Source of the DNA: a virus
Reading direction: 5' to 3' (one strand)
Virus record (IMG/VR): IMGVR_UViG_2044078006_000016
Coordinates: 762-64,761 of that record
Length of the DNA: 64,000 bases
In this document: positions 1-64,000 of the stretch, in pieces
Layout of the letters: each line of letters starts with the position of its first letter
Numbering within the stretch: the first letter of the stretch is position 1
Notes under the pieces: generated by a model
What the model saw: the letters and a program-made list of their open reading frames with translations, nothing else
Database searches by the model: none
Told to the model about the DNA's origin: nothing
Made by a program: the position numbers and the translations under genes

Positions 1-711
1 AGGTTTTTCTCGATAGCTTTCCATTATCAAATCAAAATGCAGAAGAACAGCTTCATCTATATCGGCTCGTATCATTTCGGAACTGGTCTCTTTCAAACAA
101 TCAAGCAGATCAGCTATGTTCATCTACGCTGTGCAACCTCTTTATACAATTAGGCAACTACGACTCGCAATTGTCTTAGTATATACGTATTCCAGAAATC
201 AGCTTATTCACCCCAAAAATGTTTTTATAGCCTTGCATCGCCCCAGGCTGTTTCGGATGAGCACACGTCAGCTCGACTCGTATGGTGAGGTGCTGTCTAC
301 CGGAGAGCTATAATCGCCCAAAGGCGCTGGACCTCGTGATCAGGGCGCTCGTTGAGCGTTTTTCAACATAGCATTATCAAAAAAGTGACATAAGCTCGCG
401 GAGTACATCGGTTGCGATACCTTGCCCGCTCCATGGGTGTATCCAACCCATACGTAATCATACAAAACGACGAAACTCAGTTCGATCGGCTCTACCGGTT
501 GCAAGGCCTACCTGCACCAAGTCATTTCCTTAAGCCCAATTGTTACAGAGTAACGTGTAGGTCGAATGCTGTCTTTTGCGGCAGGTTGATTGACTACATT
601 GCCGCGCTGAAGGTTGCTAATCTCGCTTCTCGGCCGGTAGTAGGCATTCAAAATTTTGGATCGGCCTTCCAATTTCGTAATTCTACGCTGCGCACTCTCA
701 GGGGAACACCG

Positions 712-921
712 ATGCCGAATTCAGATCTAATAACTTCTCTGCATTCGAAGCACTACGAAAATCAATTAGCGCTCGAAGCTTCTATCATGGAGCTCTCGAA
801 CTGGGTGGAGCAGCGCGGCTCCGCCGAAGTCGCTGAAAACGTACGCGGCGCCCTATACACCCTCGACCACAACCAGAAATTTATAAAGATGACTTTAGCC
901 GTCCTTATGACCCCGGAATGA
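712..921 (+). CDS. Small hypothetical protein (MPNSDLITSLHS...)
   Basis: GGGGA Shine-Dalgarno before ATG 712; the 3' part of track ORF 412..921 reads like a helical protein, the 5' extension does not. Confidence 0.55.
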   Translation: MPNSDLITSLHSKHYENQLALEASIMELSNWVEQRGSAEVAENVRGALYTLDHNQKFIKMTLAVLMTPE

Positions 922-966
922 ACGCCTCTCGTCGCCCGAAATCGCGTCGTGCTCAGATCCAGATAA

Positions 967-982
967 CTGTATGAGCATACAG
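967..982. promoter_or_regulatory. LexA (SOS) box CTGT-ATGAGCAT-ACAG
   Basis: Exact match to the gammaproteobacterial CTGT-N8-ACAG consensus, 18 nt upstream of ATG 1001. Confidence 0.75.
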
Positions 983-1000
983 GTATCGGATTGATTCACC

Positions 1001-1382
1001 ATGCACCCTATCGACGAAGACACCTCAACGTGACTCGGCTGCCCTACGCCGCCTGGAAATGTACAAGCATCAGTGCGCCCTGCTCGAGGACGAGCTGAAG
1101 GAAACCTTAAAGCGGTTAAGCGGCGCTCGCCGGAATATTGCTGGGCTGGTTCAGATGAGCGACGGACTTGCCACGCGTTTAGCTGAAGCACTGGCATGGC
1201 TCAACGTTGCTCGCATCGAAATTGATGATCTCAAAGAACGATGCTCAGAGCCCTCTATCCTCGGCATCAAGCTGGTCACCGAACAGCGCGACTATTTGCT
1301 GAGGGAGAATCAGCGTTTGCTGGCCGAACTGAGGGCGCCTCAAGAGCGGCCGGTTCGGGACACTACTTCGAAAGCACTTTGA
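1001..1382 (+). pseudogene. SOS-boxed prophage coiled-coil protein with damaged 5' end
   Basis: Frame from ATG 1001 (MHPIDEDTST*LGCPTP) has TGA at 1031-1033 and is one base out of frame with track ORF 1059..1382 (MYKHQCALLEDE...). It resembles a Pseudomonas prophage family I recall as ...WLGCPTPLEMYKHQC... Confidence 0.5.
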
Positions 1383-1590
1383 GGCGCTCCTCAGTTGCGT
1401 TGTCGAAGATGAAGTGGAGCTGTTCAATGGTTTCGTCTGCCACCGAGCGCGCCGACTCCAAGCCCGATACGAACCCGTCGGCCCTAGCACCTGCTTTGGC
1501 CGCCACAATCAGTGAGCCCGCCCTTGCAATTTGTGCCAACAGCTTATCTGCGTGTCGTTCGATCCTAGCGCTCAGAATTACACCATCCAT
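1363..1590 (-). CDS. Small helical hypothetical protein (GFVSGL motif)
   Basis: 75-aa ORF; shares a GF(V/L)xG(L/V) motif with 2719..2964 and 3209..3493. Confidence 0.6.
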   Translation of the reverse strand: MDGVILSARIERHADKLLAQIARAGSLIVAAKAGARADGFVSGLESARSVADETIEQLHFIFDNATEERLKVLSK

Positions 1591-1919
1591 ATCAAATCCT
1601 TTGAGAAATACCTAGCATCAGGCGTGTCACCCCAACTCGTCTGCATACGTGGCCTGCGCTTCCTCTACCAGCTCACGCCACTCGCCGCTGTCGATAAGGC
1701 CCTTCTCTTGCAGATCATCTGCGAGGGAGAGCCGCGCTTCATAGCGATCCTCTGGAGTGGCTGATATGAAATCAGGATCAGTGCGCAAAGCGAACCACGC
1801 CTTTATCGCGTTTATTTACTCTATGTTAATCGTCATGACGAATACTCAAGGCCAGTGTCTACAGTGTAGAGATTGACCAGCGCCCAGCTGTTCAGCAGAT
1901 CCGACAAGCGGAGAGCATC

Positions 1920-2418
1920 ATGTGCGGGAGACTTGTTCAGTACCGGGGGGCGGGGGAGGCACGGCTTTGTGGCAGGGTTGAACATGCCTAATGCTTTGGT
2001 GAACTCTGTCGGTGATTTGCCCCTCGAGCGCTACAACGTAGCACCGACAACCCAAGTCGCCCTGCACCACCTGCAGGGCCATCTGCTGCACGCCGACATG
2101 GTGCGCTGGGGATGGCGGCCACACTGGGCCAGGGAAAGGGCCGCACCGATCAATGCGCACATCGAGAAAGTAGCCCATGGATGGTTCTTTCGTGCGATCT
2201 GTCCGCATCGGGCAATCACACCCATTGATAGCGGCTGCGCTTGTCGCGATTGCCGACTGCACAGACGCTCCCACCACGCCCGTCGGCGCTTTCCGTCTGA
2301 TCAGGGACAGCGCTGGCGGCCCAATTCGACCACGCCACACGCACCCAGAATGGATCGCCGAACGGATGGGAAAATCAACCGGCAACATGCTCCTCTAGCA
2401 TCATGTGGAATGGATTAA
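1920..2418 (+). pseudogene. SOS response-associated peptidase (SRAP/YedK/HMCES family), frameshifted and internally deleted
   Basis: ATG 1920 gives the diagnostic MCGRL start, then an early stop. Another frame carries RYNVAPTTQV...RWGWRPHW...PINA...FFRAI...HRAITPID. The C-terminal half is degraded. Confidence 0.8.
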
Positions 2419-2718
2419 CGAGGATGGGCCGGACGCGGTGGGCGTGCTACAGCTGGCACTAAAGCTTCCGCCGAAGCCAGTTTTACACTTGACGCCTTAA
2501 AGCCCTATGACTGGCGTAAAGGACCACTGCAATGCGGCTTGATAAGGTGCGCAATGGTTCTCGTGTCGAGCGCATCGGCACAAGCCGCGCCCAGGTATCG
2601 CCCAGACGAATCGAAAGCGTCCGCTTACTATCTTTGCCAGCAGTGCTGCCAACCACCACCTCACGTATCACGTGTTCACCGACTAAAACTTTAGCGTGTC
2701 GAGTTGAAGCCTCCTCAA

Positions 2719-2964
2719 TCAAATGGTCAGCTCCCGGCGCCGCGCCGCAGCTGCGTCCTCGACCGCAATAAACAGCGCCTCGATGGTCGCCGTGGTCAGC
2801 GCATGGGCTGCATCCACCCCTTCGACAAAACCTTTAGCGCGCGTCAGTGCCAGCTCCAGGGCGTGCAAATCCCCGGCACGCGCCTGGCGTGACAGGTGGT
2901 TTTGCATCTTGGTGCGCAGCCCAGCCGGTAGGCTTATCGTGTCTAACTGCTGGCTGACGTTCAT
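2719..2964 (-). CDS. Small helical hypothetical protein (GFVEGV motif)
   Basis: 81-aa ORF, overlaps the stop of 2961..3224 (coupled). Confidence 0.65.
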   Translation of the reverse strand: MNVSQQLDTISLPAGLRTKMQNHLSRQARAGDLHALELALTRAKGFVEGVDAAHALTTATIEALFIAVEDAAAARRRELTI

Positions 2965-3224
2965 CCCGCCACTCCATACACTTCGGCTAATATTGTGGCC
3001 AATTGGCGCAACGGGTACTGAGCTTGAATCAGCTCGCAGCCTGCGCAGTGTCGCACCGGGTCATCAGCATTACTCGGCCATTGCGGGGCCAGGCATAAAT
3101 GGCAGCGTACCGCTTCTTCGCTCATGATCCATCGCTCATTCCACAGGCCTAAAGCAAAATCAGTACACACGTCGGGCGACAGCGGGCTAGAAGCAGGACA
3201 CTGAACCTTTATGTATTCATCCAT
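2961..3224 (-). CDS. Small putative Zn-binding protein (DFALGLWN...CxxC...HCxGC...YPL)
   Basis: 87 aa; clear paralogue of 3668..3919. Confidence 0.65.
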   Translation of the reverse strand: MDEYIKVQCPASSPLSPDVCTDFALGLWNERWIMSEEAVRCHLCLAPQWPSNADDPVRHCAGCELIQAQYPLRQLATILAEVYGVAG

Positions 3225-3493
3225 GCGGATTCGAACCCTTTAATGAGACGGTGCTGGAATTCCCGCCCCTGCTCTGGGGATAAGACCTCGCCGGCGATCA
3301 AGCCGTCCAAAAAGCCGATCAACTGGTCATACAGACTGGGCGGCGCCCGCTCAGTCAAGGACTGGATACGGAACGCCTCTACGTGGTGACGCACTCTAAA
3401 TAAGATGTACTCGGGGTCTGCCAGGGTCATGAGGTCGTTGAAAAATTGCTGGACGTTATCGATGGCCAGTGGATGAGTGAGCGGCGCGTACAT
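3209..3493 (-). CDS. Small hypothetical protein (GFLDGL motif)
   Basis: 94-aa ORF in a coupled minus-strand cluster. Confidence 0.6.
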   Translation of the reverse strand: MYAPLTHPLAIDNVQQFFNDLMTLADPEYILFRVRHHVEAFRIQSLTERAPPSLYDQLIGFLDGLIAGEVLSPEQGREFQHRLIKGFESAWMNT

Positions 3494-3667
3494 AATTATT
3501 GGTGCCTTTGTAGATGGGCTGCACGTTGAAGCAGTTATGCGGAACTGGTAACGCAGTCTAGGGCTGCCTGGCTGCCGGTGCCAATTAAAAACGTCCCCGT
3601 CAAGTCAATACGCCCGGGCCCTTTTTATAAGCGGATTATTGGTCACGCCTAACTGGGAGAATGCCAT

Positions 3668-3919
3668 TCATGGAGAATCCTCCGACACAGCCCTCAGAAT
3701 ATTTGCCAATTCCCGCAACGGATATTGCATATTGCCAATTTCACAACCATCAGAATGGACCATCGGAATTTGAGCATTGCTGGGCAATTGCGAGGCAAGG
3801 CAGTAGCTGCACCGCACGGCTTCGTCACTCATAAGCCACTTATCATTCCATAGTCCGAGCGCAAAATCGGCCGTAGCTGTGTCGGCCACTGTCGGCGGTA
3901 AATCTCGATTTAGGGTCAT
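3668..3919 (-). CDS. Small putative Zn-binding protein (DFALGLWN...CSYC...HSDGC...YPL)
   Basis: GGAG SD and ATG at 3919 inside track ORF 3668..4207; paralogue of 2961..3224. Confidence 0.6.
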   Translation of the reverse strand: MTLNRDLPPTVADTATADFALGLWNDKWLMSDEAVRCSYCLASQLPSNAQIPMVHSDGCEIGNMQYPLRELANILRAVSEDSP

Positions 3920-4207
3920 ACTCCACCTCGCCATGCGCTGGACAGCGTTGCCACTCTCACTCGGGCAACCAGATTCCTTGGGGAAGACTTTGTTATCGTT
4001 AAGCCACGTAAAGACCTGGGCACATGCTCGGACGCTCTCTGGATCAAGTCCCCACACATCGGCAACGGCGGAGCGAACATGTCTTCCCGCGTTCCACAAG
4101 GTGAACAGAAAACTGGCTACCGTACGGCCCTGCCTGGTGTCCTTCTGAGCGGTTAACAGCAGATGCTCAAGTGCTTTCTGAGTTTCGGAATCGAAAGTAA
4201 GTGACAC
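3920..4207 (-). pseudogene. Hypothetical gene (ALEHLLLTAQKDT...FLFTLWN) lacking its own stop, fused in frame to 3668..3919
   Basis: AAGGA SD and GTG 4207; no stop before the internal SD/ATG at 3919. Confidence 0.4.
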
Positions 4208-4951
4208 GGCGTAATTTCCTTTTACGTGATCGATGGACTTACGTAGAGCTACTGCGGGTGTAGCGGGTACCTTGCCTGAGGCCGACTTTCCATTCAGCTA
4301 TCAAGGCTCTACCTTTAACATAGATGATTTCAGCGACTAACGCGATAGGCCTAGGCGATGAGTAGAGCCCACGGCGCTTTTGCTTGTCCGCCAGAAGATA
4401 ACACAGGTTAACTCGCTGATGGCCACACCATAAACACCGACTTGTAATGCCGCAGCGTGGCTGGTGATAGTATCGGTGGCGTGGATTGTGTGGGCCAAAG
4501 CCGACGCTGAGGGGCGCCAACCGATGCTGCTGGCGATTGACGCATGCACTGATAGGGCCTGACAGGAGATGCACACTCGTTGACAGGTGAAGTAAAAAAT
4601 TCCTACAACTACCAGTCCATGCAATATAACTTGGATACCAGAGATTAAGGTTGACTAGTATTAGTGGGTCAAGGCGTCATAAGCAGTCACCATATTCTGA
4701 AATAGCACCCTTTACTACACTGGAAGGTCCTACCTCGCCGTCAGTTGATGCCCTCGCAGATTTCCACCATTCACTTTTCGCGATCCATCCGCCCTTAAAT
4801 TGGCGTTTTGAGAGCTCTATCGACTCCAAGCGCGCTAAGATGCAACCATAACGGGTCCTTCGATAGAAATTTTTGATTGATCCGTCAGAGATTTAGGTCG
4901 ATAGATAAATAATACTGGCAGCGTCGCTGGTTTTTTCCTTATGGAGTCACC

Positions 4952-6577
4952 ATGAATCTACGTTCCATTAATATCGCTCCCAGATCCGCTCTCTGCTTCG
5001 GCCTAATCACTATGCTTGTAATTGCACTTGGAGCCTTTTCGTACGTACAGCTCGGAAAATTGAGAGGAACAGAGCAGGACATTGAAAATAATTGGCTCGC
5101 AAGTATACAGACTGCTGACGATATACAGATTGCACTTTTGAGCGCCCGTTTAGAGAGCATTCGCTTACTAGCCACTTCGAGCTTAGAAGAAAAAGCGACA
5201 GCTTCAGAGCATCTCCAGGAAGCGCAGAACATACTTAATAAGCAAACCGAATATTATCGAAACAACTTAATATCCGATGAAGACGAACGAGCGAAATTTA
5301 ATGAAGCCGCTGCGACGATGGAGAGATATATAGACGGGCTCAAAACCATACTCGAACTAGATGGCACGCAGCATGAGAAAGCCGTTCAATTTGCAAATAC
5401 TGAACAGCGTGATCGCGCCAACGACTACCAGGCTAAGCTTACAGCATTGAGAGATCACAACGTCAAAGGAGCAGCTACAGCAGGGACTACAGCGACGGCT
5501 GTATACTCAAATAGCATTACAATTGTCGACTCGGTAATTGGTGCATCATTAGTTCTTACCATATTTCTTGCAATTGCACTTACTCGAAGCATAGTTCGCC
5601 CTATGAACTCCTCTGTAAAGATGGCTGAAGAGATAGCAGCAGGCGACCTTAGGCTTGCTCTGGAGGTAAGCGGAAATGATGAGTCCGCAAGGTTAATGCG
5701 AGCGCTCAATACAATGCAAGGCAACTTGCGTGATACCATCAGCGAGATATCTGAGGCTGCCATGCAGCTTAGCACTGCCGCAGTTGAGATGAGCTCGATA
5801 ACAGAAGGCGCCAGCTTCACCCTTCAGCAGCAAAATAGTGAAATCGAACAGGCTGCAACTGCGGTGACCGAGATGAGTGCCGCGGTTGATGAGGTTGCTC
5901 GCAACGCTATTTCCACATCAGAATCAGCTCGTGAATCCAATAAAGCTGCAGCGGTAGGAAACAATAAAGTTGGTGAAACACTCAAAGCAATGCGCAGCTT
6001 AACGGACAGGATTGAGATTACGTCCGAACAAGTACAACTGCTAGCTGGACAAACGCAAGAAATAAGTACAGTTTTAAGTGTAATTCGGGCAATCGCGGAG
6101 CAAACTAATCTCCTAGCGCTAAACGCTGCTATTGAAGCGGCTAGAGCAGGTGAACAAGGAAGAGGCTTCGCAGTAGTTGCGGATGAAGTTAGAGCTCTTG
6201 CTCATCGAACCCAAACTGCAACTCAAGAAATCGAACAAATGATTTCAAGCATTCAGGCAGGTAGTGCGCAAGCTGTAGAATCGATGATTAGTAGCACCCA
6301 TGAGGCGCATAGCACTAGGCAAACGGCTGATGAGGCTGGTCAGTCGCTCAAGGCTATTACATCAGCTGTTCAGCTGATCGATGATCGGAATCAGCAGATA
6401 GCGACTGCATCAGAGGAGCAGGCTCATGTAGCAAGAGAGGTAGATAGAGCCCTCGTAAGTATTCGAGAACTCAGCGTTCAAAGTAGCGAAGGAACCCATC
6501 AGACTCTTCTAGCAAGTAACGAGCTTTCGAGACTTGCAATATCACTTAATCAGATGGTCGGTCGTTTCAGAATTTAA
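4952..6577 (+). CDS. Methyl-accepting chemotaxis protein (2 TM, four-helix-bundle sensor, HAMP, MCP signal)
   Basis: TM1 [17 protein letters not shown]2 [16 protein letters not shown], signalling motif [34 protein letters not shown]. Confidence 0.95.
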
Positions 6578-6609
6578 ATACCACACCTGCCGTCAGCCCT
6601 GCCATTTAA

Positions 6610-7125
6610 TTAATCAGCTATCGCCCTGAGATATGCCTGACACGCGCGCAGCGCTATCAATCCGTTATCTCCATCGTCGGTGATGGCGATAATTCGCTGC
6701 GCATGCGCTGGGTCAAGTTGGGCTCGACGGGCTGCATGAACCACGCTGACGGTGCCGGCGGCGGCATGCACGTTGCAGCCATTGGCGGGATCGTCGGCAA
6801 GGAGGACTGACAGCCGCACATCAGCAGTGGCAAGGCGGTCGCGCAGAAGAGCCTGGTTGCGTTGAGCATCGGATAGTTCTCGAGTGTGTAGTTGGTCCTG
6901 GGCCGCGAGCTCTTTCTCGATGGCCAAGCGTTTGTCCTGTTCGGTGCGGGCCTGGGCCGCTGCGGCATTGCTGATCGCGGCCAAATCATCCTTGTGCAGG
7001 CCGGCCTGCTCGGAGAGCTTCTCTCCCATGCGCCAGTTCTGCACCTGCCAGGTCACGCCCGCGGCGACGGCCATCAGCACCAGGATCAGCAGCACCAAAC
7101 TCGCCAGTTTCTGCACCGGCGTCAT
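6610..7125 (-). CDS. Rz: Rz-like inner-membrane spanin
   Basis: N-terminal TM, coiled coil, C-terminal ...LRACQAY; follows the endolysin and contains a nested lipoprotein gene. Confidence 0.9.
   Translation of the reverse strand: MTPVQKLASLVLLILVLMAVAAGVTWQVQNWRMGEKLSEQAGLHKDDLAAISNAAAAQARTEQDKRLAIEKELAAQDQLHTRELSDAQRNQALLRDRLATADVRLSVLLADDPANGCNVHAAAGTVSVVHAARRAQLDPAHAQRIIAITDDGDNGLIALRACQAYLRAIAD
6657..6869 (-). CDS. Rz1: Rz1-like outer-membrane spanin lipoprotein nested in Rz
   Basis: MLNATRLFCATALPLLMCG-C lipobox, Pro-rich mature part, alternative frame inside Rz. Confidence 0.8.
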   Translation of the reverse strand: MLNATRLFCATALPLLMCGCQSSLPTIPPMAATCMPPPAPSAWFMQPVEPNLTQRMRSELSPSPTMEITD

Positions 7126-7547
7126 GCCAGCACCCGCCGCACCCCTTCCGCCAACACAGCATCGGGATATGCATACCCGGCGTTTTCATGGTGGATGATC
7201 GCCTTGACGAATCCGGACATCACCGACGGCTGCGAAAGGTCCACCTCGGCGCCAGGGCGGGTGCCGGTGTTCGCCTCGACGGCACGCACGTAGGCTGCGG
7301 TGTCGTTCTCTACAGCCGGCGCCCAGCGACTGATGATCGCATTGACCGTCTTCAGTCCATGCTTTCGCTGGTAGGTGAGCAGCACCTTGCCCAAGGCTCG
7401 GATACCGTTCTCAGGCGTATCGAAGCGGGCGAACCGCTTCTCAACCGAGGGATCGGGCTTGAACTGGCCTTGCCACTGGTTGGCTGGGTTGTAGTCGATG
7501 TTGCCGGGGTTGCGGTTGCGAACGCCGCGGGTTTCAATGATCGGCAT
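7122..7547 (-). CDS. Putative endolysin (RNxNPGNI lysozyme-like family)
   Basis: RNRNPGNID...RFARFDTPENGIRAL...IISRWAP..ENDT.AY; translationally coupled to Rz. Confidence 0.75.
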   Translation of the reverse strand: MPIIETRGVRNRNPGNIDYNPANQWQGQFKPDPSVEKRFARFDTPENGIRALGKVLLTYQRKHGLKTVNAIISRWAPAVENDTAAYVRAVEANTGTRPGAEVDLSQPSVMSGFVKAIIHHENAGYAYPDAVLAEGVRRVLA

Positions 7548-8038
7548 AGCTTTTCTCCAGGCGAAAAAAAACCGCTCATGGCGGTATCGGTATGCTTGAT
7601 TGCGTCAGGTGCTCTCCGACCCTGCCGCTTTAACAGACGAACTTTGCGCCTGTATCATTGCGAGCAATGAGCGCTCAGCTACGCTCAATTTTTTCTAAGG
7701 ATTTTCAAGCCATGGGTATTACCTCGTTTTTGTATGGATTGATCCGATTCCAGTCGGTGTTTAAGGGATTAGACCTCGAGACGGAAAATTTCCATCGCGA
7801 AGAATTCGAGGCGCACATCTATAAAAATGTCAGACCCCTCCCTAGCCTGAAACGTGAACTGGACGGCAGCTACGCAGACAAATCCGTGCAAGCCTCATGG
7901 CTCAACTGGTTGGATGCTGCGAATCAGATGGACAGCATGATTTAGATCACTTGGCCGGCCCGGTCCATCGGGTCTCAGTGATGGTCATAGCTTTTCTCCA
8001 GGCGAAAAAAACCCGCTCAAGGCGGTATCGGTGTGCTT
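7545..8038 (-). repeat. 53-bp direct repeat pair (7545..7597 and 7986..8038): terminator-like hairpin + RBS + ATG
   Basis: catagcttttctccaggcgaaaaaaa(a/c)ccgctca(t/a)ggcggtatcggt(a/g)tgctt; 50 of 53 positions identical. Confidence 0.9.
7658..7945 (+). CDS. Small antisense moron, hypothetical (REEFEAH...GSYAD..VQASW..W); true start may be further downstream
   Basis: ORF on the strand opposite the late operon, between the two direct repeats. Confidence 0.5.
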   Translation: MRAMSAQLRSIFSKDFQAMGITSFLYGLIRFQSVFKGLDLETENFHREEFEAHIYKNVRPLPSLKRELDGSYADKSVQASWLNWLDAANQMDSMI

Positions 8039-8056
8039 CTTTGTGGTGACCTCTGC

Positions 8057-8983
8057 TTAAGCCTGTGCAGCCTTCAACGCGGCGAGCTCTGCGCGCAATT
8101 CTTTGACGGCTCCCATCAAGTCCGTGATCAGCGCCATCGGTTCGAGTTGCTGAACGCGGGGTTGGCCATCGTCGCCAAGCCCATCTTTTTCGCCGGTAAC
8201 GGCAAGCGGGTTGACCGCCTGTGCCTCGTGCGCGATCAGCCCTTGGTAAACGACGTCATCTCCTTTGAACACATCACCGAAATTTTTACGCTGGTAGGTG
8301 ACGATCCGGTAAGCATCTACACGGTCCAGGTAGGATGTCTTCGGCGCGTCCTTGATGTATTTCTTGAAGCGGTAGTCAGAGCCAAACAATGTCATGGTGC
8401 CCACGTACGTTGCGCCGATGTACACGTCAACGTTTGAGCCAGTCCAGTTGATGTTATAAGAGTTCGCCGTGTAAGCCCCGCTTACGCCAGTGCGGCAACG
8501 AATTCCACGAACCGGAAGCTCTACCGAGACCTCGTTCGATACAGCCAATGTACCTACTGCCACACCCGATGCGGATACGGTGGTGACTTTCAAGATCCCA
8601 TCATATGAATAGGTCATGGCTGGGCCACCGGCGGTATTGCCAGCATTTACCGAGCGCCAAGAGAAACCACCGTCACCATTACCTTTGTTTACGATGAAGT
8701 GCCCCTCCCCCAGCCCGGCAGCATTCCAGCCCATATACAAACCCTGGATGTTGTACCGGCCTGATGCCTCCCGGACGCCTACCTCAGCGAATATAGCGCG
8801 GCCATCAGTCACGCCAGTGCCACCCTTAGCAATTGGTAAGGCGGACGGGAGAGTTCCAGTCGCTCCGCCGAGGGCGGCATAGAGCTCCGTAGACATGACG
8901 TTCATTTTAGCGGCGGCGCTCCGGGTGGTATCACCACCGGCGCCTGTAGGCGCTGTACCTAAGTTGATTTCCTGTCTTGCCAT
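8057..8983 (-). CDS. Tail fibre/spike with C-terminal intramolecular chaperone (peptidase S74-like)
   Basis: MARQEINLGTAPTGAGGDT start after a GGAG SD; SDYRFKKYI...GLIAHE...AVKEL chaperone motif. Confidence 0.85.
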   Translation of the reverse strand: MARQEINLGTAPTGAGGDTTRSAAAKMNVMSTELYAALGGATGTLPSALPIAKGGTGVTDGRAIFAEVGVREASGRYNIQGLYMGWNAAGLGEGHFIVNKGNGDGGFSWRSVNAGNTAGGPAMTYSYDGILKVTTVSASGVAVGTLAVSNEVSVELPVRGIRCRTGVSGAYTANSYNINWTGSNVDVYIGATYVGTMTLFGSDYRFKKYIKDAPKTSYLDRVDAYRIVTYQRKNFGDVFKGDDVVYQGLIAHEAQAVNPLAVTGEKDGLGDDGQPRVQQLEPMALITDLMGAVKELRAELAALKAAQA

Positions 8984-9014
8984 AACAAACTCCAAGTAAC
9001 ATATTCATCGTTAA

Positions 9015-9677
9015 TCAAGAAAAGGGTTTTGCGAAAACCATCGGTAGATATTGCGCTGACGGTAAATCAACACCTACCGCTTGTAAAAGCATTCTATTGT
9101 TTGGGAAATCCCAATAAGCATACATATTACCTTGTCTAGATACCAAACCCGGCATGTCAAAGGCAATATTATTGATCAATATATAATTACCGTTGGATAA
9201 TGGAAATCCACCAGTAGGCGTCCACATTAAATTGGTTAAACCTTGTGAAGTTTTAGTTGCCCCTAGATATGTCCAGTTGTTCACGGTCCCTGTGAATTGG
9301 GCACAAGGTGTTCCATTATCAAAGATAAGGGTGTTATTAGCATCCCATAAGCGCAAACCATATGTGGCAGTTGGTGTTGACCTAAATACAGCAGAAAACC
9401 ACTTACCTGTCGCACCAACAAGCGATGTTGAAAAAGATACAGCGGTCCAATTACCCGGTGTTCCAATCACTTGACAGTAGTATAGATTGCAAGCAGTATT
9501 TGGCCTTACAAATACCAGCGGTGGCTCTATAGTTGTAACCGCTGTCTTGAAAAAGATTGGCGTATTCTGACTGCTATTTGTTGTCCATGTTCCAGACTCT
9601 ACAATTACAAGTCTGGAAAATTCAGAGTCCAGAGTCACAACATCCTTGTTGTTTACAAAAGTTAGACCGAATGACAT
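9015..9677 (-). CDS. Tail tip/fibre-associated protein
   Basis: MSFGLTFVN start, beta-rich, in the coupled run after J; visibly AT-richer than J. Confidence 0.7.
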   Translation of the reverse strand: MSFGLTFVNNKDVVTLDSEFSRLVIVESGTWTTNSSQNTPIFFKTAVTTIEPPLVFVRPNTACNLYYCQVIGTPGNWTAVSFSTSLVGATGKWFSAVFRSTPTATYGLRLWDANNTLIFDNGTPCAQFTGTVNNWTYLGATKTSQGLTNLMWTPTGGFPLSNGNYILINNIAFDMPGLVSRQGNMYAYWDFPNNRMLLQAVGVDLPSAQYLPMVFAKPFS

Positions 9678-10030
9678 TATTTATACCTCATAACTAGAAG
9701 TCTTTGAGGTATTGTTCCAATAGGTGAACCAGCAGCGCCTCCCGGCGCACCAAAGTAAACCCTTACATAACCCGGCGGACCCGGATAAATAATAGGTGTA
9801 TATGTAATAGGTGTGCGTTGACCACTAACTTCATATGGTGCTATAGGAACACAAACAGCGGAATACGTAGTAGGATTAACATCTGGATATCCGGGAACTG
9901 ACAAATCAATAAATCTACCTCCACCTGGGGAAGTCTGAACAATTTGTGAATATACAATCCTTACTGTAAATGAATTCTCATCCAGCTGCATGGCGCCATT
10001 GGCGCCCCAAATTCTCATGCCAACACTCAT
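9677..10030 (-). CDS. Tail tip-associated protein
   Basis: MSVGMRIWGANG start, overlapping the J stop and the next start. Confidence 0.7.
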   Translation of the reverse strand: MSVGMRIWGANGAMQLDENSFTVRIVYSQIVQTSPGGGRFIDLSVPGYPDVNPTTYSAVCVPIAPYEVSGQRTPITYTPIIYPGPPGYVRVYFGAPGGAAGSPIGTIPQRLLVMRYK

Positions 10031-13000
10031 TCGCTTAGATCCCCAATTTGGACCCGCTTGACGCCTTCATTGTCCCAAAACCGTAATGATCTATTTGTCA
10101 TCATTGATCTTCCCTGTCCTGGAACAACCCCATTGATTTCAAACGTGCCATCAAAGAACAGCTTCCAACCAGCCTTACCTGGGTCGTAGTTATTGGACTG
10201 GATGTAGTTGCCGATCTTGGCGTTGGTGATCGTCCCGTCCTGGATGAAAGCCGACTTAATGAACGTCTGCCCACCCTGTACCGCAAAGGGCACGATGCCG
10301 GCTTGCCCGATGGCGAACCGGTCGGCGTCGATGATGAACTGCGACTGCAGGCCGCCTGGCCCGTTCTCCAGGCCCAGCCCAATCCCGGCGTACTTGTAGA
10401 CGCCCGTGGCGGTTTCGTACTGCAGCCGCACAGTCCAGTTAAGTGTCAGCTTCTTGTTCACGTCCTGGATAGCCGTCGCGTTCGTCTGGATAGCTGCGGT
10501 GTTACCGTCGAGGGTCGTTTTCACAGTTTCGATGCTGGACGCGAGCACGCCCTCGCCGCTGATCCTTGCGGTTTGCTCGGCGGCGACTGCCGCGGCGGTC
10601 GCCGCCACCTTCACCTCGACGGCCTCGGTCTTCTGCCCCTGGACAAGATCCCCCTCGATCAATGCTGATTGAGTGGACCAGACCCCAACATAGGCTGCTT
10701 CGGAACCCATCAGCGCGCTATCGTCGCCCTGCAGCGGCGGATTGACCTGTAAATAGATGCCATCTACGCGTTCAGCGGTGGTTTTGACCTTGCCGTCGAG
10801 CGTGGTAACCGATGCCTTCAACGTGCTCAGGCCCGACGCCGTGGCAACCACGCCGGTGACTGGATCGTTGACTGTCGTCCTCACCGCATTCAACTGCGAC
10901 GCCTGGGCGCTGATGTCCTGGCCGTGCTGATTAATCGTCGCCGAGTTCTGCTGAACCTGCGTCACCAGGGCGTTTACCGTCTGCGTTACCGTGCCGATAT
11001 CGGTCCAGTAGGTTGCGTTCGGCGGCGGGTTGTTTGCCGGTACCGGGCCGTTTGCCTGATACAGGTGCTGCCCCATTCGCACAATGTCGTTCAAGGCGTA
11101 GGCCTTGCTGGGAACGTACTCAAGGGCGTCGACGATCTGGTCAATCAGGCCTTCCAGCTCCTTCTTGGCCGTGTTAATGCGGCTGTTCACCGAACCCGTG
11201 CCATTGCCGTCGACAAGGTTGATACGGTCGTTGAGCGTCTTCCCAAGCGACGTTTCGTTGATCTGGCCCTTGATCTGTTCAAGGATCGGCCCAGCGTCCG
11301 AACTGGCCTGGCCCATCACACCATTCACCACCGGGTAGAACGGACCGATATTTCCGGTGCGGTCCACCAGGCGCGCCCAGAAGAACAGCGTTGCGCCTGC
11401 CAGCAGCTGCTGCATGCGGTAGTCAGCCTGCGGATACGCCAGGTCGGCCAGCTTGGTAGCCGCCGCCAGGTTGTTCGCCGGGCCATACCACAGCTCGGTG
11501 CGCTGGGTGTCTTCTGCACCGGGTGGGAAGCCCCACTTGATGCTGATGCCAAATAGTTCGCTGGTGGTGCGCAGGAACGACACCGCCGGCGGCAGGCCGG
11601 TTTTGCCTTGCAGGTTGGTGAGGTTCGAACTCTTCCAGACTGAGGATATTTCAAAGGCGCTCACCGAGCGCACGCGGGCCAGGTAGGCGCCCGAGTAAAT
11701 GCCGGTGACGTCGACGCTAGTCGAACCAGTACGCTGCACCCTGATCCAGTTGCCGCTGTCCTTGCGCCACTCCACGTCGTACGCGACGGCGCCGGTGACG
11801 GCTGGCCACGAGATGTTCATGGTGCTGATGGCAATGCCTTGATTCACTGCGTAGCTCGACGTCAGCGAGACGCTGGCCGGTGCTGGAACCACCGTGATTG
11901 GGATAACGCTGATAGGACGCTCTTCCAGGCGCGCGCCGGTGTCGATGTGCGCAAACTTGCTCGGGTCGTACTGCACGGCCGAGATCTCGAACACGCCAGG
12001 CTCTGGCCGGGCCACGCTCACGACCCGATACAGCGGGATCGCCAAGTCATCGGCATCCAGCGCCCACACCAGTTCAGCTTCGGGCGTCACGGAATAAGCC
12101 ACAGTAACCGTGACCTGCCGGCCACTGACCAGTTGCACGGTGCGCCCCTCGCACTTGCCGTCGGGCAGGTTGAGGATAAGGCGGTCGCCGGGCTTGGCCT
12201 GGGTGTCACGGTCCAGCGTTATGGCCTTGCCGTTCACCGCCGAGATACGCCCGCCCACTGGCCGACCGGCCAGCAGTTCGTCCGCGATCGGGATCACGTA
12301 GCCAGGCAACGGAATGCGCCCGTCGAGGCCGACCTTGAAGGTAACCGCCCGATCCTTGGAGTTTGTGAGCAGCGCCCACTTGCCACGGCGCTGAGCCTCC
12401 GATTCACGGGTGCAGCCAATCGCACTGATCTCCAGCGGGTTGTCGCCGTAGCGCCGCTGCAGCTTCTGGTCGGTCACTGCAGTGACGTCTGTGTCGTAGT
12501 TGTTCAGCGGGTTGTCGTAGCTGACCAGCGCCCGGGTATAGCGGGTGCGCTCCGACGCGCTGGAGTAGGTGAACTTGCCATCGAGCACGTTTGCGCGGGT
12601 GTAAGCGAAGTCGAAGTCCGTGGCTCGCGGCATATCCGACAGGGTGAATACCTGGCCCTGAGCCCAGTAGGTCATCCCTCGGTAGATCGCCGAGATATCG
12701 CGCAGCAGAGACCAGGCATCAGCCTTGCTCTGCAGGTTCAAGTTGCAGATAAAGCGCGGCTCTTGGCCACCCTTCCCGTCCGGCACCAACTGATCGCAGT
12801 ACTGCGAGATCCGGTAAAGCTCCCACTTGTCGACCATCCAAGGCTTGATGCGGCGACCCAAGCCGAAGCGGTCGTTCGTGGTGATGCCGAATGTCGCCCA
12901 AGTCGGATTGTTGGTGTAGGCCTCCTTGAAGGTACCGTCCCACACGCCGCCGTATGTGCGCGATGCCGGGTCATAGTTGCTCGGTACTGACCATTTTCGA

Positions 13001-13752
13001 GCCTTGCAGCCCACGGTCACCGCCGGGATGCTGCGGAACTGCTCTGCCGAGAACTCGATGTAGAGAAGCGCGGTATTCGGGTAGCGAATTTTCGCGTCGA
13101 TCACCTCAGTGAAGCCGGCGATCTGCATCGTGTCCGAGATTTTGTTGTTGTTCTGGTTGATAGTCAGACGGGTGATGCGCATCAGCCAACCGGTAGCTGC
13201 CTTGGGCAAATCAACGCGACGAGTACGCTCATAGGTGGTGGTGGTCTTACCGTCGACAGCCTCACTCAGCACCTGCTTGTAAGCGCCGCCATCGGTGGCC
13301 AACTCGACCTTGTACTCAATTCGGTAGCCGTTGATGTTGTTGTCCGCATCGACGGATTGCAGTGCTGGCCATGCAAATCGAACGCGCACAGCGGAAAGCT
13401 GAGTATTGCTGATCGCCCTAACCCACGGCGTGCCGCTACGCAGCTCCGTGCTGATGGTGGTCTCGTTCTCAACGGACGGAATGCCCTGGATATAGGTCTG
13501 GTCGACCGCGCCAGTACGCCATTCCCACTTGACGTTCGGGAAGTTCATGTTCCCCTGAGGGTCTTGCAGTGGGGTGTTATCGAGATAGATATCCTTGGCG
13601 GTTGGCGTACCTTCGAACTCACCCTCGCCCACGGCGATCAGCATCTTGGCGAGGGCGACAGAACGCAGGCTGTCCGGGGCTTCCGTTGGCGTTTTTGCTT
13701 TCTCTTCGCCGCCCTTGGCGCCGTGGATATCAAATTTGCGTGCTGCGCCCAT
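10027..13752 (-). CDS. J: Tail tip / central fibre protein J (host specificity)
   Basis: 1241 aa; GAKGG N-terminus, GEGEFEG, fibronectin-like repeats, C-terminal IQDGTITNAKIG...GW region. Confidence 0.95.
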   Translation of the reverse strand: MGAARKFDIHGAKGGEEKAKTPTEAPDSLRSVALAKMLIAVGEGEFEGTPTAKDIYLDNTPLQDPQGNMNFPNVKWEWRTGAVDQTYIQGIPSVENETTISTELRSGTPWVRAISNTQLSAVRVRFAWPALQSVDADNNINGYRIEYKVELATDGGAYKQVLSEAVDGKTTTTYERTRRVDLPKAATGWLMRITRLTINQNNNKISDTMQIAGFTEVIDAKIRYPNTALLYIEFSAEQFRSIPAVTVGCKARKWSVPSNYDPASRTYGGVWDGTFKEAYTNNPTWATFGITTNDRFGLGRRIKPWMVDKWELYRISQYCDQLVPDGKGGQEPRFICNLNLQSKADAWSLLRDISAIYRGMTYWAQGQVFTLSDMPRATDFDFAYTRANVLDGKFTYSSASERTRYTRALVSYDNPLNNYDTDVTAVTDQKLQRRYGDNPLEISAIGCTRESEAQRRGKWALLTNSKDRAVTFKVGLDGRIPLPGYVIPIADELLAGRPVGGRISAVNGKAITLDRDTQAKPGDRLILNLPDGKCEGRTVQLVSGRQVTVTVAYSVTPEAELVWALDADDLAIPLYRVVSVARPEPGVFEISAVQYDPSKFAHIDTGARLEERPISVIPITVVPAPASVSLTSSYAVNQGIAISTMNISWPAVTGAVAYDVEWRKDSGNWIRVQRTGSTSVDVTGIYSGAYLARVRSVSAFEISSVWKSSNLTNLQGKTGLPPAVSFLRTTSELFGISIKWGFPPGAEDTQRTELWYGPANNLAAATKLADLAYPQADYRMQQLLAGATLFFWARLVDRTGNIGPFYPVVNGVMGQASSDAGPILEQIKGQINETSLGKTLNDRINLVDGNGTGSVNSRINTAKKELEGLIDQIVDALEYVPSKAYALNDIVRMGQHLYQANGPVPANNPPPNATYWTDIGTVTQTVNALVTQVQQNSATINQHGQDISAQASQLNAVRTTVNDPVTGVVATASGLSTLKASVTTLDGKVKTTAERVDGIYLQVNPPLQGDDSALMGSEAAYVGVWSTQSALIEGDLVQGQKTEAVEVKVAATAAAVAAEQTARISGEGVLASSIETVKTTLDGNTAAIQTNATAIQDVNKKLTLNWTVRLQYETATGVYKYAGIGLGLENGPGGLQSQFIIDADRFAIGQAGIVPFAVQGGQTFIKSAFIQDGTITNAKIGNYIQSNNYDPGKAGWKLFFDGTFEINGVVPGQGRSMMTNRSLRFWDNEGVKRVQIGDLSE

Positions 13753-13811
13753 GCTTTTCTCCAGGCAATAAAAAACCGGCTCGCGGCCGGCTGCTGTGTT
13801 GGGGGTCGTCG

Positions 13812-14423
13812 TTACATCTGGTCTTCGGCGTAGATGGCGGCACTAATGATTGCCCCACCCCAGCGGCGCTCGCCGATGCAGAGTGGTACTGGGTTACCGG
13901 ATGCCGTGGTGTTCTTGGCGCTGCCGAAGGCGTAGCCGGGAGTGTTCTCGGGCGCGGCGCTGGTCTTGAGGCCGCCGGCCTGGGGACTGAGCATTTGGAT
14001 TACGCCGCCCAGCACCATCGAGCCGCCCATCATGATCAGCGCGGAACCGAATGGTGCCCCCGCGCCGAATGTGCCGCCGGTGATGACGAGGCCGACAACG
14101 ATCAGCACTGCCCCGACAATGGTTTGCAGTGCGCCGCCGCGCTTACTGCCGGTTATCACCGGGGCAATGCGAATATCACCCTCGCCCGAGAATTCAAGCT
14201 CCTTCTCCGCTAGGTTTGTCTTGCCGCGAAATACGGCGAACTCAACCCCATGGGACTTGGCGCTGGAAAGGAATCGCTCGAACCCTGGAATCTGCACGCA
14301 CAGAGCCTTAACTGCTTCTGCCGGCGTCCTTACGGCCATCCGAAAGGACTTACCAAATTGACGAAGCTGTCCGTAGAGCAGGATTGTGGTCATAGGCTGA
14401 TAATTCACGGAAAGTGCCGCCAT
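13812..14423 (-). CDS. I: Tail assembly protein I
   Basis: LYGQL..FG...V.TPAEAVKAL; IRIAPVITGSK; PVPLCIGE.RWGG.IIS. Confidence 0.92.
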   Translation of the reverse strand: MAALSVNYQPMTTILLYGQLRQFGKSFRMAVRTPAEAVKALCVQIPGFERFLSSAKSHGVEFAVFRGKTNLAEKELEFSGEGDIRIAPVITGSKRGGALQTIVGAVLIVVGLVITGGTFGAGAPFGSALIMMGGSMVLGGVIQMLSPQAGGLKTSAAPENTPGYAFGSAKNTTASGNPVPLCIGERRWGGAIISAAIYAEDQM

Positions 14424-14443
14424 ATGCTTTTCTCCAGGTGATG

Positions 14444-14467
14444 AAAAGGCCCGCCGAAGCGAGCCTT
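14444..14467 (-). terminator. Intrinsic terminator after the PAS-MCP moron
   Basis: AAGGCTCGC-TTCG-GCGGGCCTTTT on the minus strand. Confidence 0.7.
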
Positions 14468-14634
14468 GAATTTGATGTACTCAGTAGGTGCTAGTTTAAA
14501 TACCGTCAGTCTCATATTGGAGATCAAATCACTAACAAACAAATGTCGCTTTGTCTCAGAAGCCGCGATTTTTGGCCGTTTTAAAGCTGCTCTCCGAGAC
14601 ACCCAAATGGCAGCCTAACCGTACTGCTCGTTCG

Positions 14635-15948
14635 CTAAGCAACCTGGGTCGCAAACCTGCCCACCGCGTCGACCACTCGCTTTGCACCATCCTGAATTTC
14701 GACAATGACCTGACCCGCCTGGGTGGCGAGCTCAAGGCCCTGTTCGGCTTGTGATTTGCTATTTGCCATTTCAGTGACGGTCTCATCTACGAGCTTCTGA
14801 TTCTGTAAAACTACCGATGCGATTTCTTCTGTCGCCGTGCTGGTCCGCCCAGCCAATTGTCGAACCTCGTCAGCCACAACCGCAAAGCCTCGACCCTGCT
14901 CACCTGCACGAGCAGCTTCAATCGCAGCGTTTAAAGCCAGAAGATTGGTTTGCTGAGCGATGCTGCTAATCGTCTGAATAATCGAGCTGATTAACAATGA
15001 CTGCTTGCCCAGCGCTTCTACTCCCCCAGAGGCTGCCTGCATGTCAACGGCGATTTTACGCATTGTGTGCATAGTGTCGTTTACCACGACAGCTCCTCGC
15101 TGTGCGCTGACATCAGTTTGCTGAGATATCTCAAATGCTGTCTGGGCTGCCCCGCTGACTTCCTGCTCACGGGCCACCTGATCCGTCACCACAGTCGCAA
15201 ACTTTACCACCTTACAAAGTTTACCTTCGGTGTCGTAAACCGGGTTGTAGGTTGCTTCCAGCCACACCGTTTGGCCGCGGCTGTCTAAGCGCTCGAATCG
15301 GCCGGCTACAAACTCACCTTTATTCAACACCGCCCAGAAATCCTTGTATTCTTGGGATGAAACTTGCTCGGGTTTACAGAAAACGCGGTGATGGCTCCCT
15401 TTTGCTTGCGCTATGCTGTAACCCATAGCTTGTAAAAATTGATCATTTGCCGTCAGTACATGTCCAGAGAGATCGAACTCGATCACCGCCGTTGAGCGCA
15501 ATAAAGCCTCAATGAAGGACGCATTTTCCGAAGCTTTTTCAACTCGTTGCGTAATGTCCGTCGCATAGCAAGTGACATGACTCAAGTCTCCGCCTACATT
15601 CATGATCGGCTGCCAATGTGCATGAATCCATACCAATGAACCATCAGCGTGCAGGTACCTGTAATCGTCGGTGATAGACCTGCCAGCAGCAACTGCAGCT
15701 CTAAAGTCATGAAAACACGCCAACTTTGAGACGTACTGAGGAACAATCTCGGCCATAGCACGACCTAAAAGCCGATCGGGGGCGTATCCCAGCGCATTTC
15801 CGAAATTTTGGTTGCATGCCGTAATTTTAAACGTCGGATCGATGCTCAGCGTTAGCATTTCACGGTCCAACCCGTCGCGCAGCTGCCGCAGCTGCATCAG
15901 CTCCTCAGCCTGAGATTGAAGCTGTTTCTTAAGAGTAGTATTGAACAT
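14635..15948 (-). CDS. Soluble PAS-PAS methyl-accepting chemotaxis protein (BdlA-like), moron between tail genes K and I
   Basis: Two PAS domains (ITACNQNF...VWIHAHWQP; LTANDQFL...[10 protein letters not shown]), short MCP signal domain, no TM segment. Confidence 0.92.
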
Positions 15949-15977
15949 ATAAGATTGCCTCTTGAGTCATACCAATC

Positions 15978-16004
15978 TTATCGGCATGTCAGGGCACAAG
16001 TTGA
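15978..16004 (-). promoter_or_regulatory. sigma28 (FliA) promoter TCAA-N15-GCCGATAA
   Basis: Perfect -10 GCCGATAA and canonical 15-nt spacer, about 30 nt upstream of ATG 15948. Confidence 0.8.
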
Positions 16005-16097
16005 GGACATCCGAAGGAAAGGCGGTTTCTTTATTCATAGCGTAGTTCATCATGATCTCATGGCACTCAGAAGCTGCAGACGTCGATCTCACAGTTG

Positions 16098-16871
16098 CTA
16101 ATGGAGCTCTTGCTGGCCTTGAGCTAACCTGTGCCTGAGGATCAGGCGTGTTCTGTTATGCCATGGGCCACCAAAAACAATCATTTCGGACGGTCGGCCA
16201 TAAAGGTGATGCAGGAGAAAAGGCCCGGGACCATAGGTGCCTGACTCCTCACCGGGCAGCACCGGATCAGTCCCCAGGTAAATCCCGGCGTGGTTCGGGT
16301 GAAACGTCCGGCCGACATGCATGACAATCAGATCCCCGCGCTGCGGCCGGTCAACGAGAACAAAGCCGGCCGCCTCGTAATGCTGCTCGTACAGGCTGGA
16401 GTTGTTCGCACTCTCCCACCAACCATCAGTGCGCTGGAAGGCCTCGAACTCAATCCCCCATTCGCGCTTATACCAATCTGCGCAGACTTGCCAGCAGTCC
16501 CATGCACCGTGTACGAACGGGCGCTTGAGCAGTGGCGTGCTGCCCGTTGGCGTAGTCGTGCGCATGTCGCCCTCGGGCCAGGACAAAATGTGCCAGGGCA
16601 AGGCGGTGGCCTCGCACATGGCCAGATCGTGCGGTGACGGCCGGCTGGTGGCGTCCGGGTGCGAGTGGACAATGCCGATAACCTCGCCCTTGTCTTCCGC
16701 CGCGGCGTAGTCCTCGGGATCCAGCCGAAACTCTTCGTTCGGCTCCGTGGCGATGTTCCGGCACGGGAAGTACTTTTGCGCCCGGCCGACGGCCAGCAAT
16801 AGGCCGCAGCACTCTTTCGGGTATTGCGCCGCTGCGTGCGCCTGAATGGCCGCGATGATGTGCTTGCGCAT
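16098..16871 (-). CDS. K: Tail assembly protein K (JAB + NlpC/P60)
   Basis: YPKECCG, HSHPD, DCWQVCADWY, NHAGIYLG motifs. Confidence 0.93.
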   Translation of the reverse strand: MRKHIIAAIQAHAAAQYPKECCGLLLAVGRAQKYFPCRNIATEPNEEFRLDPEDYAAAEDKGEVIGIVHSHPDATSRPSPHDLAMCEATALPWHILSWPEGDMRTTTPTGSTPLLKRPFVHGAWDCWQVCADWYKREWGIEFEAFQRTDGWWESANNSSLYEQHYEAAGFVLVDRPQRGDLIVMHVGRTFHPNHAGIYLGTDPVLPGEESGTYGPGPFLLHHLYGRPSEMIVFGGPWHNRTRLILRHRLAQGQQELH

Positions 16872-16873
16872 GG

Positions 16874-17626
16874 TCAGCTCCGGGCAATGAGGGATACAGC
16901 GGGGAATCCGCCGAATGACAGTTCATTGTTCTCGCCGAATCGCAACTTGCAGGACGACAGGCAGCCCTTGCACTGATCCTTGGCCGGATCATCCGTGGGG
17001 TTGTCCTCGTCGTCGAACATGGCCGCGCCGGTGTAGCCGCAGTCAGGCCCACGGTAACCATTGGTCATGGCCCAGTGGCAGAACGTCGTCATTTGTCTGC
17101 CGGGCAGTCCGTGGTTATCGATCTCGCCCGGGGACGAAAGCTCCCAGACTACAGCCTCTCCGTCCTCGCTGGTTTTCTGGTCGATGTACCAGATCTCCAG
17201 CGCTTCCTGTGTCGGGTCAGCAGTAGGGTTGCCTTCGGGGAAGTTGGCTGCGTCCAGGTACTTGGCCAGGGTCTCGCGGACCGTCAACTTGAATTTCAGC
17301 ATGTCCTCGAAGGCCAGGCACAGCGCCGTCACGCGACCGTTGACGTTGCCAGCGGCGAATGTCGGCCGGGTGGCCGTGCCGTCGCTACTTGAGCCAATGC
17401 CTTCTATCTGCACCGGCCAGGCCGCGTACTCGGCACCCTGCCACCAAATCGACTTTGCCGGCAGATCAGCTTCCGATCCCCCGTATGCCAATAGTTCGTC
17501 CGGTGTGTGCGGGATGGCATGCCCGTGGAAGCGTAGGTAATCGGCGCCGTACTCGGTCCCGTCAATTTCGAATAGGCGAATTTCGCCGCCGGGCTCCAGT
17601 TTCTGGATGTCCGTGATCAGTGCCAT
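16874..17626 (-). CDS. L: Minor tail protein L
   Basis: IQKLEPG..IRLFEIDG; C...YRG.DCGY...D.C...LSSCKLRFG Fe-S Cys pattern. Confidence 0.95.
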   Translation of the reverse strand: MALITDIQKLEPGGEIRLFEIDGTEYGADYLRFHGHAIPHTPDELLAYGGSEADLPAKSIWWQGAEYAAWPVQIEGIGSSSDGTATRPTFAAGNVNGRVTALCLAFEDMLKFKLTVRETLAKYLDAANFPEGNPTADPTQEALEIWYIDQKTSEDGEAVVWELSSPGEIDNHGLPGRQMTTFCHWAMTNGYRGPDCGYTGAAMFDDEDNPTDDPAKDQCKGCLSSCKLRFGENNELSFGGFPAVSLIARS

Positions 17627-17637
17627 GGGCCGTTATC

Positions 17638-17976
17638 TCAGGGGTGAAAGGTTTGCTGGAAGGTGGCGGTGATGGCGTAGACCTGGCCGCCACGGTGAAC
17701 AGGCTTGTAGCCGTTGCACTTGTAGAGCCCAAGCACGCCGAGTGGTGGCGTCCAGAGAAACGCCTTTGCCCCTTTGTGCTTGTCGAGGAACTTCCTGATC
17801 TCCAGGATTCGCGCGGCCATACCGGTAAACGTCACCGGCCAGGATTCCGACTGATTGTTCAGTCCGTCCTCGACCGACTGCTCATAGCCATCGCCGAACT
17901 TTTTGGTCCGGACGCGCTGGGTAATCTCCCCTTCCGCGCCCTTCTCCGTTGCCCATGTAAATCGTTCGATTGCCAT
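17638..17976 (-). CDS. M: Minor tail protein M (distal tail)
   Basis: KFGDGYEQ...GLN...FL..H.GAKAFLWTPP. Confidence 0.93.
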   Translation of the reverse strand: MAIERFTWATEKGAEGEITQRVRTKKFGDGYEQSVEDGLNNQSESWPVTFTGMAARILEIRKFLDKHKGAKAFLWTPPLGVLGLYKCNGYKPVHRGGQVYAITATFQQTFHP

Positions 17977-20900
17977 CAGCGCCCCTTGATTGCTTTGTTG
18001 ATGACGCCGCCCTGGCCCATGTCCTTGTTGCGCATCTGCTGGTACTTCTGCTCCACAAAAGCCGCCAGCTCCTTGCCGAAGAGGTCGTAGCCAGGCGCGT
18101 CGGCGGAGGATGATGCGTTGCCGTCTCCGTCGATATGCACCTCAACGTTGATCTGCGTTGCACCCGCCCCGCCGCCGCCCATGGCCATAACACCCAGCTT
18201 GCCGCTGGACGTGCGAGTCAAAGGCATGATCGCCTCCGCCCCAGCCTCACCCATGACCCCGGTTTTGCCGTTGGCCATGCCGAACGCGGTTGGCTTGCTG
18301 ACGATTGAGTTGGTGAAGGCGCCGCCGTCGGCGAACATCTGCACACCGCCCGACCAGGCGCCGCCCAATGCTTGAGGGAAGTACGAGCCCGAGTAGCCGC
18401 CCGCTGATGCGCCAAGATTTGACGATGCAGCACCGGCAGACCCAGCGGCCAGCCCATTGCCGCCGCCGGCGCTTCCACCGAAGTAGCTCGCCGCTGCGCC
18501 AACCAAACTGCCAAGCAACGCTGAACTCGCCTGACGGGTCGCGATACGCGCCATATCCGCCAAAATCGATTTCGTGAAGTCCGCAAAGGAAAGCTTCCCA
18601 GTCGTGGCGAAGTTGACCACGGCATCTTCCATGGAGCTAAAGGCATTGCCGAACAGGCTTTTTGTCTGCCCGGCGACGTTGCGAGCCGAATCCAAGTAGT
18701 TGTCCCAAGCAGCTGTCGCGCCTTTAGTCCAATCGCCTTGGGCGTTCTCCACATCCGCGTAGTTCTGACGGATCTGGTCAGTGGCGGCCTTGTTCGCGTC
18801 TGCGAGCGCCTGCGACTTACGTTTGAACTCCTCCTCCGACATATTCCGCGATGGGTCGGACTTCTGGTTGGCCAGCTCCAGCGACTGCTGAGCAAACCGG
18901 TCTTGCTGGCTGTTCAGCTCTCCGCTGAGTGCGTTCTGGCGGTCACCCTGGCCTACGCCAATCACGGCGCGCTGCCCGGCAAGCTCCAAGGCTCGTTGTT
19001 GCTGCCCTAGTGCCTGAACGTAGGTGCTGATCGCGCGCTCTTGCTTCGCCAGGCGCCCGGTCTCGTTGGTCGCCAACACTTCAAGCTGGCTATCAGCGTC
19101 TTTCTGCGCCTTGACCATTCCCGCTCGCGCGTCAGCGATCTTCTGGTCGAGCTGGATGCTCTGCGCGGACGAAGTAGTTTTCTTGCCTTTGGCGACCTCC
19201 AATGCAGCAATCTCGGCCTCATATGCCGCCTTGGTCTGGTCGAGCTGATTGCCGATCAGCGCCCGGCGCCGCAGCAGATAGTCTTCTTCGGACAGCAAGC
19301 CAGCCTTTTGAGCCGCATCCAGTTCCTTCTGGTAATTTTTGTAAGTGTCGGTGATCGCTGCCAGGTCGTTCTTGGCGTTGTTGAAACTGGTTAAGTCGAC
19401 CTGGGAACCGGCGGCCTTCGGGTCTTTGAACTTGTCGTTGATATTGGCGATGTTTTTGTCGACCGTTGCCTGAGCCAGGCGAGGATCGTTCGGCGCTACC
19501 TTGCGGATATCGTCGAGTTGTTTTTTGTAGTCCTTGAGCGCATCGGCGCGCTTCTGCTCATTCGTCCATGATGATTTAGTCAAAGCATCGATTTTAGCCA
19601 TCGACGATACGGCTTCGCCTTGGGCCTTGGCTTGGTCACCCTCCCACTTCGCGATATCGGCTTGGGCCGCCTTCTCATCTTCCAGCATGTTTAGGCGATC
19701 TTGCCGAAACTCAATCAGCGCGTCTTTGGACTTTTTGTTTTGGAACAAACCGTCCATGTTTTGCGCATCAAGCAGGTCCGCCTTCGCACCTTCAATATCC
19801 GCGTTGATGTCGCGACGGCCAATATTCTTGATCCCGTCGGCGGCGCGCGCCACGGCGTTGTAGGCCTTTTCCCAAAGACTGAGGTTTGCCAGAATCTTCG
19901 GAGTGCGCTCATTGATCGCATCAGCGTAGGCATCGGTCGCGAGCTTTACGGCACCGGCATGATCGCCTTGCTTCTCAAGGGCCTCGATTTGCGAGTAAAC
20001 CGAGGCAGTCAGGTAGTGGTACTGCTCGTTTAGCGCGGCGGACGCCTTGACCGGATCGTCAGCCAGCTTGGAAAACTCGGCAACCGTCTCGCTCACGGCC
20101 TTGCCGGTCGCTTCCTGCATCGACACGGCGGCCTGAGTGATCTCGGTAAAGCTCGCACCTGCGATCTTCCCGTTGTCAGCCAGCAGGGCCAGGACAGAGG
20201 CTGCTTGCCCCGTAGAGCCAACAGTAGCGCTGACCTGGCGCGCCATATCGCCGAGCTGTCCGGCACTGACGCCTGCATAGTTGCCGGTAAGGATCAGCGA
20301 ATTGTTGTATTTGTTGGTTTCGGCTCTGCCCTGAACAAATCCATAAGCGAGTGCGCCGACAGCTGCTACAGCAAGCCCAATAGGCGCGGCCATGGCTGCG
20401 ATCCGAACGGCCGAAGCGCCGGCATTGGTCCCCAGCTCCAGAACGTTGTGCGCTGCAACGCGGATGTTGCCTTCAGCCAGAGCGTTTCCCAGCTGAACCA
20501 CGTTCTGCCTGGCGGCCTTGGTGTTCAGTCCGAGGCCGGCAAACGCCGAACTCGTCTTGTCGATCTCGGCATACTTGCCATCGATCTTCTTCAGGGCCTG
20601 GTTGTATTGCTCTTGGTTGATACGACCCGCATCCAGGTGCTTACCCAGCTGCTCAACCTGGGTATCCAGCTTTGCCAATGCGGCCCGGGCCGGGTCGATG
20701 GCACACAGCAGGCTGTTCAGGGCCTTCTGCTCGTCCATCGCTGACTTGGCCAAGGCGATTTGCTGCTTATCGAGCTGCGCCGAGATCTTCGCCGCCTCGG
20801 CCTCGCCATAGGCGCCGGTCTTGGTCAGCTTGGTGAGCGCATCACGCTGCTTTGCCAGGTCCTGCGTAGTCTTGGCGCTGGTGGAAAGTGATTTCTCCAG

Positions 20901-21035
20901 CGCCTGCATTTCATTCATCAGGCTGACGGCGGATTGCTCGGCCCGGCCGCCGGCCTTCGCCATCTCATCCAGGCTGGTTTTCGCCTGGATTGCATCGGCC
21001 GAGTCGATCTTGACGCCGAGTTCTGCAATGTTCAT
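17976..21035 (-). CDS. H: Tape measure protein
   Basis: 1019 aa Ala-rich helical protein; LILTGNYAG, lambda-type C-terminal GEAGAEAIMPL. Confidence 0.95.
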   Translation of the reverse strand: MNIAELGVKIDSADAIQAKTSLDEMAKAGGRAEQSAVSLMNEMQALEKSLSTSAKTTQDLAKQRDALTKLTKTGAYGEAEAAKISAQLDKQQIALAKSAMDEQKALNSLLCAIDPARAALAKLDTQVEQLGKHLDAGRINQEQYNQALKKIDGKYAEIDKTSSAFAGLGLNTKAARQNVVQLGNALAEGNIRVAAHNVLELGTNAGASAVRIAAMAAPIGLAVAAVGALAYGFVQGRAETNKYNNSLILTGNYAGVSAGQLGDMARQVSATVGSTGQAASVLALLADNGKIAGASFTEITQAAVSMQEATGKAVSETVAEFSKLADDPVKASAALNEQYHYLTASVYSQIEALEKQGDHAGAVKLATDAYADAINERTPKILANLSLWEKAYNAVARAADGIKNIGRRDINADIEGAKADLLDAQNMDGLFQNKKSKDALIEFRQDRLNMLEDEKAAQADIAKWEGDQAKAQGEAVSSMAKIDALTKSSWTNEQKRADALKDYKKQLDDIRKVAPNDPRLAQATVDKNIANINDKFKDPKAAGSQVDLTSFNNAKNDLAAITDTYKNYQKELDAAQKAGLLSEEDYLLRRRALIGNQLDQTKAAYEAEIAALEVAKGKKTTSSAQSIQLDQKIADARAGMVKAQKDADSQLEVLATNETGRLAKQERAISTYVQALGQQQRALELAGQRAVIGVGQGDRQNALSGELNSQQDRFAQQSLELANQKSDPSRNMSEEEFKRKSQALADANKAATDQIRQNYADVENAQGDWTKGATAAWDNYLDSARNVAGQTKSLFGNAFSSMEDAVVNFATTGKLSFADFTKSILADMARIATRQASSALLGSLVGAAASYFGGSAGGGNGLAAGSAGAASSNLGASAGGYSGSYFPQALGGAWSGGVQMFADGGAFTNSIVSKPTAFGMANGKTGVMGEAGAEAIMPLTRTSSGKLGVMAMGGGGAGATQINVEVHIDGDGNASSSADAPGYDLFGKELAAFVEQKYQQMRNKDMGQGGVINKAIKGR

Positions 21036-21062
21036 CGACTCACCTTGAATAAGTGCCCGTGC

Positions 21063-21392
21063 TCACGGGCTGTTTTCCCTTTCCTCCGCCATGACGCGCA
21101 GGGCTTCGCCTTCCAGCACCTGAAGGTCAGGGAAGATTTCAGCGAGTTTCTTTTTCTTGAGTCCGAGGAACCCGGCCACGTCGCGGATGCAGTTGTAATC
21201 GAGGCCGATCGCGCCGCCGGCGCCCGCCCGCCACTGAGTCGACATCCTGTTGAACAGGTAGAACGCCGGCCAGTTGCAGGGCCAGACCTCGGTTACCTCT
21301 TCGAGGTCTCCCGGGGCAAGCCCGAACAATCCCATCAGTTCAGCCGGTGCCGCCGGCCCGTAGAGTGCGCGAGCGGCGTCCGTCAGTTTCCC
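21063..21392 (-). CDS. Tail assembly chaperone, T portion (made as GT by -1 frameshift)
   Basis: The -1 frame is open from the slippery site through LTDAARALYG into track ORF 21063..21335. Confidence 0.8.
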   Translation of the reverse strand, partial: GKLTDAARALYGPAAPAELMGLFGLAPGDLEEVTEVWPCNWPAFYLFNRMSTQWRAGAGGAIGLDYNCIRDVAGFLGLKKKKLAEIFPDLQVLEGEALRVMAEERENSP

Positions 21393-21763
21393 AAGCGGGC
21401 CTGATTGAACGCGCTCTGATAGGCATTCACGACCGCCTCAGCGGCGCCCTGGCAGGACGTCACCAACGCACGAATGCTCTTGTCGTCGAACTTGTCATCG
21501 AAGCCCCAGCCGACCACCAAGTCCTTGATCTGCTGCGACTGCTGCTCGGTGTCAGCGGCAACGATTTCGGAAAGCGTTGGGCTTTCACCCAGGGAGGTCC
21601 GAGCTTCATCGCGCTTCAGGTTCCACTCATCAAACAGCGCGGCAAGCCCCGGGCGATCCCGATACTTAAAGGTGAATTCGATTTTCTCGGGCTCACCTCC
21701 AACGATAGGGATCGACACGAAGGCCTTGAACGTCGGGTTTTGGGCGATTCTGATCTTTGCCAT
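21383..21763 (-). CDS. G: Tail assembly chaperone G
   Basis: Lies between the tail tube gene and the tape measure gene; ends in the slippery site. Confidence 0.85.
   Translation of the reverse strand: MAKIRIAQNPTFKAFVSIPIVGGEPEKIEFTFKYRDRPGLAALFDEWNLKRDEARTSLGESPTLSEIVAADTEQQSQQIKDLVVGWGFDDKFDDKSIRALVTSCQGAAEAVVNAYQSAFNQARLGN
21386..21392 (-). other. Programmed -1 ribosomal frameshift heptamer G-GGA-AAC
   Basis: X-XXY-YYZ motif in the correct frame immediately before the G stop codon (TTG GGA AAC TGA). Confidence 0.85.
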
Positions 21764-21766
21764 GGG

Positions 21767-22423
21767 TTACGCCACCGCAGTCAGGTAACGGGTCGGCTCG
21801 GCCTGCAGCGCCAAGTTGACGGTGCGCGTCAACAGATTGTTGCGGGAGACTGCCGGCTGCTTGGAGAACGACGTGTAGGTGCCGTACAGCAGGGTGTCAT
21901 TGCCGGGCAGGTTGAGGCGCGCTGCTTCAATCTGCTTGCCGGCGTCAGCTTTCAGCAGAACGCCGTTGAAGGCCTGGGCCGGGTCGTCAGCGATGGTCAG
22001 CACCATGCTTGCCGCCGATTTGTCGGTGGGGATTTGTTTGCCCTGGTCATCCTCAAGGAAAACCACGTCGAGGTAGTTCTGCTCGCCGCCGGAGAAAGCA
22101 ACGTCGGAAATCTGCGGGATCTGCACCCAGGTCAGCACCTTGCGCATAGTGCCTGCTCCGCCAGCGGCCGGGAAAACCTGAGTATCCGTGGTGTCGATAC
22201 CTTCCAGGGTGATAGCCGTCGCGGTGGCCGCCTTCACGCGTACAACCTTGCTATCCAGCTTGCTCCAGCCGGACGTGAGCAGAACGATATCGCCGGCGGC
22301 AATGGTGCCGCCGACTACAGTAGCCACCGCCTCGCTCGCATTGCTGATGGCAGCGAACGCCAGTGCCGCGCCGTAGGTTGCGGCGTGCTGGAAGGTGCCG
22401 CCGTTCGGGAGTTTGTAGCCCAT
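21767..22423 (-). CDS. Major tail (tube) protein
   Basis: MGYKLPNGG start after a GAGG SD; W.QIPQI...SGGEQ...FLEDD motif. Confidence 0.88.
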   Translation of the reverse strand: MGYKLPNGGTFQHAATYGAALAFAAISNASEAVATVVGGTIAAGDIVLLTSGWSKLDSKVVRVKAATATAITLEGIDTTDTQVFPAAGGAGTMRKVLTWVQIPQISDVAFSGGEQNYLDVVFLEDDQGKQIPTDKSAASMVLTIADDPAQAFNGVLLKADAGKQIEAARLNLPGNDTLLYGTYTSFSKQPAVSRNNLLTRTVNLALQAEPTRYLTAVA

Positions 22424-22447
22424 GGGTATTTCCTCTTTGCAGATATG

Positions 22448-22472
22448 AAAAAACCCGCTCAATGGCGGGTTT
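22448..22472 (-). terminator. Intrinsic terminator upstream of the tail tube gene
   Basis: AAACCCGCC-ATTGA-GCGGGTTTTTT. Confidence 0.65.
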
Positions 22473-22495
22473 GTGGGTTTGCCCAATGGGCGGGA

Positions 22496-22912
22496 TCAGT
22501 AGGTGTCGGCTCGGTATAAGAACGAAACCGGGACGGTGTAGGTGGAATCGCCGGTGATGCCGGGGCCTGGATCGACTGGCGACATGGTCACCACGGTGAC
22601 CGAGCCCTTCGTGTCCCGTGCGTAGAGAGGGAACAGGTCGGTCAGTTCAGCCGCTATAGGGTTCGTCTTGTTCTTACCCGTGCCCGCCGGTGCGATGATG
22701 CTGGCCTGAAACACACCGGTGAACAGCCGGTGATCACCGCCGAGCGTGTTGCTCGCGGTGTCGCCCGGGATAGTGAAGGCTCGCAGGTAGGTCTCGCCTG
22801 CTGCCGGCGTGTAGGCCGTGTTCTCGAAAACGATTTTCAGCTTCTCCGACCTGGCAGCGTTCCAGGCGATCAGCTTGGCCTCGTAGATTGAGGCGATGAT
22901 TGCGTGTGACAT
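22496..22912 (-). CDS. Tail terminator-like protein
   Basis: MSHAIIASIYE start; FEN..YTP...YLR...G.FQ.SI..PAG.G; expected position before the tube gene. Confidence 0.8.
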   Translation of the reverse strand: MSHAIIASIYEAKLIAWNAARSEKLKIVFENTAYTPAAGETYLRAFTIPGDTASNTLGGDHRLFTGVFQASIIAPAGTGKNKTNPIAAELTDLFPLYARDTKGSVTVVTMSPVDPGPGITGDSTYTVPVSFLYRADTY

Positions 22913-23106
22913 CAGGTCACCTCGTAGACAAGCGAAGGCGATACGCCACGCAAGCTTTGCTCTCGACCGCAGAGGGCACACTGGTGCAGGTACTGCGCAG
23001 GAAGCGACAGCATTACCGGGGCGTTTTCGACTTGCACCAGCCTTCCGCCGCAATCGCAAAGCTTGTAGCGCATCACCGGGCGAACCAGCACGTCTTCGAA
23101 CTTCAT
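22912..23106 (-). CDS. Small Zn-ribbon protein (CDC...CxxC)
   Basis: 64 aa, start and stop both overlap the neighbouring genes. Confidence 0.6.
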   Translation of the reverse strand: MKFEDVLVRPVMRYKLCDCGGRLVQVENAPVMLSLPAQYLHQCALCGREQSLRGVSPSLVYEVT

Positions 23107-23759
23107 ACCTGGTTGTTCCTGATGGCCTCCAGCACTATCTGCTGAAAGCGAGCCACGGTTACCCGGACCATGCCGCCGGGGGCCTGGGTGGAATGGCCGA
23201 ACTCCAGCGGAATCGCGTAGGGCAAGTTGTTTACGATGAAAGCCGTCTCGCCGGCCTTAAACTCAATGGCGCCCGCCACAAGCCGCGCAGTCGCCTCGGC
23301 CCCTGTCGGGTCCGGGTGAATGCGGAAGCTGTTGTCGACAGAGCCAATAGAGAAATTCCAGTTCGCCCGGAAGCGGCCGCCGACATAGTCCTTACCGGCG
23401 ACCAGGCCATTCACGTTGAAATTCTGGTCGCGCTCAGTCTTTGTCAGCGGCTTGGCGTATTTCACGCCGCGCTTGAGGTTACCCGCCTTCGTGAAGTTCG
23501 ATTCGTTCAGGTTAATGAGCGTGTTGCGGACGGCGACTTTGAAGTCGTAGTCATCGGCAGCGCGGGAGTTGGCCTCGCGATGAGCAACGTTGGCGGCCCA
23601 TATTTCAGGGTTGCCCACCGGCGACATACGAATGATGCTGCTACCAATCTCGATGATGATCTCGCGCAGGCTCGCGTCGATTGCTTCACTGGTCTGGGCG
23701 GCGAACTCGGCCAGGCTCAGTGCGAAACTGCCGGACTGCTCGGCACCTGCCCGGCTCAC
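23103..23759 (-). CDS. Neck protein (HK97 gp10-like)
   Basis: SPVG...GGRFRANW...NNLPYAIPLEFGHSTQAPGGMV. Confidence 0.85.
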   Translation of the reverse strand: MSRAGAEQSGSFALSLAEFAAQTSEAIDASLREIIIEIGSSIIRMSPVGNPEIWAANVAHREANSRAADDYDFKVAVRNTLINLNESNFTKAGNLKRGVKYAKPLTKTERDQNFNVNGLVAGKDYVGGRFRANWNFSIGSVDNSFRIHPDPTGAEATARLVAGAIEFKAGETAFIVNNLPYAIPLEFGHSTQAPGGMVRVTVARFQQIVLEAIRNNQV

Positions 23760-24124
23760 GAACGCACCTGCAGCTCATACAAGATCGGCGTTCCGGCGGG
23801 GTTTACCTCTTTCAGCGGCGGGACGATTGCCCAAGTGCGGCCCTGAGCGACGACCTTGTCGAGCAAACCCGGCACCCAGGCCAATCCTTGCGCGGCGATC
23901 TTGAGCTTCTTGTCGCCCTGCCGGATGAGGCTGTTGTTTTGGAACTCTTGGCCGGTGAAATCGAGCAGGATGCCTTGGGCGGCTTGCTCGATGGTTACGC
24001 CTGGCGCTTCGCCGGCCGTCTCCGGGTCGTACTCAGCAGGCTCCGTCTTGCTGATGGTCACAGGCTGGCCGAACTCTGTGATCATATCCAGAGCCATCAC
24101 GGCCATTTCGTCGTAAAAGGCCAT
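23756..24124 (-). CDS. Head closure / head-tail joining protein
   Basis: FGQPVTI...YDP...IRQGDKKL...LQVR; position in the neck module. Confidence 0.75.
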   Translation of the reverse strand: MAFYDEMAVMALDMITEFGQPVTISKTEPAEYDPETAGEAPGVTIEQAAQGILLDFTGQEFQNNSLIRQGDKKLKIAAQGLAWVPGLLDKVVAQGRTWAIVPPLKEVNPAGTPILYELQVRS

Positions 24125-24140
24125 GGTGGCTCCAGATGTG

Positions 24141-24165
24141 AAAAGCCCAGCACTATGGCTGGGCT
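24141..24165 (-). terminator. Intrinsic terminator after moron 24176..24367
   Basis: AGCCCAGC-CATAGT-GCTGGGCTTTT. Confidence 0.7.
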
Positions 24166-24175
24166 AAGGATGGAA

Positions 24176-24367
24176 TCAGTTCTCTTCCCAGAGTTGGTCT
24201 AGCTTCACGCGGCGGCGAATCAACATTGCATTTGCGTAGTGCACCGCCTCATCGGCAAGCTCATCGTTGTCAGCCGGACCTCTTGAAGCAATAGCGGTAA
24301 TAGCTGCCGCTGCATACAAGTCCCAGGCCTCAATTTCTTTTTCTGTAACGCTTTTCTGGTCAGCCAT
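24176..24367 (-). CDS. Small hypothetical moron
   Basis: 63 aa, GGAG SD, AT-richer than its neighbours, own terminator. Confidence 0.6.
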   Translation of the reverse strand: MADQKSVTEKEIEAWDLYAAAAITAIASRGPADNDELADEAVHYANAMLIRRRVKLDQLWEEN

Positions 24368-24401
24368 TTCAGAGCTCCATTAATGAGCCCTAACGCTAAC
24401 A

Positions 24402-24905
24402 TCATGCACGTATAGCGAACAGCCCGCGCTTTTGTAGGTAGTCGGCAAACTGGGTTGCACTCGGCCGATCAGGCGCTGCTGGCAGCAGCCGGTTACTGGT
24501 GGATGGGATCGCCGCGTATTGCCGCGTCACAGCCCCCTCAACACGATCCAGCAGCACCGCGCCTTTGCGTTTTTCCACCGGGTCGATATCGTCCTGATGG
24601 ATTTCGGCGGCCAAGGCCATCTGCCCGTACTGGATCCGCGCCGGCAGGTAGTTGTTCGGCTTGATCTCGTGATCCAGCAGTACTTCCCGGCGCGGCCAGG
24701 ATAGGGCCTGCTCGCTGTTCGTCTTGCGGCCCTTCCAGGTCATGCCATCCATCGCCAAGGCGGCCCGACGCAGCAGCGCTTCCTGCGCAGGAGCGTCGGC
24801 AGGGATGACCACACCGAACTTACCGGCGTACATGACCAGGTCCGCAGCACTCGCGTAGCTTTCGGCGTCAGGAAGCCCTTGTCCGGTCTCGATCATGAGT
24901 GTCAT
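24402..24905 (-). CDS. Head-tail adaptor (phage DnaT-like family)
   Basis: IETGQG..DAESYAS...W.G......Q.L.WPR motif. Confidence 0.75.
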   Translation of the reverse strand: MTLMIETGQGLPDAESYASAADLVMYAGKFGVVIPADAPAQEALLRRAALAMDGMTWKGRKTNSEQALSWPRREVLLDHEIKPNNYLPARIQYGQMALAAEIHQDDIDPVEKRKGAVLLDRVEGAVTRQYAAIPSTSNRLLPAAPDRPSATQFADYLQKRGLFAIRA

Positions 24906-24964
24906 GCGTCAACTCGCTGGAATGGTTTGTAAATTGGCCGCCGGGTGACCGACAGCCAGCAGTA

Positions 24965-25549
24965 TTACTCCTTGGGCAACTCAGCGACGAGCTTTTCCAG
25001 GGATTCTTTGGAGGCGTTGGCCCGATACTGAATCTTGGCTTCGTCGAGCTTTGCTTTCAGCGCCGCGACTTCACCGGTCTCATCAGCCGGCGGCGTGAGG
25101 GCAGACTTCTTCAGCGCTTCAACCTCTCCGCGAAGTGCGTCGACAGTCAAGGCCAGACCGTCACGTTCAGTGGTCAACTCACCTACCGAAGCATGGATGT
25201 TGCCCAGCACGTCAAACAAGCGCAACGCCAGTTCGCCGGACTCTGGACGGTGAATCTCGCCAGCTTCCAGACCGTCAACAAGGATCTGGATCGATCCATG
25301 CTCAGCACGCAAAGCCGCGATCACCTTTTCCAGCTCGGCTTGGCTGCCCGCACCAACAATCTGCGCCCGCTTGGCTTCCTTCACCGACACATCGATGCCG
25401 GCTGCTTCGTACGCATTGACCACGCTCGGCCAATCGCCAATCACCAGCACGCTGGTCACATCCGCTTCGGGCTTATCGAAGTGTTCCGGATTGCGGTAAC
25501 GCTTCTCCGGGTCGAAGCCGCTCAGCTGGTTGCTGTAAGTCAGTTCCAT
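24965..25549 (-). CDS. Capsid-adjacent protein with C-terminal HeH/LEM-like helix pair
   Basis: C-terminal LKAKLDEAKIQYRANASKESLEKLV; follows the capsid gene. Confidence 0.65.
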   Translation of the reverse strand: MELTYSNQLSGFDPEKRYRNPEHFDKPEADVTSVLVIGDWPSVVNAYEAAGIDVSVKEAKRAQIVGAGSQAELEKVIAALRAEHGSIQILVDGLEAGEIHRPESGELALRLFDVLGNIHASVGELTTERDGLALTVDALRGEVEALKKSALTPPADETGEVAALKAKLDEAKIQYRANASKESLEKLVAELPKE

Positions 25550-25596
25550 GTGTTTCTCCAAGGCGGCCAGTGCTAACCGCGCGTTGAGTTTGAGGC

Positions 25597-26562
25597 TTAA
25601 CCGCCAGTAACAGGAGGCGTTGGGGTCAGTGTGATCATCACGCCGGCAGTAACCTTGTTGCTGCCCGCATGTTTGACCCAGTTGGCAGCGGAGCCAACGG
25701 CAGCCAGGGTCGGATTGGAGCCGCCAGTGGTGGCTTTCCAGCTGTAACCCAGCACATCGATGTTCACTGTGCCTTCAGCCCGGTAGCCGATGCTCAGGTT
25801 TTCTTCGTCGTTCACTTCGTAGGAACGGAAGCCCGGCGCCTGCGACTCGGTAATGGTCACGGCGTTTGGCAGCAGGCCGAAAATCACGTCCGACGGCGCG
25901 GTATCGGTTACCAGTACCGGCTTGCCCAGAGTGCCCGGCAGGCCGCCGTAGATCACAACGCCAGCTTCTTCGTAGATCTTGTTGGTGATGGCTTCGTCGA
26001 CGATGTCGAAGTAGGCGCTGGAGTGCATGACCCACAGAGCAATACGGCCGAACTTGTCGCCGAACTTGCGCATACCGCGAGTCAGCGTCTTCTTGCCATC
26101 GGTTTCGATGTTGGCCGAAACCACCATGTCAGCGTTGGAACCGATGGCGGCACGCAGGCCAGCAGTAGCGTACTGGATGAAGCCTTCCAGGGTCGCATCA
26201 GCGACGTCGGCGCCGACGATCTGGGAGAACTCCTCGACCGGACGACCGCGGCGCTTGAATGCCTCTTCGGTGGTTTGGTAGGGGCCGTACTTCCAGGGAG
26301 CTTTGACGCCGACAGCCTCGCCGGCGCTGATCTTCTTGGCAGTTACCTTGCCGTCGGAGTTGACGTCACGATGCTCCAGAGAGCCGTTCAGCTTGTAGAG
26401 CGCGCGCTTGCGGAAGTCGCCTTCGATCAGCTCGTTGTCCAGCACCATCGCGCCGTTGGACGATGCGTTGAACACGTCCAGGTTGTCCTGGACACGCTCC
26501 AGGTATGCGGTTTGCGCCTCATCGTTGTAGATGATCAGGTCGCTGTTAACGGTTGTAGCCAT
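25597..26562 (-). CDS. Major capsid protein
   Basis: 321 aa after the scaffold gene; LPGTLGKPVLVTD motif typical of HK97-fold coats. Confidence 0.85.
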   Translation of the reverse strand: MATTVNSDLIIYNDEAQTAYLERVQDNLDVFNASSNGAMVLDNELIEGDFRKRALYKLNGSLEHRDVNSDGKVTAKKISAGEAVGVKAPWKYGPYQTTEEAFKRRGRPVEEFSQIVGADVADATLEGFIQYATAGLRAAIGSNADMVVSANIETDGKKTLTRGMRKFGDKFGRIALWVMHSSAYFDIVDEAITNKIYEEAGVVIYGGLPGTLGKPVLVTDTAPSDVIFGLLPNAVTITESQAPGFRSYEVNDEENLSIGYRAEGTVNIDVLGYSWKATTGGSNPTLAAVGSAANWVKHAGSNKVTAGVMITLTPTPPVTGG

Positions 26563-26574
26563 GGGTCAATCCCC

Positions 26575-27303
26575 TTACTTGGGCAATGCGAGATATGCGG
26601 TTTGGCCGTGCTTGCGCTGAAAGTCGCGCTTCTGCTCGGAGGTCATTTCGGAGCGCTTGAATGCAGCCTTGCCGCCACCCCCGCCCGGGGCAAATGTCCC
26701 TGAAGCCCTTGGCCACAGATGAGGTGCGCTTTCGCGCAGAGATTCCGCCCATTCGAGCGGAGTCAGAGGGGTCTTACCGTCTTTACCGAGGATGACCTGT
26801 CCGGATTCATCAACGGCGACTGCATCGCCATCTTCGTTAAGCGTGAACACGCCTTTGGCGCGGAGGATGATGTCGTCGGTTGCTTCCGGCAGAGCGCCGG
26901 CCTTCAGTGCCGCACCGCGTACCGAGTCACCCAGAACCTTGCCCTGGAACTTGGCAGCAAAGGATTCGGCCTTCTCGGCGCGCTCGCTGATGGTCTTCAA
27001 CTGCTTGTCGTAGTCACCACGCAGGCGCTCGGTGCGTCGATTGAAGACCTCGTCCACCTTGCCCTCGGTCAAGAGCTTGGTTTCTTCGTCCTGGCCGGCA
27101 CGACTGAGCATGCCTTTGACGGCGTCGATGTCGATACCCTCAAACTGGGTTTCGAACTGAGTCAGCTTGCCCGAGGTTTCCTTCAGCTTGCCCAGCAGTT
27201 CCGAGTTCTTGGTTTTCAAACCGGAGACGGATGCTTCAACGGCAGTCGCGATAGCGGCCTTGATTGCCGGGTTTTCCAGGTCGACTTCGTTTTCTTCTGC
27301 CAC
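26575..27303 (-). CDS. Capsid scaffolding protein
   Basis: GLKTKNSELL coiled coil, acidic, C-terminal GGGG...SEMT.EQK; lies directly upstream of the capsid gene. Confidence 0.8.
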   Translation of the reverse strand: MAEENEVDLENPAIKAAIATAVEASVSGLKTKNSELLGKLKETSGKLTQFETQFEGIDIDAVKGMLSRAGQDEETKLLTEGKVDEVFNRRTERLRGDYDKQLKTISERAEKAESFAAKFQGKVLGDSVRGAALKAGALPEATDDIILRAKGVFTLNEDGDAVAVDESGQVILGKDGKTPLTPLEWAESLRESAPHLWPRASGTFAPGGGGGKAAFKRSEMTSEQKRDFQRKHGQTAYLALPK

Positions 27304-27346
27304 TTTAATGCACCCCTTGAGTATGTATTGCCCGAATTTCAGGCGT

Positions 27347-27374
27347 AAAAAAACCCAGCACTTGGCTGGGCTTT
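27347..27374 (-). terminator. Intrinsic terminator after moron 27396..27716
   Basis: CCCAGC-CAAGT-GCTGGG followed by a T run. Confidence 0.7.
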
Positions 27375-27395
27375 ATCTGTAATAAGTTTTATCGA

Positions 27396-27716
27396 TTAAA
27401 TTAAATAAATTTCTAAAACTTCGCCGCTTCCGGCCAAACGCATGCCTGTATGATCCGCTGCATTAATGACGCTACGCGCAGATTTAATTCGAGCTAATTT
27501 TTCGATTGCCTCATCAGAACCCATGTTATCGAAATGAGTGACCAAGGAGTCGTCCGGGAGAGTTCCGTCAGCCACAAGTCTCGCCGTTAGGTTTTTTATT
27601 TGAGCTTTTGCGGCTTTAACCGAAAGCACACATTTTTTGTGGTCAACACCGAGCAAAAACAATTCCTCGATCTTTCGGAGGTCGGTGTTGCGTACGTTAT
27701 TAAGCATAAGGGCCAT
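27396..27716 (-). CDS. AT-rich hypothetical moron in the head module
   Basis: 106 aa, AAGGA SD, codon usage unlike the flanking genes, own terminator. Confidence 0.65.
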   Translation of the reverse strand: MALMLNNVRNTDLRKIEELFLLGVDHKKCVLSVKAAKAQIKNLTARLVADGTLPDDSLVTHFDNMGSDEAIEKLARIKSARSVINAADHTGMRLAGSGEVLEIYLI

Positions 27717-27735
27717 CCTTGACTAGCGGTTTCAG

Positions 27736-28827
27736 TCAGGGTAGCAATTGCGCGCGGACGAACGCTAGCGGTTCTAGTTTTTTCATCTGAGAAAGAGTCA
27801 GCGGCGCAAAGTTGCGATCGAGCTGCAGCTCTGTGAATCGTTCGATACTCAGACCGCCTTTGCGAAACAGCTTGGCTCGCATAGGGCCGATAGCCTCATC
27901 CTGGAACGATGCCGGCTGCTGCTGTAGCCAATGGTAGTAATCGAGGTCAGCATTGACCTGTTGCCCGCCATTGGCGCCAACAGAAGCCCGCGTAGCGCCT
28001 TTGGCGAACATTGCGCTGAGCTTGGTCAGCAATATGAACGTGGTTCGGCAGTTCGGGTGGAACGGCGGCCTTGGCCCGGAATCCACCGGAAACTTGCGCT
28101 TGTCCATCGAGCGGCATTGCTGGCTGGTCTTGCTGTCCAGGGTAGCCACCATCTGGATCTCTTCAACGATATTCGTGTTGGCCTTCGCCACCTCCATGCG
28201 CGCTTGGGACGACACGTGCTGAATAGCGGTGTGTACGACCGTGCTGGCATTGCGGTTGGTGGTAGCGAGAATTCCGTCCTTGTAGCCGGCTGCCTTGGTG
28301 CCGCGAATGTTCGTGATGATCTGAAAGTTAGTCTGGCCTTCGAAAAAGCCCTGCCGGATAGTGCCGGTGACACGCTCACGCTCGGCGCTAGTCCAGCCCT
28401 TGATGAAGGCCTTAAGCAGCTTCCCGCCGCCAGTACCGCGCACGCTGAGCGGGTTTGTCAGCACAGCGGTGCGGATGGCAGCGGCCGTCGGCGCGACCAC
28501 ATCCAGCGAAACGCCAACCGGCGCCGATCTGGCAAGACTGGTTGCCTCAAATTCGGCCTCGTAGTTGGCGATGTCCACTAGGTCGAGGTTCAGTTGCGCG
28601 CTGTAGCGGTCGAAGATGCCCAGCAGCAGGCTATCCACCTCTTTCAGCAGCGCTTCCAGGCGCTTGACGTTGTACTCAGTCAGGTCCGACTGGATCAGCC
28701 GATCCCGTATAGATCGGTCAATCTCCTTGAGGAAGGGTGCAAACTTGCCCACCTCCCCCGCCTTGAGCTTTTCGAGGAAGACTGCGTGCCGGATCGTGGC
28801 GTCAAGGATTGCTTGGTTTGCCGCCAT
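27736..28827 (-). CDS. Minor head protein (Mu F / SPP1 gp7 family)
   Basis: ATLDSKTS..CRS.D...PPFHPNCR motif. Confidence 0.9.
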   Translation of the reverse strand: MAANQAILDATIRHAVFLEKLKAGEVGKFAPFLKEIDRSIRDRLIQSDLTEYNVKRLEALLKEVDSLLLGIFDRYSAQLNLDLVDIANYEAEFEATSLARSAPVGVSLDVVAPTAAAIRTAVLTNPLSVRGTGGGKLLKAFIKGWTSAERERVTGTIRQGFFEGQTNFQIITNIRGTKAAGYKDGILATTNRNASTVVHTAIQHVSSQARMEVAKANTNIVEEIQMVATLDSKTSQQCRSMDKRKFPVDSGPRPPFHPNCRTTFILLTKLSAMFAKGATRASVGANGGQQVNADLDYYHWLQQQPASFQDEAIGPMRAKLFRKGGLSIERFTELQLDRNFAPLTLSQMKKLEPLAFVRAQLLP

Positions 28828-30220
28828 TTGGTTTGTCCTCATCGTCCAGGCCTAGACCGTCGCCCTGCTCCTGCAATTCGCCGTCGATCTGCAGGTCTGT
28901 ACGCTCTGGCGCAATCAGGCCCAGCTTGCGCAGGTAGGCCCGAAGGTCTGCCTTAGCGAAGCCGCCTTGCTGCCACAAGCCAACCAAGGCCGTGATCATC
29001 TGCGGATCAGCCGTTAGCTCTACGAACTCTTGATTGACCTGGTAGGCAACCTTTTTGTCGGCAATCCCCATGTAAGCGCAGCACCACATGATGGCTCGCG
29101 TGTATGCCTCGCTGACGTTTGCCACACAGCCAGCGAGCACCGATGTGGATGCCGACTGATCGCCGCGCGACTCGGTAGCTGTCTTGGTGGCAAGTGAAGC
29201 CACCACCATCCGTGCGCCGAGTTCGATCATCATCTGGTTCTTATCGGCCATTGCCTCCTTGACCAGCGTGTTCGGCGCCGGTTGTGCATAGCCGAATGCA
29301 CCACCCGCCGGCAGCATCATCGGCGCCCTGGAGCCGACATAGACGCCGTTCTTCTCCATCCAGTCGCGCCACTGCTCATCAAGGCCGCTGATCCACGGCT
29401 GAGCCTGACCACACCAGAAGACGCTGTCTTCGTAATCGGCACTGTTCCGGTAATGGCCCAGGTTGATAATGGCGATGTCGTACAGCGGCGACTCGTCGAT
29501 GCTTGGGTCGTTGTTCTGCGCGCCGATGAAAGTGAACGGGATCTCCTTGAGACGACCGGTTACGCCTTCGGGCTTGAACTCGTCAATGACTGCCAGTGGC
29601 CCGCCACCTTTCGGACCGGACCGGCGCCAGACGCGGCAAACAAAGCCATCATCCTCAAGCGCCAGCTCCCGGTACTGCTCAGCCGTCTTGTAGCCGAAGC
29701 CGTCAGGAATCTCCGGCGACTCGCGCAGGACCACCAGCGTCAGCACGCTGTGACCGTTTACCATGCCCGTGCGCCAGTTGATGATGTCTTCGGCGCAATA
29801 GGACAGGATCACCGAGTGTCCGCCGATGCCGTCATCCTGGTGATAGTCGACGTACAGACCGTGCCGACCAGCCTCAAGCACCTTCTCAAGCGTGCCCTGT
29901 GAATGCTGGTAGATGCTCACCCCGGAGCCGTTGGCGTTGTCCTGCAGGTACTCCAGCTTCTTCGGCACCGTCAGTGTCGGATCTTTGTGGAAAGCCAAAC
30001 CCAGCAGCCCGTTTCGGGTGTGCCCGGTGGCGTTCTTGAACACCGCCCGCTCGCGGTAAGCCCGGTTCCGATCTTCGTTCTCCGGCGACTTGTCGTGCGA
30101 GTTGATGTACGGCAGCCGATCGACTACCCGGTGCTGGCCCGCGCAGACGTCGCGAACGGTTGCCCAGTGGTCCAGCACTGCCGTGTATTCCGCCCGCTTG
30201 AAGGAGACGTCGTTGCTCAT
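28802..30220 (-). CDS. Portal protein (DUF4055 type)
   Basis: Y..RA.F.N.TG.T..GL.G..F; IPF.FIG.QNND....E.PL..IA.IN.GHYRNSADYE; follows TerL. Confidence 0.88.
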   Translation of the reverse strand: MSNDVSFKRAEYTAVLDHWATVRDVCAGQHRVVDRLPYINSHDKSPENEDRNRAYRERAVFKNATGHTRNGLLGLAFHKDPTLTVPKKLEYLQDNANGSGVSIYQHSQGTLEKVLEAGRHGLYVDYHQDDGIGGHSVILSYCAEDIINWRTGMVNGHSVLTLVVLRESPEIPDGFGYKTAEQYRELALEDDGFVCRVWRRSGPKGGGPLAVIDEFKPEGVTGRLKEIPFTFIGAQNNDPSIDESPLYDIAIINLGHYRNSADYEDSVFWCGQAQPWISGLDEQWRDWMEKNGVYVGSRAPMMLPAGGAFGYAQPAPNTLVKEAMADKNQMMIELGARMVVASLATKTATESRGDQSASTSVLAGCVANVSEAYTRAIMWCCAYMGIADKKVAYQVNQEFVELTADPQMITALVGLWQQGGFAKADLRAYLRKLGLIAPERTDLQIDGELQEQGDGLGLDDEDKPNGGKPSNP

Positions 30221-31539
30221 CGGGCATATCCCATTTTGATGGAAGTGACGATCGCTTTGATCGGATAGCGCTTGGCGATGAAGTAGCCGGCGGCGTCGTT
30301 CATATGGTCGTGACCCTTTTTCGGATCTTTGTCCGGCTCGCCCTTGTCGGTGTAGGTCTGTCGCTCCAGGCACAAGGTGAGCTGAGGGCACTGGTCGATG
30401 TTGACCTTCAGTCGTCGCTCGCCGTAGGCATTCAGGAACATCGCGTTTACCGAGTTCACGCGGTCTTTCACGCCTGGGTTTGTGGAGTCGACGATCACCG
30501 TGAATTTTGCTTTCTTCAACAGCGACAAGTCGGACTCGCTCGCGTTTTTGCTGCTGGTGTTCTGCCCACTGGCGTCGGGATAGACCGCCACCGAGTGCCC
30601 AGGGAAACGTGCCTGGATCTTCTCGATCATCTCCGGCGTGTCCCGAACACCGTGAAACTCATCCAGGGCCATCGGCAGATCGTTACGCACGACATAGACG
30701 ACAGCGGCCATTTTCATGACGTTGAAGTCCATACCGATGTGCAGCGCTTCGCCTGGCTTGATTCGCTCGCTGGTTCGGCACTCATCGCGATTGAATGTGT
30801 AGTAGACGACGCCCGCGTAGTTCTCGAAGCCAGCTTCGTACTCCTGCCGGAAGGTACGCGGGTCCATCTTCCGGCGAGCCGCTTCCAACTCTTCAGGGGG
30901 GACGTTACCGCCCTGCAATGACGTGTACTGCCAGCTCTTGTGATCCGGCTCGCCACCTGGCTTGCCATCCAGATACGTGTCGTAACAGTGGTTGAAGCCC
31001 TTCGGCGTGCCAATACGCAGCGCGTGGCCGCCCTTTCGCACCCCGACATCCGGAATCGTGTACTGGCAGGTCGAAAGCATCGGCCTCAGTACCTCTTCCC
31101 ACGCGGCCCACGGGCAGTCCGCCCATTCATCCACCAGGACGAAGAACAGACCGGAGCCACGCAGGTTGTCGTAGTTGTCGAGTCCCACCACGCGCATGAC
31201 GTGGCCGGACTTGAGTGTGATTGAGCATTCAGTCTCATTCGGGCGGTGTGCACGCCATGCTTCGGGGATAGCCTGCTTCAGCCGACGCCAGAACACCCGC
31301 TTGGCCTGCTTGAAGGTCGGCGCGCCGTACCAGATCTCGTCCTCGACGCTTACGCCCCACTCCGCAGCCAGGCGGGCAGCACGACGCATCTCGGCCTTGC
31401 CCAGGAACGTCTTGCCGAACCGTCGACCACACACCGCATCACGGAAACGCGCCTGGGGCTGGAATCCCCAGCAGTAAATGTTTGCCTGTTTCGGCGTCAG
31501 CTTTACCGGCGGGTCAAAGGTACGGGGTAGCGGGGACAT
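30217..31539 (-). CDS. terL: Terminase large subunit
   Basis: Walker A GRRFGKT, Walker B VLVDE, IGTP.G, nuclease GMDFN...DH.NDA.GY. Confidence 0.95.
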   Translation of the reverse strand: MSPLPRTFDPPVKLTPKQANIYCWGFQPQARFRDAVCGRRFGKTFLGKAEMRRAARLAAEWGVSVEDEIWYGAPTFKQAKRVFWRRLKQAIPEAWRAHRPNETECSITLKSGHVMRVVGLDNYDNLRGSGLFFVLVDEWADCPWAAWEEVLRPMLSTCQYTIPDVGVRKGGHALRIGTPKGFNHCYDTYLDGKPGGEPDHKSWQYTSLQGGNVPPEELEAARRKMDPRTFRQEYEAGFENYAGVVYYTFNRDECRTSERIKPGEALHIGMDFNVMKMAAVVYVVRNDLPMALDEFHGVRDTPEMIEKIQARFPGHSVAVYPDASGQNTSSKNASESDLSLLKKAKFTVIVDSTNPGVKDRVNSVNAMFLNAYGERRLKVNIDQCPQLTLCLERQTYTDKGEPDKDPKKGHDHMNDAAGYFIAKRYPIKAIVTSIKMGYAR

Positions 31540-31990
31540 TCTCATCAGGCTCCAAGGTGTACTCAGCAACGGCGTGCTGCTGGTCAGCGTGGGAGCCCAA
31601 AGGCTTTTCAGGTTCAAAGCGGCGGTTCACGTAGACGTCGCCCACCTCTTTGGCGGCCTGCTCGTACAACTGAGCGGTTAGCGCCAGGTTGCGCATGTTC
31701 TCGGCCTTCTCAGCCATTCGCCCCAGGCCACGAAGCCGGAACGCGCGGTTGGCAATCGGAATCTCTGCGGTCTCTTCTCGGAACCGCTTCCTGGTGTCGT
31801 GGAAAAGCGTCACCCACTTCACCGCCAGCCCCTTGCCCGCGGACTTGGTTGGGTCGTGCGTCTCCACCTGCTGGCGGCTCACCACAACTCCGTATTCGTT
31901 CTTGACGGCTTCCACCACCTGGGATGGGGTGTCAAAGCACGCCAGCGCCTGAACGATGAAGCTCTTCACCTCATTTTTCAGGGCTGCCAT
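31514..31990 (-). CDS. terS: Terminase small subunit (DUF2280 type)
   Basis: K.FIVQALACFDTPSQV..AVK.E.G...SRQQVE..DPTK; overlaps the TerL start. Confidence 0.85.
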   Translation of the reverse strand: MAALKNEVKSFIVQALACFDTPSQVVEAVKNEYGVVVSRQQVETHDPTKSAGKGLAVKWVTLFHDTRKRFREETAEIPIANRAFRLRGLGRMAEKAENMRNLALTAQLYEQAAKEVGDVYVNRRFEPEKPLGSHADQQHAVAEYTLEPDENVPATPYL

Positions 31991-32021
31991 AAATTCTCAT
32001 CCGTCTAGAGCCTGTCAAGAA

Positions 32022-32651
32022 TCAGGCCGATCTGAGCAGACAGGTTCCGCAGGCCCTCGATATGTTCAATGTCCCCACCTCAGCAGGACTGTTTGCAGCA
32101 TCCACCAACGCTTGAACGTCAGCGCTCGCACCGTAGCGGCGGACGACACCGACGAACTCTTCCACGTCGTGGCCCTGCAGCTTGATCTTCGGTGCGCCGT
32201 CTTGGGTGAATGCTGGTTGACCGTACTTATCGGTCGCATGGGCCAGGTGATATAGCTCGTGTTCGATCAGGGCGCAGAACTCAAGGTCGGTGCACTGGGC
32301 ACAGTAGTCAGCGGCCAGAGTGATGATGAAGGCCGGCACGTCGCCGAACCAGTCACGCATCTGTTGCTCCATCCGGGCTTTCTGCCAGCCACCCGCGCGG
32401 AACGCTACCTGTTCGGCCTGGCCCACCACCGTTCGGCCCTGTTTCTCACAGCTCGATGACGCCCACATGACACGAATGTCTGCATCCAGTAGATGGGCAT
32501 GGTCTTCGTTGTGAATGCTACCGGTGTCGGCAAGTATCTCGGCTTGTAGCCAGTCCCATACCTCCGGTGCTGGTGTTAGGCTAATTAGGAAGTCTGGCAG
32601 ATCGGCCAGATGAAGCGCTGAGGGAGGGGGTCTCGGCCAACTCAAAATCAC
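32022..32651 (-). CDS. Putative phage metallopeptidase
   Basis: EHELYH (HExxH) and HDVEEF motifs. Confidence 0.8.
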   Translation of the reverse strand: MILSWPRPPPSALHLADLPDFLISLTPAPEVWDWLQAEILADTGSIHNEDHAHLLDADIRVMWASSSCEKQGRTVVGQAEQVAFRAGGWQKARMEQQMRDWFGDVPAFIITLAADYCAQCTDLEFCALIEHELYHLAHATDKYGQPAFTQDGAPKIKLQGHDVEEFVGVVRRYGASADVQALVDAANSPAEVGTLNISRACGTCLLRSA

Positions 32652-32693
32652 ACCTTTCCAAGCTTGAAATAATTAGGTAATACCTGCAAATAT

Positions 32694-32945
32694 GTGACTC
32701 GCATAGCTAAGGAGCAGCAAATGGTGATGTCATGCCATGACCCCCGAAGACTCGTTAAGCATATTGAAAATGCATACCCTGATGCCAGTCAGTCTGCGGT
32801 GAATGCGGTCGGAGCCCTACAGTTTGTATTTCCTGATGGCATGGTAATCAACATCTATCCAAAGGGAACCATTCACTTCCAAGGGAAATCCAGCGCCATC
32901 CGGGCGAAAGTGGAAGCTCAAATCTCATTTATTAACAGACGATAG
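32694..32945 (+). CDS. Small antisense moron with TBP-like beta motif (VINIYPKGTIHFQG)
   Basis: 83 aa, AAGGAG SD before ATG 32721, opposite strand to the late operon. Confidence 0.6.
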   Translation: MTRIAKEQQMVMSCHDPRRLVKHIENAYPDASQSAVNAVGALQFVFPDGMVINIYPKGTIHFQGKSSAIRAKVEAQISFINRR

Positions 32946-33039
32946 CGAGCAGTATCGGTGTTGATTCACCGCTGGCTACCTCAAAGTCACAATCGATCAG
33001 GCCGTGTTAGTGGGCAATGGTATCCTTTGAGATACCATC

Positions 33040-33207
33040 TCATAGGCCTGCATGGTGACCATGGAGCAATCCAATGATCAAGCCTTTAGGAACGCTGGTA
33101 GCCAACGCTGCAGGGGCATCGGCAATAGCCTTGTCGATAGCGCTTACCGCAGTATTGATATCCGGGATCATTGGCGTACTGTGAAGCAGCCGGATGAGGT
33201 TGCTCAG
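33040..33207 (-). pseudogene. Degenerate prophage protein (IDKAIADA...GLIIGLLHGH)
   Basis: Resembles a small Pseudomonas prophage family I recall; the expected start is CTG and the C-terminus is degenerate. Confidence 0.35.
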
Positions 33208-33354
33208 TTGCAAAGCTCGCGTCACGTTTGGGCGCATTCGAAAAATGTGGCGCGTGGGGGACGGCGTACCGTTAGCCGCTCGTCACACCAACTAAACTTT
33301 CTGAGCGCCATTGCCGACCTATATTTAGGTGCAAATAAAAAATTTGGAGCGCTA

Positions 33355-33603
33355 GTGAATAAAGAAGAAATTGAACGAGAGCTTGCCCATGCCGCAAATA
33401 ATTACAGGCAGTTGGCAAGTACCCTCGCAATGATCAAAGGCACTCCACTTGCTCAAGATCCATCTTTCATAGACCAAATTGAGCACCTCAAAGGTGCAAT
33501 GATTGCTCTTCAAGCGCAAGTTCGCCGGCTGAGCGTCCTCGATGGAGCAATGCATAGTCCTGCTCGAAAAGGGAAGCACGCGCTGCACCTCGTCAAGCGA
33601 TAA
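33355..33603 (+). CDS. Small antisense hypothetical (helical)
   Basis: GGAG SD before GTG 33355; C-terminal part of track ORF 33052..33603. Confidence 0.5.
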   Translation: MNKEEIERELAHAANNYRQLASTLAMIKGTPLAQDPSFIDQIEHLKGAMIALQAQVRRLSVLDGAMHSPARKGKHALHLVKR

Positions 33604-33728
33604 ACGTATAAAGCGATGTCGCACTCACTTACTCTTGCTTATGACGATCTGAGCGTGCATCTAGCCTGCTCAGGAGTCCAGCAACCTAATCTGCTTAACT
33701 CAGTAGGCAGTGCACCCGCAGTACGCCA

Positions 33729-34046
33729 TCACTGGGGTGCTCGGTTTAGGACTTCGTCCGCTTTGTCGGCAGCTTTGGCAGCAGTCGTCGCAGCCTTCGT
33801 GGCTTGGTCGGCGGCGGTACCGGTTTGGCGGCTCAGCTCTTCTAGGCGCTTGTCGCGCTCAGTCATGGCGGTGTCGTAGGCTTTTCGCATGTCGGTCACT
33901 TGGCTGCTCTGCTTATCAGCGAGCGACCAGTATGCGGCTTGGTAACCCAGTACTGCCCCACCACCCACCAGCACTACAGCAATGCTCCAAACTTCGGCCC
34001 GGCGCCACCAGCGGCGTGCGATAAATTCCAATGCGCATCTGTCCAT
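33729..34046 (-). CDS. Single-TM protein of the holin slot
   Basis: WWRRAEVW + TM + Ala-rich coiled coil; coupled to the upstream gene. Confidence 0.7.
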   Translation of the reverse strand: MDRCALEFIARRWWRRAEVWSIAVVLVGGGAVLGYQAAYWSLADKQSSQVTDMRKAYDTAMTERDKRLEELSRQTGTAADQATKAATTAAKAADKADEVLNRAPQ

Positions 34047-34417
34047 TAGGCGATTCCTCCCAGCTTGGTGCGAAGGCGGGTGATCTCATCGCTCTGCTGC
34101 GTCACGCGGTCAGTGAGTTGAGCTACCTGGCTGGTGAGCGCCTCGATCTTACCTTCCATGCGCCCAACGGCAGCTGCCAGGTCATTCCGCTCCTTCGCGA
34201 ATTGATCGGCGCGGGCCTCGGCTTCTTTGCGAGCGGCGCGCTCCTGGTTCAGCAACTCGTTTAGTCGCTTCAGTGTGCCGATATCGGCGCTGTCCATTGC
34301 TCGGTCAGTCGCATCCTTAGAAAGGAACCGGCGCAGCCATAGCAGGCCGCCCAGTACCACGGTGGCACTACCGCCCAGCCAGGTGGCTGTGCCTGGGCCT
34401 AGGTCAGTAGGGTCCAT
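34046..34417 (-). CDS. N-terminal TM + coiled-coil protein, putative holin/antiholin-slot gene
   Basis: MDPTDLGPGTATWLGG TM; first late gene after pR' and tR'. Confidence 0.65.
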   Translation of the reverse strand: MDPTDLGPGTATWLGGSATVVLGGLLWLRRFLSKDATDRAMDSADIGTLKRLNELLNQERAARKEAEARADQFAKERNDLAAAVGRMEGKIEALTSQVAQLTDRVTQQSDEITRLRTKLGGIA

Positions 34418-34597
34418 CTTCACTCCAAACCGCATTTATTCCCATTCTGGGATTCAATAATTGCATGTTCCGCATCATTCAGAAGCGGAGACAAAAAGAT
34501 ATTTCCACACAAAAAATCAGATAATTCCTACATCAATTTTACTTCGGATAGGGAATATTGACGTCGAAATGAGTAATTGAGCAGAGAGGATCCCCTT

Positions 34598-34792
34598 TTG
34601 TTAGTCATTACTAGAACCCCCAATAAGCGCTTGCGCATAGGCGACGAAATCCAAATCAACGTGGCTAAGGTCGTTGAAGATACCGTGTATTTAGCCCTCA
34701 GCGCACCCGAACGCATATTAATCAAAGCGGTGAGTGGTATTCACGACGATGAAATACCCGAGCATCCGCACGGCGCAGGAGAACTTGTTTGA
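34598..34792 (+). CDS. Divergent CsrA/RsmA-family protein (R44A-equivalent)
   Basis: GAGGA SD + TTG 34598; MLVITRTPNKRLRIGDEIQINV...V.L..SAP aligns without gaps to CsrA ([22 protein letters not shown]...VRIGVNAP). Confidence 0.8.
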   Translation: MLVITRTPNKRLRIGDEIQINVAKVVEDTVYLALSAPERILIKAVSGIHDDEIPEHPHGAGELV

Positions 34793-34848
34793 AACGGGTT
34801 AGCAAGCTGCACTCCCTGCTCAGAGCGAGCGGTAGCAGGGCCGAAAAT

Positions 34849-34875
34849 GAAAAAGCCCAGCGCGACGGCTGGGCT
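34849..34875 (-). terminator. tR'-like terminator downstream of the late promoter
   Basis: AGCCCAG-CCGTCGCG-CTGGGCTTTTT. Confidence 0.75.
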
Positions 34876-34968
34876 CTATTACGCAGGGAGATAGAAGATC
34901 ATAGAGTACAGTATGAGCCGGGCTCTGCAGTGTAAACCCCTAATGCGCAAGATCGATAGGATGAACAA

Positions 34969-34997
34969 ATAATCTCTCATCTTCTCACTCAGTGCAA
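34969..34997 (-). promoter_or_regulatory. Late promoter pR' candidate TTGCAC-N17-GATTAT
   Basis: sigma70-like spacing, correct orientation, followed about 90 nt later by a strong terminator. Confidence 0.6.
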
Positions 34998-35222
34998 CAT
35001 TTTTCGGTTATCAGAATTTTGCGTGCAGCTCCGCCGATTAAAACCTATCCAGGGCTCTCCAAATTTCTGGCAACACCCTTTCGAACGGCAAAACAGTCGT
35101 ATCCGGGGCATGCGCCATACGTGTGATCGGGTCTAACCTATTGGCGATAGGTAAATGGAGTCGTGGGCCTGCAGGGGATCTGATACCGTTTAGCCATATG
35201 GTCGTGATACGCGAGGTTAGTC

Positions 35223-37031
35223 ATGGACGTAAATACCCACTTCCCTGAGTACGAAGCAGAACGCTTAAAACGCGTTGAGGCCCTCTGCCCGCAAAATGAA
35301 CAAGACGACGAAGTCTTCGAAAAAATGATTTCAATGACTTCAGAATACTTCAATGCACCCATCGCCTTGATTTCTATCGTCGAAAAGCACCGCCAATGGT
35401 TCAGAGCGCGGATCGGGATCGACCAGCGAACTACACCTCGGGACGTTTCGTTCTGCGCACACTCTCTACGCGACAGGAAGGCGTTAGAGGTTTTGGATGC
35501 GCAGAATGATGAGCGCTTCAAAGATAACCCCATGGTCACCGGCGCGCCCTTTATTCGCTATTACGCTAGCGCACCACTTCTCACAAGCGACGGTTTCTCT
35601 CTGGGTAGCCTATGCATAATAGATACTTCACCTCGAGAACCAATGAGCAAACAAGATGCAGCAATGCTCGTTTATTTCGCTCAACTCGTTGTCTTGCGGA
35701 TTATGGGTTTACGTTCCCGTAATTTTATTGATCAGCCTACCGGACTTTTCAACCGACTTAGACTGGAAGAAGATATTCGACTAGCAAGCTCTAGTGGCAT
35801 TCAGCACGATCTATTTGCTGTGGACGTAATATCTCCAAAATTTTTGAATGACGTAGTAAAAGCGCTCGGTTACAGCTTTTCTCAAAATTTAATGCTCAAC
35901 GTCAAGGGTAGACTTCAGTCTTTATTACCTAAGAATTCTCTCTTGTACAAAATCAGTCCAACGCGTTTTGGGTTTCTTTTAGAAGGTGGCCAGCCGGTGG
36001 AAGGTCTCTGCCATGAGATTCTTTCAAATTTTGACGAACCGGTTGATTGTCAAGGGATCCCAATACTCATGCAGACAGGTATTGGAGTATTGAAAATCAC
36101 CGATGCAAAAGAGAGGGACTGGCTACGGTTAGTGGTAGGGGCAGCTGATGACGCCAGGGTTCGAAACTTGGGCTGGGCGATGTATCAACCTGAGTTGGAC
36201 GCAGCTCAGCAGCGAGCGTTTGCCTTACTGAGCTCCCTGTCTGATGCAGTTCGATCTGAAGATCAGCTGAGCTTAGTTTTCCATCCAAAAGTCACATTAC
36301 CTACTCTAGCATGTGAAAATGTTGAGGCATTGATCAGGTGGGATCACCCTACACTCGGGCCTATCAGCCCCGCAGAGTTTATACCACTTGCAGAGAAAAC
36401 TGCGTTGATGCATTTAATTACCTTCTGGGTACTTGAGGCCGTAGTTAACCAAGCTAAGGAGTGGCTCAACAAAGGTATTGAATTACGAATCTCCATGAAT
36501 GTCACTGTCAGTGATCTTGAGAATTCTAAGTTCGTAAATAAAATTACAGAATATATAAACAACGGCGCCCTTCAGTCGAAAAATCTAGAACTTGAGTTTA
36601 CGGAAAGCATGCTCATGTCAGATCCGAAGACAGTTATTGAGCAGCTTGAGCGCGCCCGTGCGTTGGGCATTGAAGTTTCCGTGGACGACTTCGGTACTGG
36701 CTACAGCAACTGGACATATCTAAGGCAACTGCCTGTGAGTACGGTTAAATTAGACCAGTCACTAATCAGCAGCCTCAACACGAACGAAAAAGATAAACGG
36801 CTAGTTAAGACACTCATCGAGCTTGCTAGAGGATTAGGCTATAGAGTCGTAGCAGAGGGCGTCGAAACCCAAAGCATTCTGGACCTAATCACACTCTGGG
36901 GATGTTCAGAGGCTCAGGGGTACCTGATAACAAAACCCCTGAGAGCGGAACCATTAGAAACATGGCTGGCGCAAGGTGGTTTCAGCGCGGCATGTGATAG
37001 GACTAAAACGCCAGGCACCGAACCCTTGTAG
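35223..37031 (+). CDS. GAF - degenerate GGDEF - EAL c-di-GMP phosphodiesterase
   Basis: GAF (RDVSFCAH...NPMVTG.P.IRYYA.APL); GGDEF replaced by SPTRF; EAL domain with EAL, N, ELEFTE, DDFGTGYS, K.D, AEGVE, QGY all present. Confidence 0.93.
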   Translation: MDVNTHFPEYEAERLKRVEALCPQNEQDDEVFEKMISMTSEYFNAPIALISIVEKHRQWFRARIGIDQRTTPRDVSFCAHSLRDRKALEVLDAQNDERFKDNPMVTGAPFIRYYASAPLLTSDGFSLGSLCIIDTSPREPMSKQDAAMLVYFAQLVVLRIMGLRSRNFIDQPTGLFNRLRLEEDIRLASSSGIQHDLFAVDVISPKFLNDVVKALGYSFSQNLMLNVKGRLQSLLPKNSLLYKISPTRFGFLLEGGQPVEGLCHEILSNFDEPVDCQGIPILMQTGIGVLKITDAKERDWLRLVVGAADDARVRNLGWAMYQPELDAAQQRAFALLSSLSDAVRSEDQLSLVFHPKVTLPTLACENVEALIRWDHPTLGPISPAEFIPLAEKTALMHLITFWVLEAVVNQAKEWLNKGIELRISMNVTVSDLENSKFVNKITEYINNGALQSKNLELEFTESMLMSDPKTVIEQLERARALGIEVSVDDFGTGYSNWTYLRQLPVSTVKLDQSLISSLNTNEKDKRLVKTLIELARGLGYRVVAEGVETQSILDLITLWGCSEAQGYLITKPLRAEPLETWLAQGGFSAACDRTKTPGTEPL

Positions 37032-37129
37032 TCCATCAAAACCTGTCGGCGGGAAGCCTGTCACCACCTCCCGCCCACCTTAAAGCTGATGTCGCTCAGG
37101 TCATCTGTCCAGTTCATTGCCGCAGCAAA

Positions 37130-37678
37130 TTATGATGCCATGGCGTTCTCCATTAGCCCCTCGGCGTCAAGAATCTCTTGAGCGGCCATCAGCGCCTCAT
37201 TTACCTGGCCATCCAAAGAATTTCGTATGGATGAACGCCAACGATACCGAGTTGACTCTGGCTTGCCGTCATTGTCCCAATTGGTGATGTCATACCAGGC
37301 GGCCGGCAGCACAGTGGCGGAACGTTTGCCCTCGGAACCGGCAACCTGCGGAATAGCCCACGTCAGCACAGCGCACTCACGAAACCGTTTCGGCGCCGGC
37401 GACTTCACCGAATTGAGCAGCTCCAGGATCGCGCCGTGCTTGCGCTCCTCGTGGGTGGAGTACTTGGCCACCAGTGCCCGCCAGTGCGCCGGGGTAAGCG
37501 CCTTATGCAGCCGACCGAATACCCAGCAGTCCTGGAGAAACGCCGCCTCCTTGCCGACGATCTCCCCCTTCTGCTTGGCGCACTGCACTTTGGGCTCGAA
37601 GTCGCAGCCGCCGGCGGAACTGATGGTCTCGGCCGCGAGCGCCCGAACTACTGCTGAAACAACGTTGCGATAGGTCAT
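37130..37678 (-). CDS. Putative late-gene antiterminator (Q slot)
   Basis: Last early-right gene before pR'; C-terminal helical region (W....STRYRWR..I...L); family recalled from Pseudomonas prophages. Confidence 0.6.
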   Translation of the reverse strand: MTYRNVVSAVVRALAAETISSAGGCDFEPKVQCAKQKGEIVGKEAAFLQDCWVFGRLHKALTPAHWRALVAKYSTHEERKHGAILELLNSVKSPAPKRFRECAVLTWAIPQVAGSEGKRSATVLPAAWYDITNWDNDGKPESTRYRWRSSIRNSLDGQVNEALMAAQEILDAEGLMENAMAS

Positions 37679-38316
37679 GCTGCAGCCCTCTTGAGTTCTC
37701 TTGTCTTTGAACGGTATTCGGCGGTGATGGCCTTGAGTTGATCGACTGTCTCTTTGCGTGGCGTGTGGTCGGCCTCCAGCGCCTCGACAGCCTCCAGGCC
37801 GATGCGAGCAATGAGCCCGGCACGGAAACCCTTAGAAACCGTCTCGCCTTTGCGGGCGAACTTCGACGACCCGGCATTACAGCTTTTACACTGGAGCCAG
37901 ATATTGCTGGGCACCAGCCTTAACTCGGGCCGGGCGCCCTTACCGAGGAAGTGCCCGGCATCAAACGCACCGCCGGTCTTCCATCCCTGGGCCGCCAGGA
38001 TTGATTCCTGCGACTCCCCGCAACTTATGCAGCCGCTGCCGATGCTCAGCTCGTAGGTGCGCCGGTAGTCGCGCATAGCCTTTTCTGCATCCTTGAGGTG
38101 GTCGGCGCGGGTCTTTAGGGCCTCTCTGCGAACCTTGATTTCAGAGCGCCCAACCTGGGCCAGCGCCTTGCGTGCCTTCGGTGCGTGCCTCGGCGCGTCG
38201 ATCATTGCGCAGGCCGGGCTGCAAACCGCCTGACCCATCCGAGAAGGGACGAATGAGGCCCTGCACGTAGCAACGCGGCACTTCTTCGCTTTGGGCTGCT
38301 TGCGCTCGATGCTCAT
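37675..38316 (-). CDS. ninG: NinG/Rap-like recombination endonuclease
   Basis: KKC...C...F.P....Q.VCS..CA; CISCG...DAGHF....A.PELR....NI..QC..CN; LI.RIG...VE.LE. Confidence 0.9.
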   Translation of the reverse strand: MSIERKQPKAKKCRVATCRASFVPSRMGQAVCSPACAMIDAPRHAPKARKALAQVGRSEIKVRREALKTRADHLKDAEKAMRDYRRTYELSIGSGCISCGESQESILAAQGWKTGGAFDAGHFLGKGARPELRLVPSNIWLQCKSCNAGSSKFARKGETVSKGFRAGLIARIGLEAVEALEADHTPRKETVDQLKAITAEYRSKTRELKRAAA

Positions 38317-38489
38317 GCAATCCCCCTGTCGCGGCTCTCGGTGAACAATGGCGCCAGCCCCTCGGCCAGCTTCCAGTCGTGCTTGTTTTTGCAGCCAGTA
38401 GCGCACTGCCGTAGGTTCAGGCTCGGCATGTTGCTCATCGGCTCGCCGCAGTCGGGGCAGCGTTTTCCGTATCCGTTGTCGTGGCTCAC
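38313..38489 (-). CDS. 58-aa Zn-finger-like protein absent from the ORF track (CPDC...C..GC)
   Basis: GTG overlaps the upstream TGA and its TGA overlaps the ninG ATG; GGAGG SD. Confidence 0.7.
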   Translation of the reverse strand: MSHDNGYGKRCPDCGEPMSNMPSLNLRQCATGCKNKHDWKLAEGLAPLFTESRDRGIA

Positions 38490-39001
38490 GCGGCCTCCTT
38501 GAATGCTTCAAATTCTGCCATTTCGGTTAGGCGCTCTTCCGTGAGCGTCGGCCAGTCATGCAGCACCAGGTACGCGCAGCACTGGCGCCAGAAGTCTTGG
38601 AATGTCTCCTCCCCCATTGAGTCGTACGAGAGACTGCGAGGTGTCTTGCGCGTGAGTTGGCCCAGGCCAGGGATATCGAACGCTTCCTCGTCGCAGTACA
38701 CGCCCGACTCCAGCTGCAGAGCCTTGATCGCGTCGTGGGACTGCTTGCCAGAGAACCGGTCGATGTTCTGGCTCAGCACCCGGCCCAGACCATGAACCAA
38801 ACCATTGAACCGTGGGTTGCGCGGCTGTTTGAGGTCCGCACGGATCTTCGCGTTCATCTTGAATTCACGCTCGCGGAGGATCGATCGGTCAGCATCGGAG
38901 GACGGCACGAATGCGGCGACCTCCTTGCCAGTAGCAGGGTCGACCAGACGGCGCAGCACCAGGTGCACGGGCATTGGGCGATGCTTTGCTGGCTTGGTCA
39001 T
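38486..39001 (-). CDS. DUF1367-like (Nin-region) protein
   Basis: KQPRNPRF...PRSLSYDSM.EETFQ motif. Confidence 0.6.
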   Translation of the reverse strand: MTKPAKHRPMPVHLVLRRLVDPATGKEVAAFVPSSDADRSILREREFKMNAKIRADLKQPRNPRFNGLVHGLGRVLSQNIDRFSGKQSHDAIKALQLESGVYCDEEAFDIPGLGQLTRKTPRSLSYDSMGEETFQDFWRQCCAYLVLHDWPTLTEERLTEMAEFEAFKEAA

Positions 39002-39795
39002 TGCGCCGCCCTCTTCGCTTCCAGTTCCTGAGCCTGCCGGATCAGCAGCGCCCGGCGATCCGCCAACTCATTGGCCGCTTCAATCCGCATTTCGGTCTTC
39101 CGCTCGGCGCTGGCCTGGCGCATCTCCAGCATCGAGTTTTTGACCAGTTCCAGCTTCTGGCGCAGCGCTGGTGCAGGCTGGGTGACGGCGCCGGTGAGCA
39201 ATCCAGCAATGGCGCGGCCTTCCTCGGTAACGGGAACAATGCTCAGGTCAGTCAAGTACTTCTGACCGTGCTCTTGGGGGATGCGCTTCAGCTCCACAGC
39301 CTTGGTGACGGCCTGGATGCGGCGGTGGGCGTCGAAGCCCACCGACACATGCCAATTGACTGCCTTCGCATCCTCGCGGGCCTGCCCTACGAAACGCTGG
39401 TAGGCATCAATGAACGCCATGCGCGCACCGATCTTGTCGCCGCCATCCAAGATGGGTTTCGCTGCTGCCAGGGCCAGTTGAATTTCATCGGTCAGCACCA
39501 CGGTTTCAAATTCGTCGTTGGCGGTCATGGCGATTGCCCAGGCCTCGTCCTTGCCCGGGCGCCCGTCGGAGGACTGAACGCGTTGCAGGATGTCGGCCAT
39601 CGCCAGCTTGCCCTTCACCTCGAAGCGGCAGGCCTTCAAGGCAGCTTTGACGACTGGCACCGGGTAGGCGCAGAGGTCTTCGGCCATCATCGCGGCAGTG
39701 CCTGGGTTCATTTCCTGGCCCATGGCCTCGGCTGTGGCGCAGATGGCGGCGGCCAGTCCGGCAACCTGATGGTCGTTCATTTCAGAGGTATTCAT
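38998..39795 (-). CDS. Replication protein P-slot (putative helicase loader)
   Basis: Directly after the initiator; A...M..DL..YP...V..AL..CR...K.KL..ADI...DGRPG.DEAW. Confidence 0.6.
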   Translation of the reverse strand: MNTSEMNDHQVAGLAAAICATAEAMGQEMNPGTAAMMAEDLCAYPVPVVKAALKACRFEVKGKLAMADILQRVQSSDGRPGKDEAWAIAMTANDEFETVVLTDEIQLALAAAKPILDGGDKIGARMAFIDAYQRFVGQAREDAKAVNWHVSVGFDAHRRIQAVTKAVELKRIPQEHGQKYLTDLSIVPVTEEGRAIAGLLTGAVTQPAPALRQKLELVKNSMLEMRQASAERKTEMRIEAANELADRRALLIRQAQELEAKRAAQ

Positions 39796-40711
39796 TGCGG
39801 TCACCTGCTTGGCGTTTGGCCAGGACCATCTGGGCGGCCTGCTCCGCTGCGGAGTGGTTCGCCTCAGTTCGCTCCATCTGGCGGGCGGTGGTGCCGTTGA
39901 TGCGCTGCCCGGTCACCCACTGGGTGTGATAGCTCTCGGCGTTGGCCAGCAGCTCGTTGAGGCTGTGGCACTTGCGCAGCACAGCGGCATCGCTGGTTTT
40001 CAGGAAGTGGGCGGCGACGTGGTGGGCGACATCGGCGCCGAGGCGGTCGACCAGTTGGCCGAGCTGGCCGCCGACTTTGGCGTTCCATACCGGCCAGGCG
40101 CCGTAGCGCTTGCGGTAAGCCATCGCGTAGTTCGCCCAGACCTTGAAGGTTTTGCAGGTCTGGTCTTTGGGGCCCGGCATGTCGGCGGGAATCTCGACCC
40201 GGGGAGTATCGGTGCGGTCAACCACCAGCACCAAGCCACGGGACTGAGCCGGCAGAACCGCGGCGGGAGCCGGGGGTGTAATTGGTTCAATGACGGGTTC
40301 CATGACTGGTTCAAGAGAGTTACTGATTCTGGGTGCAGCTGCTGCACTACCCCCTGGTGCAGGAGATTCACTAGGGGGTGAACCTGCTGCACTACCCGGG
40401 TGAATCTTCTGCGCTACCCCTGGTGCAGGAGGTGCACCACCCCCGTCGAGGGTCAGGAAGTAAACGTTCGACGAATTCCCCTTTGGGCCACCCTTCCGGA
40501 TTTCCTTGCGCAAAAGTCCCGCCTCACACAGGGCGGTGATGTGGTTCATAACAGAGCGCTTGCTGATCTCGCACTGATCGGCGATGTGCTGATAGGACGG
40601 CCAGCACTCGCCTACGTCGCTGGCGTTGTCGGCCAACTTGATCAGCACCAGCTTACGCAGTGGATTACCGACGCGAAGTTTCATCGCGGCGACCATAAGG
40701 CCCATGCTCAT
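39782..40711 (-). CDS. Replication initiator (O-slot) with N-terminal winged HTH
   Basis: KLVLIKLADNA.D.G.CWPSY..IA.QCE.S.RSV..HI..L; contains iterons. Confidence 0.88.
   Translation of the reverse strand: MSMGLMVAAMKLRVGNPLRKLVLIKLADNASDVGECWPSYQHIADQCEISKRSVMNHITALCEAGLLRKEIRKGGPKGNSSNVYFLTLDGGGAPPAPGVAQKIHPGSAAGSPPSESPAPGGSAAAAPRISNSLEPVMEPVIEPITPPAPAAVLPAQSRGLVLVVDRTDTPRVEIPADMPGPKDQTCKTFKVWANYAMAYRKRYGAWPVWNAKVGGQLGQLVDRLGADVAHHVAAHFLKTSDAAVLRKCHSLNELLANAESYHTQWVTGQRINGTTARQMERTEANHSAAEQAAQMVLAKRQAGDRNEYL
40332..40444. repeat. Five iteron-like repeats (phage origin) inside the initiator gene
   Basis: Units begin with GGTG at 40332, 40356, 40377, 40399, 40422; consensus GGTG(C/A)A-N5-T(G/T)CAC(T/C)A(C/G), imperfect dyad. 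Confidence 0.8.
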
Positions 40712-41052
40712 GCTGCACCTCCGGCGAACGCGCGGAAATCAATCGTCCGCACGCCCTTCCAGCTATTGCAGGACATGCAAAGGGTCTGGAGGTTGCCCAA
40801 AGAAGCCTCTCCACCTTGGCTCTCAGGTAAGACTTGATCAGCCCTCAAGCGCATCAGCACCGAACAGCCGCAGCGCAGGCAAGCGTGACCATCGCGAGCG
40901 AATATTTGCGCGCGCAGTCCAGAAGGGACGGGTTTCTTTTTCGTCCGGCGCCGAGGCAGGAGTACGGTAGGCTGGAGGGCGGTGACGTGGCCCATGCGAT
41001 TCGGATTCCACTCCAGCGCCTTTACTTGGTTAATCGTGACGGTGTATTGCAT
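40708..41052 (-). pseudogene. HNH endonuclease-like, probably inactive, fused to the stub of another gene
   Basis: R.QIFARDGHAC..CG...ADQVLP.SQGG....NLQTLC.SCN..K; the usual DH His is Gln. Confidence 0.65.
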
Positions 41053-41194
41053 GTCAAGCCGCCAGCTCAACTGAATGAGGGCTAATGCGCGCCACGTTTT
41101 CAGATTGCGAAAAGCGTGGCGCGAGATTGTTGAGGCTATTGATCGATTGGCTTGTGCTATGCATATAATTGGCCTCACAGTGTGTTAACAAACC

Positions 41195-41220
41195 AGCCGA
41201 CCTCGACCGTCGGCTTTTTT
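41195..41220 (+). terminator. Plus-strand terminator-like hairpin (antisense to pR transcript)
   Basis: AGCCGAC-CTCGACC-GTCGGCTTTTTT. Confidence 0.55.
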
Positions 41221-41294
41221 GTGCCTGGGTTTCAGATCCGCTTAATTCATAGTGCGAACCCGATGGGCACCGATTTCCGCGCATGCGCGGGAAT

Positions 41295-41912
41295 TCAGGA
41301 AACAGATTTCAAATTTCGTTGTGCCGAAGCGAGCAATTGCTCCGCGCGGCGCCCCAGCTCCCCCGCCTTCGCCTCAACCTGGCGGCACTGCTTGGCGAAC
41401 GCTGGCAGATGCGGCAGGTCTTGCTCGCACATCACCTGGTCATCAAACACTTCACTGCCGGTGTCGATCACATCGCCCAGCGCGCGGATCAGCGCACCGA
41501 AGCTTTTGTTCGCGCATTGGTCGCTAGTCATCTGACGGGCGCCGGTCAGACCGTGGCGGCTTGCCAGCTCGTTTACGCAGTGGTCGCGGAATTCAGGCTC
41601 AAGGGCGTTGACCCATGACTCTTCCAGCCAGGACGGCATTTCTTGGTCTCCGGACAGCCAGCGCTGTACACGCTTGAGCCAGCGGCCGGTCGCCTTCACG
41701 AACTCATTTACGTCGGCGGTCAGTTCCGCAGAGTTGAAGTCAGGAACGTCTTTCTTCTGGGCGCGCTCCGGGATCGACAGGTGCAACTCGCGGCTCAAAG
41801 CCTGGGCGAAGTCGTCCTGGCTCAGACTGGTGCGTGCAATCTGGTTTGCAGCGTGGGCGACCAAAACCTGATCACGGGTTTGTATGGTGTGTCTGGAACT
41901 GGACGTTTGCAT
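41295..41912 (-). CDS. CII-slot regulatory protein
   Basis: Directly after cro; contains an HTH-like ...WLKRVQRWLSG..EMP.W segment. Confidence 0.6.
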   Translation of the reverse strand: MQTSSSRHTIQTRDQVLVAHAANQIARTSLSQDDFAQALSRELHLSIPERAQKKDVPDFNSAELTADVNEFVKATGRWLKRVQRWLSGDQEMPSWLEESWVNALEPEFRDHCVNELASRHGLTGARQMTSDQCANKSFGALIRALGDVIDTGSEVFDDQVMCEQDLPHLPAFAKQCRQVEAKAGELGRRAEQLLASAQRNLKSVS

Positions 41913-41962
41913 GGGGCCTGCTCTCTTCTAATCTGGCTTCAATGGAACGGCGGACTGGGATG

Positions 41963-42196
41963 TCAGGCGGCAGAAGCAAGCTCTGGCCAGATCAAATTCC
42001 AATCAGCGGGGCGTAACGACCGGCGACTTAGGGCGCCTGCCGATTCACGCTCAAGCGAAACCGCAAGCGCAGCGGAGGCTTGCTTGTTCCCGTAGGCAAT
42101 TTGTTTCAGGTAGCCGCGAGAGGTCCCGGTGCGCTCGACGGCATCGTCGGAGGCGCTTTTGAGCCACTCCAAAAGCTGGGTGTGCTTAGTTCGCAT
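41963..42196 (-). CDS. cro: Cro-like repressor (YdaS type)
   Basis: GTSRGYLKQIAYG HTH, LRP.DW.LIWPEL; divergent from cI. Confidence 0.88.
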   Translation of the reverse strand: MRTKHTQLLEWLKSASDDAVERTGTSRGYLKQIAYGNKQASAALAVSLERESAGALSRRSLRPADWNLIWPELASAA

Positions 42197-42220
42197 CACG
42201 GTTCTCCTCTGTGACGCGCA

Positions 42221-42299
42221 ATTATTACCGCACGGTAACCACTTAATCAATACCTAATGGTCATTTACCAATGAGTAATGACCCGTAGAGAATCGCAAG
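42221..42299. promoter_or_regulatory. OR region: three operators, pR and a leaderless pRM candidate
   Basis: TTACC-N4-GGTAA-like sites at 42225-38, 42250-63, 42265-78; pR TTGATT-N18-AATAAT (minus); pRM TTACCA-N17-GAGAAT-N6-ATG. Confidence 0.75.
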
Positions 42300-43034
42300 A
42301 TGGATATTCGCGAAGTGCGCAGGCACAACCTAAAAAAGCTGATGGACACCGAATACGGAGTTGGCGCTCGCGGCGCACAGTCGCGCCTCGCAGAAAAGCT
42401 AAAGAAGCCTCAGAACTTCATCTCCAGATGTCTTTTTGAGCGGAAAAAAAACGGCGCAAAAACCATTGGAGAGGACTTCGCACGGGAAATAGAAAGCGAA
42501 TTCGGCCTCGCCAGATACGCGCTAGATGCACCGATTGGTGAAGGCCACGCCACGGAGAGCAGCGCGATTCCTATTGATACGCGAAGAAAGTCTCAGGACG
42601 CCAACTTCATAACCATCCCCCAGCTCGATGTAGCTGGCTCGATGGGGGCCGGAAGAGTGCCGCCTGACCATATTGAGGTGATCAGAGATATTACCGTTCA
42701 CCTTGACTGGCTTAAGACTCAGGGTTTGTCGTATTCCAAGCTAGAGAACCTGGCCATCATCGATGGCGATGGTGACAGCATGGAGGGCACGTTCCGTAAT
42801 GGCGACGCCCTGCTAGTAGATCGCGGCATAACCGAGATCCGAACCGATGCGATCTATGTCTTCACGCTTGAGGGCGAGCTTTTCATTAAGAGGCTTCAGC
42901 GCCTGACAGGCGGCTCCCTGCGCATGATTTCAGACAACCCTGTGTACCCAGCAATCATGATCGAGGGGGATATGCTCGCCAAAGTGCATATCCAGGCTCG
43001 CGTTCTGCTTGCCTGGAATGCTCGCAAGCTATAA
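42300..43034 (+). CDS. cI: CI-like repressor with S24 autopeptidase
   Basis: N-terminal HTH; cleavage-site region AGSMGAG; GDSM (Ser) and IKRL (Lys) dyad. Confidence 0.93.
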   Translation: MDIREVRRHNLKKLMDTEYGVGARGAQSRLAEKLKKPQNFISRCLFERKKNGAKTIGEDFAREIESEFGLARYALDAPIGEGHATESSAIPIDTRRKSQDANFITIPQLDVAGSMGAGRVPPDHIEVIRDITVHLDWLKTQGLSYSKLENLAIIDGDGDSMEGTFRNGDALLVDRGITEIRTDAIYVFTLEGELFIKRLQRLTGGSLRMISDNPVYPAIMIEGDMLAKVHIQARVLLAWNARKL

Positions 43035-43054
43035 CGACCACAAGGAGGTGGTGA

Positions 43055-43636
43055 ATGGGTATGAGATTTCAAAAGCGGATTCAAATACTCCCCTGGGTTT
43101 GGCTAAACATCAGCAAGTCCGGCTTCAGCTTTTCGTTTGGTCCGCCAGGGCTGATCATCAACAAGAGCAAGAAGGGAGTGAGGGTCACTACCGGCCTTCC
43201 AGGGACAGGCCTATCAGCTAGCCATCTGATCAAAGGCGAGCCCGCCAACGAGCAGGAACATGAGCGAGCCCTGGCGGAGGCGCTGGCGAGCGCTGATCAA
43301 ACAATAGCTGATCTAGATGTTCTTCTTTCCGAATGCAGATTCGGTGGCTGGCTGGAAAACTACCTGGATCCTGACAGCTACGCTGCTGACCCTATGTACG
43401 GCAGAGCGGTTATTGCTGCCCTAACAGGGAAGCACCTAAGCGCAGCTTTTGTTGCTCGCCATCTGAATGTGGGCATTGCTCGCGGCAAAAAGCTCGTCGA
43501 ATTGATGGAGGCTGATGGAATTGTTCCAGAGGAGCCTGGCTCGATTAGCCCGAAGTCGCCGCTGGATATTGTGGCACTTAGAGAGTCTTTTGATAGGTAC
43601 GAGGCGGAATCTGGTGAATGGCAGTCCGCGCACTGA
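43055..43636 (+). CDS. DUF4236 - FtsK-gamma-like winged-helix fusion protein
   Basis: MRFQKRI.I.P...LNISKSG.S.S.G...G.PGTGLS (DUF4236); DPMY..AV...SAAFVARHL.VG..RG..LVE.MEADGIV (FtsK gamma). Confidence 0.75.
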   Translation: MGMRFQKRIQILPWVWLNISKSGFSFSFGPPGLIINKSKKGVRVTTGLPGTGLSASHLIKGEPANEQEHERALAEALASADQTIADLDVLLSECRFGGWLENYLDPDSYAADPMYGRAVIAALTGKHLSAAFVARHLNVGIARGKKLVELMEADGIVPEEPGSISPKSPLDIVALRESFDRYEAESGEWQSAH

Positions 43637-43717
43637 GTTTGGAGCCCTAAATGTCTGAATCGCCCCGGGTTTCGTAGACACCTCCATGCCTTAAAATGAG
43701 GCCAATCAGGAGGTGCC

Positions 43718-43997
43718 ATGAGCAACCCGCGTTATCCCGAAGAATTCAAAATCCAAGCAGTCAAATCAAGTGACCGAAAAGAAGCTGCCTGTCGCTGAGG
43801 TAGCGGCCCGTCTCGGCGTGTCGACGAATAGCCTCTATGCCTGGATAAAGCGCTACAGCAAACCTCAAGAAGAACGGCAGCAGGATGATGATCAGCACGC
43901 TGAGCTACGTCGTCTGCGAGCGGAACTCAAGCGGGTGACTGAGGAGCGAGACATATTAAAAAAGGCCGCCGCGTACTTTGCCAAGGAGTGCGGTTGA
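43718..43997 (+). pseudogene. IS3 OrfA, frameshifted by an extra A near 43763-43765
   Basis: MSNPRYPEEFKIQAV runs into a stop; the continuation VTEKKLPVAEVAARLGVS lies in the next frame. Confidence 0.8.
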
Positions 43998-44869
43998 AGT
44001 ACGCCTTTATCAAACAGCACGAGGGCGACTATTCGATTCGACGGCTTTGCATGACGCTGAAAGTCCATTCCTGTGGGTATTACGCCTGGTTGTCTGAGCC
44101 GCAATCTGCACGCGCCAAAGACGGCCAGCGACTGCTGGGTTTGATCAAGCATTCCTGGCTGGAGAGCGGCGGCGTTTATGGCTATCGCAAAATCCACGAC
44201 GATCTGCGCGAGGTCGGAGAGGATTGTGGTCGTCATCGTGTGGCGAGGCTGATGCGTCTTGAAGGTCTGCGTTCTCAGACAGGTTATCGACGCCCCCCTG
44301 GAAAGTACGGCGGTAAGCCAGCGGTCGTCTCACCCAATTTGCTGAAGCGCCAGTTCGATGTTGTGGAACCCAACAAGGTTTGGGTAACCGACATCACGTA
44401 CATTCGTACGTATGAAGGCTGGTTGTATTTGGCGGTGGTACTGCATCTGTATTCTCGGCAGGTCGTTGGCTGGTCAATGAAGTCGCAGATGACCAGTGAT
44501 TTGGCTATTGATGCGTTGTTGATGGCGGTTTGGAGGCGTAAACCGAAGCAAGAGGTGATGGTTCATTCCGACCAAGGCAGCCAGTACAGCAGCTCCGATT
44601 GGCGCAGCTTTTTGGAGGCAAACAATTTGATTGCCAGCATGAGCCGCCGAGGCAACTGTCATGACAACGCCGTGGCGGAGAGCTTTTTCCAGCTTCTGAA
44701 ACGGGAACGAATCAAGCGAAAAATCTACATCACGCGGGAAGATGCTCGGAGTGATGTGTTTGATTACATCGAGATGTTCTACAACGTAAAACGCCGCCAT
44801 GGTTTCAACAATCAGCTGTCACCGGTAGAGTTTGAAAAGCGTTACGCAATGAGCTTGCACGGTGTCTAG
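43988..44869 (+). CDS. IS3 OrfB DDE transposase domain
   Basis: WVTDITYI, HSDQGSQY, ESFFQLLKRE. Confidence 0.92.
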   Translation: MRLKYAFIKQHEGDYSIRRLCMTLKVHSCGYYAWLSEPQSARAKDGQRLLGLIKHSWLESGGVYGYRKIHDDLREVGEDCGRHRVARLMRLEGLRSQTGYRRPPGKYGGKPAVVSPNLLKRQFDVVEPNKVWVTDITYIRTYEGWLYLAVVLHLYSRQVVGWSMKSQMTSDLAIDALLMAVWRRKPKQEVMVHSDQGSQYSSSDWRSFLEANNLIASMSRRGNCHDNAVAESFFQLLKRERIKRKIYITREDARSDVFDYIEMFYNVKRRHGFNNQLSPVEFEKRYAMSLHGV

Positions 44870-45068
44870 AGAATCCGGGGGCGATTCAACCAGCGCACCG
44901 CCGCTGATGTCAGACAAGCAACTGGCCCAGGCGATCGCAACTTCCCTCTGACAGCCACTTCCTAGCCGTCCACGGCGCCGGCCTTCTTGTATCTGCCTTG
45001 CCCTTCAGCAATCTGGCGATCAGCGGCCATTACTCCGCATTCCCATGCACTAAAAATCGAACTGAGCT

Positions 45069-45302
45069 ATGGAGGGAATGCCCATGGAAAAGTCGAAAAC
45101 CGCAGAAGAGATTAGAGCGCTTCTGCTCTCGCAGCGTCCTGACCTGAAAGACGAGCTTGCGAAGATTTCAGACCTTGAGCTTCTGCAGTGCTTGCTCCGA
45201 GCTTACCAATGCGCGATTGATATTAAACAAGCGGACTTGGTGGAGGTCGAGAAGCGCCTGGACGAGGTTGCGAGGGCGCTGTTCTCCCCGGTGCCACACT
45301 GA
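45069..45302 (+). CDS. Small helical hypothetical in the immunity region
   Basis: GGAGGG SD before ATG 45084; followed by a terminator. Confidence 0.6.
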   Translation: MEGMPMEKSKTAEEIRALLLSQRPDLKDELAKISDLELLQCLLRAYQCAIDIKQADLVEVEKRLDEVARALFSPVPH

Positions 45303-45345
45303 CATCACCGCCCCTACGGCATCAGCCCTACCAATCTGAATTCGC

Positions 45346-45371
45346 AGCCCGCCACCGAGCGGGCTTTTTTG
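45346..45371 (+). terminator. Terminator closing the immunity transcript
   Basis: AGCCCGC-CACCGA-GCGGGCTTTTTT. Confidence 0.8.
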
Positions 45372-45389
45372 TGGGCTCCACAAAATTAA

Positions 45390-45432
45390 TTACCATACGG
45401 TATTGACTTGATTTGTTACCACACGGTAATGT
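45390..45432 (+). promoter_or_regulatory. OL operators and pL promoter
   Basis: TTACCATACGGTAT (45390-403), TTACCACACGGTAA (45416-29); TTGACT-N18-TAATGT. Confidence 0.8.
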
Positions 45433-45481
45433 TCACCCATCGCAGCGACTCACAGCCACTGCGAAGGGCATCACAGCCCGC

Positions 45482-45524
45482 CGCTCTTTAACAACATGCG
45501 CCATACACGATTACCGGCGAATCG
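45482..45524 (+). promoter_or_regulatory. nutL-like site: boxA plus candidate hairpin
   Basis: Consensus boxA CGCTCTTTAACA (45482-93); hairpin CGATT-ACCGGCG-AATCG (45508-24). Confidence 0.65.
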
Positions 45525-45768
45525 CTGGGAGGTCAGCCCCGGCTATCACCTGTGGGGCGAGAGGAAGTCAGGTGAACAAAACGCGCTGCCACTACTGGTG
45601 ACCGGCGACAGACAGGCCCGAAAGCCTGCCAACGATGGGATACCCCATACGGCTGTCGAGGTGTTGACCGAACTGGCGAATGACCTGGTAAGCGGCGCGG
45701 GAAGCACCCACAGATTTACTGATGCCGCTTCGATGAGGCGGCATTGGAAATCAACGGAGGGCAACTCG

Positions 45769-45987
45769 ATGTTCAACATGGCAACCATGGCGGCTGACGA
45801 ATGCCGCGAAGACTCGTCTGCACTGGCTTATCGCGACTGGCTGAACAGGGCTGGAAATGTGCTCGGGCATTACGTCGCTGAGGGCTCGCAGGAAGAAAGC
45901 GACCTTTTCGATTTGTATTCGGATGGCTGCATGCCGCGCGAGGCGGTGACTGAATTGCGTGCGCAACAGGCACTGACTGCTGCGTGA
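45769..45987 (+). CDS. Early-left hypothetical
   Basis: GGAGG SD, 72 aa. Confidence 0.7.
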   Translation: MFNMATMAADECREDSSALAYRDWLNRAGNVLGHYVAEGSQEESDLFDLYSDGCMPREAVTELRAQQALTAA

Positions 45988-46044
45988 CGGACATTTTCAC
46001 TGATGCCCATCCAGAGCGGTGGGCATCGGGAAAATAACCGGAGC

Positions 46045-46353
46045 ATGACCATGAACAAAGAACAGATTTACGACGCTCAGATCAGCCCGCTCATGCGGCA
46101 GGTCATCGCGATCTGTAAGGAACACGGCATCGCGATGATGGCGAGCTTTTCCATTGGCCACGATGGCGACGGCCCGAACGGTGAAGACTGCTCGAATTTG
46201 ACGTGCAACACGCTGCTGCCTGATGGAGCTGGCGAGCCATACCCTGTTTTTGCACAGGCGAACGCATTGATCCGCCGTAATGGACGGCCGGCTCCGCTGA
46301 CGTTCACCGCGGAACACGGCGACGGCTCCAAGACCATGACGGCAGTTATCTGA
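46045..46353 (+). CDS. Early-left hypothetical (KEQIYD.QISPLM...I.ICKEHGI)
   Basis: GGAG SD; protein-like composition. Confidence 0.7.
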   Translation: MTMNKEQIYDAQISPLMRQVIAICKEHGIAMMASFSIGHDGDGPNGEDCSNLTCNTLLPDGAGEPYPVFAQANALIRRNGRPAPLTFTAEHGDGSKTMTAVI

Positions 46354-46514
46354 ACAACCAGCGCGACGATAGCCTGTCGTTAAATGCCCGGTCACCTGCA
46401 TGACAAAATTTTCGTACTTTATGGAGCCAATACAATCTAGTAGCTTAGAACTGAAATCCTAAACGTGAAACGGCATACCGCCGCTGCATGATGAACACCT
46501 TAAGGTCTCGTAGA

Positions 46515-46955
46515 ATGAGTGTGACAAAAAATTGGCTGAGTCTGTCCTTTGCGCTTTTGTGGCGCGCGTTTCTATTGTTCCAAATTTTCGGTTTGGTATT
46601 TGGTGTACTGCTTGGAAAACTCCTACTGCCTAGCTCATTCGTCATATTGATTAAGCCTACAATTTTGTACGGATCATTAGCTCTGGTAGTAGTTATAGCT
46701 GAAGCCGGTTTCAAGCTCAATCTACTTCAATGCATTTTCGGAAAACGTTTAAATCTGTCAAAACCACAATGGCGCATGTGTGCACTTTCACTGGCGTTGC
46801 TTTTCGCAACTATGGCAGTGTTGAACGTTGCGGTCGCTTTTTCCACGCCATTTGATTTGTGGCTTCACTACAAAGTTTTCGGCAGTCCGGTGATATTTGT
46901 GGCTGGCATATTCGCTATTTCTTGGATTGCCATCAGCAAGACCAGCATTCACTAG
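46515..46955 (+). CDS. YciB/IspA-like inner-membrane protein (divergent, short)
   Basis: KPTILY...LLQ.IFGK.L.L....W......LN..VAF......W...KVFG matches the YciB core; AT-rich. Confidence 0.7.
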   Translation: MSVTKNWLSLSFALLWRAFLLFQIFGLVFGVLLGKLLLPSSFVILIKPTILYGSLALVVVIAEAGFKLNLLQCIFGKRLNLSKPQWRMCALSLALLFATMAVLNVAVAFSTPFDLWLHYKVFGSPVIFVAGIFAISWIAISKTSIH

Positions 46956-47177
46956 TAATAGCACCTCCCCTAGTGGTGGCTGACTGCTCTGAACAGGGCC
47001 TCAGCTCCACCATTCCTACAGCAATGCATTGAGGACTCCCTGTCCTCTCATATCAATCCGATTTTTCGGATTCCCACCTCTACCCGTCAGCACTCCTCCC
47101 CCGCGCCCATCGGCAACCAGCGGGAGGCATGAGTGTTGACGAATACAGGTGAACAACCCGCCACCTTGGAGGTGACC

Positions 47178-47444
47178 ATGCACCACAGCATCCAATCACG
47201 CCGCGAAATTGTCGACGGTTTGCGTCAGCGCTCTCGCATCGCCACTGCCGACTTCTACCGGCTGATTGGACGGCCGGAGCCCGTGGTCCACTTCAGAATG
47301 ACGGTGAAGCCAGCGGGACGTGACTTCTTCCATGTGGTTGATACCCGGACCGACAAAGTGATGGGGTTCCGCCGCGATCACAACGAAGCCTGCGCGCTCG
47401 CCCGGAGCCTGGAGACTCGCCATGCCAACCAGCTACGCGGATAG
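47178..47444 (+). CDS. Early-left hypothetical (FHVVD..T.KV.GFR)
   Basis: GGAGG SD; paralogous to the truncated frame at 53862..54005. Confidence 0.7.
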   Translation: MHHSIQSRREIVDGLRQRSRIATADFYRLIGRPEPVVHFRMTVKPAGRDFFHVVDTRTDKVMGFRRDHNEACALARSLETRHANQLRG

Positions 47445-47652
47445 CGCCCAGGCCAGGGAATCCGACAGGCGCTGGGATTTACCAAACTTCGGGAAGAAAC
47501 AGCACCTCGACCTGTTCCACGAGTACACGGCTGACGACCTTGCTGAGCGCGAGGAACGGCGAATCAAAGATCGCGCCGGCCTCAAGCTGCGCATAGGTGC
47601 CGCCATGGCTCAGATGGAGCTTATCTGCCCGCCAGTAGGTAGTGTCGAATGA
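47422..47652 (+). CDS. Early-left hypothetical
   Basis: 76 aa in a coupled run. Confidence 0.6.
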   Translation: MPTSYADSAQARESDRRWDLPNFGKKQHLDLFHEYTADDLAEREERRIKDRAGLKLRIGAAMAQMELICPPVGSVE

Positions 47653-47876
47653 ACGTAGCACAGAGAGACCATCAGATAGCCGTGGGCTGGATAGACGCCG
47701 AGATCGAAAACCTTCTCCTCGACGTAGGAAAGCCCAACGCAAGTGCGGCCGCAAGGTCATGCATCACCCTGGCGTTCATGCTGCGTGCCATCGACGAAGC
47801 TGAGCACCGCCATTACCAAGCGTGTATCGACAAGATCTTTGCCGACTACAACACCTCGCGTGCTTCCGCCGCATAA
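47649..47876 (+). CDS. Early-left hypothetical
   Basis: 75 aa, ATGA overlap with the upstream gene. Confidence 0.65.
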   Translation: MNVAQRDHQIAVGWIDAEIENLLLDVGKPNASAAARSCITLAFMLRAIDEAEHRHYQACIDKIFADYNTSRASAA

Positions 47877-47930
47877 CTCCAATCACTCCCACTACTTTCA
47901 ATGCTGCGCCTGGCGCGGCGAGGGATCGTC

Positions 47931-49061
47931 ATGTCCAAAAATACCAACCAAGCACCCGCACAAGAATCGCTTGAAGCGAGCAAAACCGAAGAATCTAAGA
48001 AGTCCATTGCCCCCGCTGTCGCCGTCACCGACATCGCGGAGTATCGGCCGCACGAGGAGCAAATCGTTCGCCTAGAGACAACCTACGGGAAACTGGTGGT
48101 TGACTGCTCGACCAGCGAAGGCTTGGCGAATGCAAAGGAGGTTCGCGTCGATATCCGCGACGTGCGTTATGCCCTGGCCAACACCACCAAAACGGCACTG
48201 GCTCCCTACCAGCAGGCGGTTAAAGACGCCCAGGCTCGAGTCAACCAAGTAAAGGAGTTCGGCGAAACGCTGAAAGATCGAGTCTTGGCAATCGAGACTC
48301 CTGTTGACGAAGCAATCAAGGCCGAAGAAAAACGCGTAGCTGATGCCAAGGCAGAGCGCGAGCGTATCGAAGCGGAGCGTGTCGAAGCCATCCGGGCAAA
48401 GATTACCCGCTTCAGCTCTGTCGCTGCCGCATACGCAAGCCGCAGCGCTACCGACGTCGCAAGCGTTCTTCAGAATGTCAAAGACTCGGTAATTCTTCCC
48501 GAAGAATACGGCGAATTTGAAGCCGAAGGCACCATTGCTCGCGATAACGCCATTGAGCAGCTTGAAACGCTTCACAGGGCTGCAGTTGACCGTGAAGAGG
48601 CTGCCGCCAAGCTGTTGGCTCAGCAGAAAGAGCTCGACGAGCTGCGCGAGAAGCAACGTATCGCCGACGCTGAGGCTGATGAGCTGCGCAGACAGCGCGC
48701 CGAAGAAGACCGTCAGCGCTTGAAGAAACAGCAGGACGAGCTGGACCAGCAGCGCCGTGACATGGAAGCGCAGCAGCGCCAGCAGCGTGAACGTGACGCG
48801 CAGTATCAGCGCGACCAGGAAGAACTGGCCCGTCTGCGCGCCCAGGCTGCTGCGCCCGCTCCAGCAGTAGCTGTCGTTGCGGCCCCAGTGATTACTGACC
48901 CAGCACAAGCGGTTGTAGCGGCAGTTGATCCGGCCCCAGCGGTGGACGAATTCGCTGACTCGAGCATTCCAAGCGCCAGCGAAGTGATCGAGGTCGTAGC
49001 CCTGGCCTTCTGCGTCACCAATGACGAGGCCTCTGCCTGGCTGCGTGCCATGTCGTTCTAA
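47931..49061 (+). CDS. Long coiled-coil protein upstream of the recombinase
   Basis: E/Q/R/A-rich heptads; GAGG SD. Confidence 0.75.
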   Translation: MSKNTNQAPAQESLEASKTEESKKSIAPAVAVTDIAEYRPHEEQIVRLETTYGKLVVDCSTSEGLANAKEVRVDIRDVRYALANTTKTALAPYQQAVKDAQARVNQVKEFGETLKDRVLAIETPVDEAIKAEEKRVADAKAERERIEAERVEAIRAKITRFSSVAAAYASRSATDVASVLQNVKDSVILPEEYGEFEAEGTIARDNAIEQLETLHRAAVDREEAAAKLLAQQKELDELREKQRIADAEADELRRQRAEEDRQRLKKQQDELDQQRRDMEAQQRQQRERDAQYQRDQEELARLRAQAAAPAPAVAVVAAPVITDPAQAVVAAVDPAPAVDEFADSSIPSASEVIEVVALAFCVTNDEASAWLRAMSF

Positions 49062-49116
49062 AGAACCCTGAAGCCACCCCGGAGGCCGACCAAAGTCGTC
49101 GGCTATGGAGTTAGCA

Positions 49117-50096
49117 ATGAACGCCCAAACCCAAATTTCTACCGTACCAATGGACACCAGCCCGACAGGGCTGATCCTCAACCGCGACAGCATGCAGTCG
49201 ATGACTGAGCTCGCGGGCATCATGGCTGGGGGCAAAACCACCCTGCCGAAACACTTTCACGGCAATACTGCCGACTGCATGGCAGTGATCATGCAGTCCA
49301 TGCAGTGGGGAATGAACCCATTCCAAGTCGCGCAGAAGACCTTCATCGTCAACGGTGGCCAACTGAGCTATGAAGCCCAGCTGGTCAACGCGGTCATCAC
49401 GACGCGAGCCCCGACCATTGATCGAATCCATTACGAGTGGTTTGGCGACTGGGACAAGATCATTGGCAATTTCCGCGAGATTGAGAGCAAAAACAAACGG
49501 ATGACCACGGGCAGCCGAAAAAATATCGCGTCCCAAACTGGAACATAAATGACGAGAAAGGGTTGGGCGTCCGCGTTTGGGCTACGTTCGTGGGCGAGGA
49601 TACCCCGCGCGAACTGACCACTTTGATGACTCAGGCACGAACCCGGAACTCGACGCTGTGGGCAGACGATCCGAAGCAGCAGATCGCCTACCTGGCCCTC
49701 AAAAAATGGGCTCGCCTGTACTGCCCTGACGTGATCCTTGGCGTATACACCCGCGAAGAACTGGACGACGGCTATACGCTGCCAGAAACAGACGTCACCC
49801 CGAGATCTACCAGCGAAAAACCTGCTGACGTAGGTGCCGCCTCAGTACCCCAGGGCGATACTACAGAAGCGACTTCCGACCTTTTCGAACAGCTGAAAAA
49901 AATCGCTCAAGAGCAGGGCATTGAAGGCTATGAAAAAGCTTGGAAAGCACTGAAACCACAACAGCGCGGCGCCATTGGCGTGACCCGTCACGGCGAACTG
50001 AAGGCCATTGCACAAACCATCGACGCCGAGTTCACAACTGTCAGTGATAGCGCCGAAGCTGCCGCCGGCGTCGATAGTCAGGACGGTGCTCAATGA
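49117..50096 (+). pseudogene. recT: RecT-family single-strand annealing protein, 1-nt frameshift near 49486-49500
   Basis: C.AVIMQ.MQWGMNPF.VAQKT...YEAQLVNAVI in frame 1; ...ARTRNS.LW..DPKQQ.AYLA.K.WARLYCPDVILGVYT.EE in the -1 frame. Confidence 0.85.
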
Positions 50097-50761
50097 ACGC
50101 CTCTGTAGACCTCCAGCGCACCGAGCAGTGGCATCAGGATCGCAGCGGGCGACTCACCGCCAGCCGATTCAAGGATGTTATTGCATGGGGCGACCGTGAC
50201 AAACACGGCAAACGCAAGCCGCTTGCGGCCCGCACCACCTACATGCGCGAGTTGGCTTTTGAGCGCCTGGCAAACCGATCGAAACATTCGGTCAGCAGCA
50301 AGTCGATGGCCTGGGGAACCGAGGTTGAGCAGTCGAGCCACGACTTCTACGAAATCCTGACTGGTAATAGCGTCATCAAGTCGGGCTTCGTCGTTCATCC
50401 AAAATACGACTGGCTGGGCTGTTCGCCGGACGGCTTGATTGGCGAGGACGGGGGTCTTGAGTCGAAATGCCCATTCAATGAGGCCGTCCACGTCCGCACC
50501 TGGCTCGAAGGCATGCCCGAGGAACATAAGCCGCAGGTTCAGGGCTGCATGTTCGTCACGGGCCGAGAGTGGTGGGATTTCCTATCGTTCGATCCACGCC
50601 AGGATGAAGACTGCCGGCTGTATATCGAGACCATCGAGCGCGATGAGGAGTACATCACGATGCTTCATCAGGAGCTCGTCCAGTTCAATCTGGAGCTTGG
50701 CAGGATGGTTGATGAAGTAGCGGACAAAGCCCGGGCGCAAGCCCATCGCCTAGGAGCCTGA
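50093..50761 (+). CDS. YqaJ/lambda-exonuclease family
   Basis: QW...R.G.LTAS...M.WG.E.E...GCSPDGL...E.KCP...QVQG.M.V. Confidence 0.92.
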   Translation: MNASVDLQRTEQWHQDRSGRLTASRFKDVIAWGDRDKHGKRKPLAARTTYMRELAFERLANRSKHSVSSKSMAWGTEVEQSSHDFYEILTGNSVIKSGFVVHPKYDWLGCSPDGLIGEDGGLESKCPFNEAVHVRTWLEGMPEEHKPQVQGCMFVTGREWWDFLSFDPRQDEDCRLYIETIERDEEYITMLHQELVQFNLELGRMVDEVADKARAQAHRLGA

Positions 50762-50763
50762 TC

Positions 50764-51006
50764 ATGATCAGTAACCTGAAATCAGACATCGAGTTTCGGC
50801 GCGAGAAAGCGCTGGAGCTTTCCAGTCAGGTTTGTCGGCACTTGGCCGCCGGCGGGAAGATCACAATCGGCGAGAGCCCGGCGATCAATCCAGATCCGGC
50901 AAAGCGTTCGGAATTCATCGACCCGACAACCATCCTCAAGCGCCGCAAGCCGCCCATCACGCGGGACGAGCGTAAGGCGCTGCGGAAACTCGCGGAGGCT
51001 TTATGA
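50764..51006 (+). CDS. Early-left hypothetical
   Basis: 80 aa, coupled to its neighbours. Confidence 0.65.
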   Translation: MISNLKSDIEFRREKALELSSQVCRHLAAGGKITIGESPAINPDPAKRSEFIDPTTILKRRKPPITRDERKALRKLAEAL

Positions 51007-51473
51007 GCAAGCGCAAACCCCACAACCTCAAAGCCCGCATTGACCGGTCCTGCCGGGCGCTGCTGGCCGCTAACCACGTCGCAGTGGTGAACATCGATCC
51101 CAGCGGCCGCAAGGGCATGATCAATTACAAGTCGCTCAAGAACATCGCGCCGGGGAAGATCGGCCAGGCCGTTTGCGGTATTCCCCACCGGTGGACGATC
51201 TACATGAGCGCCATGTGCATCGACGCCCGCGGCGACCGATACAGCAAGTCGGTGGAGCTGGCACCGGACGGGGTCTACCTGTCCGACCACCTGGAAGACG
51301 TGATCGAGCATTGCTACAAGAAGCTGCGCGACGAGGCCAATCAAAGCCAGATGGTAGCGTCGGGCTGGATTGCCATTCCTGAAGCGATGTCGCTGGACGA
51401 GGCCCACGCGGCGCGCATCTTCGAAGCAGTCGGCGCCTGGCACCAGGTGAAGGTCGATTCATGCGCCGCATAG
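51003..51473 (+). CDS. Early-left hypothetical
   Basis: 156 aa, ATGA overlap. Confidence 0.7.
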   Translation: MSKRKPHNLKARIDRSCRALLAANHVAVVNIDPSGRKGMINYKSLKNIAPGKIGQAVCGIPHRWTIYMSAMCIDARGDRYSKSVELAPDGVYLSDHLEDVIEHCYKKLRDEANQSQMVASGWIAIPEAMSLDEAHAARIFEAVGAWHQVKVDSCAA

Positions 51474-51542
51474 CCCGCCCCCAGCAACGCAAACGTCAAA
51501 CCTGGCTCGCACTGCCGGCCAGCGGAATAGAAGAGGTAGGCC

Positions 51543-52028
51543 ATGGCAGCCGGACAGAAGGAGCGAACCGCCAAGCTTGCCGAGAAACGGCAGGAGCTGG
51601 GCGAGCAGGAATTGCGGCACACGGTACCGTACGGCACCCGGCAGATGCTCGACGAGTTGATGCTCTGGCATGAGATTGAGGAAATCGGCGAGGCGATGCA
51701 GCTGCTGGTGTTGAATGGCGGGGCCGAAGAACTGCCGCCGGCGCCTCCGAAGATCAAAGGGCCTTCCGACATCATCCGGCATTACTTCCGCCAGGGAATG
51801 CGTGACCGACTGGAAGCGCTCACCTTCGGACTTGGAGAGACGAAAGTTCGAACTACCGTTTGGCGACTGATTGCACATGCCCACTCATTGGGGGCCGAAA
51901 GGTCCGCCTTGTACTTCAAAATTGTGCGCCACGATTTCGAGATATCTGAAAACGTGGCGCACAAACTACTACAGGCCGGATTCGCTGAGTCGCTACAAAG
52001 AAACGCCGAAGACGATGGTGACGATTAG
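51543..52028 (+). CDS. Early-left hypothetical (paralogue of 54398..54763)
   Basis: GAGG SD; basic N-terminal helix; C-terminal SE.V...AG..SL motif. Confidence 0.65.
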   Translation: MAAGQKERTAKLAEKRQELGEQELRHTVPYGTRQMLDELMLWHEIEEIGEAMQLLVLNGGAEELPPAPPKIKGPSDIIRHYFRQGMRDRLEALTFGLGETKVRTTVWRLIAHAHSLGAERSALYFKIVRHDFEISENVAHKLLQAGFAESLQRNAEDDGDD

Positions 52029-52074
52029 CCCACATTACTCACTACAACAGTAAAGGCAGGCGAAAAGCTTTTGC

Positions 52075-52302
52075 TTATACTGAGCGACGACCAGCTCTGA
52101 TAAAGGCGCGGCTCCAGAGCGCCACGACACCGATTATGAACGGTGGCCAGACGATCAAGGCGCCCTCGTGGATGTCGCAGATGTCTTCTAAATCTATTTT
52201 ATTGGAAATACCGAGCGATAGGATCAGGATGCCCAAGACCAGCGCAAGCCAACCAATCATCCGCAACGTTTTCTCCAACAAATCGATTTGCGCTTCGTGC
52301 AT
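52075..52302 (-). CDS. Small 2-TM membrane protein
   Basis: IGWLALVLGILILSLG and LIVWPPFIIGVVALW; start taken at MHEAQ. Confidence 0.55.
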   Translation of the reverse strand: MHEAQIDLLEKTLRMIGWLALVLGILILSLGISNKIDLEDICDIHEGALIVWPPFIIGVVALWSRAFIRAGRRSV

Positions 52303-53184
52303 GCGAATCCTTGGTCTGGTCCTATGCCGGTCATCCGTAATGATCCGTATCAACAATATCATCCCAGCAACGCCCTATCGCGCGATCTATTCTGAATAAT
52401 CGCCAATCTCGTCTGTATATGTCGCCAGATCGACGATCTGCAGCAAACAAATGACGATATCCAGTTTTTATGGTCCTCGGGTAGTCTAATCCATTTGAGC
52501 ATCATTCGAGCATCCTCCTCGATAGCTGCGAGCGCAACAATATCGCTTTGCAGTCTCATGCATGCCTCCTGCCAGGGTGCAATGTACATAGAGACAAATA
52601 GTCCACAAACCTAAATCACGCCAGCTGCGAGGCAGACGAACGCTTGGAGATAACGCATGAGCAACTACATGTAAAGGAACGCCGCATTGCCCTGAGTAGC
52701 CATTGCCATCTACTGGGATGTAAACGTACGCCCTAAAATGCGCAGCTCGCCAATCTGAGTCAAGTCCGCCAAATGGGCTCCGATGATGCCCTCCAGCAGC
52801 TGCGGCTGTCACGTAGGCTTGACGCTCAGCGCCACTAGTGAACTGTGTGTCCGCTAGTGGCGCCTAGAAGAGTACGGATACCGCGCTCCTCTCCAGCGCC
52901 ACGGTTGCCAAGGCACCTCCAAGGAGGGTCGGCCCGAATAGGTTGTCTAGGACGAGCGCCTGAGCGCGCGGTGGCGCGGTGGAAAGAGCATTGCCCCCAA
53001 TATCATCGGTCAGGAGAAGGTATGGGAGCGTCGTACATGAACTCCGACGCACTTTGCGTAAGCAGCGTTTCTCACCTAGAACTGGACGGCGCGATCTATT
53101 TCAACCTGAGTTTCCGGTTTGAGGGTGGCATCGAGCAGATTAAGTGTGCTGCCAAGATCCTCGGCAGCGAGTTTGAAGTAGGGA

Positions 53185-53430
53185 TTATTTAACCGAGCGT
53201 TTCTGGACGAACTGGTCGACGATTTCTCTCCCGCGCAAAGCGGCTGCCGCGAGACTTTTTAACATGGCCTTGTCAGCAAAACAAATTCGCACACCGTCTG
53301 CTGTTAAGACTTCAATCCGCAACTCCGTCAGAACGAGATCGCAATCGGCAACGCAAGCTGAGTCAACCTTGGCCGTCGTGCCATCAGGGTATGCGAGATC
53401 AATAGGCCATTCTCGATCTACTAGAACCAA
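53185..53430 (-). CDS. Small hypothetical moron
   Basis: GAGGGAG SD, 81 aa. Confidence 0.5.
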   Translation of the reverse strand: MVLVDREWPIDLAYPDGTTAKVDSACVADCDLVLTELRIEVLTADGVRICFADKAMLKSLAAAALRGREIVDQFVQKRSVK

Positions 53431-53489
53431 GTCACTCCCCTCAATACGGCCACATGCTGCCCATGCATAATCCTCGTAATATCAAGGAA

Positions 53490-53753
53490 TTACGCCAATT
53501 GAATTTGATCATCTAGCTGATTGTGCTCTACGGCTTCGTGCTGATGACCTCTGAATTCCCATAGGAGCTGAAAGTAGATTAGCGCCGACTCAACGTCGGT
53601 CCGGCTCTCAAACTGCTCTGCATGTTTAGGATCGGCACAAAGACGCCTATTTCCATCACCACTTTTCGCTTCGCTGTAAAACACTTCGCCACTAGGGCTC
53701 GTGATTTTCAAAATCCATCTCATACCACCTCCCCGTTCGTGAGCGTCAGTCAC
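53490..53753 (-). CDS. Small hypothetical moron
   Basis: 87 aa; MRWILKITSP internal start with GGAGG SD. Confidence 0.5.
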   Translation of the reverse strand: MTDAHERGGGMRWILKITSPSGEVFYSEAKSGDGNRRLCADPKHAEQFESRTDVESALIYFQLLWEFRGHQHEAVEHNQLDDQIQLA

Positions 53754-53806
53754 TCATCTCTAACTGCTTCAACAGAGACTAACTTTGGTTAAGCGAGGTT
53801 CCCCCT

Positions 53807-53866
53807 GTGTCCGCACAAAAAAATAAACACTCCTTCGATTTCAAAACCCAACACAGACTCGGGTAA
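53807..53866 (+). pseudogene. N-terminal stub of a prophage C5 cytosine methyltransferase (VSAQKNKHSFDFKTQHRLG*)
   Basis: GAGG SD + GTG; matches the KKHPFDFKTQYGLG N-terminus I recall for Pseudomonas prophage C5-MTases. Confidence 0.6.
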
Positions 53867-54001
53867 GGCCTACCACATCGTGGAGCGCTGCACCGGCAAG
53901 GTGAAGGGCTTCCGCTGGACCTGGAAGGAAGCAAGCAACCTGGCTCAGGCGCTGGAATCGCGAGCCGATGGCGTCAAGGTGACGCTCTCAGGTGGTGCGC
54001 A

Positions 54002-54316
54002 ATGATCGGCGTGCCTATGCCCAACCCGCGCGATTCGATCATCGACAACCTCAACCAGCAGTTGGAGGCGTTCTTCGGCTCCGGCAACAAGGCCCAGGAG
54101 ATCGCGCCGGGCGTCAGCGGCGAGGTGGGCGGGCCAATCAAAAGCACCCGCAGCAACAAGCTGCGTACCGAACGGGACAAGATCGCGCCAAGGCTGAAGC
54201 AACTCGTTGATTCTGGCGCCACGCTTCACCAGGCGTGCCTGGAGGCCGGCGTCGACTACAAGCGAGCCCGCCTCATTGCTCGCGAGAACGGCTTCAAACT
54301 CCCCAGCAATCCATGA
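54002..54316 (+). CDS. Hypothetical with C-terminal HTH-like segment
   Basis: 104 aa; ACLEAGVDYKRARLIARENG. Confidence 0.7.
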   Translation: MIGVPMPNPRDSIIDNLNQQLEAFFGSGNKAQEIAPGVSGEVGGPIKSTRSNKLRTERDKIAPRLKQLVDSGATLHQACLEAGVDYKRARLIARENGFKLPSNP

Positions 54317-54397
54317 AGCGCATCAATAACCAGGTGCGACAACGCCGGCGGCAGGCATGGCTTGATTTGCCAGCACATGAAATCGAAGAGGTAGGCC

Positions 54398-54763
54398 ATG
54401 GCCGAGGAAGAGCAGCAGACGACGGCGGAAGCCTTGAAGCAGCGCCGCAAGCGCGAGAAGGCAGCAGCGAAGGACGCTGCATTGGGCGTCGAGAAGTTTA
54501 CGGTTGAGGTGGTCGGGGTTTTCAAGAGCGATCTTCGCAATGTGATGAAGGCCCACAGCATCAACAATCAGCAGGACATCCACCAGAGGCTCCTTATAAA
54601 CCTGATCGGTGCCGACTTCGAAACTCAGGCGCAGATGCTCAAGTGTGTCACGACACCTTTTGTAGTTAGCGAAAAGGTGTCGCAACTAATTCGGGCAGCC
54701 GGCCTGAAGTCGCTCGCCGATGACCCGCCCGAGCATGAAGACGAAATCGCCATTCCAGAATGA
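54398..54763 (+). CDS. Early-left hypothetical (paralogue of 51543..52028)
   Basis: Same 18-bp leader GAAGAGGTAGGCCATGGC as 51543. Confidence 0.7.
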   Translation: MAEEEQQTTAEALKQRRKREKAAAKDAALGVEKFTVEVVGVFKSDLRNVMKAHSINNQQDIHQRLLINLIGADFETQAQMLKCVTTPFVVSEKVSQLIRAAGLKSLADDPPEHEDEIAIPE

Positions 54764-54765
54764 TT

Positions 54766-55500
54766 TCATGCAGCTGTTTCGTCATCCGAAGCGACTGGGG
54801 CAGCTATCTTTTTAGGTTCAATATGCTTGAAAACCTTCTTTGCGCGATAAGGAATTATGTATGTTCCGATCAGTATATGCTCAATGACCTCAAGGGCTAA
54901 GAGAAGCTGGCTTTTGGAGTGCGCTGTACCCCGATGCGCCGCGTTGTTTCCCAAAACCCGAATTTGGTGGAGCGTTTGGACTCCCTCTTTAGTTACTAGA
55001 GATCGCTCGTGTAGATCGTCGATCTTTTGCTCTAGGTTGCGGCCTTTGGCTTTCACATCAGAACAGATCGTGTCCAATATAGCTCTAATACCGATCCCGC
55101 TAATTATCAGAAGGTCACTATCTAGTGCGCTTCGCGCCTCTTGGTAGATCTCGCCTATGTCCAATGGCAGAGAAGCATGATCTATAATTTTGGAACCCAC
55201 TACTCGACCTGGATAATAGGTAACCGCCGAAATCCAATAGATATCACCTTCGTTATCATGATCCCAATCTTCAGAGTTTGATGACTCAACTCTGAAAGAG
55301 ATTTCTTCACACCCCAGGCACTGGATAATCTGATTGAAAGCGGTCCAGTCAAAAGTATGGCCGCCGCCGTAATCTTCAGAGCCTCTTTCAGTGTAGTTCG
55401 CCACCACCTTGTGGTTCGACTCAAGACAGCACTTCTTGCACGGAAACTTCTGAATTGACTCGTCTAAAGTCATTTCGAATTTTTTAGTAATCGGCGCCAT
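54766..55500 (-). CDS. Zn-ribbon + DUF4145 (HEPN) protein
   Basis: CKKC...CLGC N-terminus; EIY.EA...IRAILD.IC...L..KID.L...IRVLGN.AAH. Confidence 0.85.
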   Translation of the reverse strand: MAPITKKFEMTLDESIQKFPCKKCCLESNHKVVANYTERGSEDYGGGHTFDWTAFNQIIQCLGCEEISFRVESSNSEDWDHDNEGDIYWISAVTYYPGRVVGSKIIDHASLPLDIGEIYQEARSALDSDLLIISGIGIRAILDTICSDVKAKGRNLEQKIDDLHERSLVTKEGVQTLHQIRVLGNNAAHRGTAHSKSQLLLALEVIEHILIGTYIIPYRAKKVFKHIEPKKIAAPVASDDETAA

Positions 55501-55575
55501 CTGCGGTCCCTCGCTGTATTTGAAATACACAAATACCCCATATCAACGAATCACGCCAGCCGACGAGGATCCCCT

Positions 55576-56526
55576 ATGCCAACTCACAACATCGTCAGCA
55601 TGAGCGGCGGTAAAGACAGCACGGCTACGCTGCTGGTCGCCCGCGAGCTGGAGGTGCCGAACCTCAGCGCTGTAGTGGCTGACACCGGGCATGAGCATCC
55701 AGAGACGTACGACTACATCCACTATCTGGCTGAAGCCACTGGTGTTCCCATCCGGTGGGTGAAGGCAGACTTCTCCAAGCAGATCGCCGGCAAGCGCAAA
55801 TTCATCGAAACGAAATGGCGCGAAAAGGGTGTTGCGGAATCCGTGGTGCTGGGTGCCCTGGAAGTCCTTCACCCGACTGGCAACCCGTTCCTGGACCTGT
55901 GCCTGTGGAAAGGTCGATTCCCCAGCACCAAGGCACGCTTCTGCACCGACGAGCTCAAGCGCAATCCAATCATCGAGCAGGTTTACCTGCCGCTCATGGA
56001 CGGCGAGAACATGCTGCTTTCCTGGCAAGGCGTTCGGGCCGATGAGTCGCCGGCACGCCGGCACTTACCAGAGTGCGATGAGGTTGGAGGCGGCCTGTTC
56101 AACTACCGGCCCATCTTAAAGTGGACGGTTGATTCAGTCTTCGAGGCTCACCGGGTAGCCGGCATCAAGCCGAACCCGCTGTACTTGCAAGGCTGCAATC
56201 GCGTTGGCTGCATGCCCTGTATCATGTGTGCGAAAGACGAGCTCCGGCAGATCGCCGCCAGGTGGCCAGAGGAAGTTGACCGAGTGCGCGAATGGGAGCG
56301 ACTGGTGAGCATCGCCAGCAAGCGCGGAGCGGCTACGTTCTTCGCCACCGTCACCGACCCCACCGTGCGCTCAGATGACAAGGTGAGCGCCGTCACGCAT
56401 GGAATTGACAGGATCGTCGACTGGAGCAACACAGCGCGCGGCGGCCGCCAGTTCGACATGGTCGACCTCATCGCGCGCACCGACAGCCGGAAAAGCTGCT
56501 CATCCGCTTACGGGCTTTGCGAGTAA
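55576..56526 (+). CDS. PAPS-reductase-family (DndC-like PP-loop) protein
   Basis: SMSGGKDS PP-loop, DTG.EHPET, RFCT..LK, GVRA.ES..R, RVGC.PC..C cluster. Confidence 0.9.
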   Translation: MPTHNIVSMSGGKDSTATLLVARELEVPNLSAVVADTGHEHPETYDYIHYLAEATGVPIRWVKADFSKQIAGKRKFIETKWREKGVAESVVLGALEVLHPTGNPFLDLCLWKGRFPSTKARFCTDELKRNPIIEQVYLPLMDGENMLLSWQGVRADESPARRHLPECDEVGGGLFNYRPILKWTVDSVFEAHRVAGIKPNPLYLQGCNRVGCMPCIMCAKDELRQIAARWPEEVDRVREWERLVSIASKRGAATFFATVTDPTVRSDDKVSAVTHGIDRIVDWSNTARGGRQFDMVDLIARTDSRKSCSSAYGLCE

Positions 56527-56564
56527 GCCCGCTTCAAAGTCACTCCCGCTCGCGAGGATAAACC

Positions 56565-56669
56565 ATGCCCGATATCACCTACTGCTCTGTTTGCTCCGGC
56601 ATCGAAGCCGCGACATAGGCCTGGCACCCGCTGGGCATACGCGCCGCCTGGTTCGCCGAGATTGAGCCA
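56565..56669 (+). pseudogene. 5' fragment of a second C5 cytosine methyltransferase (CSGIEAA type) with nonsense codon
   Basis: GAGGA SD + ATG 56565: MPDITYCSVCSGIEAAT*AWHPLGIRAAWFAEIEP (SAM-binding motif I); TAG at 56616-18; homology stops just before the nuclease gene. Confidence 0.85.
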
Positions 56670-56749
56670 GCATTTCGCTATTGCGTCATCCGCCTGGGCG
56701 AGCGAGCATTGACTATCTGATTAATGCAGCTGCCCACAAGGACGTTTCT

Positions 56750-57850
56750 TTGAAAATCCCCGCGGTAAAAAAAGCAAAGCTGGACCAAGCTCTAAAACAG
56801 TTCGATGAAAAATTTCGCCACGCCCCCGAATGGAAGGGCTGGACTGAAAACCAAGCGCATCGCTACGCAATCAGCGCGAACAGCACTTTATACCCTGCAA
56901 AAAAAATAGTTTCTTTGGCCACTGGAACGCCGGTAGGACTGTTTTCAGGTGGTCAGCCCACAAACGGATATTTGAAGCGGCACGGATACACAATCGTTGA
57001 ACTGCAACGGTCAACTGATCCAGAGCTGCGCTTTGTGGCGGGTCAGGTTTATGACCGGCAAACTGAGATTCACGATTTGTTCGGAGGCAGTCGCCAGAGT
57101 GGAATTGCCCCCTCAGCGCAGGCCCCAGCGGTATTCATTTTCACCGGCGACTCAGGTGGTCAGTACGGATACACCGACTCTCATAGCGAGGAGCAGGTTT
57201 TCAGCTACACAGGCGAAGGCCAGCTCGGTGATATGACTCTGACTAAAGGAAACCTGGCAATTCTCGAGCACTCGAAGCAGGGGAAAGCACTGCATGTTTT
57301 CGAGATCCTCGGCAAAAGTTTAGGCCAGAAGTACCTCGGCGAATACACGTGTGCGAGCCATGAATGGCGCCGCGGCCCTGACAAGCTAGGCAACGACAGG
57401 GCAATAGTTGTGTTCAACCTAGTCCCTGTAGGGCTCGAGCTCGACCCCCCTACGTTCTCAGGAGAAGACGAAGCCCCAGATCCAACTATATCACTTGCCG
57501 AGGCGAGAAAGCGCGCTCTTGCGGCTGCGGAAGCAGGATCTGCTGGAGAGAGCGGATCGGCACGCAGAAGCGTATATCGTCGCAGCAGAACTATCTCTAC
57601 TTACGTTTTAAGAAGGGCTGCCGGGAATTGCGAGAGCTGTGAGAGGCCGGCCCCTTTCATTAAAACAAACGGGTCGCCATATCTAGAGCCGCACCACGTC
57701 AATCGACTATCAGATGGTGGCCTAGATCATCCACGTTACATAGGCGCTATCTGCCCGGCCTGCCACCGCGAAATCCATCACGGATTGAACGGAAAGGTTA
57801 AGAACGAAGCGTTGAAAACATACGTCGCCAGCATCGAGCCGAAGTCTTAA
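56750..57850 (+). CDS. ScoMcrA-like type IV (modification-dependent) restriction endonuclease: head + SRA + HNH
   Basis: SRA-like GGSRQSGIAPS...VF.FT...G.QYGY.D...F.YTGEGQ.GDM....GN.AI; McrA-type HNH CESC...YLEPHH...GG.D......CP.CHREIH; AAGGA SD + TTG 56750. Confidence 0.82.
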   Translation: MKIPAVKKAKLDQALKQFDEKFRHAPEWKGWTENQAHRYAISANSTLYPAKKIVSLATGTPVGLFSGGQPTNGYLKRHGYTIVELQRSTDPELRFVAGQVYDRQTEIHDLFGGSRQSGIAPSAQAPAVFIFTGDSGGQYGYTDSHSEEQVFSYTGEGQLGDMTLTKGNLAILEHSKQGKALHVFEILGKSLGQKYLGEYTCASHEWRRGPDKLGNDRAIVVFNLVPVGLELDPPTFSGEDEAPDPTISLAEARKRALAAAEAGSAGESGSARRSVYRRSRTISTYVLRRAAGNCESCERPAPFIKTNGSPYLEPHHVNRLSDGGLDHPRYIGAICPACHREIHHGLNGKVKNEALKTYVASIEPKS

Positions 57851-57889
57851 CGGCTTCCGAATCAACAGGGCGCCGCCTGGAACTCCAGA

Positions 57890-58178
57890 GTGGCACCATG
57901 ACAATCCCTGACCGATGGCCCTGGTCACCGTGATGGTGAAAGGCACGCCCTACCTTATCGTCGACATCTGCCTGCGGATGCTGAAGCCGGCCGAGCTGTA
58001 CAAGGCCCAGGGATTCCCCGCCGACTACATCATCAGCCACGGCGCCGACGGCAAGCCGTTCACGAAGACCCAACAGGTGCAGGTGTGCGGCAAGAGTGTC
58101 AGCCCGCCGCCGATGCCGGCGCTGGCGCGGGCCAAGGACCCATGGCGCGCCGAACAACGCCAAGCACATGCGGCTTGA
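57890..58178 (+). pseudogene. 3' fragment of a C5 cytosine methyltransferase
   Basis: IVDICLRML.P.ELYKAQGFP.DYII...TKTQQV..CG.SVSPP (motifs IX-X; the usual GNSV is GKSV); no SAM or catalytic motifs upstream. Confidence 0.85.
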
Positions 58179-58181
58179 GGA

Positions 58182-58298
58182 TCAGCAAGCGCCAGGCGGT
58201 ATGCCGTCTTTGTTGAAGTCCTTCAGGCGTTCCCGCTCTTCCTCGGTGGAATGCGCCGGAGTTTCTTGCTCGGGCTCTTTCTTCTTTTCTTCAGTCAT
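58182..58298 (-). CDS. 38-aa acidic peptide (MTEEKKKEPEQE...DGIPPGAC)
   Basis: GAGGA SD; below the ORF-track length cut-off. Confidence 0.45.
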   Translation of the reverse strand: MTEEKKKEPEQETPAHSTEEERERLKDFNKDGIPPGAC

Positions 58299-58434
58299 CG
58301 CTATGTCCTCTGGGTGGTAGCTGTTCGGCACCTGGTGGAATCAGCAGTTCAAATCAATCAACTCCACCGCCCGGGCATGGCCCGGGAAGGACTCCCCATT
58401 CCAACTTTCTGCTCGCACCGGCCATATGCCACTC

Positions 58435-59412
58435 TTACTCTAGGCATGGGTTTGACCTGTATCCATCCTTAAACCCGCCACTCAGGCTTACCCTCTGTGG
58501 CTTTGCATCTCCCCCAATAAGCATCCCTGATCGTATACACGTAGATGCGAAGATAATTTCGGATTTATGCACCTGACCATCGACATCAACTGCAGTAATA
58601 TTTGCAATTAAGTACGCCGCCAGAGGCTGTGGAATAGCCGGAGATATGTCGATAACCGAAGTAATCGTGTCGAGCACCCTCATCTCGCCTTTGGCAAGTA
58701 AAAATGGAGGACCTTGTACTAATCCACGGGAGTCTGCTGGGTAGCTTTTACCTGGATCGTCCCCAAAGGAAATAGAAATTTGAACTTGCGATATTAAATA
58801 TGGCAGATTTCCACCGTTGGAAAAGACGAACTTTGCCGATACTGCCTTCCCGCCGTCTTCGGTCATATCACTCTCAACGAGTCTAAATAGCAATGAGTCC
58901 TTTGTTTCGACCGTGGAAAAATATGTAAGAACAGAGACAGCAAGTGCAACTATGCCAATCAAAGTACCACTGAGACCTGTCAGGGCTGTAAACCAAGCAG
59001 TTACCGTTTCTCTACGATGTCTCTTAGACTCACGAATTATTGCGATTGCCGCGTGTTCACCGGCTCTGGACAGACACAATTCACTCTGCTGAGTTATTCC
59101 ACTTTCTACTTCTTCCCATAACTCTTTATCAGACGGATCAGGCATAGGCATAGATAGCTCTTCAACTAATCTCCTGTAATTTTCAGTAATCAACAACCTC
59201 CGATCTTGATTAAGATCTGACATCTCGCAGTAGTAATTGTAATGGAGACCGTGGTCATGAGCCTCTTGAGTGTTTGGAGGCCTACCGGCCCGGATCTTTG
59301 CCTCAAGCTCATCAAGCGCCCTTAGCTGCGCCTTGAAAATCCTAGAGGCTGGCAACAACGCCTTTAATTGTTTACGAAACACCAGATAAGTCCATTTGTG
59401 GTTTTTTTGCAC
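58435..59412 (-). CDS. Single-pass membrane protein, AT-rich moron
   Basis: Helical N-domain, TM WFTALTGLSGTLIGIVALAVSVLTYF, beta-rich C-domain. Confidence 0.7.
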   Translation of the reverse strand: MQKNHKWTYLVFRKQLKALLPASRIFKAQLRALDELEAKIRAGRPPNTQEAHDHGLHYNYYCEMSDLNQDRRLLITENYRRLVEELSMPMPDPSDKELWEEVESGITQQSELCLSRAGEHAAIAIIRESKRHRRETVTAWFTALTGLSGTLIGIVALAVSVLTYFSTVETKDSLLFRLVESDMTEDGGKAVSAKFVFSNGGNLPYLISQVQISISFGDDPGKSYPADSRGLVQGPPFLLAKGEMRVLDTITSVIDISPAIPQPLAAYLIANITAVDVDGQVHKSEIIFASTCIRSGMLIGGDAKPQRVSLSGGFKDGYRSNPCLE

Positions 59413-59432
59413 TATAACCGTGAGATATCTCT

Positions 59433-59864
59433 ATGCCTACAGAAAACAAACTCACCCTAAAGCAGCAACGCACCGATCAGGTGAACCAGGTGATCCAGAT
59501 CATCGGCGCCCACGGCCGGCGCTTTTTCTTCAACCAGGTCGCAGATCGCTACGCCAGAATGGAAGTGGATCAGCGCGGCAAGGTCTGGTTCATCGACGAC
59601 TAGAGCACGCGGCGGATCTTCACGCACAAAACAACCTGGGGTGGCCGGTGGCGAGGCTTCAGCCACGGAGGCACGCTTCGGTCGCTCGTTGAAGGTTTCT
59701 GGGATTACATCCGCACTGGTGAGCCCCAGCACCCTGGCTATCTCGGCCCTGAGCGATTCGGCGACAGCAACATCTGGGGTTATGACGAAGAGGGTATGCG
59801 GTCAGTCCGTGAACAGGCCGGCGCGCTTCCAGTGTTCCGCCTACCAGCCTCGGGGGCCGCATAA
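59433..59864 (+). pseudogene. Early-left hypothetical with in-frame TAG at 59601-59603
   Basis: MPTENK...WFIDD*STRRIFTH...GFSHGGTLR...WGY; the frame is otherwise open for 143 codons. Confidence 0.7.
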
Positions 59865-59904
59865 GCGCTCTACCTAAGGGGGACCATGACCGGGATGGCC
59901 AGAG

Positions 59905-60348
59905 TTAATGTCCACGGACTGTTGGGGTGATTTTGCGGACGCCTTCGCACCGAGGATAAGACGTGCAGCCCATGAACTTGGTGCCCCGGCACCTGCCTAC
60001 TTTAGCAATTCGAACTGTCATGGGGCTGCCACAGAGTAGGCATAGGCCGAGCGCATCCCACTCAGGCTTGGGTGGTTTTAATCGTTCGACTTCTGCAAGC
60101 CTTGCTTCCTCCAAGGCTTTGTGATGGGCTGTTCGCCGAGCGGTATTCCAAGATGCCAATTTAACGAGGCCGAAAATTACACCGCCGATTCCCAAGAACC
60201 ATAGAAAGCCGGTGCTGCTTACTCCTCTTCCGCCGCGTCCACCTCCGCGAGAACTACGCCCCCCTCTACCGCCGCGAGCTTGAACCTGCCCACTGAGGAT
60301 CAAAAGTGAGCCCAGCAGCAAGATACGCCTAGAAAATTTGCTTCCCAT
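59905..60348 (-). CDS. Signal peptide/TM protein with Gly-Arg tract and C-terminal topoisomerase-type C4 Zn ribbon
   Basis: CLLCGSPM..R....G...G.KFMGCTSYPRC. Confidence 0.75.
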   Translation of the reverse strand: MGSKFSRRILLLGSLLILSGQVQARGGRGGRSSRGGGRGGRGVSSTGFLWFLGIGGVIFGLVKLASWNTARRTAHHKALEEARLAEVERLKPPKPEWDALGLCLLCGSPMTVRIAKVGRCRGTKFMGCTSYPRCEGVRKITPTVRGH

Positions 60349-60467
60349 TTGTTCGGTCCCTGATCGCTTGGAGCCCAAACCTTAGCAATTATCAGCCTTG
60401 ACCGGCATTGAAAGTTTTAACCCCTCCCCCTTCAAATTCAGCAGCTAAATGTCCCCTAGCGATAAAA

Positions 60468-60674
60468 TCAGCCTTGATCACTTGGATTAGCGTCTGACGA
60501 ATTGAGAAATGAGTTCCACGCCTCAAATGCGTGGTGATGGCGAAGCGTAGCAGCGCCCCATTCAACGCCGACCACTTCCTTTGCGGAAACCATCATCATC
60601 ATTTTGCTGGTGGCCGCATCGAGTTCGATCAAGAGCTGGTGAGATTTGAATCTGAAGTCATCTAGACCGCTCAT
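60468..60674 (-). CDS. Small hypothetical
   Basis: 68 aa from MSGLDDF. Confidence 0.55.
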   Translation of the reverse strand: MSGLDDFRFKSHQLLIELDAATSKMMMMVSAKEVVGVEWGAATLRHHHAFEAWNSFLNSSDANPSDQG

Positions 60675-60770
60675 GGATTCGCCTTGCGACAGGCCTAGCC
60701 GGAAACTCCGTGTCGTACCCATCAAACGGATGACAAAGCGTGATGGTAATCGTTCCTCGCAATCGACGGT

Positions 60771-61103
60771 CTACTGCTTCGCTTGTTTGGAACCAGCTCT
60801 AGGAAGCTTCTCTGGGTTGCGGCTCGAAACTGATCGAAGAGCGCCTGGGGCTTTTCGGCGCGCTTGATCAAGCCCCCTCGCCAGAGCCGCTGTCATAGAT
60901 TCTCCTGGTGCTGACTCTGGAGCTTCTTCAAAAAGCATCCTTTCATCCGGCCCGTAAACACCTATAAACAATTCGGTTCTGCCGAGCAGTGACATTCGCA
61001 CTTGGACATTCAGCAATGTGCCATCTGTCTGCCGTTCATCCACGGATCGAGTGTGAATCGCGGGGTCCGCCCAATTCCAGAAAACCTTGCCTCTGTTTCT
61101 CAT
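60771..61103 (-). CDS. Small hypothetical (VFW.WADP...QVR.S..G.T.LFIGVY)
   Basis: 110 aa; resembles a Pseudomonas accessory family I recall. Confidence 0.6.
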   Translation of the reverse strand: MRNRGKVFWNWADPAIHTRSVDERQTDGTLLNVQVRMSLLGRTELFIGVYGPDERMLFEEAPESAPGESMTAALARGLDQARRKAPGALRSVSSRNPEKLPRAGSKQAKQ

Positions 61104-61234
61104 CTGCGTCGCCCTGATGTTAAGGCGGCGATTATGCGACCGAGGCGAATCTCAGCGATATACCCATTCAAAAAGATTTTTTAATCACTCCCAATCTATC
61201 GAAAGTCAGCCGCTATAGCGGCAAGGACGAAGTC

Positions 61235-62083
61235 ATGCCTGAAATAAAGGAACGCCCCATCTTGTTCTCGGCGCCGATGGTGCGCGCCATCCTGGAAGGC
61301 CGGAAGACAGTCACGCGGCGGGCACTCAATGCGCAAGCGCTGAAAAACATCGGCTACGGCGTTCAGCTCGGCGAGTGCCACGAACTGCCAAGCGAAGGCC
61401 CGTTGCACCCGAACAGCACCGGGTACTACACCAGTTTCTGCTCCTACGGGTTTCCCGGCGACCGCCTGTGGGTGCGCGAGACCTGGGCGGCGGACGCACA
61501 GGTTGATGCGGTAGCGCCGCGAGACCTGAGCCAAGGTGAACCGATCACTTACCCAGCAGATGGGGCCGTCAGGCAAACCGGATGCGCGATGATCACGCCA
61601 GGGAAAAGCCGCCCGTCCATCCACATGCCACGCTGGGCCAGCCGCATCCTGCTGGAGATCACCGACGTGCGCGCCGAGCGGCTGCAGGACATCAGCGAAG
61701 AGCAGGCCGTTGCCGAGGGTTTGATATGGCAGGGCCAGGAAAACGGCAAGGTGTTTTATTCCCATGCTGAAAGCAAGTACCCGCCTGGCGCTCATCAGCA
61801 GTTCGGGATTTCTGGAGTTGATGCCGTATCCGCGTTCCGCAACCTCTGGAACTCCGTCGGCGGCGACTGGGACGCCAACCCGTGGGTCTGGGCAGTCGAG
61901 TTCAAGCGGGTGACACCAAGATCGCCGCCCTCTGGTTCGCCTACGTCTTCATCTACAAGGGGCCGAGGCCATGAAACGCGCGCCGCGATTGTCGCCCGCG
62001 CAATTGAAAGTGCTCGGTGTCGCAGTGAGCAGTCTTCCGAATTTCTACAAATCGTCGCACACGCGCACTACCGGAAAGCTTGA
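61235..62083 (+). CDS. ASCH-like phage protein with read-through C-terminal extension
   Basis: KERPILFSAPMVRAIL.GRKTVTRR...PSIHMPRWASRILLEIT.VR.ERLQDIS...NPWVW.VEF; natural end expected at 61921. Confidence 0.8.
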   Translation: MPEIKERPILFSAPMVRAILEGRKTVTRRALNAQALKNIGYGVQLGECHELPSEGPLHPNSTGYYTSFCSYGFPGDRLWVRETWAADAQVDAVAPRDLSQGEPITYPADGAVRQTGCAMITPGKSRPSIHMPRWASRILLEITDVRAERLQDISEEQAVAEGLIWQGQENGKVFYSHAESKYPPGAHQQFGISGVDAVSAFRNLWNSVGGDWDANPWVWAVEFKRVTPRSPPSGSPTSSSTRGRGHETRAAIVARAIESARCRSEQSSEFLQIVAHAHYRKA

Positions 62084-62198
62084 AGACCTTGGCTTGCTGA
62101 AATGGTGCGGATCGGCTGGAACATCGGCATATGGATCTCTTTTCCAAGCGACCGAGCAAGGGAAAGCTGTATGGGCGGCTCAGACCACATCGCCCTAA
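61971..62198 (+). CDS. Small hypothetical, winged-helix-like
   Basis: LSPAQLKVL...T.GKLEDLGLL...TEQG.A. Confidence 0.55.
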   Translation: MKRAPRLSPAQLKVLGVAVSSLPNFYKSSHTRTTGKLEDLGLLKWCGSAGTSAYGSLFQATEQGKAVWAAQTTSP

Positions 62199-62212
62199 CC
62201 CAAACCCCCTAC

Positions 62213-62452
62213 ATGCCTGCCGGTGAGCGGCGGGCGAGGTATGCACGCATGTTTATTTGCGCAGAAACGAAGATCGGGAAGTGCAAATCGCTCGGCGACC
62301 AAGTGCGAGTGTGCGCGCTTCGTCGTGGCGGCGGTTGGAGGCAGGCCCGCGAGGACTTGGCGAAACAGGCGGAACGGTGGTTTGGGCATGAGCCGGTGAC
62401 CACCAAGCAAGACTGGCAAGCCATTCGCGCCGAAGTCTTCCGAACCGACTAA
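62213..62452 (+). CDS. Small hypothetical
   Basis: Internal ATG of track ORF 62102..62452. Confidence 0.4.
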   Translation: MPAGERRARYARMFICAETKIGKCKSLGDQVRVCALRRGGGWRQAREDLAKQAERWFGHEPVTTKQDWQAIRAEVFRTD

Positions 62453-62641
62453 CCCACCTTCTACCGCCCAGCGCGGCGCACTACAGCTTTGAATAAGAGC
62501 TCGCTCAAGCCAGATGCAAGTCCCCCGGTAAGGCTGCAGTTTGTAAACACTGGTTGAGCGAACAACCAAAAAAGTAGCACGACGCACCCACTCCGCCATA
62601 TAAAAATTTTACTAAGCCGCCCAGCGCGGCAAGGACACTAC

Positions 62642-62863
62642 ATGTTCGCATTCAAACTCACCCTGATCCTGCTGGGCGCTTTGCTGTACCTGGTCGGCAG
62701 CGGCTGCTGGCTCTTCTGGATCGGCCCATGCCTTCTGGAGGACGGTGAAAAGGCCGACATCCTCTACGCCTTCGCCGGCACCTGCGCCTGGCTGCTGATC
62801 ACCTTCGGTTTCATCGTTCACATCATCAAGACGGTGCGGCCCACTGCGGCCGGCGGGAGGTAG
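62642..62863 (+). CDS. Small 2-TM membrane protein
   Basis: AAGGA SD; two hydrophobic segments. Confidence 0.65.
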   Translation: MFAFKLTLILLGALLYLVGSGCWLFWIGPCLLEDGEKADILYAFAGTCAWLLITFGFIVHIIKTVRPTAAGGR

Positions 62864-62865
62864 AT

Positions 62866-63210
62866 ATGTCAGCGGCAGAACAACTGAACGATGGCGTCAC
62901 CGGTGACAAGGTTCCCGAGGCGCAAATGGCCGAAATCCTCGGCACCACTATTGCGGCGCTGCGCTCAAAGCGAGCCAGGAACCAGATACCTCTTGGCGTC
63001 TGGAATAAGCATGGCAGCAGAATCATCTACAGCATCAGGAGATATTACGAATGGCTCGAAAGTCAGTGGGTCTGCCCGCAGGAATGGACCTCCACCACGG
63101 ATCGATCCGCATCCGATTTATGTGGAACGGCAGCCGGCGCAGTGAAACGCTCCCCTATCCCGCGACACAGAAAGGAATCAAATCAGCCTCACAGGTTGTT
63201 GATCAGGTAA
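62866..63210 (+). CDS. xis: Excisionase / directionality factor
   Basis: E..MAEILGTT..AL..KR.R..IP.GVW.K winged helix, overlapping the integrase start. Confidence 0.7.
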   Translation: MSAAEQLNDGVTGDKVPEAQMAEILGTTIAALRSKRARNQIPLGVWNKHGSRIIYSIRRYYEWLESQWVCPQEWTSTTDRSASDLCGTAAGAVKRSPIPRHRKESNQPHRLLIR

Positions 63211-64000
63211 AGGGGCTGATCAAGCTGGGGTTGCTCGACGACGACAAGTACGCCGAGCTATTCCCCAGTTCCAGCAACGTCGCCGGCGGGAAGATCAACT
63301 TCGGCGAGTACGCTCAGCTCTGGCTGGATAGCCGCGAGGTAGTGGCCGGCACGAAGGGGAATTACAAGGGAGCGCTAAACAGGTACTGGATGCCTGGGCT
63401 GGCCCTGGTGCGGATCGACCTGATCACCACCACGCTGCTCCGCCGGGTTATGGCTTCCAGGGAGTGGAAGTCGCCAGGGGTGAAGCGCAACGCGATCTCG
63501 AAGCTGTCGACAATACTGAACTCCGCTGTGTCTGAGGAGTTGATCCCAAAGAACCCGGCGGCGATCCTGGAGCTGCCCAAGCGTATTAAGAAGGAAATCG
63601 ACCCGTTCACCCTAGACGAGGCAAACCAGATCATCGCCAAAATGTACGAGCACAGTCACTGGCCCAGTACGATCTATGCGGCATTTTTTGAGTTTGTTTT
63701 TTTTACGGGGATGCGCCTATCCGAAGCCCTGGCGACGCGCTGGGATGCGGTTGACGAAGAGAAGAGGACGGCCCACGTATGTCGCGGGATCGCCTTGGGG
63801 GAAGTGGTGGAACGCACGAAAACCGGCGGAGACCGATTCGTTTTGTTGAATGACCGGGCCATGCACGCCCTGCAATTTGCCAGGGAGTACGCGGAGCGTC
63901 GGAAAAAAGGCAAAGGGAAAGTGCTGGAAACGCCCTTCATTTTCCCGCCGTCAAAGAACTCGGAGTACGTGAAACAGACATCTGACCTGCACAAGCAGTG
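63051..64000 (+). CDS. int: Tyrosine integrase (5' part; runs off the window)
   Basis: AGGAG SD + ATG 63051; arm-binding IRIRFMWNG.R.SETL...GLL...Y.ELFP, core domain NP, catalytic TGMRLSE and TKT; frame open to 64000. Confidence 0.93.
   Translation, partial: MARKSVGLPAGMDLHHGSIRIRFMWNGSRRSETLPYPATQKGIKSASQVVDQVKGLIKLGLLDDDKYAELFPSSSNVAGGKINFGEYAQLWLDSREVVAGTKGNYKGALNRYWMPGLALVRIDLITTTLLRRVMASREWKSPGVKRNAISKLSTILNSAVSEELIPKNPAAILELPKRIKKEIDPFTLDEANQIIAKMYEHSHWPSTIYAAFFEFVFFTGMRLSEALATRWDAVDEEKRTAHVCRGIALGEVVERTKTGGDRFVLLNDRAMHALQFAREYAERRKKGKGKVLETPFIFPPSKNSEYVKQTSDLHKQ

Follow-up and report, generated by a model that had tools for sequence, protein, structure and literature searches.

The provirus analysed here carries four host-derived signalling genes which, in our reading, were gained separately as lysogenic-conversion genes and do not form one system, while two of them, a soluble chemoreceptor and a c-di-GMP phosphodiesterase, may act as a pair in the style of BdlA and DipA; we give this reading about an even chance of being right. 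The window, i.e. the whole stretch of 64,000 nt that was analysed, spans almost the full length of a provirus record (65 kb, phiAH14a type, completeness rating of 100%), and represents a temperate, lambda-like phage of mosaic build from the Pseudomonas fluorescens group. The four cargo genes are the following:

4952..6577, + strand: 4HB chemoreceptor, 541 aa (Pfam 4HB_MCP_1, HAMP and MCPsignal)
14635..15948, − strand: PAS-PAS chemoreceptor, 437 aa, between the tail genes K and I (Pfam, two PAS domains and MCPsignal)
34577..34792, + strand: CsrA-like gene, 71 aa from TTG at 34577 (Pfam CsrA; PHROG 'CsrA-like regulator')
35223..37031, + strand: predicted c-di-GMP phosphodiesterase, GAF-(degenerate GGDEF)-EAL, 602 aa (Pfam)

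All four are intact, uninterrupted ORFs at separate sites, flanked by conserved phage genes and missing in close relatives, and they are AT-richer than the phage core (GC3 of 0.39, 0.53, 0.52 and 0.47 in the above order, 0.70-0.78 in the core). A separate insertion is supported by relatives that own each of the genes without the rest. The first-pass annotation had described them as four intact, separately inserted morons touching chemosensing, c-di-GMP and Rsm-type control, and both the ORFs and the domain calls confirm this description. We propose that the phage gained these genes one at a time, using hypervariable slots after the lysis genes, between K and I, and at the junction of the gene in the late-regulator position with the late block. 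The slots are bordered or marked by the following features:

6610..7125, − strand: Rz-like spanin, bordering the terminal cargo slot (weak match to Pfam Phage_lysis, 21.1 bits versus a cut-off of 25.4)
7122-7547: endolysin, upstream of the Rz-like gene
13812..14423, − strand: tail assembly protein I homologue (Pfam Lambda_tail_I), downstream border of the K-I slot
16098..16871, − strand: tail assembly protein K homologue (88% identity to phiAH14a gene p81, annotated as tail assembly protein K), upstream border of the K-I slot
34046..34435, − strand: phrog_2658 gene, small membrane/coiled-coil protein, first of the late block (PHROG)
34852..34877, − strand: hairpin resembling a terminator, on the late strand of the phage, in the gap that separates the CsrA-like gene from the phosphodiesterase gene (consensus match)
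37130..37678, − strand: phrog_3412 gene, 182 aa, in the position of a Q-like late regulator (PHROG)

The content of the cargo slots varies among 80 J-centred and 80 phrog_3412-centred relatives, and the K-I spacing alone ranges from 0.5 to 7.7 kb over 80 relatives. The nearest isolate, phiAH14a, has the same backbone, with a nucleotide identity of 86% across one half of the late region, and likewise has extra genes between L and K, K and I, and I and J in the manner of lambdoid morons; unlike our provirus, it has no close homologues of the four cargo genes. Close homologues of the four proteins were also absent from 50,697 isolate phage records searched by tblastn. In phage KT1, a 49-aa remnant of an MCP C-terminus adjoins the Rz gene.

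The PAS-PAS chemoreceptor contains PAS domains at residues 33-134 and 165-250 and an MCPsignal domain at 274-434, and both a HAMP domain (Pfam) and a hydrophobic stretch are absent from its sequence. A soluble protein with a pair of PAS domains at the N-terminus and a short MCP domain at the C-terminus has the architecture of the BdlA family, and an 85% homologue is automatically labelled 'Chemotaxis regulator BdlA' in one source. The designation as BdlA-like is nevertheless justified for the architecture only: with respect to BdlA/PA1423, the majority of large Pseudomonadaceae genomes offer no closer homologue of the phage sensor than one at 52-54%, in a different context. Homologues of at least 83% identity were found in only 6 of 151 genomes of the family, and many genomes hold 52-54% paralogues at other locations. 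Chromosomal genes reach 84-88% identity to the phage copy, and in the tree the phage copies form one clade nested among chromosomal genes; by this phylogeny, the phages acquired it once, from a chromosomal gene of the P. fluorescens group. It occupies the K-I slot in seven of eight IMG/VR loci and is under purifying selection (dN/dS 0.05-0.11, with dS up to 0.95 in the comparisons of this gene and of the phosphodiesterase). A putative promoter precedes it:

15978..16004, − strand: sigma-28 (FliA)-like promoter, TCAA-N15-GCCGATAA (sequence match), ending 29 nt before the ATG of the PAS chemoreceptor

The exact GCCGATAA occurs three times in the window. The nucleotide similarity to the chromosomal copies extends to 15988, so that the −10 element of the putative promoter lies within the shared region. 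The chemoreceptor is probably transcribed from this FliA-type promoter, together with the flagellar regulon.

The phosphodiesterase scored 50.4 bits for GAF, a weak 33.8 bits for GGDEF and 214.7 bits for EAL (Pfam). Its catalytic and metal-binding set is complete when aligned with the DosP chain (EAL...R, N, ExxE, the DDFGTGYS loop 6, K, EGVE and QG), and the position of the GG(D/E)EF motif of diguanylate cyclases is occupied by SPTRF. It fell below all named equivalogs of NCBIfam (DibA, DosP, GepA, PvrR and others), the best being DibA with 254.9 bits versus 980. In a lysogen, the enzyme would be expected to hydrolyse c-di-GMP and thereby to favour a motile, dispersed state. The gene, which is under purifying selection as well (dN/dS 0.10-0.25), runs antisense to the phage late direction and always adjoins the phrog_3412 gene, a family with 348 relatives in IMG/VR; among the best 80 of these, eight have the EAL gene as a neighbour. 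Within the clade of 72-98% identity, the checked copies at 75-98% were located in prophages or at a prophage edge, and the one checked copy at 72% is chromosomal, as are the more distant copies at 65% or less.

In P. aeruginosa, BdlA binds and stimulates DipA, which lowers c-di-GMP and restores flagellar motility (PMC13584717, PMC4047105). The phage resembles this system in combining a soluble PAS-PAS chemoreceptor-like protein with an EAL phosphodiesterase that has a degenerate GGDEF domain, but its two genes are 19 kb apart on a temperate phage. DipA is also longer than the phage enzyme and has a PAS domain, while the 602-aa phage enzyme is organized as GAF, degenerate GGDEF and EAL. The earlier suggestion that the phage carries both partners gained support from two sides, namely co-occurrence in phages and adjacency of the homologues in chromosomes. 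The EAL gene was present in four of seven complete phages with the PAS chemoreceptor, and the chemoreceptor in four of eight complete EAL phages, compared with background frequencies of 4/80 and 8/80 in the J-centred and phrog_3412-centred relatives (5-10%); these samples were ascertained via the genes themselves, and the EAL prophage L320 of P. canadensis and the P0001 prophages were left out. The EAL-positive phages fall into three different chemoreceptor subclades, and the pair is not obligate, since the chemoreceptor is found without the enzyme in three complete phages and the enzyme without the chemoreceptor in four. The co-occurrence is positive yet confounded by ascertainment and relatedness, and may reflect recombination within one host clade.

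The 52 chromosomal loci of the PAS chemoreceptor (approximately 1 Mb) contain 14 EAL genes, of which 13 are no more than 3.3 kb away from that of the chemoreceptor, and they represent at least five EAL types and arrangements beside chemoreceptors of 63% to 88% identity; in most of the loci (38 of the 52), an EAL gene is absent nearby. A chromosomal cluster of the P. orientalis type (L150, L162, L163, G115, G133) holds the same three architectures in the order 4HB-MCP, PAS-PAS-MCP and GAF-GGDEF-EAL, its PAS chemoreceptor being 84-85% identical to the phage copy and its enzyme matching that of the phage with 50% identity over 576 residues. In both G115 and G133, no other gene of the genome is as good a homologue of the phage enzyme as the one adjacent to the chemoreceptor. 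In contrast to the scattered phage genes, those of the cluster are adjacent on one strand, and the phage 4HB ligand-binding domain is unrelated to that of the cluster, with 39% identity in the signalling half only. The chromosomal 72% homologue of the phosphodiesterase follows another chemoreceptor, and beside three further chromosomal enzyme homologues (55-64%) a chemoreceptor was absent. At the level of genomic association, the PAS chemoreceptor and the phosphodiesterase have the appearance of true functional partners, a view that is moderately supported: the chemoreceptor would sense an internal cue and pair with the enzyme, as BdlA stimulates DipA.

It is possible, although on the improbable side, that the four genes are wholly independent cargo, the co-occurrence of the pair arising from shared ancestry or recombination in one host population and the adjacency from a general clustering of signalling genes. 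Such an explanation fits the occurrence of all combinations with tight linkage to slot neighbours only, the missing chemoreceptor neighbour at the three chromosomal enzyme homologues and the recurrence of one phage lineage in many isolates; moreover, the EAL alleles of G000-G003 are of recent origin (dS 0.13-0.24) and are accompanied by a common phrog_3412 allele of 96-97% identity, which is consistent with one module spreading locally. It does not readily account for the proximity of at least five EAL proteins to the chemoreceptor, for the spread of the EAL-positive phages over three chemoreceptor subclades or for the experimental precedent of such a pair (PMC13584717). Rather doubtful in our view is a bolder version of the pair, according to which a portable dispersal module of a BdlA-type sensor and a GAF-EAL enzyme, neighbours in some chromosomes, was re-united at two distant phage slots, so that lowered c-di-GMP would let the lysogen leave the biofilm and spread the prophage, with the same decision modulated by the second chemoreceptor and by the CsrA-like protein, which lacks Arg44 and might poison host Rsm dimers as a subunit.

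The known effects of prophages on host behaviour mostly come from single genes. If the pairing is true, phages would be able to move a working piece of the c-di-GMP/chemosensory network between strains, and a simple experimental handle would be available on how lysogeny moves pseudomonads of soil and plants from biofilm life to swimming or back. From genomic data, the chromosomal neighbourhoods independently argue that in species other than P. aeruginosa, too, EAL enzymes are the general working partners of BdlA-type receptors. If the four genes turn out to be unconnected, they are the ordinary, well-documented modular cargo of lambdoid phages.

The genes might instead serve the phage cycle, for instance by making the lysis-lysogeny decision depend on the condition of the host (redox, c-di-GMP) or by lowering c-di-GMP upon induction so that the matrix loosens and virions escape, which we consider unlikely. 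The phosphodiesterase and CsrA-like genes do lie at the junction of the late-regulator position with the late block, beside the terminator-like hairpin, and a link of c-di-GMP to phage decisions is reported for a vibriophage (PMC11315295). However, both genes run opposite to the late operon, and the PAS chemoreceptor has a putative host-type FliA-like promoter common to its chromosomal relatives. In addition, metatranscriptome contigs overlie the CsrA-like and EAL genes and spare the flanking phage genes, which is a weak hint of expression given that it comes from assembled contigs of one metatranscriptome with possible DNA, three of four candidate RNA runs being probably DNA. Scans for sigma-70 promoters and terminators around the cargo genes gave counts no higher than in shuffled sequence, except for the hairpin at 34852-34877.

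The first-pass annotation had proposed one distributed four-part switch, selected as a set for the sessile-motile decision of the host, and this we regard as highly improbable. Every combination of the four genes was seen among the whole related proviruses examined (whole records G000-G010, plus G011 and G016-G020), and all four were present in this record only; among these relatives, the four do not behave as a co-inherited set. Each cargo gene is instead linked to its own slot or slot neighbour. The functions all bear on motility or biofilm control, all four genes are intact here, the sequencing runs that contain the lineage number at least 12 and come from nine or more studies, and the 98% allele of the 4HB chemoreceptor is accompanied by the PAS chemoreceptor in three more genomes; in addition, the Rsm protein RsmQ of plasmid pQBR103 causes a motile-to-sessile switch in P. 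fluorescens (PMC9928087). Against a four-part switch, the 4HB chemoreceptor is found with and without the others, and the CsrA-like copy has few close relatives, lacks Arg44 and shows relaxed constraint.

Like RsmQ and the csrA alleles of Pseudomonas phages, which have already been catalogued (PMC7366521), this copy is a CsrA/Rsm-family gene on a mobile element of fluorescent pseudomonads, but it has Ala for Arg44 and matches CsrA at positions 1-42 only. The Pfam CsrA score is 34.4 bits versus a cut-off of 27, confined to profile positions 2-42, and the score for the equivalog TIGR00202 (NCBIfam) is 32 bits versus 70.1; starting at an alternative TTG at 34598 would give the canonical MLxxTR N-terminus. 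Arg44 of CsrA/RsmA is essential for RNA binding (PMC7366521). At this site, K-A is found in G000 and G001, R in L081 and G004, and K in G008. A close copy (89-90%) occurs in one other contig only, G001, and variants of 54-69% in three more. The gene is always divergent from the phrog_2658 gene and moves with it, with or without the phosphodiesterase. Its dN/dS of 0.69 shows no clear purifying selection and indicates relaxed constraint; of the four genes, for all of which selection at the host level had been suggested, the PAS chemoreceptor and the phosphodiesterase are under purifying selection. The copy may be decaying, or may act other than by canonical GGA-RNA binding.

The 4HB chemoreceptor, with a 4HB domain between hydrophobic segments near residues 13-34 and 190-212, a HAMP domain and a signalling domain of approximately 280 residues with the conserved hairpin tip motif, belongs to the 4HB class of transmembrane chemoreceptors and would add one ligand specificity to the chemotaxis array of the host. 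Within the prophage it takes up the lysis-distal end, where it converges with the Rz-like gene (6610-7125) on one side and is bordered on the other by PHROG-family genes at 712-4207, of which the 712-2230 block is common to the ends of more than 40 related proviruses. These genes, together with the same context elsewhere, ruled out that the chemoreceptor at 4952 is host flank. Its 98% allele lies in a context of DUF7673, MCP and Rz in five genomes, and six IMG/VR contigs have alleles of 64-69% beside Rz. By its ligand-binding domain, the protein belongs with a chemoreceptor of 541 aa that is widespread in the P. syringae group; judged by this relationship, the gene derives from a different chromosomal family.

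The initial impression that many early genes are decayed was overstated; the genes for replication, NinG, cI, terminase, head and tail are open. The screen for broken genes against the ORFs of relatives was very noisy in this GC-rich DNA, and of its hits the first two below alone were convincing; an IS3 insertion is listed with them, as is the rest of the cargo segment that holds the 4HB chemoreceptor:

1873-2232: truncated SRAP-like gene, approximately 40% of the 226-234 aa in five relatives
57915-58178: 87-aa remnant of an ORF of approximately 700 aa in six relatives
43770-44869: IS3 insertion
2232..4951: rest of the 4.4-kb cargo segment with phrog_36962, a 94-aa ORF and a DUF7673 gene

No att sites were recoverable, as the record is trimmed at gene boundaries, with its end at the integrase stop and with a tRNA being absent. 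The 4.4-kb segment is also present in L326-L330 with 93% nucleotide identity, and it was by the entry of this segment that the SRAP-like gene (1873-2232) was cut.

All four cargo genes of the provirus, i.e. a 4HB chemoreceptor, a PAS-PAS chemoreceptor (PAS chemoreceptor), a CsrA-like gene and a GAF-GGDEF-EAL phosphodiesterase, are real and intact open reading frames, as the first-pass annotation had described them. The backbone is that of a lambda-like siphophage, whose nearest isolate, Pseudomonas phage phiAH14a, shares 86% nucleotide identity across half of the late region. The source record, of which the window covers bases 762-64761, is a single provirus of 65,005 bp with a completeness rating of 100%, and on the right it closes with the stop codon of a tyrosine integrase (63051 onward). 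Since the record was cut at gene boundaries and lacks both tRNA genes and terminal repeats, att sites are not readable.

Features of the provirus (window positions)
4952-6577, plus strand: 4HB chemoreceptor (4HB_MCP_1, HAMP and MCPsignal domains; two hydrophobic segments)
~34.4 kb down to 6.6 kb, minus strand: late genes (terminase, portal, capsid and tape measure, followed by homologues of the tail genes L, K, I and J, fibre, endolysin and Rz-like)
14635-15948, minus strand: PAS chemoreceptor (two PAS domains and a short MCP signalling domain; no HAMP, no membrane segment)
34577-34792, plus strand: CsrA-like gene (CsrA match above the Pfam threshold)
35223-37031, plus strand: phosphodiesterase (GAF, weak GGDEF, strong EAL)
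37.7-42 kb: replication/NinG block
42300-43034: cI-like S24 repressor
up to the integrase: long early-left arm
43770-44869, plus strand: IS3-family transposase (HTH and rve, two overlapping ORFs)
57915-58178, plus strand: 87-aa remnant of an ORF of ~700 aa, which six relatives have in intact form

The third-position GC of the cargo genes (4HB chemoreceptor 0.39, PAS chemoreceptor 0.53, CsrA-like gene 0.52, phosphodiesterase 0.47) is below that of the phage core (0.70-0.78), which marks them as foreign. IMG/VR was scanned with each of the four proteins, ten related proviruses were fetched whole, and two cargo-blind samples were centred on the J protein (best 80 of 411 relatives) and on the phrog_3412 gene adjoining the phosphodiesterase (best 80 of 348 relatives). 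Each cargo gene proved to be bound to its own slot: the PAS chemoreceptor occupies the gap between the tail genes K and I in seven of eight loci and lies beside Rz in one, the 4HB chemoreceptor beside Rz, the phosphodiesterase next to phrog_3412 in every locus scored, and the CsrA-like gene divergent from a phrog_2658 gene in every case. The slots are hypervariable, with a K-I gap of 513-7665 nt among the best 80 of 411 J relatives (L068-L146). Such cargo is rare: four of these 80 loci hold the PAS chemoreceptor and seven any chemoreceptor, and the EAL gene is present in 8/80 loci centred on phrog_3412 (best 80 of 348). Two loci (L132, L141) have a different chemoreceptor in the K-I gap, with 41% identity to the 4HB one. 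In locus L009 (1291-3935) the PAS chemoreceptor is located beside Rz instead of in K-I, and a 49-aa chemoreceptor C-terminal remnant adjoins the Rz gene of the isolate phage KT1 (PQ316073.1, 17571-18113); chemoreceptor cargo therefore shifts between slots and is sometimes lost.

The four genes had been proposed to form one distributed system switching the host between sessile and motile life. Across whole provirus records, however, every combination of cargo genes was seen, and all four were present only in the record of the window.

Cargo of related whole provirus records
G001: PAS chemoreceptor, EAL and CsrA-like genes
G002: all but the CsrA-like gene
G003: PAS chemoreceptor and EAL gene
G004: PAS chemoreceptor and a 54% CsrA-like gene
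G005, G011: PAS chemoreceptor alone
G006, G007, G016, G017: EAL gene alone
G008-G010: 4HB chemoreceptor, with or without a 58% CsrA-like gene

Given that the genes assort independently, the outcome named beforehand as refuting, a four-gene system is not supported. Among complete phages, the phosphodiesterase accompanies a K-I chemoreceptor in 4/7 and the chemoreceptor accompanies the phosphodiesterase in 4/8. With the index case excluded and a background of ~10%, 3/6 corresponds to a binomial probability of ~0.02 by our own arithmetic, in which relatedness is not taken into account. The four EAL-positive phages are distributed over three chemoreceptor subclades, each of which also has EAL-negative members. 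Their EAL alleles (dS 0.13-0.24) are much younger than their chemoreceptor alleles, so the enzyme module has spread by recombination into phages with already diverged chemoreceptors.

A chromosomal survey of 52 loci from species-representative genomes (~1 Mb) revealed 14 EAL-domain genes, 13 of them within 3.3 kb of the PAS chemoreceptor gene, in at least five arrangements involving different EAL proteins. One is that of P. orientalis. In another (L167, L201) the EAL gene is convergent and 63-68% identical to the phage enzyme; P. mandelii, P. laurentiana and P. defluvii have an EAL-only gene, members of the P. entomophila group have a type at 36%, and further types occur as well. The linked chemoreceptors range from 63% to 88% identity. 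In P. orientalis, a 4HB chemoreceptor, a PAS-PAS chemoreceptor (84-85% identical to that of the phage) and a GAF-GGDEF-EAL gene (50% identity with the phage enzyme across 576 residues) follow each other on one strand. In content this cluster, which P. orientalis-type genomes carry at L150 (4212-9181), L162, L163 and G115:C1:3847643-3850796, is the counterpart of three of the four cargo genes on the phage. In two host genomes (G115, G133), the closest homologue of the phage enzyme in the entire genome is the one adjoining the chemoreceptor; a 72% homologue (P0140) follows a different chemoreceptor. No EAL gene was found near 38 of the 52 chromosomal chemoreceptor loci, and three chromosomal enzyme homologues have no chemoreceptor neighbour. 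Co-occurrence and chromosomal adjacency thus lend moderate support, as a testable hypothesis, to a two-gene sensor-phosphodiesterase pair on the phage, i.e. to the suggestion that it carries both partners of such a pair, but not to the full four-gene set.

Long-term purifying selection acts on the PAS chemoreceptor (dN/dS 0.05-0.11 among phage copies, at dS 0.4-0.95) and on the phosphodiesterase (0.10-0.25), with values resembling those of adjoining tail genes. Both genes are of host origin. A dense series of 437-aa homologues of the PAS chemoreceptor with 81-92% identity extends across the P. fluorescens group, those at 84-88% residing in ordinary chromosomal contexts. A tree of 61 sequences groups the phage copies into a single clade (support 93/90) that is nested within chromosomal genes, evidence that the gene was captured once and diversified in phages afterwards. 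The phosphodiesterase family has an identity gap between 72% and 65%; context-checked copies at 75-98% are in or at the edge of prophages, and the one 72% copy (P0140) and the 55-65% copies checked are chromosomal.

The phage enzyme would degrade c-di-GMP only, because an alignment with the DosP chain shows all residues of the EAL catalytic set to be kept and the GGDEF motif to be replaced by SPTRF. In pseudomonads, lowered c-di-GMP promotes motility and dispersal. The sequence TCAA-N15-GCCGATAA, which corresponds to the FliA-type consensus, ends 29 nt before the ATG of the PAS chemoreceptor, and its -10 part is common to phage and chromosomal copies; the gene is probably transcribed with the flagellar regulon in the lysogen. 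In P. aeruginosa, BdlA travels to the flagellated pole, and it binds the phosphodiesterase DipA and stimulates it (PMC13584717). The phage pair, as lysogenic-conversion cargo, would follow the same logic as BdlA-DipA, the likeness of its PAS chemoreceptor to BdlA (PA1423) being one of architecture. Homologues with at least 83% identity occur in only 6/151 Pseudomonadaceae genomes sampled; many genomes harbor a paralogue at 52-54% identity, which sits in a different conserved context and has no adjoining EAL gene. The enzyme corresponds to no named phosphodiesterase equivalog in NCBIfam. Full-text searches of an incomplete library yielded no report of a temperate phage with a BdlA-type receptor plus a phosphodiesterase. 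They did bring up the work on BdlA-DipA, csrA alleles of phages and plasmids, RsmQ, reportedly a plasmid-borne Rsm protein, and a Shewanella prophage said to affect motility.

In the metatranscriptome run X18, contigs cover the CsrA-like gene (34458-34913) and the phosphodiesterase (35539-35996, 36341-37038), with none on the flanking phage genes within 33000-38600, which is weakly consistent with transcription in lysogens. The contig over the CsrA-like gene runs into unlike sequence past 34913, which shows that its neighbour differs in that organism. A nearly whole stretch with both genes is present in 14 sequencing runs from at least nine studies, and 12 of these runs also contain the window's chemoreceptor allele. 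Several public isolates carry this prophage. The phage lineage therefore circulates widely, and as a single lineage it adds no independent support.

The CsrA-like gene is the weakest of the four, either decaying or non-canonical in action, because its match to CsrA is partial (positions 1-42 only; 32 bits vs the 70-bit equivalog cut-off), Arg44 is lost and dN/dS is 0.69 (at dS 0.065, the single usable comparison). It has Lys-Ala at CsrA His43-Arg44, a change shared with one other copy only (G001, 90% identical); more distant phage variants have Arg (L081, G004) or Lys (G008) at Arg44. This residue has been described as essential for RNA binding by CsrA, and csrA alleles of Pseudomonas phages and plasmids have already been catalogued (PMC7366521). 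PHROGs likewise includes 'CsrA-like regulator' families.

The 4HB chemoreceptor would most simply add a ligand specificity; its family includes, at 52-56%, a 541-aa chemoreceptor that is widespread in the P. syringae group. We rejected its assignment to the host flank: it lies between the Rz-like gene and PHROG-family genes at 712-4207, the block 712-2230 is found at the ends of >40 related proviruses, and five genomes, among which at least two different host flanks are represented, have the same DUF7673...MCP|Rz arrangement and a chemoreceptor at 98% identity. In relatives carrying the 98% allele (L326-L330, ~4.9-6.6 kb), the end of the prophage is occupied by umuD/umuC-like genes (S24 peptidase and IMS polymerase) in place of the window's other small genes. 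A 64%-type 4HB chemoreceptor follows Rz together with a 165-aa GAF-only gene in L323 (20154-21314), L324 (20563-21314) and G002 (~43.7-45.9 kb), a companion missing from the window's allele; at L229 a GAF-only gene is near a chromosomal homologue of the phosphodiesterase.

Many early genes had been described as decaying, which is too strong. The 4.4-kb segment bearing the 4HB chemoreceptor cut an SRAP-like gene at 2232 (226-234 aa in five relatives; ~40% retained), and besides this truncation only the 87-aa remnant and the IS3 insertion were found, the phage genes being otherwise open and many of the remaining 'partial' matches being ordinary mosaic junctions. The remnant adjoins an SRA/HNH-domain gene (56681-57850, plus strand) and represents a replacement junction. 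The IS3 element lies immediately downstream of the cI-like repressor and a DUF4236/FtsK-gamma gene; in P. lundensis (L155) and at L172, copies 90-96% identical to it adjoin the PAS chemoreceptor of the chromosome. The start of the 69-aa phrog_12397 gene (712-921, plus strand; noted together with 1059-1382, plus strand) is the exact end of many related IMG/VR provirus records. This gene may encode a HicA-type toxin, since its 68% nucleotide match in P. mandelii precedes a HicB-like gene.

Follow-up and report, generated by a model that had tools for sequence, protein, structure and literature searches.

The stretch of DNA analysed here (the window, 64,000 nt) is taken from a provirus record of IMG/VR, for which CheckV gives a completeness of 100. 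On its minus strand the window carries terminase, phage metallopeptidase, spanin-like and hol-like genes, and further to the right follow a 182-aa gene and NinG. Among these late and lysis genes lies a small csrA-like gene on the opposite strand, in keeping with the prophage location that an earlier, sequence-only reading of this DNA had assigned to it. The features of the locus are as follows.

34046-34417, minus strand: hol-like gene for a DUF3450-like coiled coil (PHROG 2658); first late/lysis gene, divergent from the csrA-like gene
34432-34796, plus strand: AT-rich moron-type cassette of ~365 bp, made up of ~165 nt of upstream/promoter region and the CDS
34586-34590, plus strand: Shine-Dalgarno (SD) sequence GAGGA, 7 nt 5' of TTG 34598 and with a GGA inside it
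34598-34792, plus strand: csrA/rsm-like CDS of 64 aa with a TTG start and the stop TGA at 34790-34792; residues 1-42 form the CsrA beta core, residues 43-64 a divergent acidic tail that begins K43-A44-V45-S46
34843-34877, minus (late) strand: intrinsic terminator, a GC-rich hairpin followed by a T-run; putative tR' analogue
34917-34997, minus strand: promoter-like element with TTGCAC at 34997-34992, a 17-nt spacer, GATTAT at 34974-34969 and a conserved initial transcribed region
35223-37031, plus strand: AT-rich moron for a 602-aa GGDEF-EAL protein (Pfam EAL 1.6e-63, GGDEF 3.6e-08; GC 46.9%)

The TTG start of the csrA-like gene is kept in all nine family genes that were extracted; start codon, SD and length (63-65 aa) are conserved in the subfamily, and a purine-rich AGAAGG/AGAGG block recurs in the upstream regions across the family. 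A 71-aa reading from TTG 34577, which corresponds to the NCBI annotation of the homologue from Pseudomonas sp. RGB, was rejected because the upstream TTG is absent from other family members. The 64-aa protein matches the Pfam CsrA profile (PF02599) with 39.5 bits (cut-off 27; E=5.6e-10), and this match spans residues 1-42 only, which correspond to positions 1-42 of the 53 in the profile. Likewise, phmmer against PDB sequences places residues 1-42 without gaps on residues 1-42 of E. coli CsrA (1y00), the alignments to solved CsrA structures all end at residue 42 or 43, and the subfamily profile matches Geobacillus CsrA (5dmb) with E=6.5e-22. The gap-free alignment from TTG 34598 that had been proposed from the letters alone is thus borne out, and the list of kept residues given with it (L2, T5, R6, I14-G15-D16-E17, V22, V25, V30 and A36-P37) is correct. 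By profile comparison, membership of the CsrA/Rsm family is far beyond chance. The NCBIfam CsrA equivalogs TIGR00202 and NF002469 are not reached (35.5 vs 70.1 and 34.8 vs 73 bits, respectively), and the protein classifies as a CsrA-family paralogue, not as a CsrA orthologue.

Beyond residue 42 the resemblance ends. The alignment to 1y00 places K-A-V-S where canonical proteins have H43-R44-E45-E46, exactly as first read, but the description of this difference as a natural R44A substitution holds only in part: Arg44 is indeed missing, yet the change is not a point change, as the end of beta5 and the helix segment differ too. In place of H43, R44, E45, E46 and I47 and of the usual amphipathic helix at the C terminus stand K-A-V-S-G and a tail that is acidic, and a codon-level alignment shows homology of the Ala44 clade to the rest of the family through codon 42 and nothing alignable thereafter. 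At the level of sequence, the event is therefore a replaced or diverged C-terminal segment and not a single-codon R44A. The beta1 residues that contact RNA (L2, I4, T5 and R6) and the beta-strand core are kept. The tail (residues 43-64, 22 residues) is free of Arg, with a net charge of about -4; for the complete protein the pI is 5.45 and the net charge about -3. From an alignment of 25 sequences AF2 produced a model of modest quality (mean pLDDT 66.5) that has strands at residues 11-14, 19-26, 29-35 and 42-45 and no helix; with pLDDT <50 for residues 47-64, the acidic tail is predicted to be disordered. When this monomer model was searched with Foldseek, the top 17 matches were all CsrA/Rsm chains, yet every one had E >=0.14 and a TM of ~0.3, a lack of significance that is expected for the monomer model of an obligate intertwined dimer.

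When 1.84 billion representatives were scanned exhaustively with HMMER, only 18 proteins reached E <=0.001; a profile search raised the set to 25. Named sources are Pseudomonas sp. RGB, P. synxantha, P. palleroniana, P. carnis and Pseudomonas sp. TH34; judged from these names of relatives, the hosts would belong to the P. fluorescens group. I14, I18, V30 and P37 are invariant in the subfamily, and L2, R6, D16, I20, L32 and A36 nearly so. The tails are disordered and mostly acidic, with some basic exceptions (e.g. P0006, ~+5), and are unalignable apart from a DD(x)xP-like patch (LDDSP, LDDAP, HDDEIP, VPDDLP). The subfamily consensus, ~I-V-R-S-E-Q, keeps Arg44, and the canonical helix is already missing from it. 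Position 44 is occupied by Arg in 17 of the 25 sequences, by Gln in three, by Lys and Ala in two each and by His in one, so that the loss of Arg44 read from the present protein does not hold for the wider subfamily in general. In a tree of the 42 core columns alone, at least four changes between Arg and other residues are needed at this position, and several of them separate near-identical proteins (e.g. CGA to CAA between loci L014 and L013). Such repeated changes, some of them between close relatives, indicate that Arg44 is unusually weakly constrained in this subfamily. In a tblastn search with the 64-aa protein, none of 50,697 phage records matched at E <=0.01, and a scan of genome contigs for the protein returned only two distant Myxococcales CsrA genes. 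One provirus contig, IMGVR_UViG_2617271063_000004, bears two different csrA-like genes of the subfamily, both of the Arg44 type (L018 1-192 and L040 ~2655-2850), one in the late-leader slot described below and the other at the contig end.

The nearest relatives of the 64-aa protein are 89-90% identical and all have Ala44, one of them with V45E in addition. Within this Ala44 clade we counted three synonymous and one nonsynonymous change in the core, as against none and six in the tail (Fisher test, p ~0.03). Five of the six tail changes fall in the last ten residues; indeed, residues 43-54 are invariant between the alleles of the window and of L004, and residues 55-64 vary. Nei-Gojobori estimates of core dN/dS are 0.10 within the Ala44 clade and 0.07-0.34 against other clades, at a dS of 0.7 to >1 between the Ala44 clade and those others. 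These values characterise the Ala44 clade as old and its core as subject to purifying selection. An identical 64-aa protein occurs on at least 10 public contigs, and the ORF is intact in 11 Ala44-clade loci, whose prophages differ in replication modules and EAL alleles. Recent decay of an Arg44 gene, which the sequence-only reading had singled out for checking, is hence rejected: the 89-90% identical alleles share Ala44, core dN/dS is ~0.1, dS is large, and intact alleles occur in prophages with different replication modules. The csrA-like gene is real and probably functional.

A survey anchored on the hol-like protein comprised 80 related IMG/VR prophages. Six of them have the csrA-like gene and 74 lack it; carriers invariably have it beside the first lysis gene. 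At four empty sites (L034, L035, L054 and L064) the terminator and a leader of ~60 nt join the SD of the hol-like gene (alignment A4). The boundaries of the cassette are good to ~10 nt, with the right one within a few nt of the stop codon, and its GC content is 43.8%, compared with 56% for the window and 62% for the hol-like gene. Insertion relative to the empty sites, low GC and antisense placement together mark a classic moron, and we read the csrA-like gene as one that was inserted antisense into the late-operon leader of a lambdoid Pseudomonas prophage. Its antisense orientation to the late operon, also part of the first reading, is confirmed by its position between the tR'-like terminator and the first lysis gene.

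Several smaller features accompany the cassette. A hairpin at 34441-34453 (stem TCCC(A)/(T)GGGA) marks the cassette edge nearest the lysis genes and is found only in csrA-bearing phages; its loop differs between cassette types, equivalents exist in L013, L015 and L019, and on the late transcript it would lie ~15 nt 5' of the SD of the hol-like gene. In two relatives the csrA-like terminator region is separated from the pR'-like element by an additional 0.8-1.5 kb (L016 5317-6845, L004 8283-9097), where the window has ~60 nt. Two more plus-strand ORFs antisense to late genes, 32694-32945 (83 aa) and 33052-33603 (183 aa), lie between the metallopeptidase and spanin-like genes and are called as genes in L008 and L010; neither has a significant Pfam or PHROG match, and from their placement they may be further morons.

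The terminator at 34843-34877 is conserved in csrA-less relatives, where it lies directly upstream of the lysis genes. Read on the plus strand, ~60 nt after the csrA-like stop, it may end that transcript also, with a T-tract that is weak in this direction. The promoter-like element is ~80% conserved among otherwise mosaic Pseudomonas prophages. In L013 it abuts a 181-aa gene (PHROG 3412, no Pfam hit) next to NinG, which makes this gene a candidate late antiterminator. From sequence and arrangement we infer that element and terminator form an analogue of the lambda pR'/tR'-type late control.

The second moron of the locus, the GGDEF-EAL gene, is flanked by the Q-side 182-aa gene and the pR'-like element. 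It is present at every Ala44-type locus seen, in combination with three csrA-like haplotypes and as two alleles whose proteins share only 74% identity. The EAL gene occurs at none of the inspected Arg-, Lys- and Gln-type loci and at two of the 74 csrA-less ones; L035 is a natural empty site that still has it. The data are suggestive of a linkage between Ala44 and EAL, in a small sample in which shared descent is a confounder. The gene extends over 9381-11159 in L004, 701-2506 in L035 and 282-2048 in L060, and one of its alleles is annotated with an extra GAF domain. Truncation of the csrA-like gene by insertion of the EAL moron was considered and rejected, since the window and L004 remain homologous for 66 nt beyond the stop codon; the EAL junction in the window is still further on, at ~34858-34913.

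Expression of the csrA-like gene in the lysogen, as first proposed, is weakly supported. In metatranscriptome run X7 a contig of 753 nt (~96.5% identity) covers 34458-34913, with zero depth at the adjacent lysis genes, and the cassette was found in two RNA-type libraries. The contigs are, however, unstranded and come from relatives ~96% identical, with DNA carry-over possible, and neither a sigma70 promoter scan nor a manual hexamer search upstream of the gene found a convincing -35/-10 pair. Runs X1, X9 and X15 (organism A; RNA type only guessed) contain relatives of the EAL gene that are ~90-97% identical over window positions 35177-37339; their homology breaks at 35177, where a different upstream context without a csrA-like cassette begins, so these runs are silent on csrA-like expression. 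Regulatory signals at the RNA level were likewise sought. A structured Rsm-binding leader was rejected, as the 5' UTR folds no better than shuffled sequences (z=0.07), and Rfam gave no hit around the gene at gathering thresholds and nothing meaningful at E <=1. GGA motifs are present on either side of the SD and start of the hol-like gene. In the window as a whole GGA occurs at 1704 sites, fewer than in shuffles and ~1 per 75 nt per strand, a count that is uninformative.

What such a protein might do can be considered in the light of the known architecture of its family. In each RNA site of a CsrA/Rsm dimer one chain contributes beta1 and the other beta5 plus the helix, and Arg44 is essential for RNA binding by CsrA/RsmE (PMC7366521, PMC9928087). 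With beta1 and the core kept and the beta5/helix half missing, a homodimer of the 64-aa protein should bind GGA RNA poorly. In the lysogen the gene would be expressed from a promoter of its own, and in lytic growth antisense late transcription would run over it. The gene product would fold together with RsmA, RsmE or RsmI of the host into mixed dimers, each of which would keep one intact RNA site (phage beta1 with host beta5). One-site mixed dimers would be weaker at two-site (bridging) repression and at binding the sRNA sponges; the effect may be enhanced by weak direct competition for GGA sites, and the protein may act together with the co-resident EAL phosphodiesterase moron. We regard modulation of the host Gac/Rsm network through mixed dimers as the single most likely mechanism, and hold it tentatively, at somewhat less than an even chance.

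A dominant-negative action, the favoured idea of the sequence-only reading, is plausible in this framework, at a strength that several points reduce. Since a mixed dimer would keep one intact site, attenuation and not a null effect would be expected. The conserved TTG start suggests modest translation, which argues against a stoichiometric poison of abundant host Rsm proteins. Furthermore, PMC6715622 describes overexpressed RsmA4 of P. syringae as acting mostly like RsmA2 and RsmA3 (less protease and pyoverdine); an effect in the same direction is unlike that of a dominant negative and counts against the poison model. A bolder form of the mixed-dimer idea would make the Ala44 protein a phage 'anti-Rsm', a dimerisation-competent and RNA-binding-impaired core that co-folds with RsmA/RsmE, partly de-represses the Gac/Rsm regulon of the lysogen and has been selected together with the EAL moron, with the repeated loss of Arg44 reflecting selection for interference and not decay. 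We consider this rather unlikely as it stands; the basis for the co-selection is that the pairing is kept across the two divergent EAL alleles.

Among the alternatives, the one that survives best takes the protein to be an RNA-binding homodimer of low affinity or altered specificity with a small regulon of its own, similar to RsmA4/RsmD of P. syringae DC3000. RNA would be held through the backbone of beta1 and beta5, the part of Arg44 might be taken over to some extent by K43 or another basic residue, and interaction with host Rsm proteins would not be needed. That L2, I4, T5 and the nearly invariant R6 are kept and that K43 adjoins the lost Arg is consistent with this proposal, as is the published precedent: the Arg44-less RsmA4 binds ncsRNAs weakly and gives overexpression phenotypes (PMC6715622, PMC7600136), and compensation by other basic residues is offered in PMC7600136. 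The protein, however, is acidic with a tail devoid of Arg, E46, I47 and the helix are lost along with Arg44, and on structural reasoning residue 43 of the beta strand faces away from the side of residue 44. We thus regard an autonomous RNA-binding role as possible and improbable.

Less probable still is that the protein is incidental, with the cassette acting through transcription that runs head-on into the late promoter/terminator or through an antisense mRNA that damps leaky lysis genes, or else that the gene is a decaying relic. The antisense position between terminator and first lysis gene, the loss of Arg44 at least four times in the subfamily, last ten residues that change freely (five nonsynonymous vs no synonymous changes) and a cassette dispensable enough to be missing from 74 of the 80 related prophages speak for this reading. 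Against it stand a core dN/dS of 0.1-0.35 in every lineage, the Arg-less ones included, the conservation of start codon, SD and length, and the intact ORF at the 11 Ala44-clade loci; we consider this explanation unlikely.

Two further proposals appear quite improbable. In the first, the CsrA-like core and acidic tail would bind a host or phage protein in the manner in which FliW or CesT bind CsrA, or the tail might act as a nucleic-acid mimic that fills the RNA-binding surface of another protein; solved complexes of CsrA with FliW (5dmb) and CesT (5z38), the recurrent DD(x)xP-like patch in otherwise unalignable tails and the invariance of residues 43-54 between the window and L004 speak for such an adaptor, but the cassette has one ORF only and thus no candidate partner gene, some tails are basic, and the tail motif is short enough to be due to chance. 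In the second, proteins of the subfamily would ancestrally bind GGA in the phage's own late leader or in the ribosome-binding site of the lysis gene (UGGAGUGAAGAUGGA) and time lysis, with the Ala44 form weakened, for which the constant slot, the GGA motifs around the SD and start of the hol-like gene and the hairpin confined to cassette-bearing phages can be cited; this idea is very doubtful, as 74 of the 80 close relatives have the same lysis gene and SD without a cassette, GGA is common by chance, and the classic moron slot alone explains the constant location.

The mixed-dimer mechanism finds its closest parallels in mobile and accessory Rsm proteins of Pseudomonas. RsmD (CsrA4/RsmA4, PSPTO_3943) and RsmH1-3 of the P. 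syringae group are, like the 64-aa protein, small CsrA-family paralogues that lack Arg44 (PMC7600136), and they too exist beside canonical RsmA and RsmE and are linked to mobile or phage-like DNA (PMC7600136, PMC6715622, PMC7366521). Either compensation by other basic residues or heterodimers that lower RsmA/RsmE activity has been proposed for them (PMC7600136), and PMC6715622 reports a low affinity of RsmA4 for ncsRNAs. The present protein appears to differ from RsmD/RsmH in its sequence family: TRTPN and TRNPK, motifs diagnostic of its subfamily, are absent from eight supplementary tables of PMC7366521 (Pseudomonas chromosomal and phage Rsm), in which APKHI is confined to a Vibrio phage entry and IGDEIQI to RsmH rows of otherwise different sequence. 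It also differs in structure, since RsmH has a second C-terminal helix and none is predicted here, and in setting, with hosts of the P. fluorescens group and a gene that forms a defined moron within the late leader of a prophage that seems complete.

RsmQ, from plasmid pQBR103 of P. fluorescens SBW25, is a mobile-element Rsm homologue from the same host group and the best plasmid tblastn match from that group (37.7% identity). It reprogrammes host behaviour and heterodimerises with RsmA and RsmE by two-hybrid; its VHRE/D motif is intact, and its binding to GGA/ANGGA is strong and is lost in the R44A and H43A mutants (PMC9928087). In contrast to this plasmid-borne protein, that of the window is prophage-borne and naturally without VHRE/D. 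Phage-linked Rsm subfamilies have been catalogued in PMC7366521; among them, RsmM/Bci of P. aeruginosa temperate phages such as AUS531phi and phi297 shares with the window protein a prophage-encoded CsrA domain (PMC7366521, PMC7546807). RsmM is found only in P. aeruginosa (PMC7366521), and Bci, for which effects on quorum sensing, motility, biofilm, pyocyanin and phage infectivity are reported (PMC7546807), has 123 aa including a C-terminal extension, compared with 64 aa here. Canonical CsrA, RsmA and RsmE (1y00, 1vpz, 2jpp) align without gaps over residues 1-42, at ~33% identity to E. coli CsrA, and their signatures G15-D16, A36-P37, L2, T5 and R6 are kept; unlike them, the window protein lacks H43-R44-E45-E46 and a predicted helix and is acidic overall.

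The idea that Arg44-less Rsm paralogues interfere by heterodimerisation is already in print (PMC7600136), and the principle itself is therefore not new, which limits the surprise. New are the subfamily with motifs absent from the Pseudomonas entries in eight supplementary tables of PMC7366521, its helix-less architecture and the repeated loss of Arg44, as well as the exact anatomy of the moron and a natural allelic series with empty-site controls. In Pseudomonas the Gac/Rsm (Csr) system sets motile versus sessile life, secondary metabolism and virulence or biocontrol traits, and mobile elements, namely RsmQ and RsmM/Bci, are known to tap it. Whether Arg44-less paralogues are dead proteins, weak binders or interfering subunits is a question raised in PMC7600136. 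The prophages described here provide a clean natural test set, with Arg, Lys, Gln, His and Ala at position 44 on one conserved 42-residue core, all alleles in the same prophage slot, and empty-site phages (e.g. L035) that differ essentially by the 0.37-kb cassette. Comparison of these natural alleles would answer that question directly.

What the first reader, a model, noticed from the sequence alone, without database searches (positions are those of the whole stretch)
53807..58178. A 5mC-reading SRA-HNH restriction nuclease sits exactly where the phage's cytosine methyltransferases were destroyed
The intact ScoMcrA-like gene (56750..57850) is flanked immediately by the 5' fragment of one C5-MTase (56565..56669, motif I, with a TAG) and the 3' fragment of another (57890..58178). 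A third stub lies at 53807. SRA domains are established 5mC/5hmC readers, so an active MTase would be self-lethal. The prophage appears to have switched strategy from methylating itself to restricting methylated rivals, including relatives that still carry these MTases. The protein seems to go straight from head domain to SRA, lacking the sulfur-binding domain of ScoMcrA, which would spare any phosphorothioate-like mark made by the neighbouring DndC-like enzyme. The HNH keeps HH and CHREIH but lacks the usual Asn residues.
Basis: partly seen in the sequence, partly recalled or inferred. Interest (0 to 1): 0.85.

Follow-up and report, generated by a model that had tools for sequence, protein, structure and literature searches.

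The report
Methyl-cytosine nuclease replacing prophage methyltransferases
A Pseudomonas prophage carries an intact nuclease of a known kind that cuts cytosine-methylated DNA, sitting inside the wreckage of two cytosine-methyltransferase genes, and across relatives the nuclease and such methyltransferases tend to exclude each other.

Summary
Gene 56750-57850 encodes an intact 366-aa protein with three domains: a ScoMcrA-type head, an SRA domain and an HNH nuclease. It has no sulfur-binding domain. The model is confident (pLDDT 91.6), and the SRA domain matches the ScoMcrA, TagI and SUVH5 SRA domains at Z 12-14.

Three real C5-methyltransferase relics lie around it:
- a P1-Dmt-like 5' stub (56565-56669, with CAG changed to TAG);
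- an F116-type 3' remnant (57916-58174);
- an F116-type 5' stub (53793-53862).

Relatives carry intact methyltransferases in this same slot after the PAPS-reductase gene. The stub/nuclease junction is the same in about 14 related proviruses, so it arose once and now moves as a module.

None of 18 nuclease-bearing proviruses has an intact C5-methyltransferase, against 28 of 50 relatives without the nuclease. Among 401 Pseudomonas genomes, 4 of 23 with an intact homologue have one, against 187 of 368 with no match. All 5 genomes with a broken homologue have one.

The likeliest reading is an active 5mC/5hmC-directed type IV restriction gene used for exclusion, incompatible with the lost methyltransferases. 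It is a new member of a known family and a clean natural case of a known conflict. The phosphorothioate argument is unsupported, and exclusion is not absolute.

The parts
53793..53862 (+). 5' stub of an F116-type C5-methyltransferase gene: ribosome-binding region plus 19 codons from GTG 53807. TAA follows at 53864.
   Evidence: 84-88% DNA identity to the starts of intact F116-type genes in L022, L024, L031, L032, L043, L057 and L064. tblastn of the 19 aa hits those start codons.
53862..54005 (+). Chimeric junction. The methyltransferase stub is joined to the headless 3' half of a paralogue of gene 47178-47444.
   Evidence: BLASTP 48% identity over 31 aa to residues 51-81 of the 88-aa product. 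phrog_6742 positions 47-88 of 91. Homology to L011, L013 and L081 starts exactly at 53862.
54766..55530 (-). DUF4145 gene, a neighbouring candidate defence gene inside the inserted segment.
   Evidence: Pfam DUF4145 E 9e-18. PADLOC PD-T7-4 E 1.8e-11.
55527..55578 (+). Short conserved boundary sequence with the ribosome-binding site upstream of the PAPS-reductase gene. It recurs at other cassette borders in relatives.
   Evidence: 88-100% matches at second positions in L017, L018, L033, L036, L039, L058, L062 and L064. Sequence.
55576..56526 (+). PAPS-reductase-like gene. It is the conserved left neighbour of the variable methyltransferase/nuclease slot.
   Evidence: Pfam PAPS_reduct E 4e-24. 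phrog_424 E 5e-74. 62 related provirus loci.
56565..56669 (+). 5' stub (35 codons, motif I region) of a P1-Dmt-like C5-methyltransferase, with TAG at 56616-56618. A decaying pseudogene fragment.
   Evidence: The junction is the same in about 14 proviruses. Lineage-specific changes are spread evenly over codon positions (21, 21, 17).
56670..56749 (+). Spacer that always travels with the nuclease gene. It holds the AAGGA ribosome-binding site.
   Evidence: 73-98% identity across relatives. Alignment.
56750..57850 (+). Intact ScoMcrA_N-SRA-HNH gene (366 aa). Head domain is about residues 1-90, SRA 92-231 (57023-57442), HNH 249-366 (57494-57847).
57916..58174 (+). 3' remnant of an F116-type C5-methyltransferase (residues about 601-687). 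It lacks all catalytic motifs before motif X.
   Evidence: Remnant length varies from 0 to about 280 bases among relatives.
58361..58405 (+). Conserved boundary element with a CCCGGGC...GCCCGGG hairpin. It marks the right edge of the slot in many relatives.
   Evidence: 86-97% matches in at least 15 loci, directly after the slot's cargo.

Best explanation
Gene 56750-57850 encodes an active type IV (modification-dependent) restriction nuclease of the SRA-HNH family. Its SRA domain would flip out and bind 5-methyl- or 5-hydroxymethyl-cytosine, and its dimeric HNH domain would cut nearby.

Carried by a prophage, it would exclude incoming phages and plasmids whose DNA is cytosine-methylated. That includes relatives that still carry the C5-methyltransferases normally kept in this slot.

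The nuclease arrived as a ready-made module: methyltransferase 5' stub, spacer, nuclease gene and F116-type 3' remnant. Recombination at module borders brought it in. In this prophage the incoming segment also removed codons 20 to about 600 of a resident F116-type methyltransferase.

A genome that expresses the nuclease cannot also express a C5-methyltransferase with an overlapping target, so the two behave as alternative alleles of one locus.

Shown: the domain architecture, the relics, the shared junction, purifying selection, and the anticorrelation. Inferred: catalytic activity, 5mC/5hmC dependence, expression in the lysogen, and the selective link.
For: Architecture:
- The AF2 model has pLDDT 91.6 and pTM 0.88.
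- Foldseek's top hit is ScoMcrA at E 5e-16.
- Residues 92-231 match the ScoMcrA SRA domain (Z 14.0, rmsd 2.8), SUVH5 SRA bound to methylated DNA (Z 13.5) and TagI (Z 12.0).
- The HNH profile matches EcoKMcrA at E 6e-34.
- PADLOC assigns it to mREase_IV.
- Homologues carry Pfam SRA_ScoMcrA and, weakly, ScoMcrA_N.

Conserved residues: H315, H316, H339, H343, C294 and P336 are invariant, C297 and C338 nearly so, and the Y141/D143/G155-E156-G157 motif is invariant or nearly so.

Selection: the gene is open in 17 of 17 related proviruses. Identity at codon positions 1+2 is 76-98%, against 34-89% at position 3.

Slot: intact methyltransferases of three types follow the PAPS-reductase gene in relatives.

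Anticorrelation:
- Proviruses: 0/18 against 28/50 (p 1.1e-5); among records at least 90% complete, 0/11 against 13/27 (p 0.006).
- Genomes: 4/23 against 187/368 (p 0.002).
- Broken copies: 5/5 have a C5-methyltransferase (p 0.0013).
- The provirus has no N6/N4 methyltransferase either.

Literature:
- SRA-HNH enzymes cut 5mC/5hmC DNA (PMC4333417, PMC6212794, PMC7461809).
- Methyl-specific nucleases kill cells that acquire a methyltransferase (PMC2614495, PMC2993543).
Against: - No biochemical or expression evidence exists, and no promoter-like site was found upstream.
- The canonical middle Asn of the HNH motif is Tyr here. In TagI, the Asn was judged essential from conservation and mutagenesis (PMC6212794).
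- Four genomes hold an intact homologue plus an intact small C5-methyltransferase.
- 22 of 50 relatives have neither gene, so the slot is variable for other reasons too.
- The statistics are not corrected for shared ancestry.
- Part of the exclusion among proviruses follows trivially from the two cargos sharing one slot.
- The host genome of this provirus is not available.
Confidence: 0.7

Rival explanations
1. Ordinary mosaicism with no selective link. The slot after the PAPS-reductase gene is a hypervariable cargo site bounded by short conserved sequences. The nuclease is one cargo among many, and the methyltransferase fragments are neutral recombination scars.
For: - Short boundary elements recur at cassette borders.
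- 22 of 50 relatives carry neither a methyltransferase nor the nuclease.
- Another truncated type-A stub with different cargo occurs in L081/L082.
- The 53862 junction also beheads an unrelated small gene.
- Window against L011 shows a module-border breakpoint at about 56490-56540.
Against: - The anticorrelation extends to whole host genomes, where the chromosomal homologue lies in a different locus.
- Every genome with a broken homologue has a C5-methyltransferase.
- No nuclease-bearing provirus has a C5-methyltransferase anywhere in its record.
Confidence: 0.15
2. The protein is a real family member but is catalytically dead, or works only as a modified-DNA binder. The cause would be the loss of the canonical HNH Asn (Y330) and the CPNC to CPAC change.
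For: - Y330 aligns with the Asn of EcoKMcrA and ScoMcrA.
- The TagI paper lists the HNH His, Asn and His as essential.
Against: - That position is aromatic or variable in most of the 66 aligned family members and Asn in only a minority.
- The general-base and metal-binding His residues are invariant and the Zn cysteines invariant or nearly so.
- The gene is under strong purifying selection along its whole length.
- According to the TagI paper, the Asn has no catalytic role.
Confidence: 0.08
3. The nuclease is active but reads a different mark, such as 5hmC only, another modified pyrimidine, or a narrow sequence context. In that case it would not conflict with the particular methyltransferases whose relics flank it.
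For: - ScoMcrA prefers 5hmC, and TagI slightly prefers 5hmC (PMC7461809, PMC6212794).
- Four genomes tolerate an intact homologue with a small C5-methyltransferase.
Against: Depletion of C5-methyltransferases in genomes with intact copies, and their presence in all genomes with broken copies, fit a 5mC reader best.
Confidence: 0.07

Closest known systems
TagI / ScoA3IV / TbiR51I SRA-HNH modification-dependent restriction endonucleases (PMC4333417, PMC6212794)
   Same: [quoted passage not shown] SRA fold Z 12.0 to TagI. The Tyr/Asp/Tyr-type pocket motif is conserved.
   Different: - It has an extra ~90-aa ScoMcrA_N head domain that TagI lacks.
- The middle Asn of HNH is Tyr.
- Sequence similarity to TagI is marginal (profile E 0.085).
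- It is Pseudomonas- and prophage-borne.
- Its activity has not been tested.
ScoMcrA (Sco4631; PDB 5zmm/5zmn), head-SBD-SRA-HNH
   Same: Best structural and sequence match. SRA residues 92-185 align to ScoMcrA 258-348 and HNH 241-351 to 429-543. Foldseek E 5e-16. The head domain shows the same motif pattern and a weak Pfam ScoMcrA_N hit on homologues.
   Different: The ~150-aa sulfur-binding domain is missing: the SRA domain starts at residue 92 here, against 257 in ScoMcrA. Phosphorothioate dependence is therefore not expected.
EcoKMcrA of the defective prophage e14 of E. coli K-12 (PDB 6ghc)
   Same: A 5mC/5hmC-dependent HNH restriction enzyme. That its gene lies on prophage e14 is from my own knowledge, not checked here. 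The HNH domains are closely alike (E 6e-18 single sequence, 6e-34 profile; 38-40% identity).
   Different: The sensor domain is the unrelated NEco fold, which reads the base without flipping it (PMC7145662). Here the sensor is an SRA domain.
Epigenetic conflict between methyl-specific nucleases and incoming methyltransferases (McrBC, PMC2614495, PMC2993543; PcaRCI/PcaRCII, PMC8989522)
   Same: A methylation-dependent nuclease and a cytosine methyltransferase cannot both be active in one cell. The conflict is resolved by loss or silencing of one partner.
   Different: In this case the resolution is recorded in a prophage locus: the nuclease gene physically lies between methyltransferase relics. 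The known cases are chromosomal or experimental.

Membership tests
SRA-HNH modification-dependent restriction endonucleases | SRA (SAD/SRA, PUA-like) fold in the sensor domain | tested here: met
   Residues 92-231 match ScoMcrA SRA (Z 14.0, rmsd 2.8 over 132 residues), SUVH5 SRA-5mC DNA complexes (Z 13.0-13.5) and TagI (Z 12.0). Pfam SAD_SRA is below its cut-off (18.6 against 30.7 bits). Homologues carry PF26348 SRA_ScoMcrA.
SRA-HNH modification-dependent restriction endonucleases | Pocket for the flipped base lined by two Tyr residues and an acidic residue (TagI Y55, D58, Y67) | tested here: inconclusive
   Y141 and D143 are at least 90% conserved and G155/G157 are invariant. Y153 lies in the conserved YTGEG motif, 12 residues after Y141 as in TagI. 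No residue-level structural superposition could be made.
SRA-HNH modification-dependent restriction endonucleases | C-terminal HNH (beta-beta-alpha-Me) domain with a general-base His, a metal-binding His and a structural Zn site | tested here: met
   H315/H316, H339, H343 and C294 are invariant; C297 and C338 are at least 90% conserved; C335 is usually Cys. Profile match to EcoKMcrA HNH at E 6e-34.
SRA-HNH modification-dependent restriction endonucleases | Canonical middle Asn of the H-N-H motif | tested here: not met
   Y330 aligns with the Asn of EcoKMcrA and ScoMcrA. The position is variable across the family and mostly aromatic. It is described as structural, not catalytic (PMC6212794).
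SRA-HNH modification-dependent restriction endonucleases | Cleavage that depends on 5mC/5hmC in the substrate | not testable with these tools
   Only indirect evidence: depletion of C5-methyltransferases where the gene is intact.
ScoMcrA-type phosphorothioate-dependent enzymes (SBD-SRA-HNH) | Sulfur-binding domain between the head and SRA domains | tested here: not met
   The SRA domain begins at residue 92, and only about 90 residues precede it. ScoMcrA residues of about 100-256 have no counterpart.
ScoMcrA-type phosphorothioate-dependent enzymes (SBD-SRA-HNH) | N-terminal head domain (Pfam ScoMcrA_N) | tested here: inconclusive
   Weak precomputed PF26345 hits on 55-58% identical homologues. 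The profile alignment to ScoMcrA residues 14-94 is not significant, but it shows the same motif order.
C5 cytosine DNA methyltransferase (PF00145), for the three fragments | Complete set of motifs, including the catalytic Pro-Cys motif IV, in one open frame | tested here: not met
   Only model positions 270-320 are found in the whole provirus record. The type-A stub has 35 codons with an internal TAG. The F116-type stub has 19 codons. All three are gene fragments.

The most novel reading that the evidence does not exclude
The module (methyltransferase stub, nuclease gene, methyltransferase remnant) could act as a selfish element that hunts methyltransferases. The nuclease would cut only genomes that the rival allele, an intact C5-methyltransferase, has methylated. 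Repair of those breaks on the unmethylated prophage copy would then convert the methyltransferase allele into the nuclease allele, using the retained methyltransferase-gene homology and the adjacent conserved PAPS-reductase gene. This would be a homing-like drive whose target is recognised through its methylation rather than its sequence.

The evidence does not exclude this:
- one junction is shared by all copies;
- the L008 stub matches a different methyltransferase allele (83% against 73%);
- polymorphisms shared with intact genes are enriched at third codon positions;
- in this window a second, F116-type methyltransferase was gutted by the incoming segment.

All of these also fit ordinary mosaic recombination.
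Probability: 0.1. Interest if true: 0.85.

Novelty: new member of a known kind. Interest (0 to 1): 0.45.

Why it matters
The enzyme family and the nuclease/methyltransferase conflict are both established. This locus adds a record in natural DNA of how the conflict is resolved inside temperate phages. The same slot holds either a cytosine methyltransferase, which protects the phage from restriction, or a nuclease that destroys cytosine-methylated DNA. The nuclease allele still carries pieces of the genes it displaced.

The locus also supplies a ready experimental system: closely related Pseudomonas prophages that differ mainly in this slot. With them one could ask whether prophage-borne type IV enzymes exclude methylating relatives. 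One could also ask whether such cassettes spread at the expense of methyltransferase alleles.

The head-SRA-HNH architecture without a sulfur-binding domain is common in Pseudomonas: 33 of 401 species genomes gave a match, 23 of them intact close homologues. I found no characterised member of this architecture in the papers I read.

Tried and rejected
- Pfam alone gave only sub-threshold HNH and SAD_SRA hits. NCBIfam gave nothing useful. The local Pfam copy lacks PF26345 and PF26348.
- The genome search 'relatives' is not available for a virus record, so this provirus's host genome could not be examined.
- I first read the stub at 53807 as spurious from its translation. DNA comparison reversed that reading.
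- I considered that the type-A stub might be conserved as a promoter or as a translated leader. The promoter scan found nothing upstream of the nuclease gene. Stops and frameshifts fall at different places in different relatives, and lineage-specific changes show no codon periodicity. It is therefore a decaying pseudogene fragment.
- I considered that the 325-aa minus-strand gene 58435-59412 might be a partner of the nuclease, because a 328-aa gene lies next to the chromosomal homologues. They are not homologous.
- A genome-contig scan with the single protein found only five loci. The genus-wide search replaced it.
- A residue-level comparison with TagI failed, because TagI is too distant for phmmer.
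- No complex prediction was attempted, since nothing in the report claims a protein partner.


Full report
**What the window is.** The window is almost the whole of a 65-kb IMG/VR provirus record. The best protein match of the gene in question is 97% identical to a Pseudomonas moraviensis protein, and related proviruses and genomes are all Pseudomonas. The region lies in the early arm, downstream of a YqaJ-type exonuclease gene.

**The nuclease gene.**
- ORF 56681-57850 is open. The likely start is TTG 56750, preceded by AAGGA and a 7-base spacer. Chromosomal homologues of 365 aa start at the equivalent residue.
- Pfam gives only sub-threshold HNH and SAD_SRA hits, but stronger evidence agrees.
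  - By sequence, phmmer finds EcoKMcrA (HNH, E 6e-18) and ScoMcrA (SRA residues 258-348 and HNH 429-543).
  - PADLOC calls it a type IV methyl-directed restriction enzyme.
  - PHROG 15103 covers residues 91-366.
  - Homologues carry the newer Pfam families SRA_ScoMcrA and, weakly, ScoMcrA_N.
- An AlphaFold model built on 66 homologues is confident (pLDDT 91.6, pTM 0.88). Foldseek ranks ScoMcrA first (E 5e-16), followed by TagI, EcoKMcrA and plant SUVH5 SRA domains bound to methylated DNA.
- VIA-align delimits the SRA domain as residues 92-231. It scores Z 14.0 to the ScoMcrA SRA domain, 13.5 to SUVH5 and 12.0 to TagI. The HNH domain is residues 249-366.
- Only about 90 residues precede the SRA domain, against 256 in ScoMcrA, so the sulfur-binding domain is absent.
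- The head domain shows the same motif order as the ScoMcrA head, but the profile match is not significant.

**Is it likely to be active?**
- Invariant or nearly invariant residues across 66 family members include the HH pair (315, 316), H339, H343 and the Zn cysteines. In the SRA part they include Y141, D143 and the YTGEG motif. These residues fit the Tyr/Asp/Tyr pocket described for TagI.
That position is aromatic or variable in most of the family. The TagI paper describes the Asn as structural rather than catalytic.
- The gene is open in all 17 related proviruses.
- Identity at codon positions 1+2 is 76-98%, while at position 3 it falls to 34-89%. That pattern is strong purifying selection.
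- Activity and modification dependence remain inferred.

**The methyltransferase relics.**
- *Type-A 5' stub.* 56565-56669 is the first 35 codons of a P1-Dmt-like C5-methyltransferase, with CAG changed to TAG at 56616. Intact genes of 448-620 aa with the same N-terminus follow the PAPS-reductase gene in L021, L025, L049, L052, L056 and L058. Homology to the window ends exactly after the EIEP motif.
- *F116-type 3' remnant.* 57916-58174 is the last ~85 codons of an F116-type methyltransferase: 78-80% aa identity to F116/phiC725A and 88% DNA identity to L022. In phage phiC725A the gene order is PAPS-reductase-like gene, this 687-aa methyltransferase, then Dam.
- *F116-type 5' stub.* 53793-53862 is the ribosome-binding site and first 19 codons of an F116-type gene, 84-88% identical to eight intact starts.
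- *Chimeric junction.* At 53862 the F116-type stub is fused to the headless 3' half of a paralogue of gene 47178-47444.
- The provirus has no other C5, N6 or N4 methyltransferase.

**History of the module.**
- In about 14 of the 17 nuclease-bearing proviruses, the type-A stub lies at the same distance upstream of the nuclease gene and has the same junction. This holds even where the upstream genes differ. The junction therefore arose once.
- The stub decays. Stops and frameshifts differ between lineages. Lineage-specific substitutions are spread evenly over codon positions (21, 21, 17).
- Each stub is closer to the intact L021/L056 gene (90-93%) than to other stubs (88% or less), which is a star-like pattern of decay.
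- The L008 stub matches a different allele, the L058 type (83% against 73%). Polymorphisms shared with intact genes are enriched at third codon positions (12, 10, 25). Some recombination with intact methyltransferase genes has therefore occurred.
- The window is about 92% identical to L011 through the PAPS-reductase gene. Identity then falls to about 75% from around 56490 onward, so the stub-plus-nuclease module is exchanged at the gene border.
- The F116-type remnant shares its junction in the window, L003, L008 and L009. It is shorter or absent elsewhere, ranging from 0 to 280 bases.
- Short conserved sequences at 55527-55578 and 58361-58405 recur at cassette borders.
- Chromosomal homologues (57-59% identity) lie in a different island and have no stub.
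- The simplest account for this window has three steps.
  1. A prophage with an intact F116-type methyltransferase at 53807 recombined with a phage carrying the nuclease module.
  2. On the left the join was illegitimate, at codon 19.
  3. On the right it was homologous, in or beyond the remnant. This removed the methyltransferase body.

- Whole-record searches with PF00145 found no intact C5-methyltransferase in any of the 18 nuclease-bearing proviruses; only C-terminal remnants appeared.
- In contrast, 28 of 50 PAPS-reductase-bearing relatives without the nuclease have one. Fisher p is 1.1e-5. For records at least 90% complete the counts are 0/11 against 13/27, p 0.006.
- Part of this result is trivial, because both cargos use one slot. 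I therefore also searched 401 Pseudomonas species genomes.
  - Of 23 genomes with an intact close homologue, 4 have a C5-methyltransferase.
  - Of 368 genomes with no match, 187 have one (p 0.002).
  - All 5 genomes with a broken or truncated homologue have one (p 0.0013 against intact).
- The four exceptions all carry the same small prophage-type enzyme of 312-390 aa.
- A further genome, with a homologue truncated after residue ~186 and altered pocket residues, has three C5-methyltransferases.
- These counts are not corrected for shared ancestry. Co-existence by silencing has been described (PMC8989522).

**What is not supported.**
- The PAPS-reductase-like protein matches PAPS_reduct, and SspD/BrxP more than DndC. 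I did not look for DndA, DndD, DndE or Ssp partner genes. Nothing shows that it makes a phosphorothioate mark, so the argument about sparing such a mark is speculation.
- No promoter-like site was found for the nuclease gene, so expression in the lysogen is unknown.

**Comparison with what is known.**
- SRA-HNH enzymes (TagI, ScoA3IV, TbiR51I) and ScoMcrA are characterised 5mC/5hmC-directed nucleases (PMC4333417, PMC6212794, PMC7461809).
- EcoKMcrA is a prophage-borne 5mC-dependent HNH enzyme. Its e14 prophage location is from my own knowledge and was not checked here.
- The lethal conflict between methyl-specific nucleases and methyltransferases is established (PMC2614495, PMC2993543).
- This gene is therefore a new, uncharacterised member of a known family. 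The locus is a clear natural example of a known conflict, recorded as a nuclease gene lying between the remains of two methyltransferase genes.

**Verdict.** Interest is moderate.

Noticed in passing
window 54766-55530 (-): The DUF4145 gene, antisense to the operon, matches the PD-T7-4 defence model (E 1.8e-11) and phrog_1305. It is a second candidate defence gene inside the same inserted segment.
   Followed up: partly
window 58435-59412 (-): A 325-aa gene with no Pfam match (phrog_19471 over residues 33-156) is inserted between the conserved boundary element at 58361-58405 and gene 59433. In L022 those two features are directly adjacent. It looks like another moron insertion.
   Followed up: partly
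window 55527-55578 and 58361-58405: Short sequences of about 45-50 bases, one with a CCCGGGC/GCCCGGG hairpin, recur at 86-100% identity at the borders of different cassettes in many related proviruses. They are probably the recombination and linker sequences that make this slot modular.
   Followed up: partly
L081/L082:6856-7080: A second kind of truncated type-A methyltransferase: 75 codons, then unrelated sequence and different cargo. The same gene has therefore been broken at another point in another lineage.
   Followed up: no
G162:C12:129355-134463: In one Pseudomonas genome, an HNH-only fragment of the nuclease (residues 211-363) lies about 3 kb from an intact 574-aa C5-methyltransferase. 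This may be the reverse outcome of the same conflict.
   Followed up: no
L094:3001-3560: The homologue in a P. viridiflava isolate stops after residue ~186 and has changes in the conserved SRA motifs (YGYTD to YGYTA, YTGEG to YAGKG). A different HNH gene follows in another frame. That genome has three C5-methyltransferases.
   Followed up: partly
L083-L089 (chromosomal homologues): The 57-59% identical chromosomal clade lies in a small island between a TauE/DUF6933 region and the ribonucleotide-reductase small-subunit gene. It is next to a Bro-N gene and, in some strains, next to an S-type pyocin with immunity genes.
   Followed up: no
window 55576-56526: The PAPS-reductase-like protein matches only positions 160-420 of the 460-position phrog_424 profile. 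It therefore lacks the N-terminal ~160 residues present in longer phage versions, such as the 476-aa phiC725A protein.
   Followed up: no
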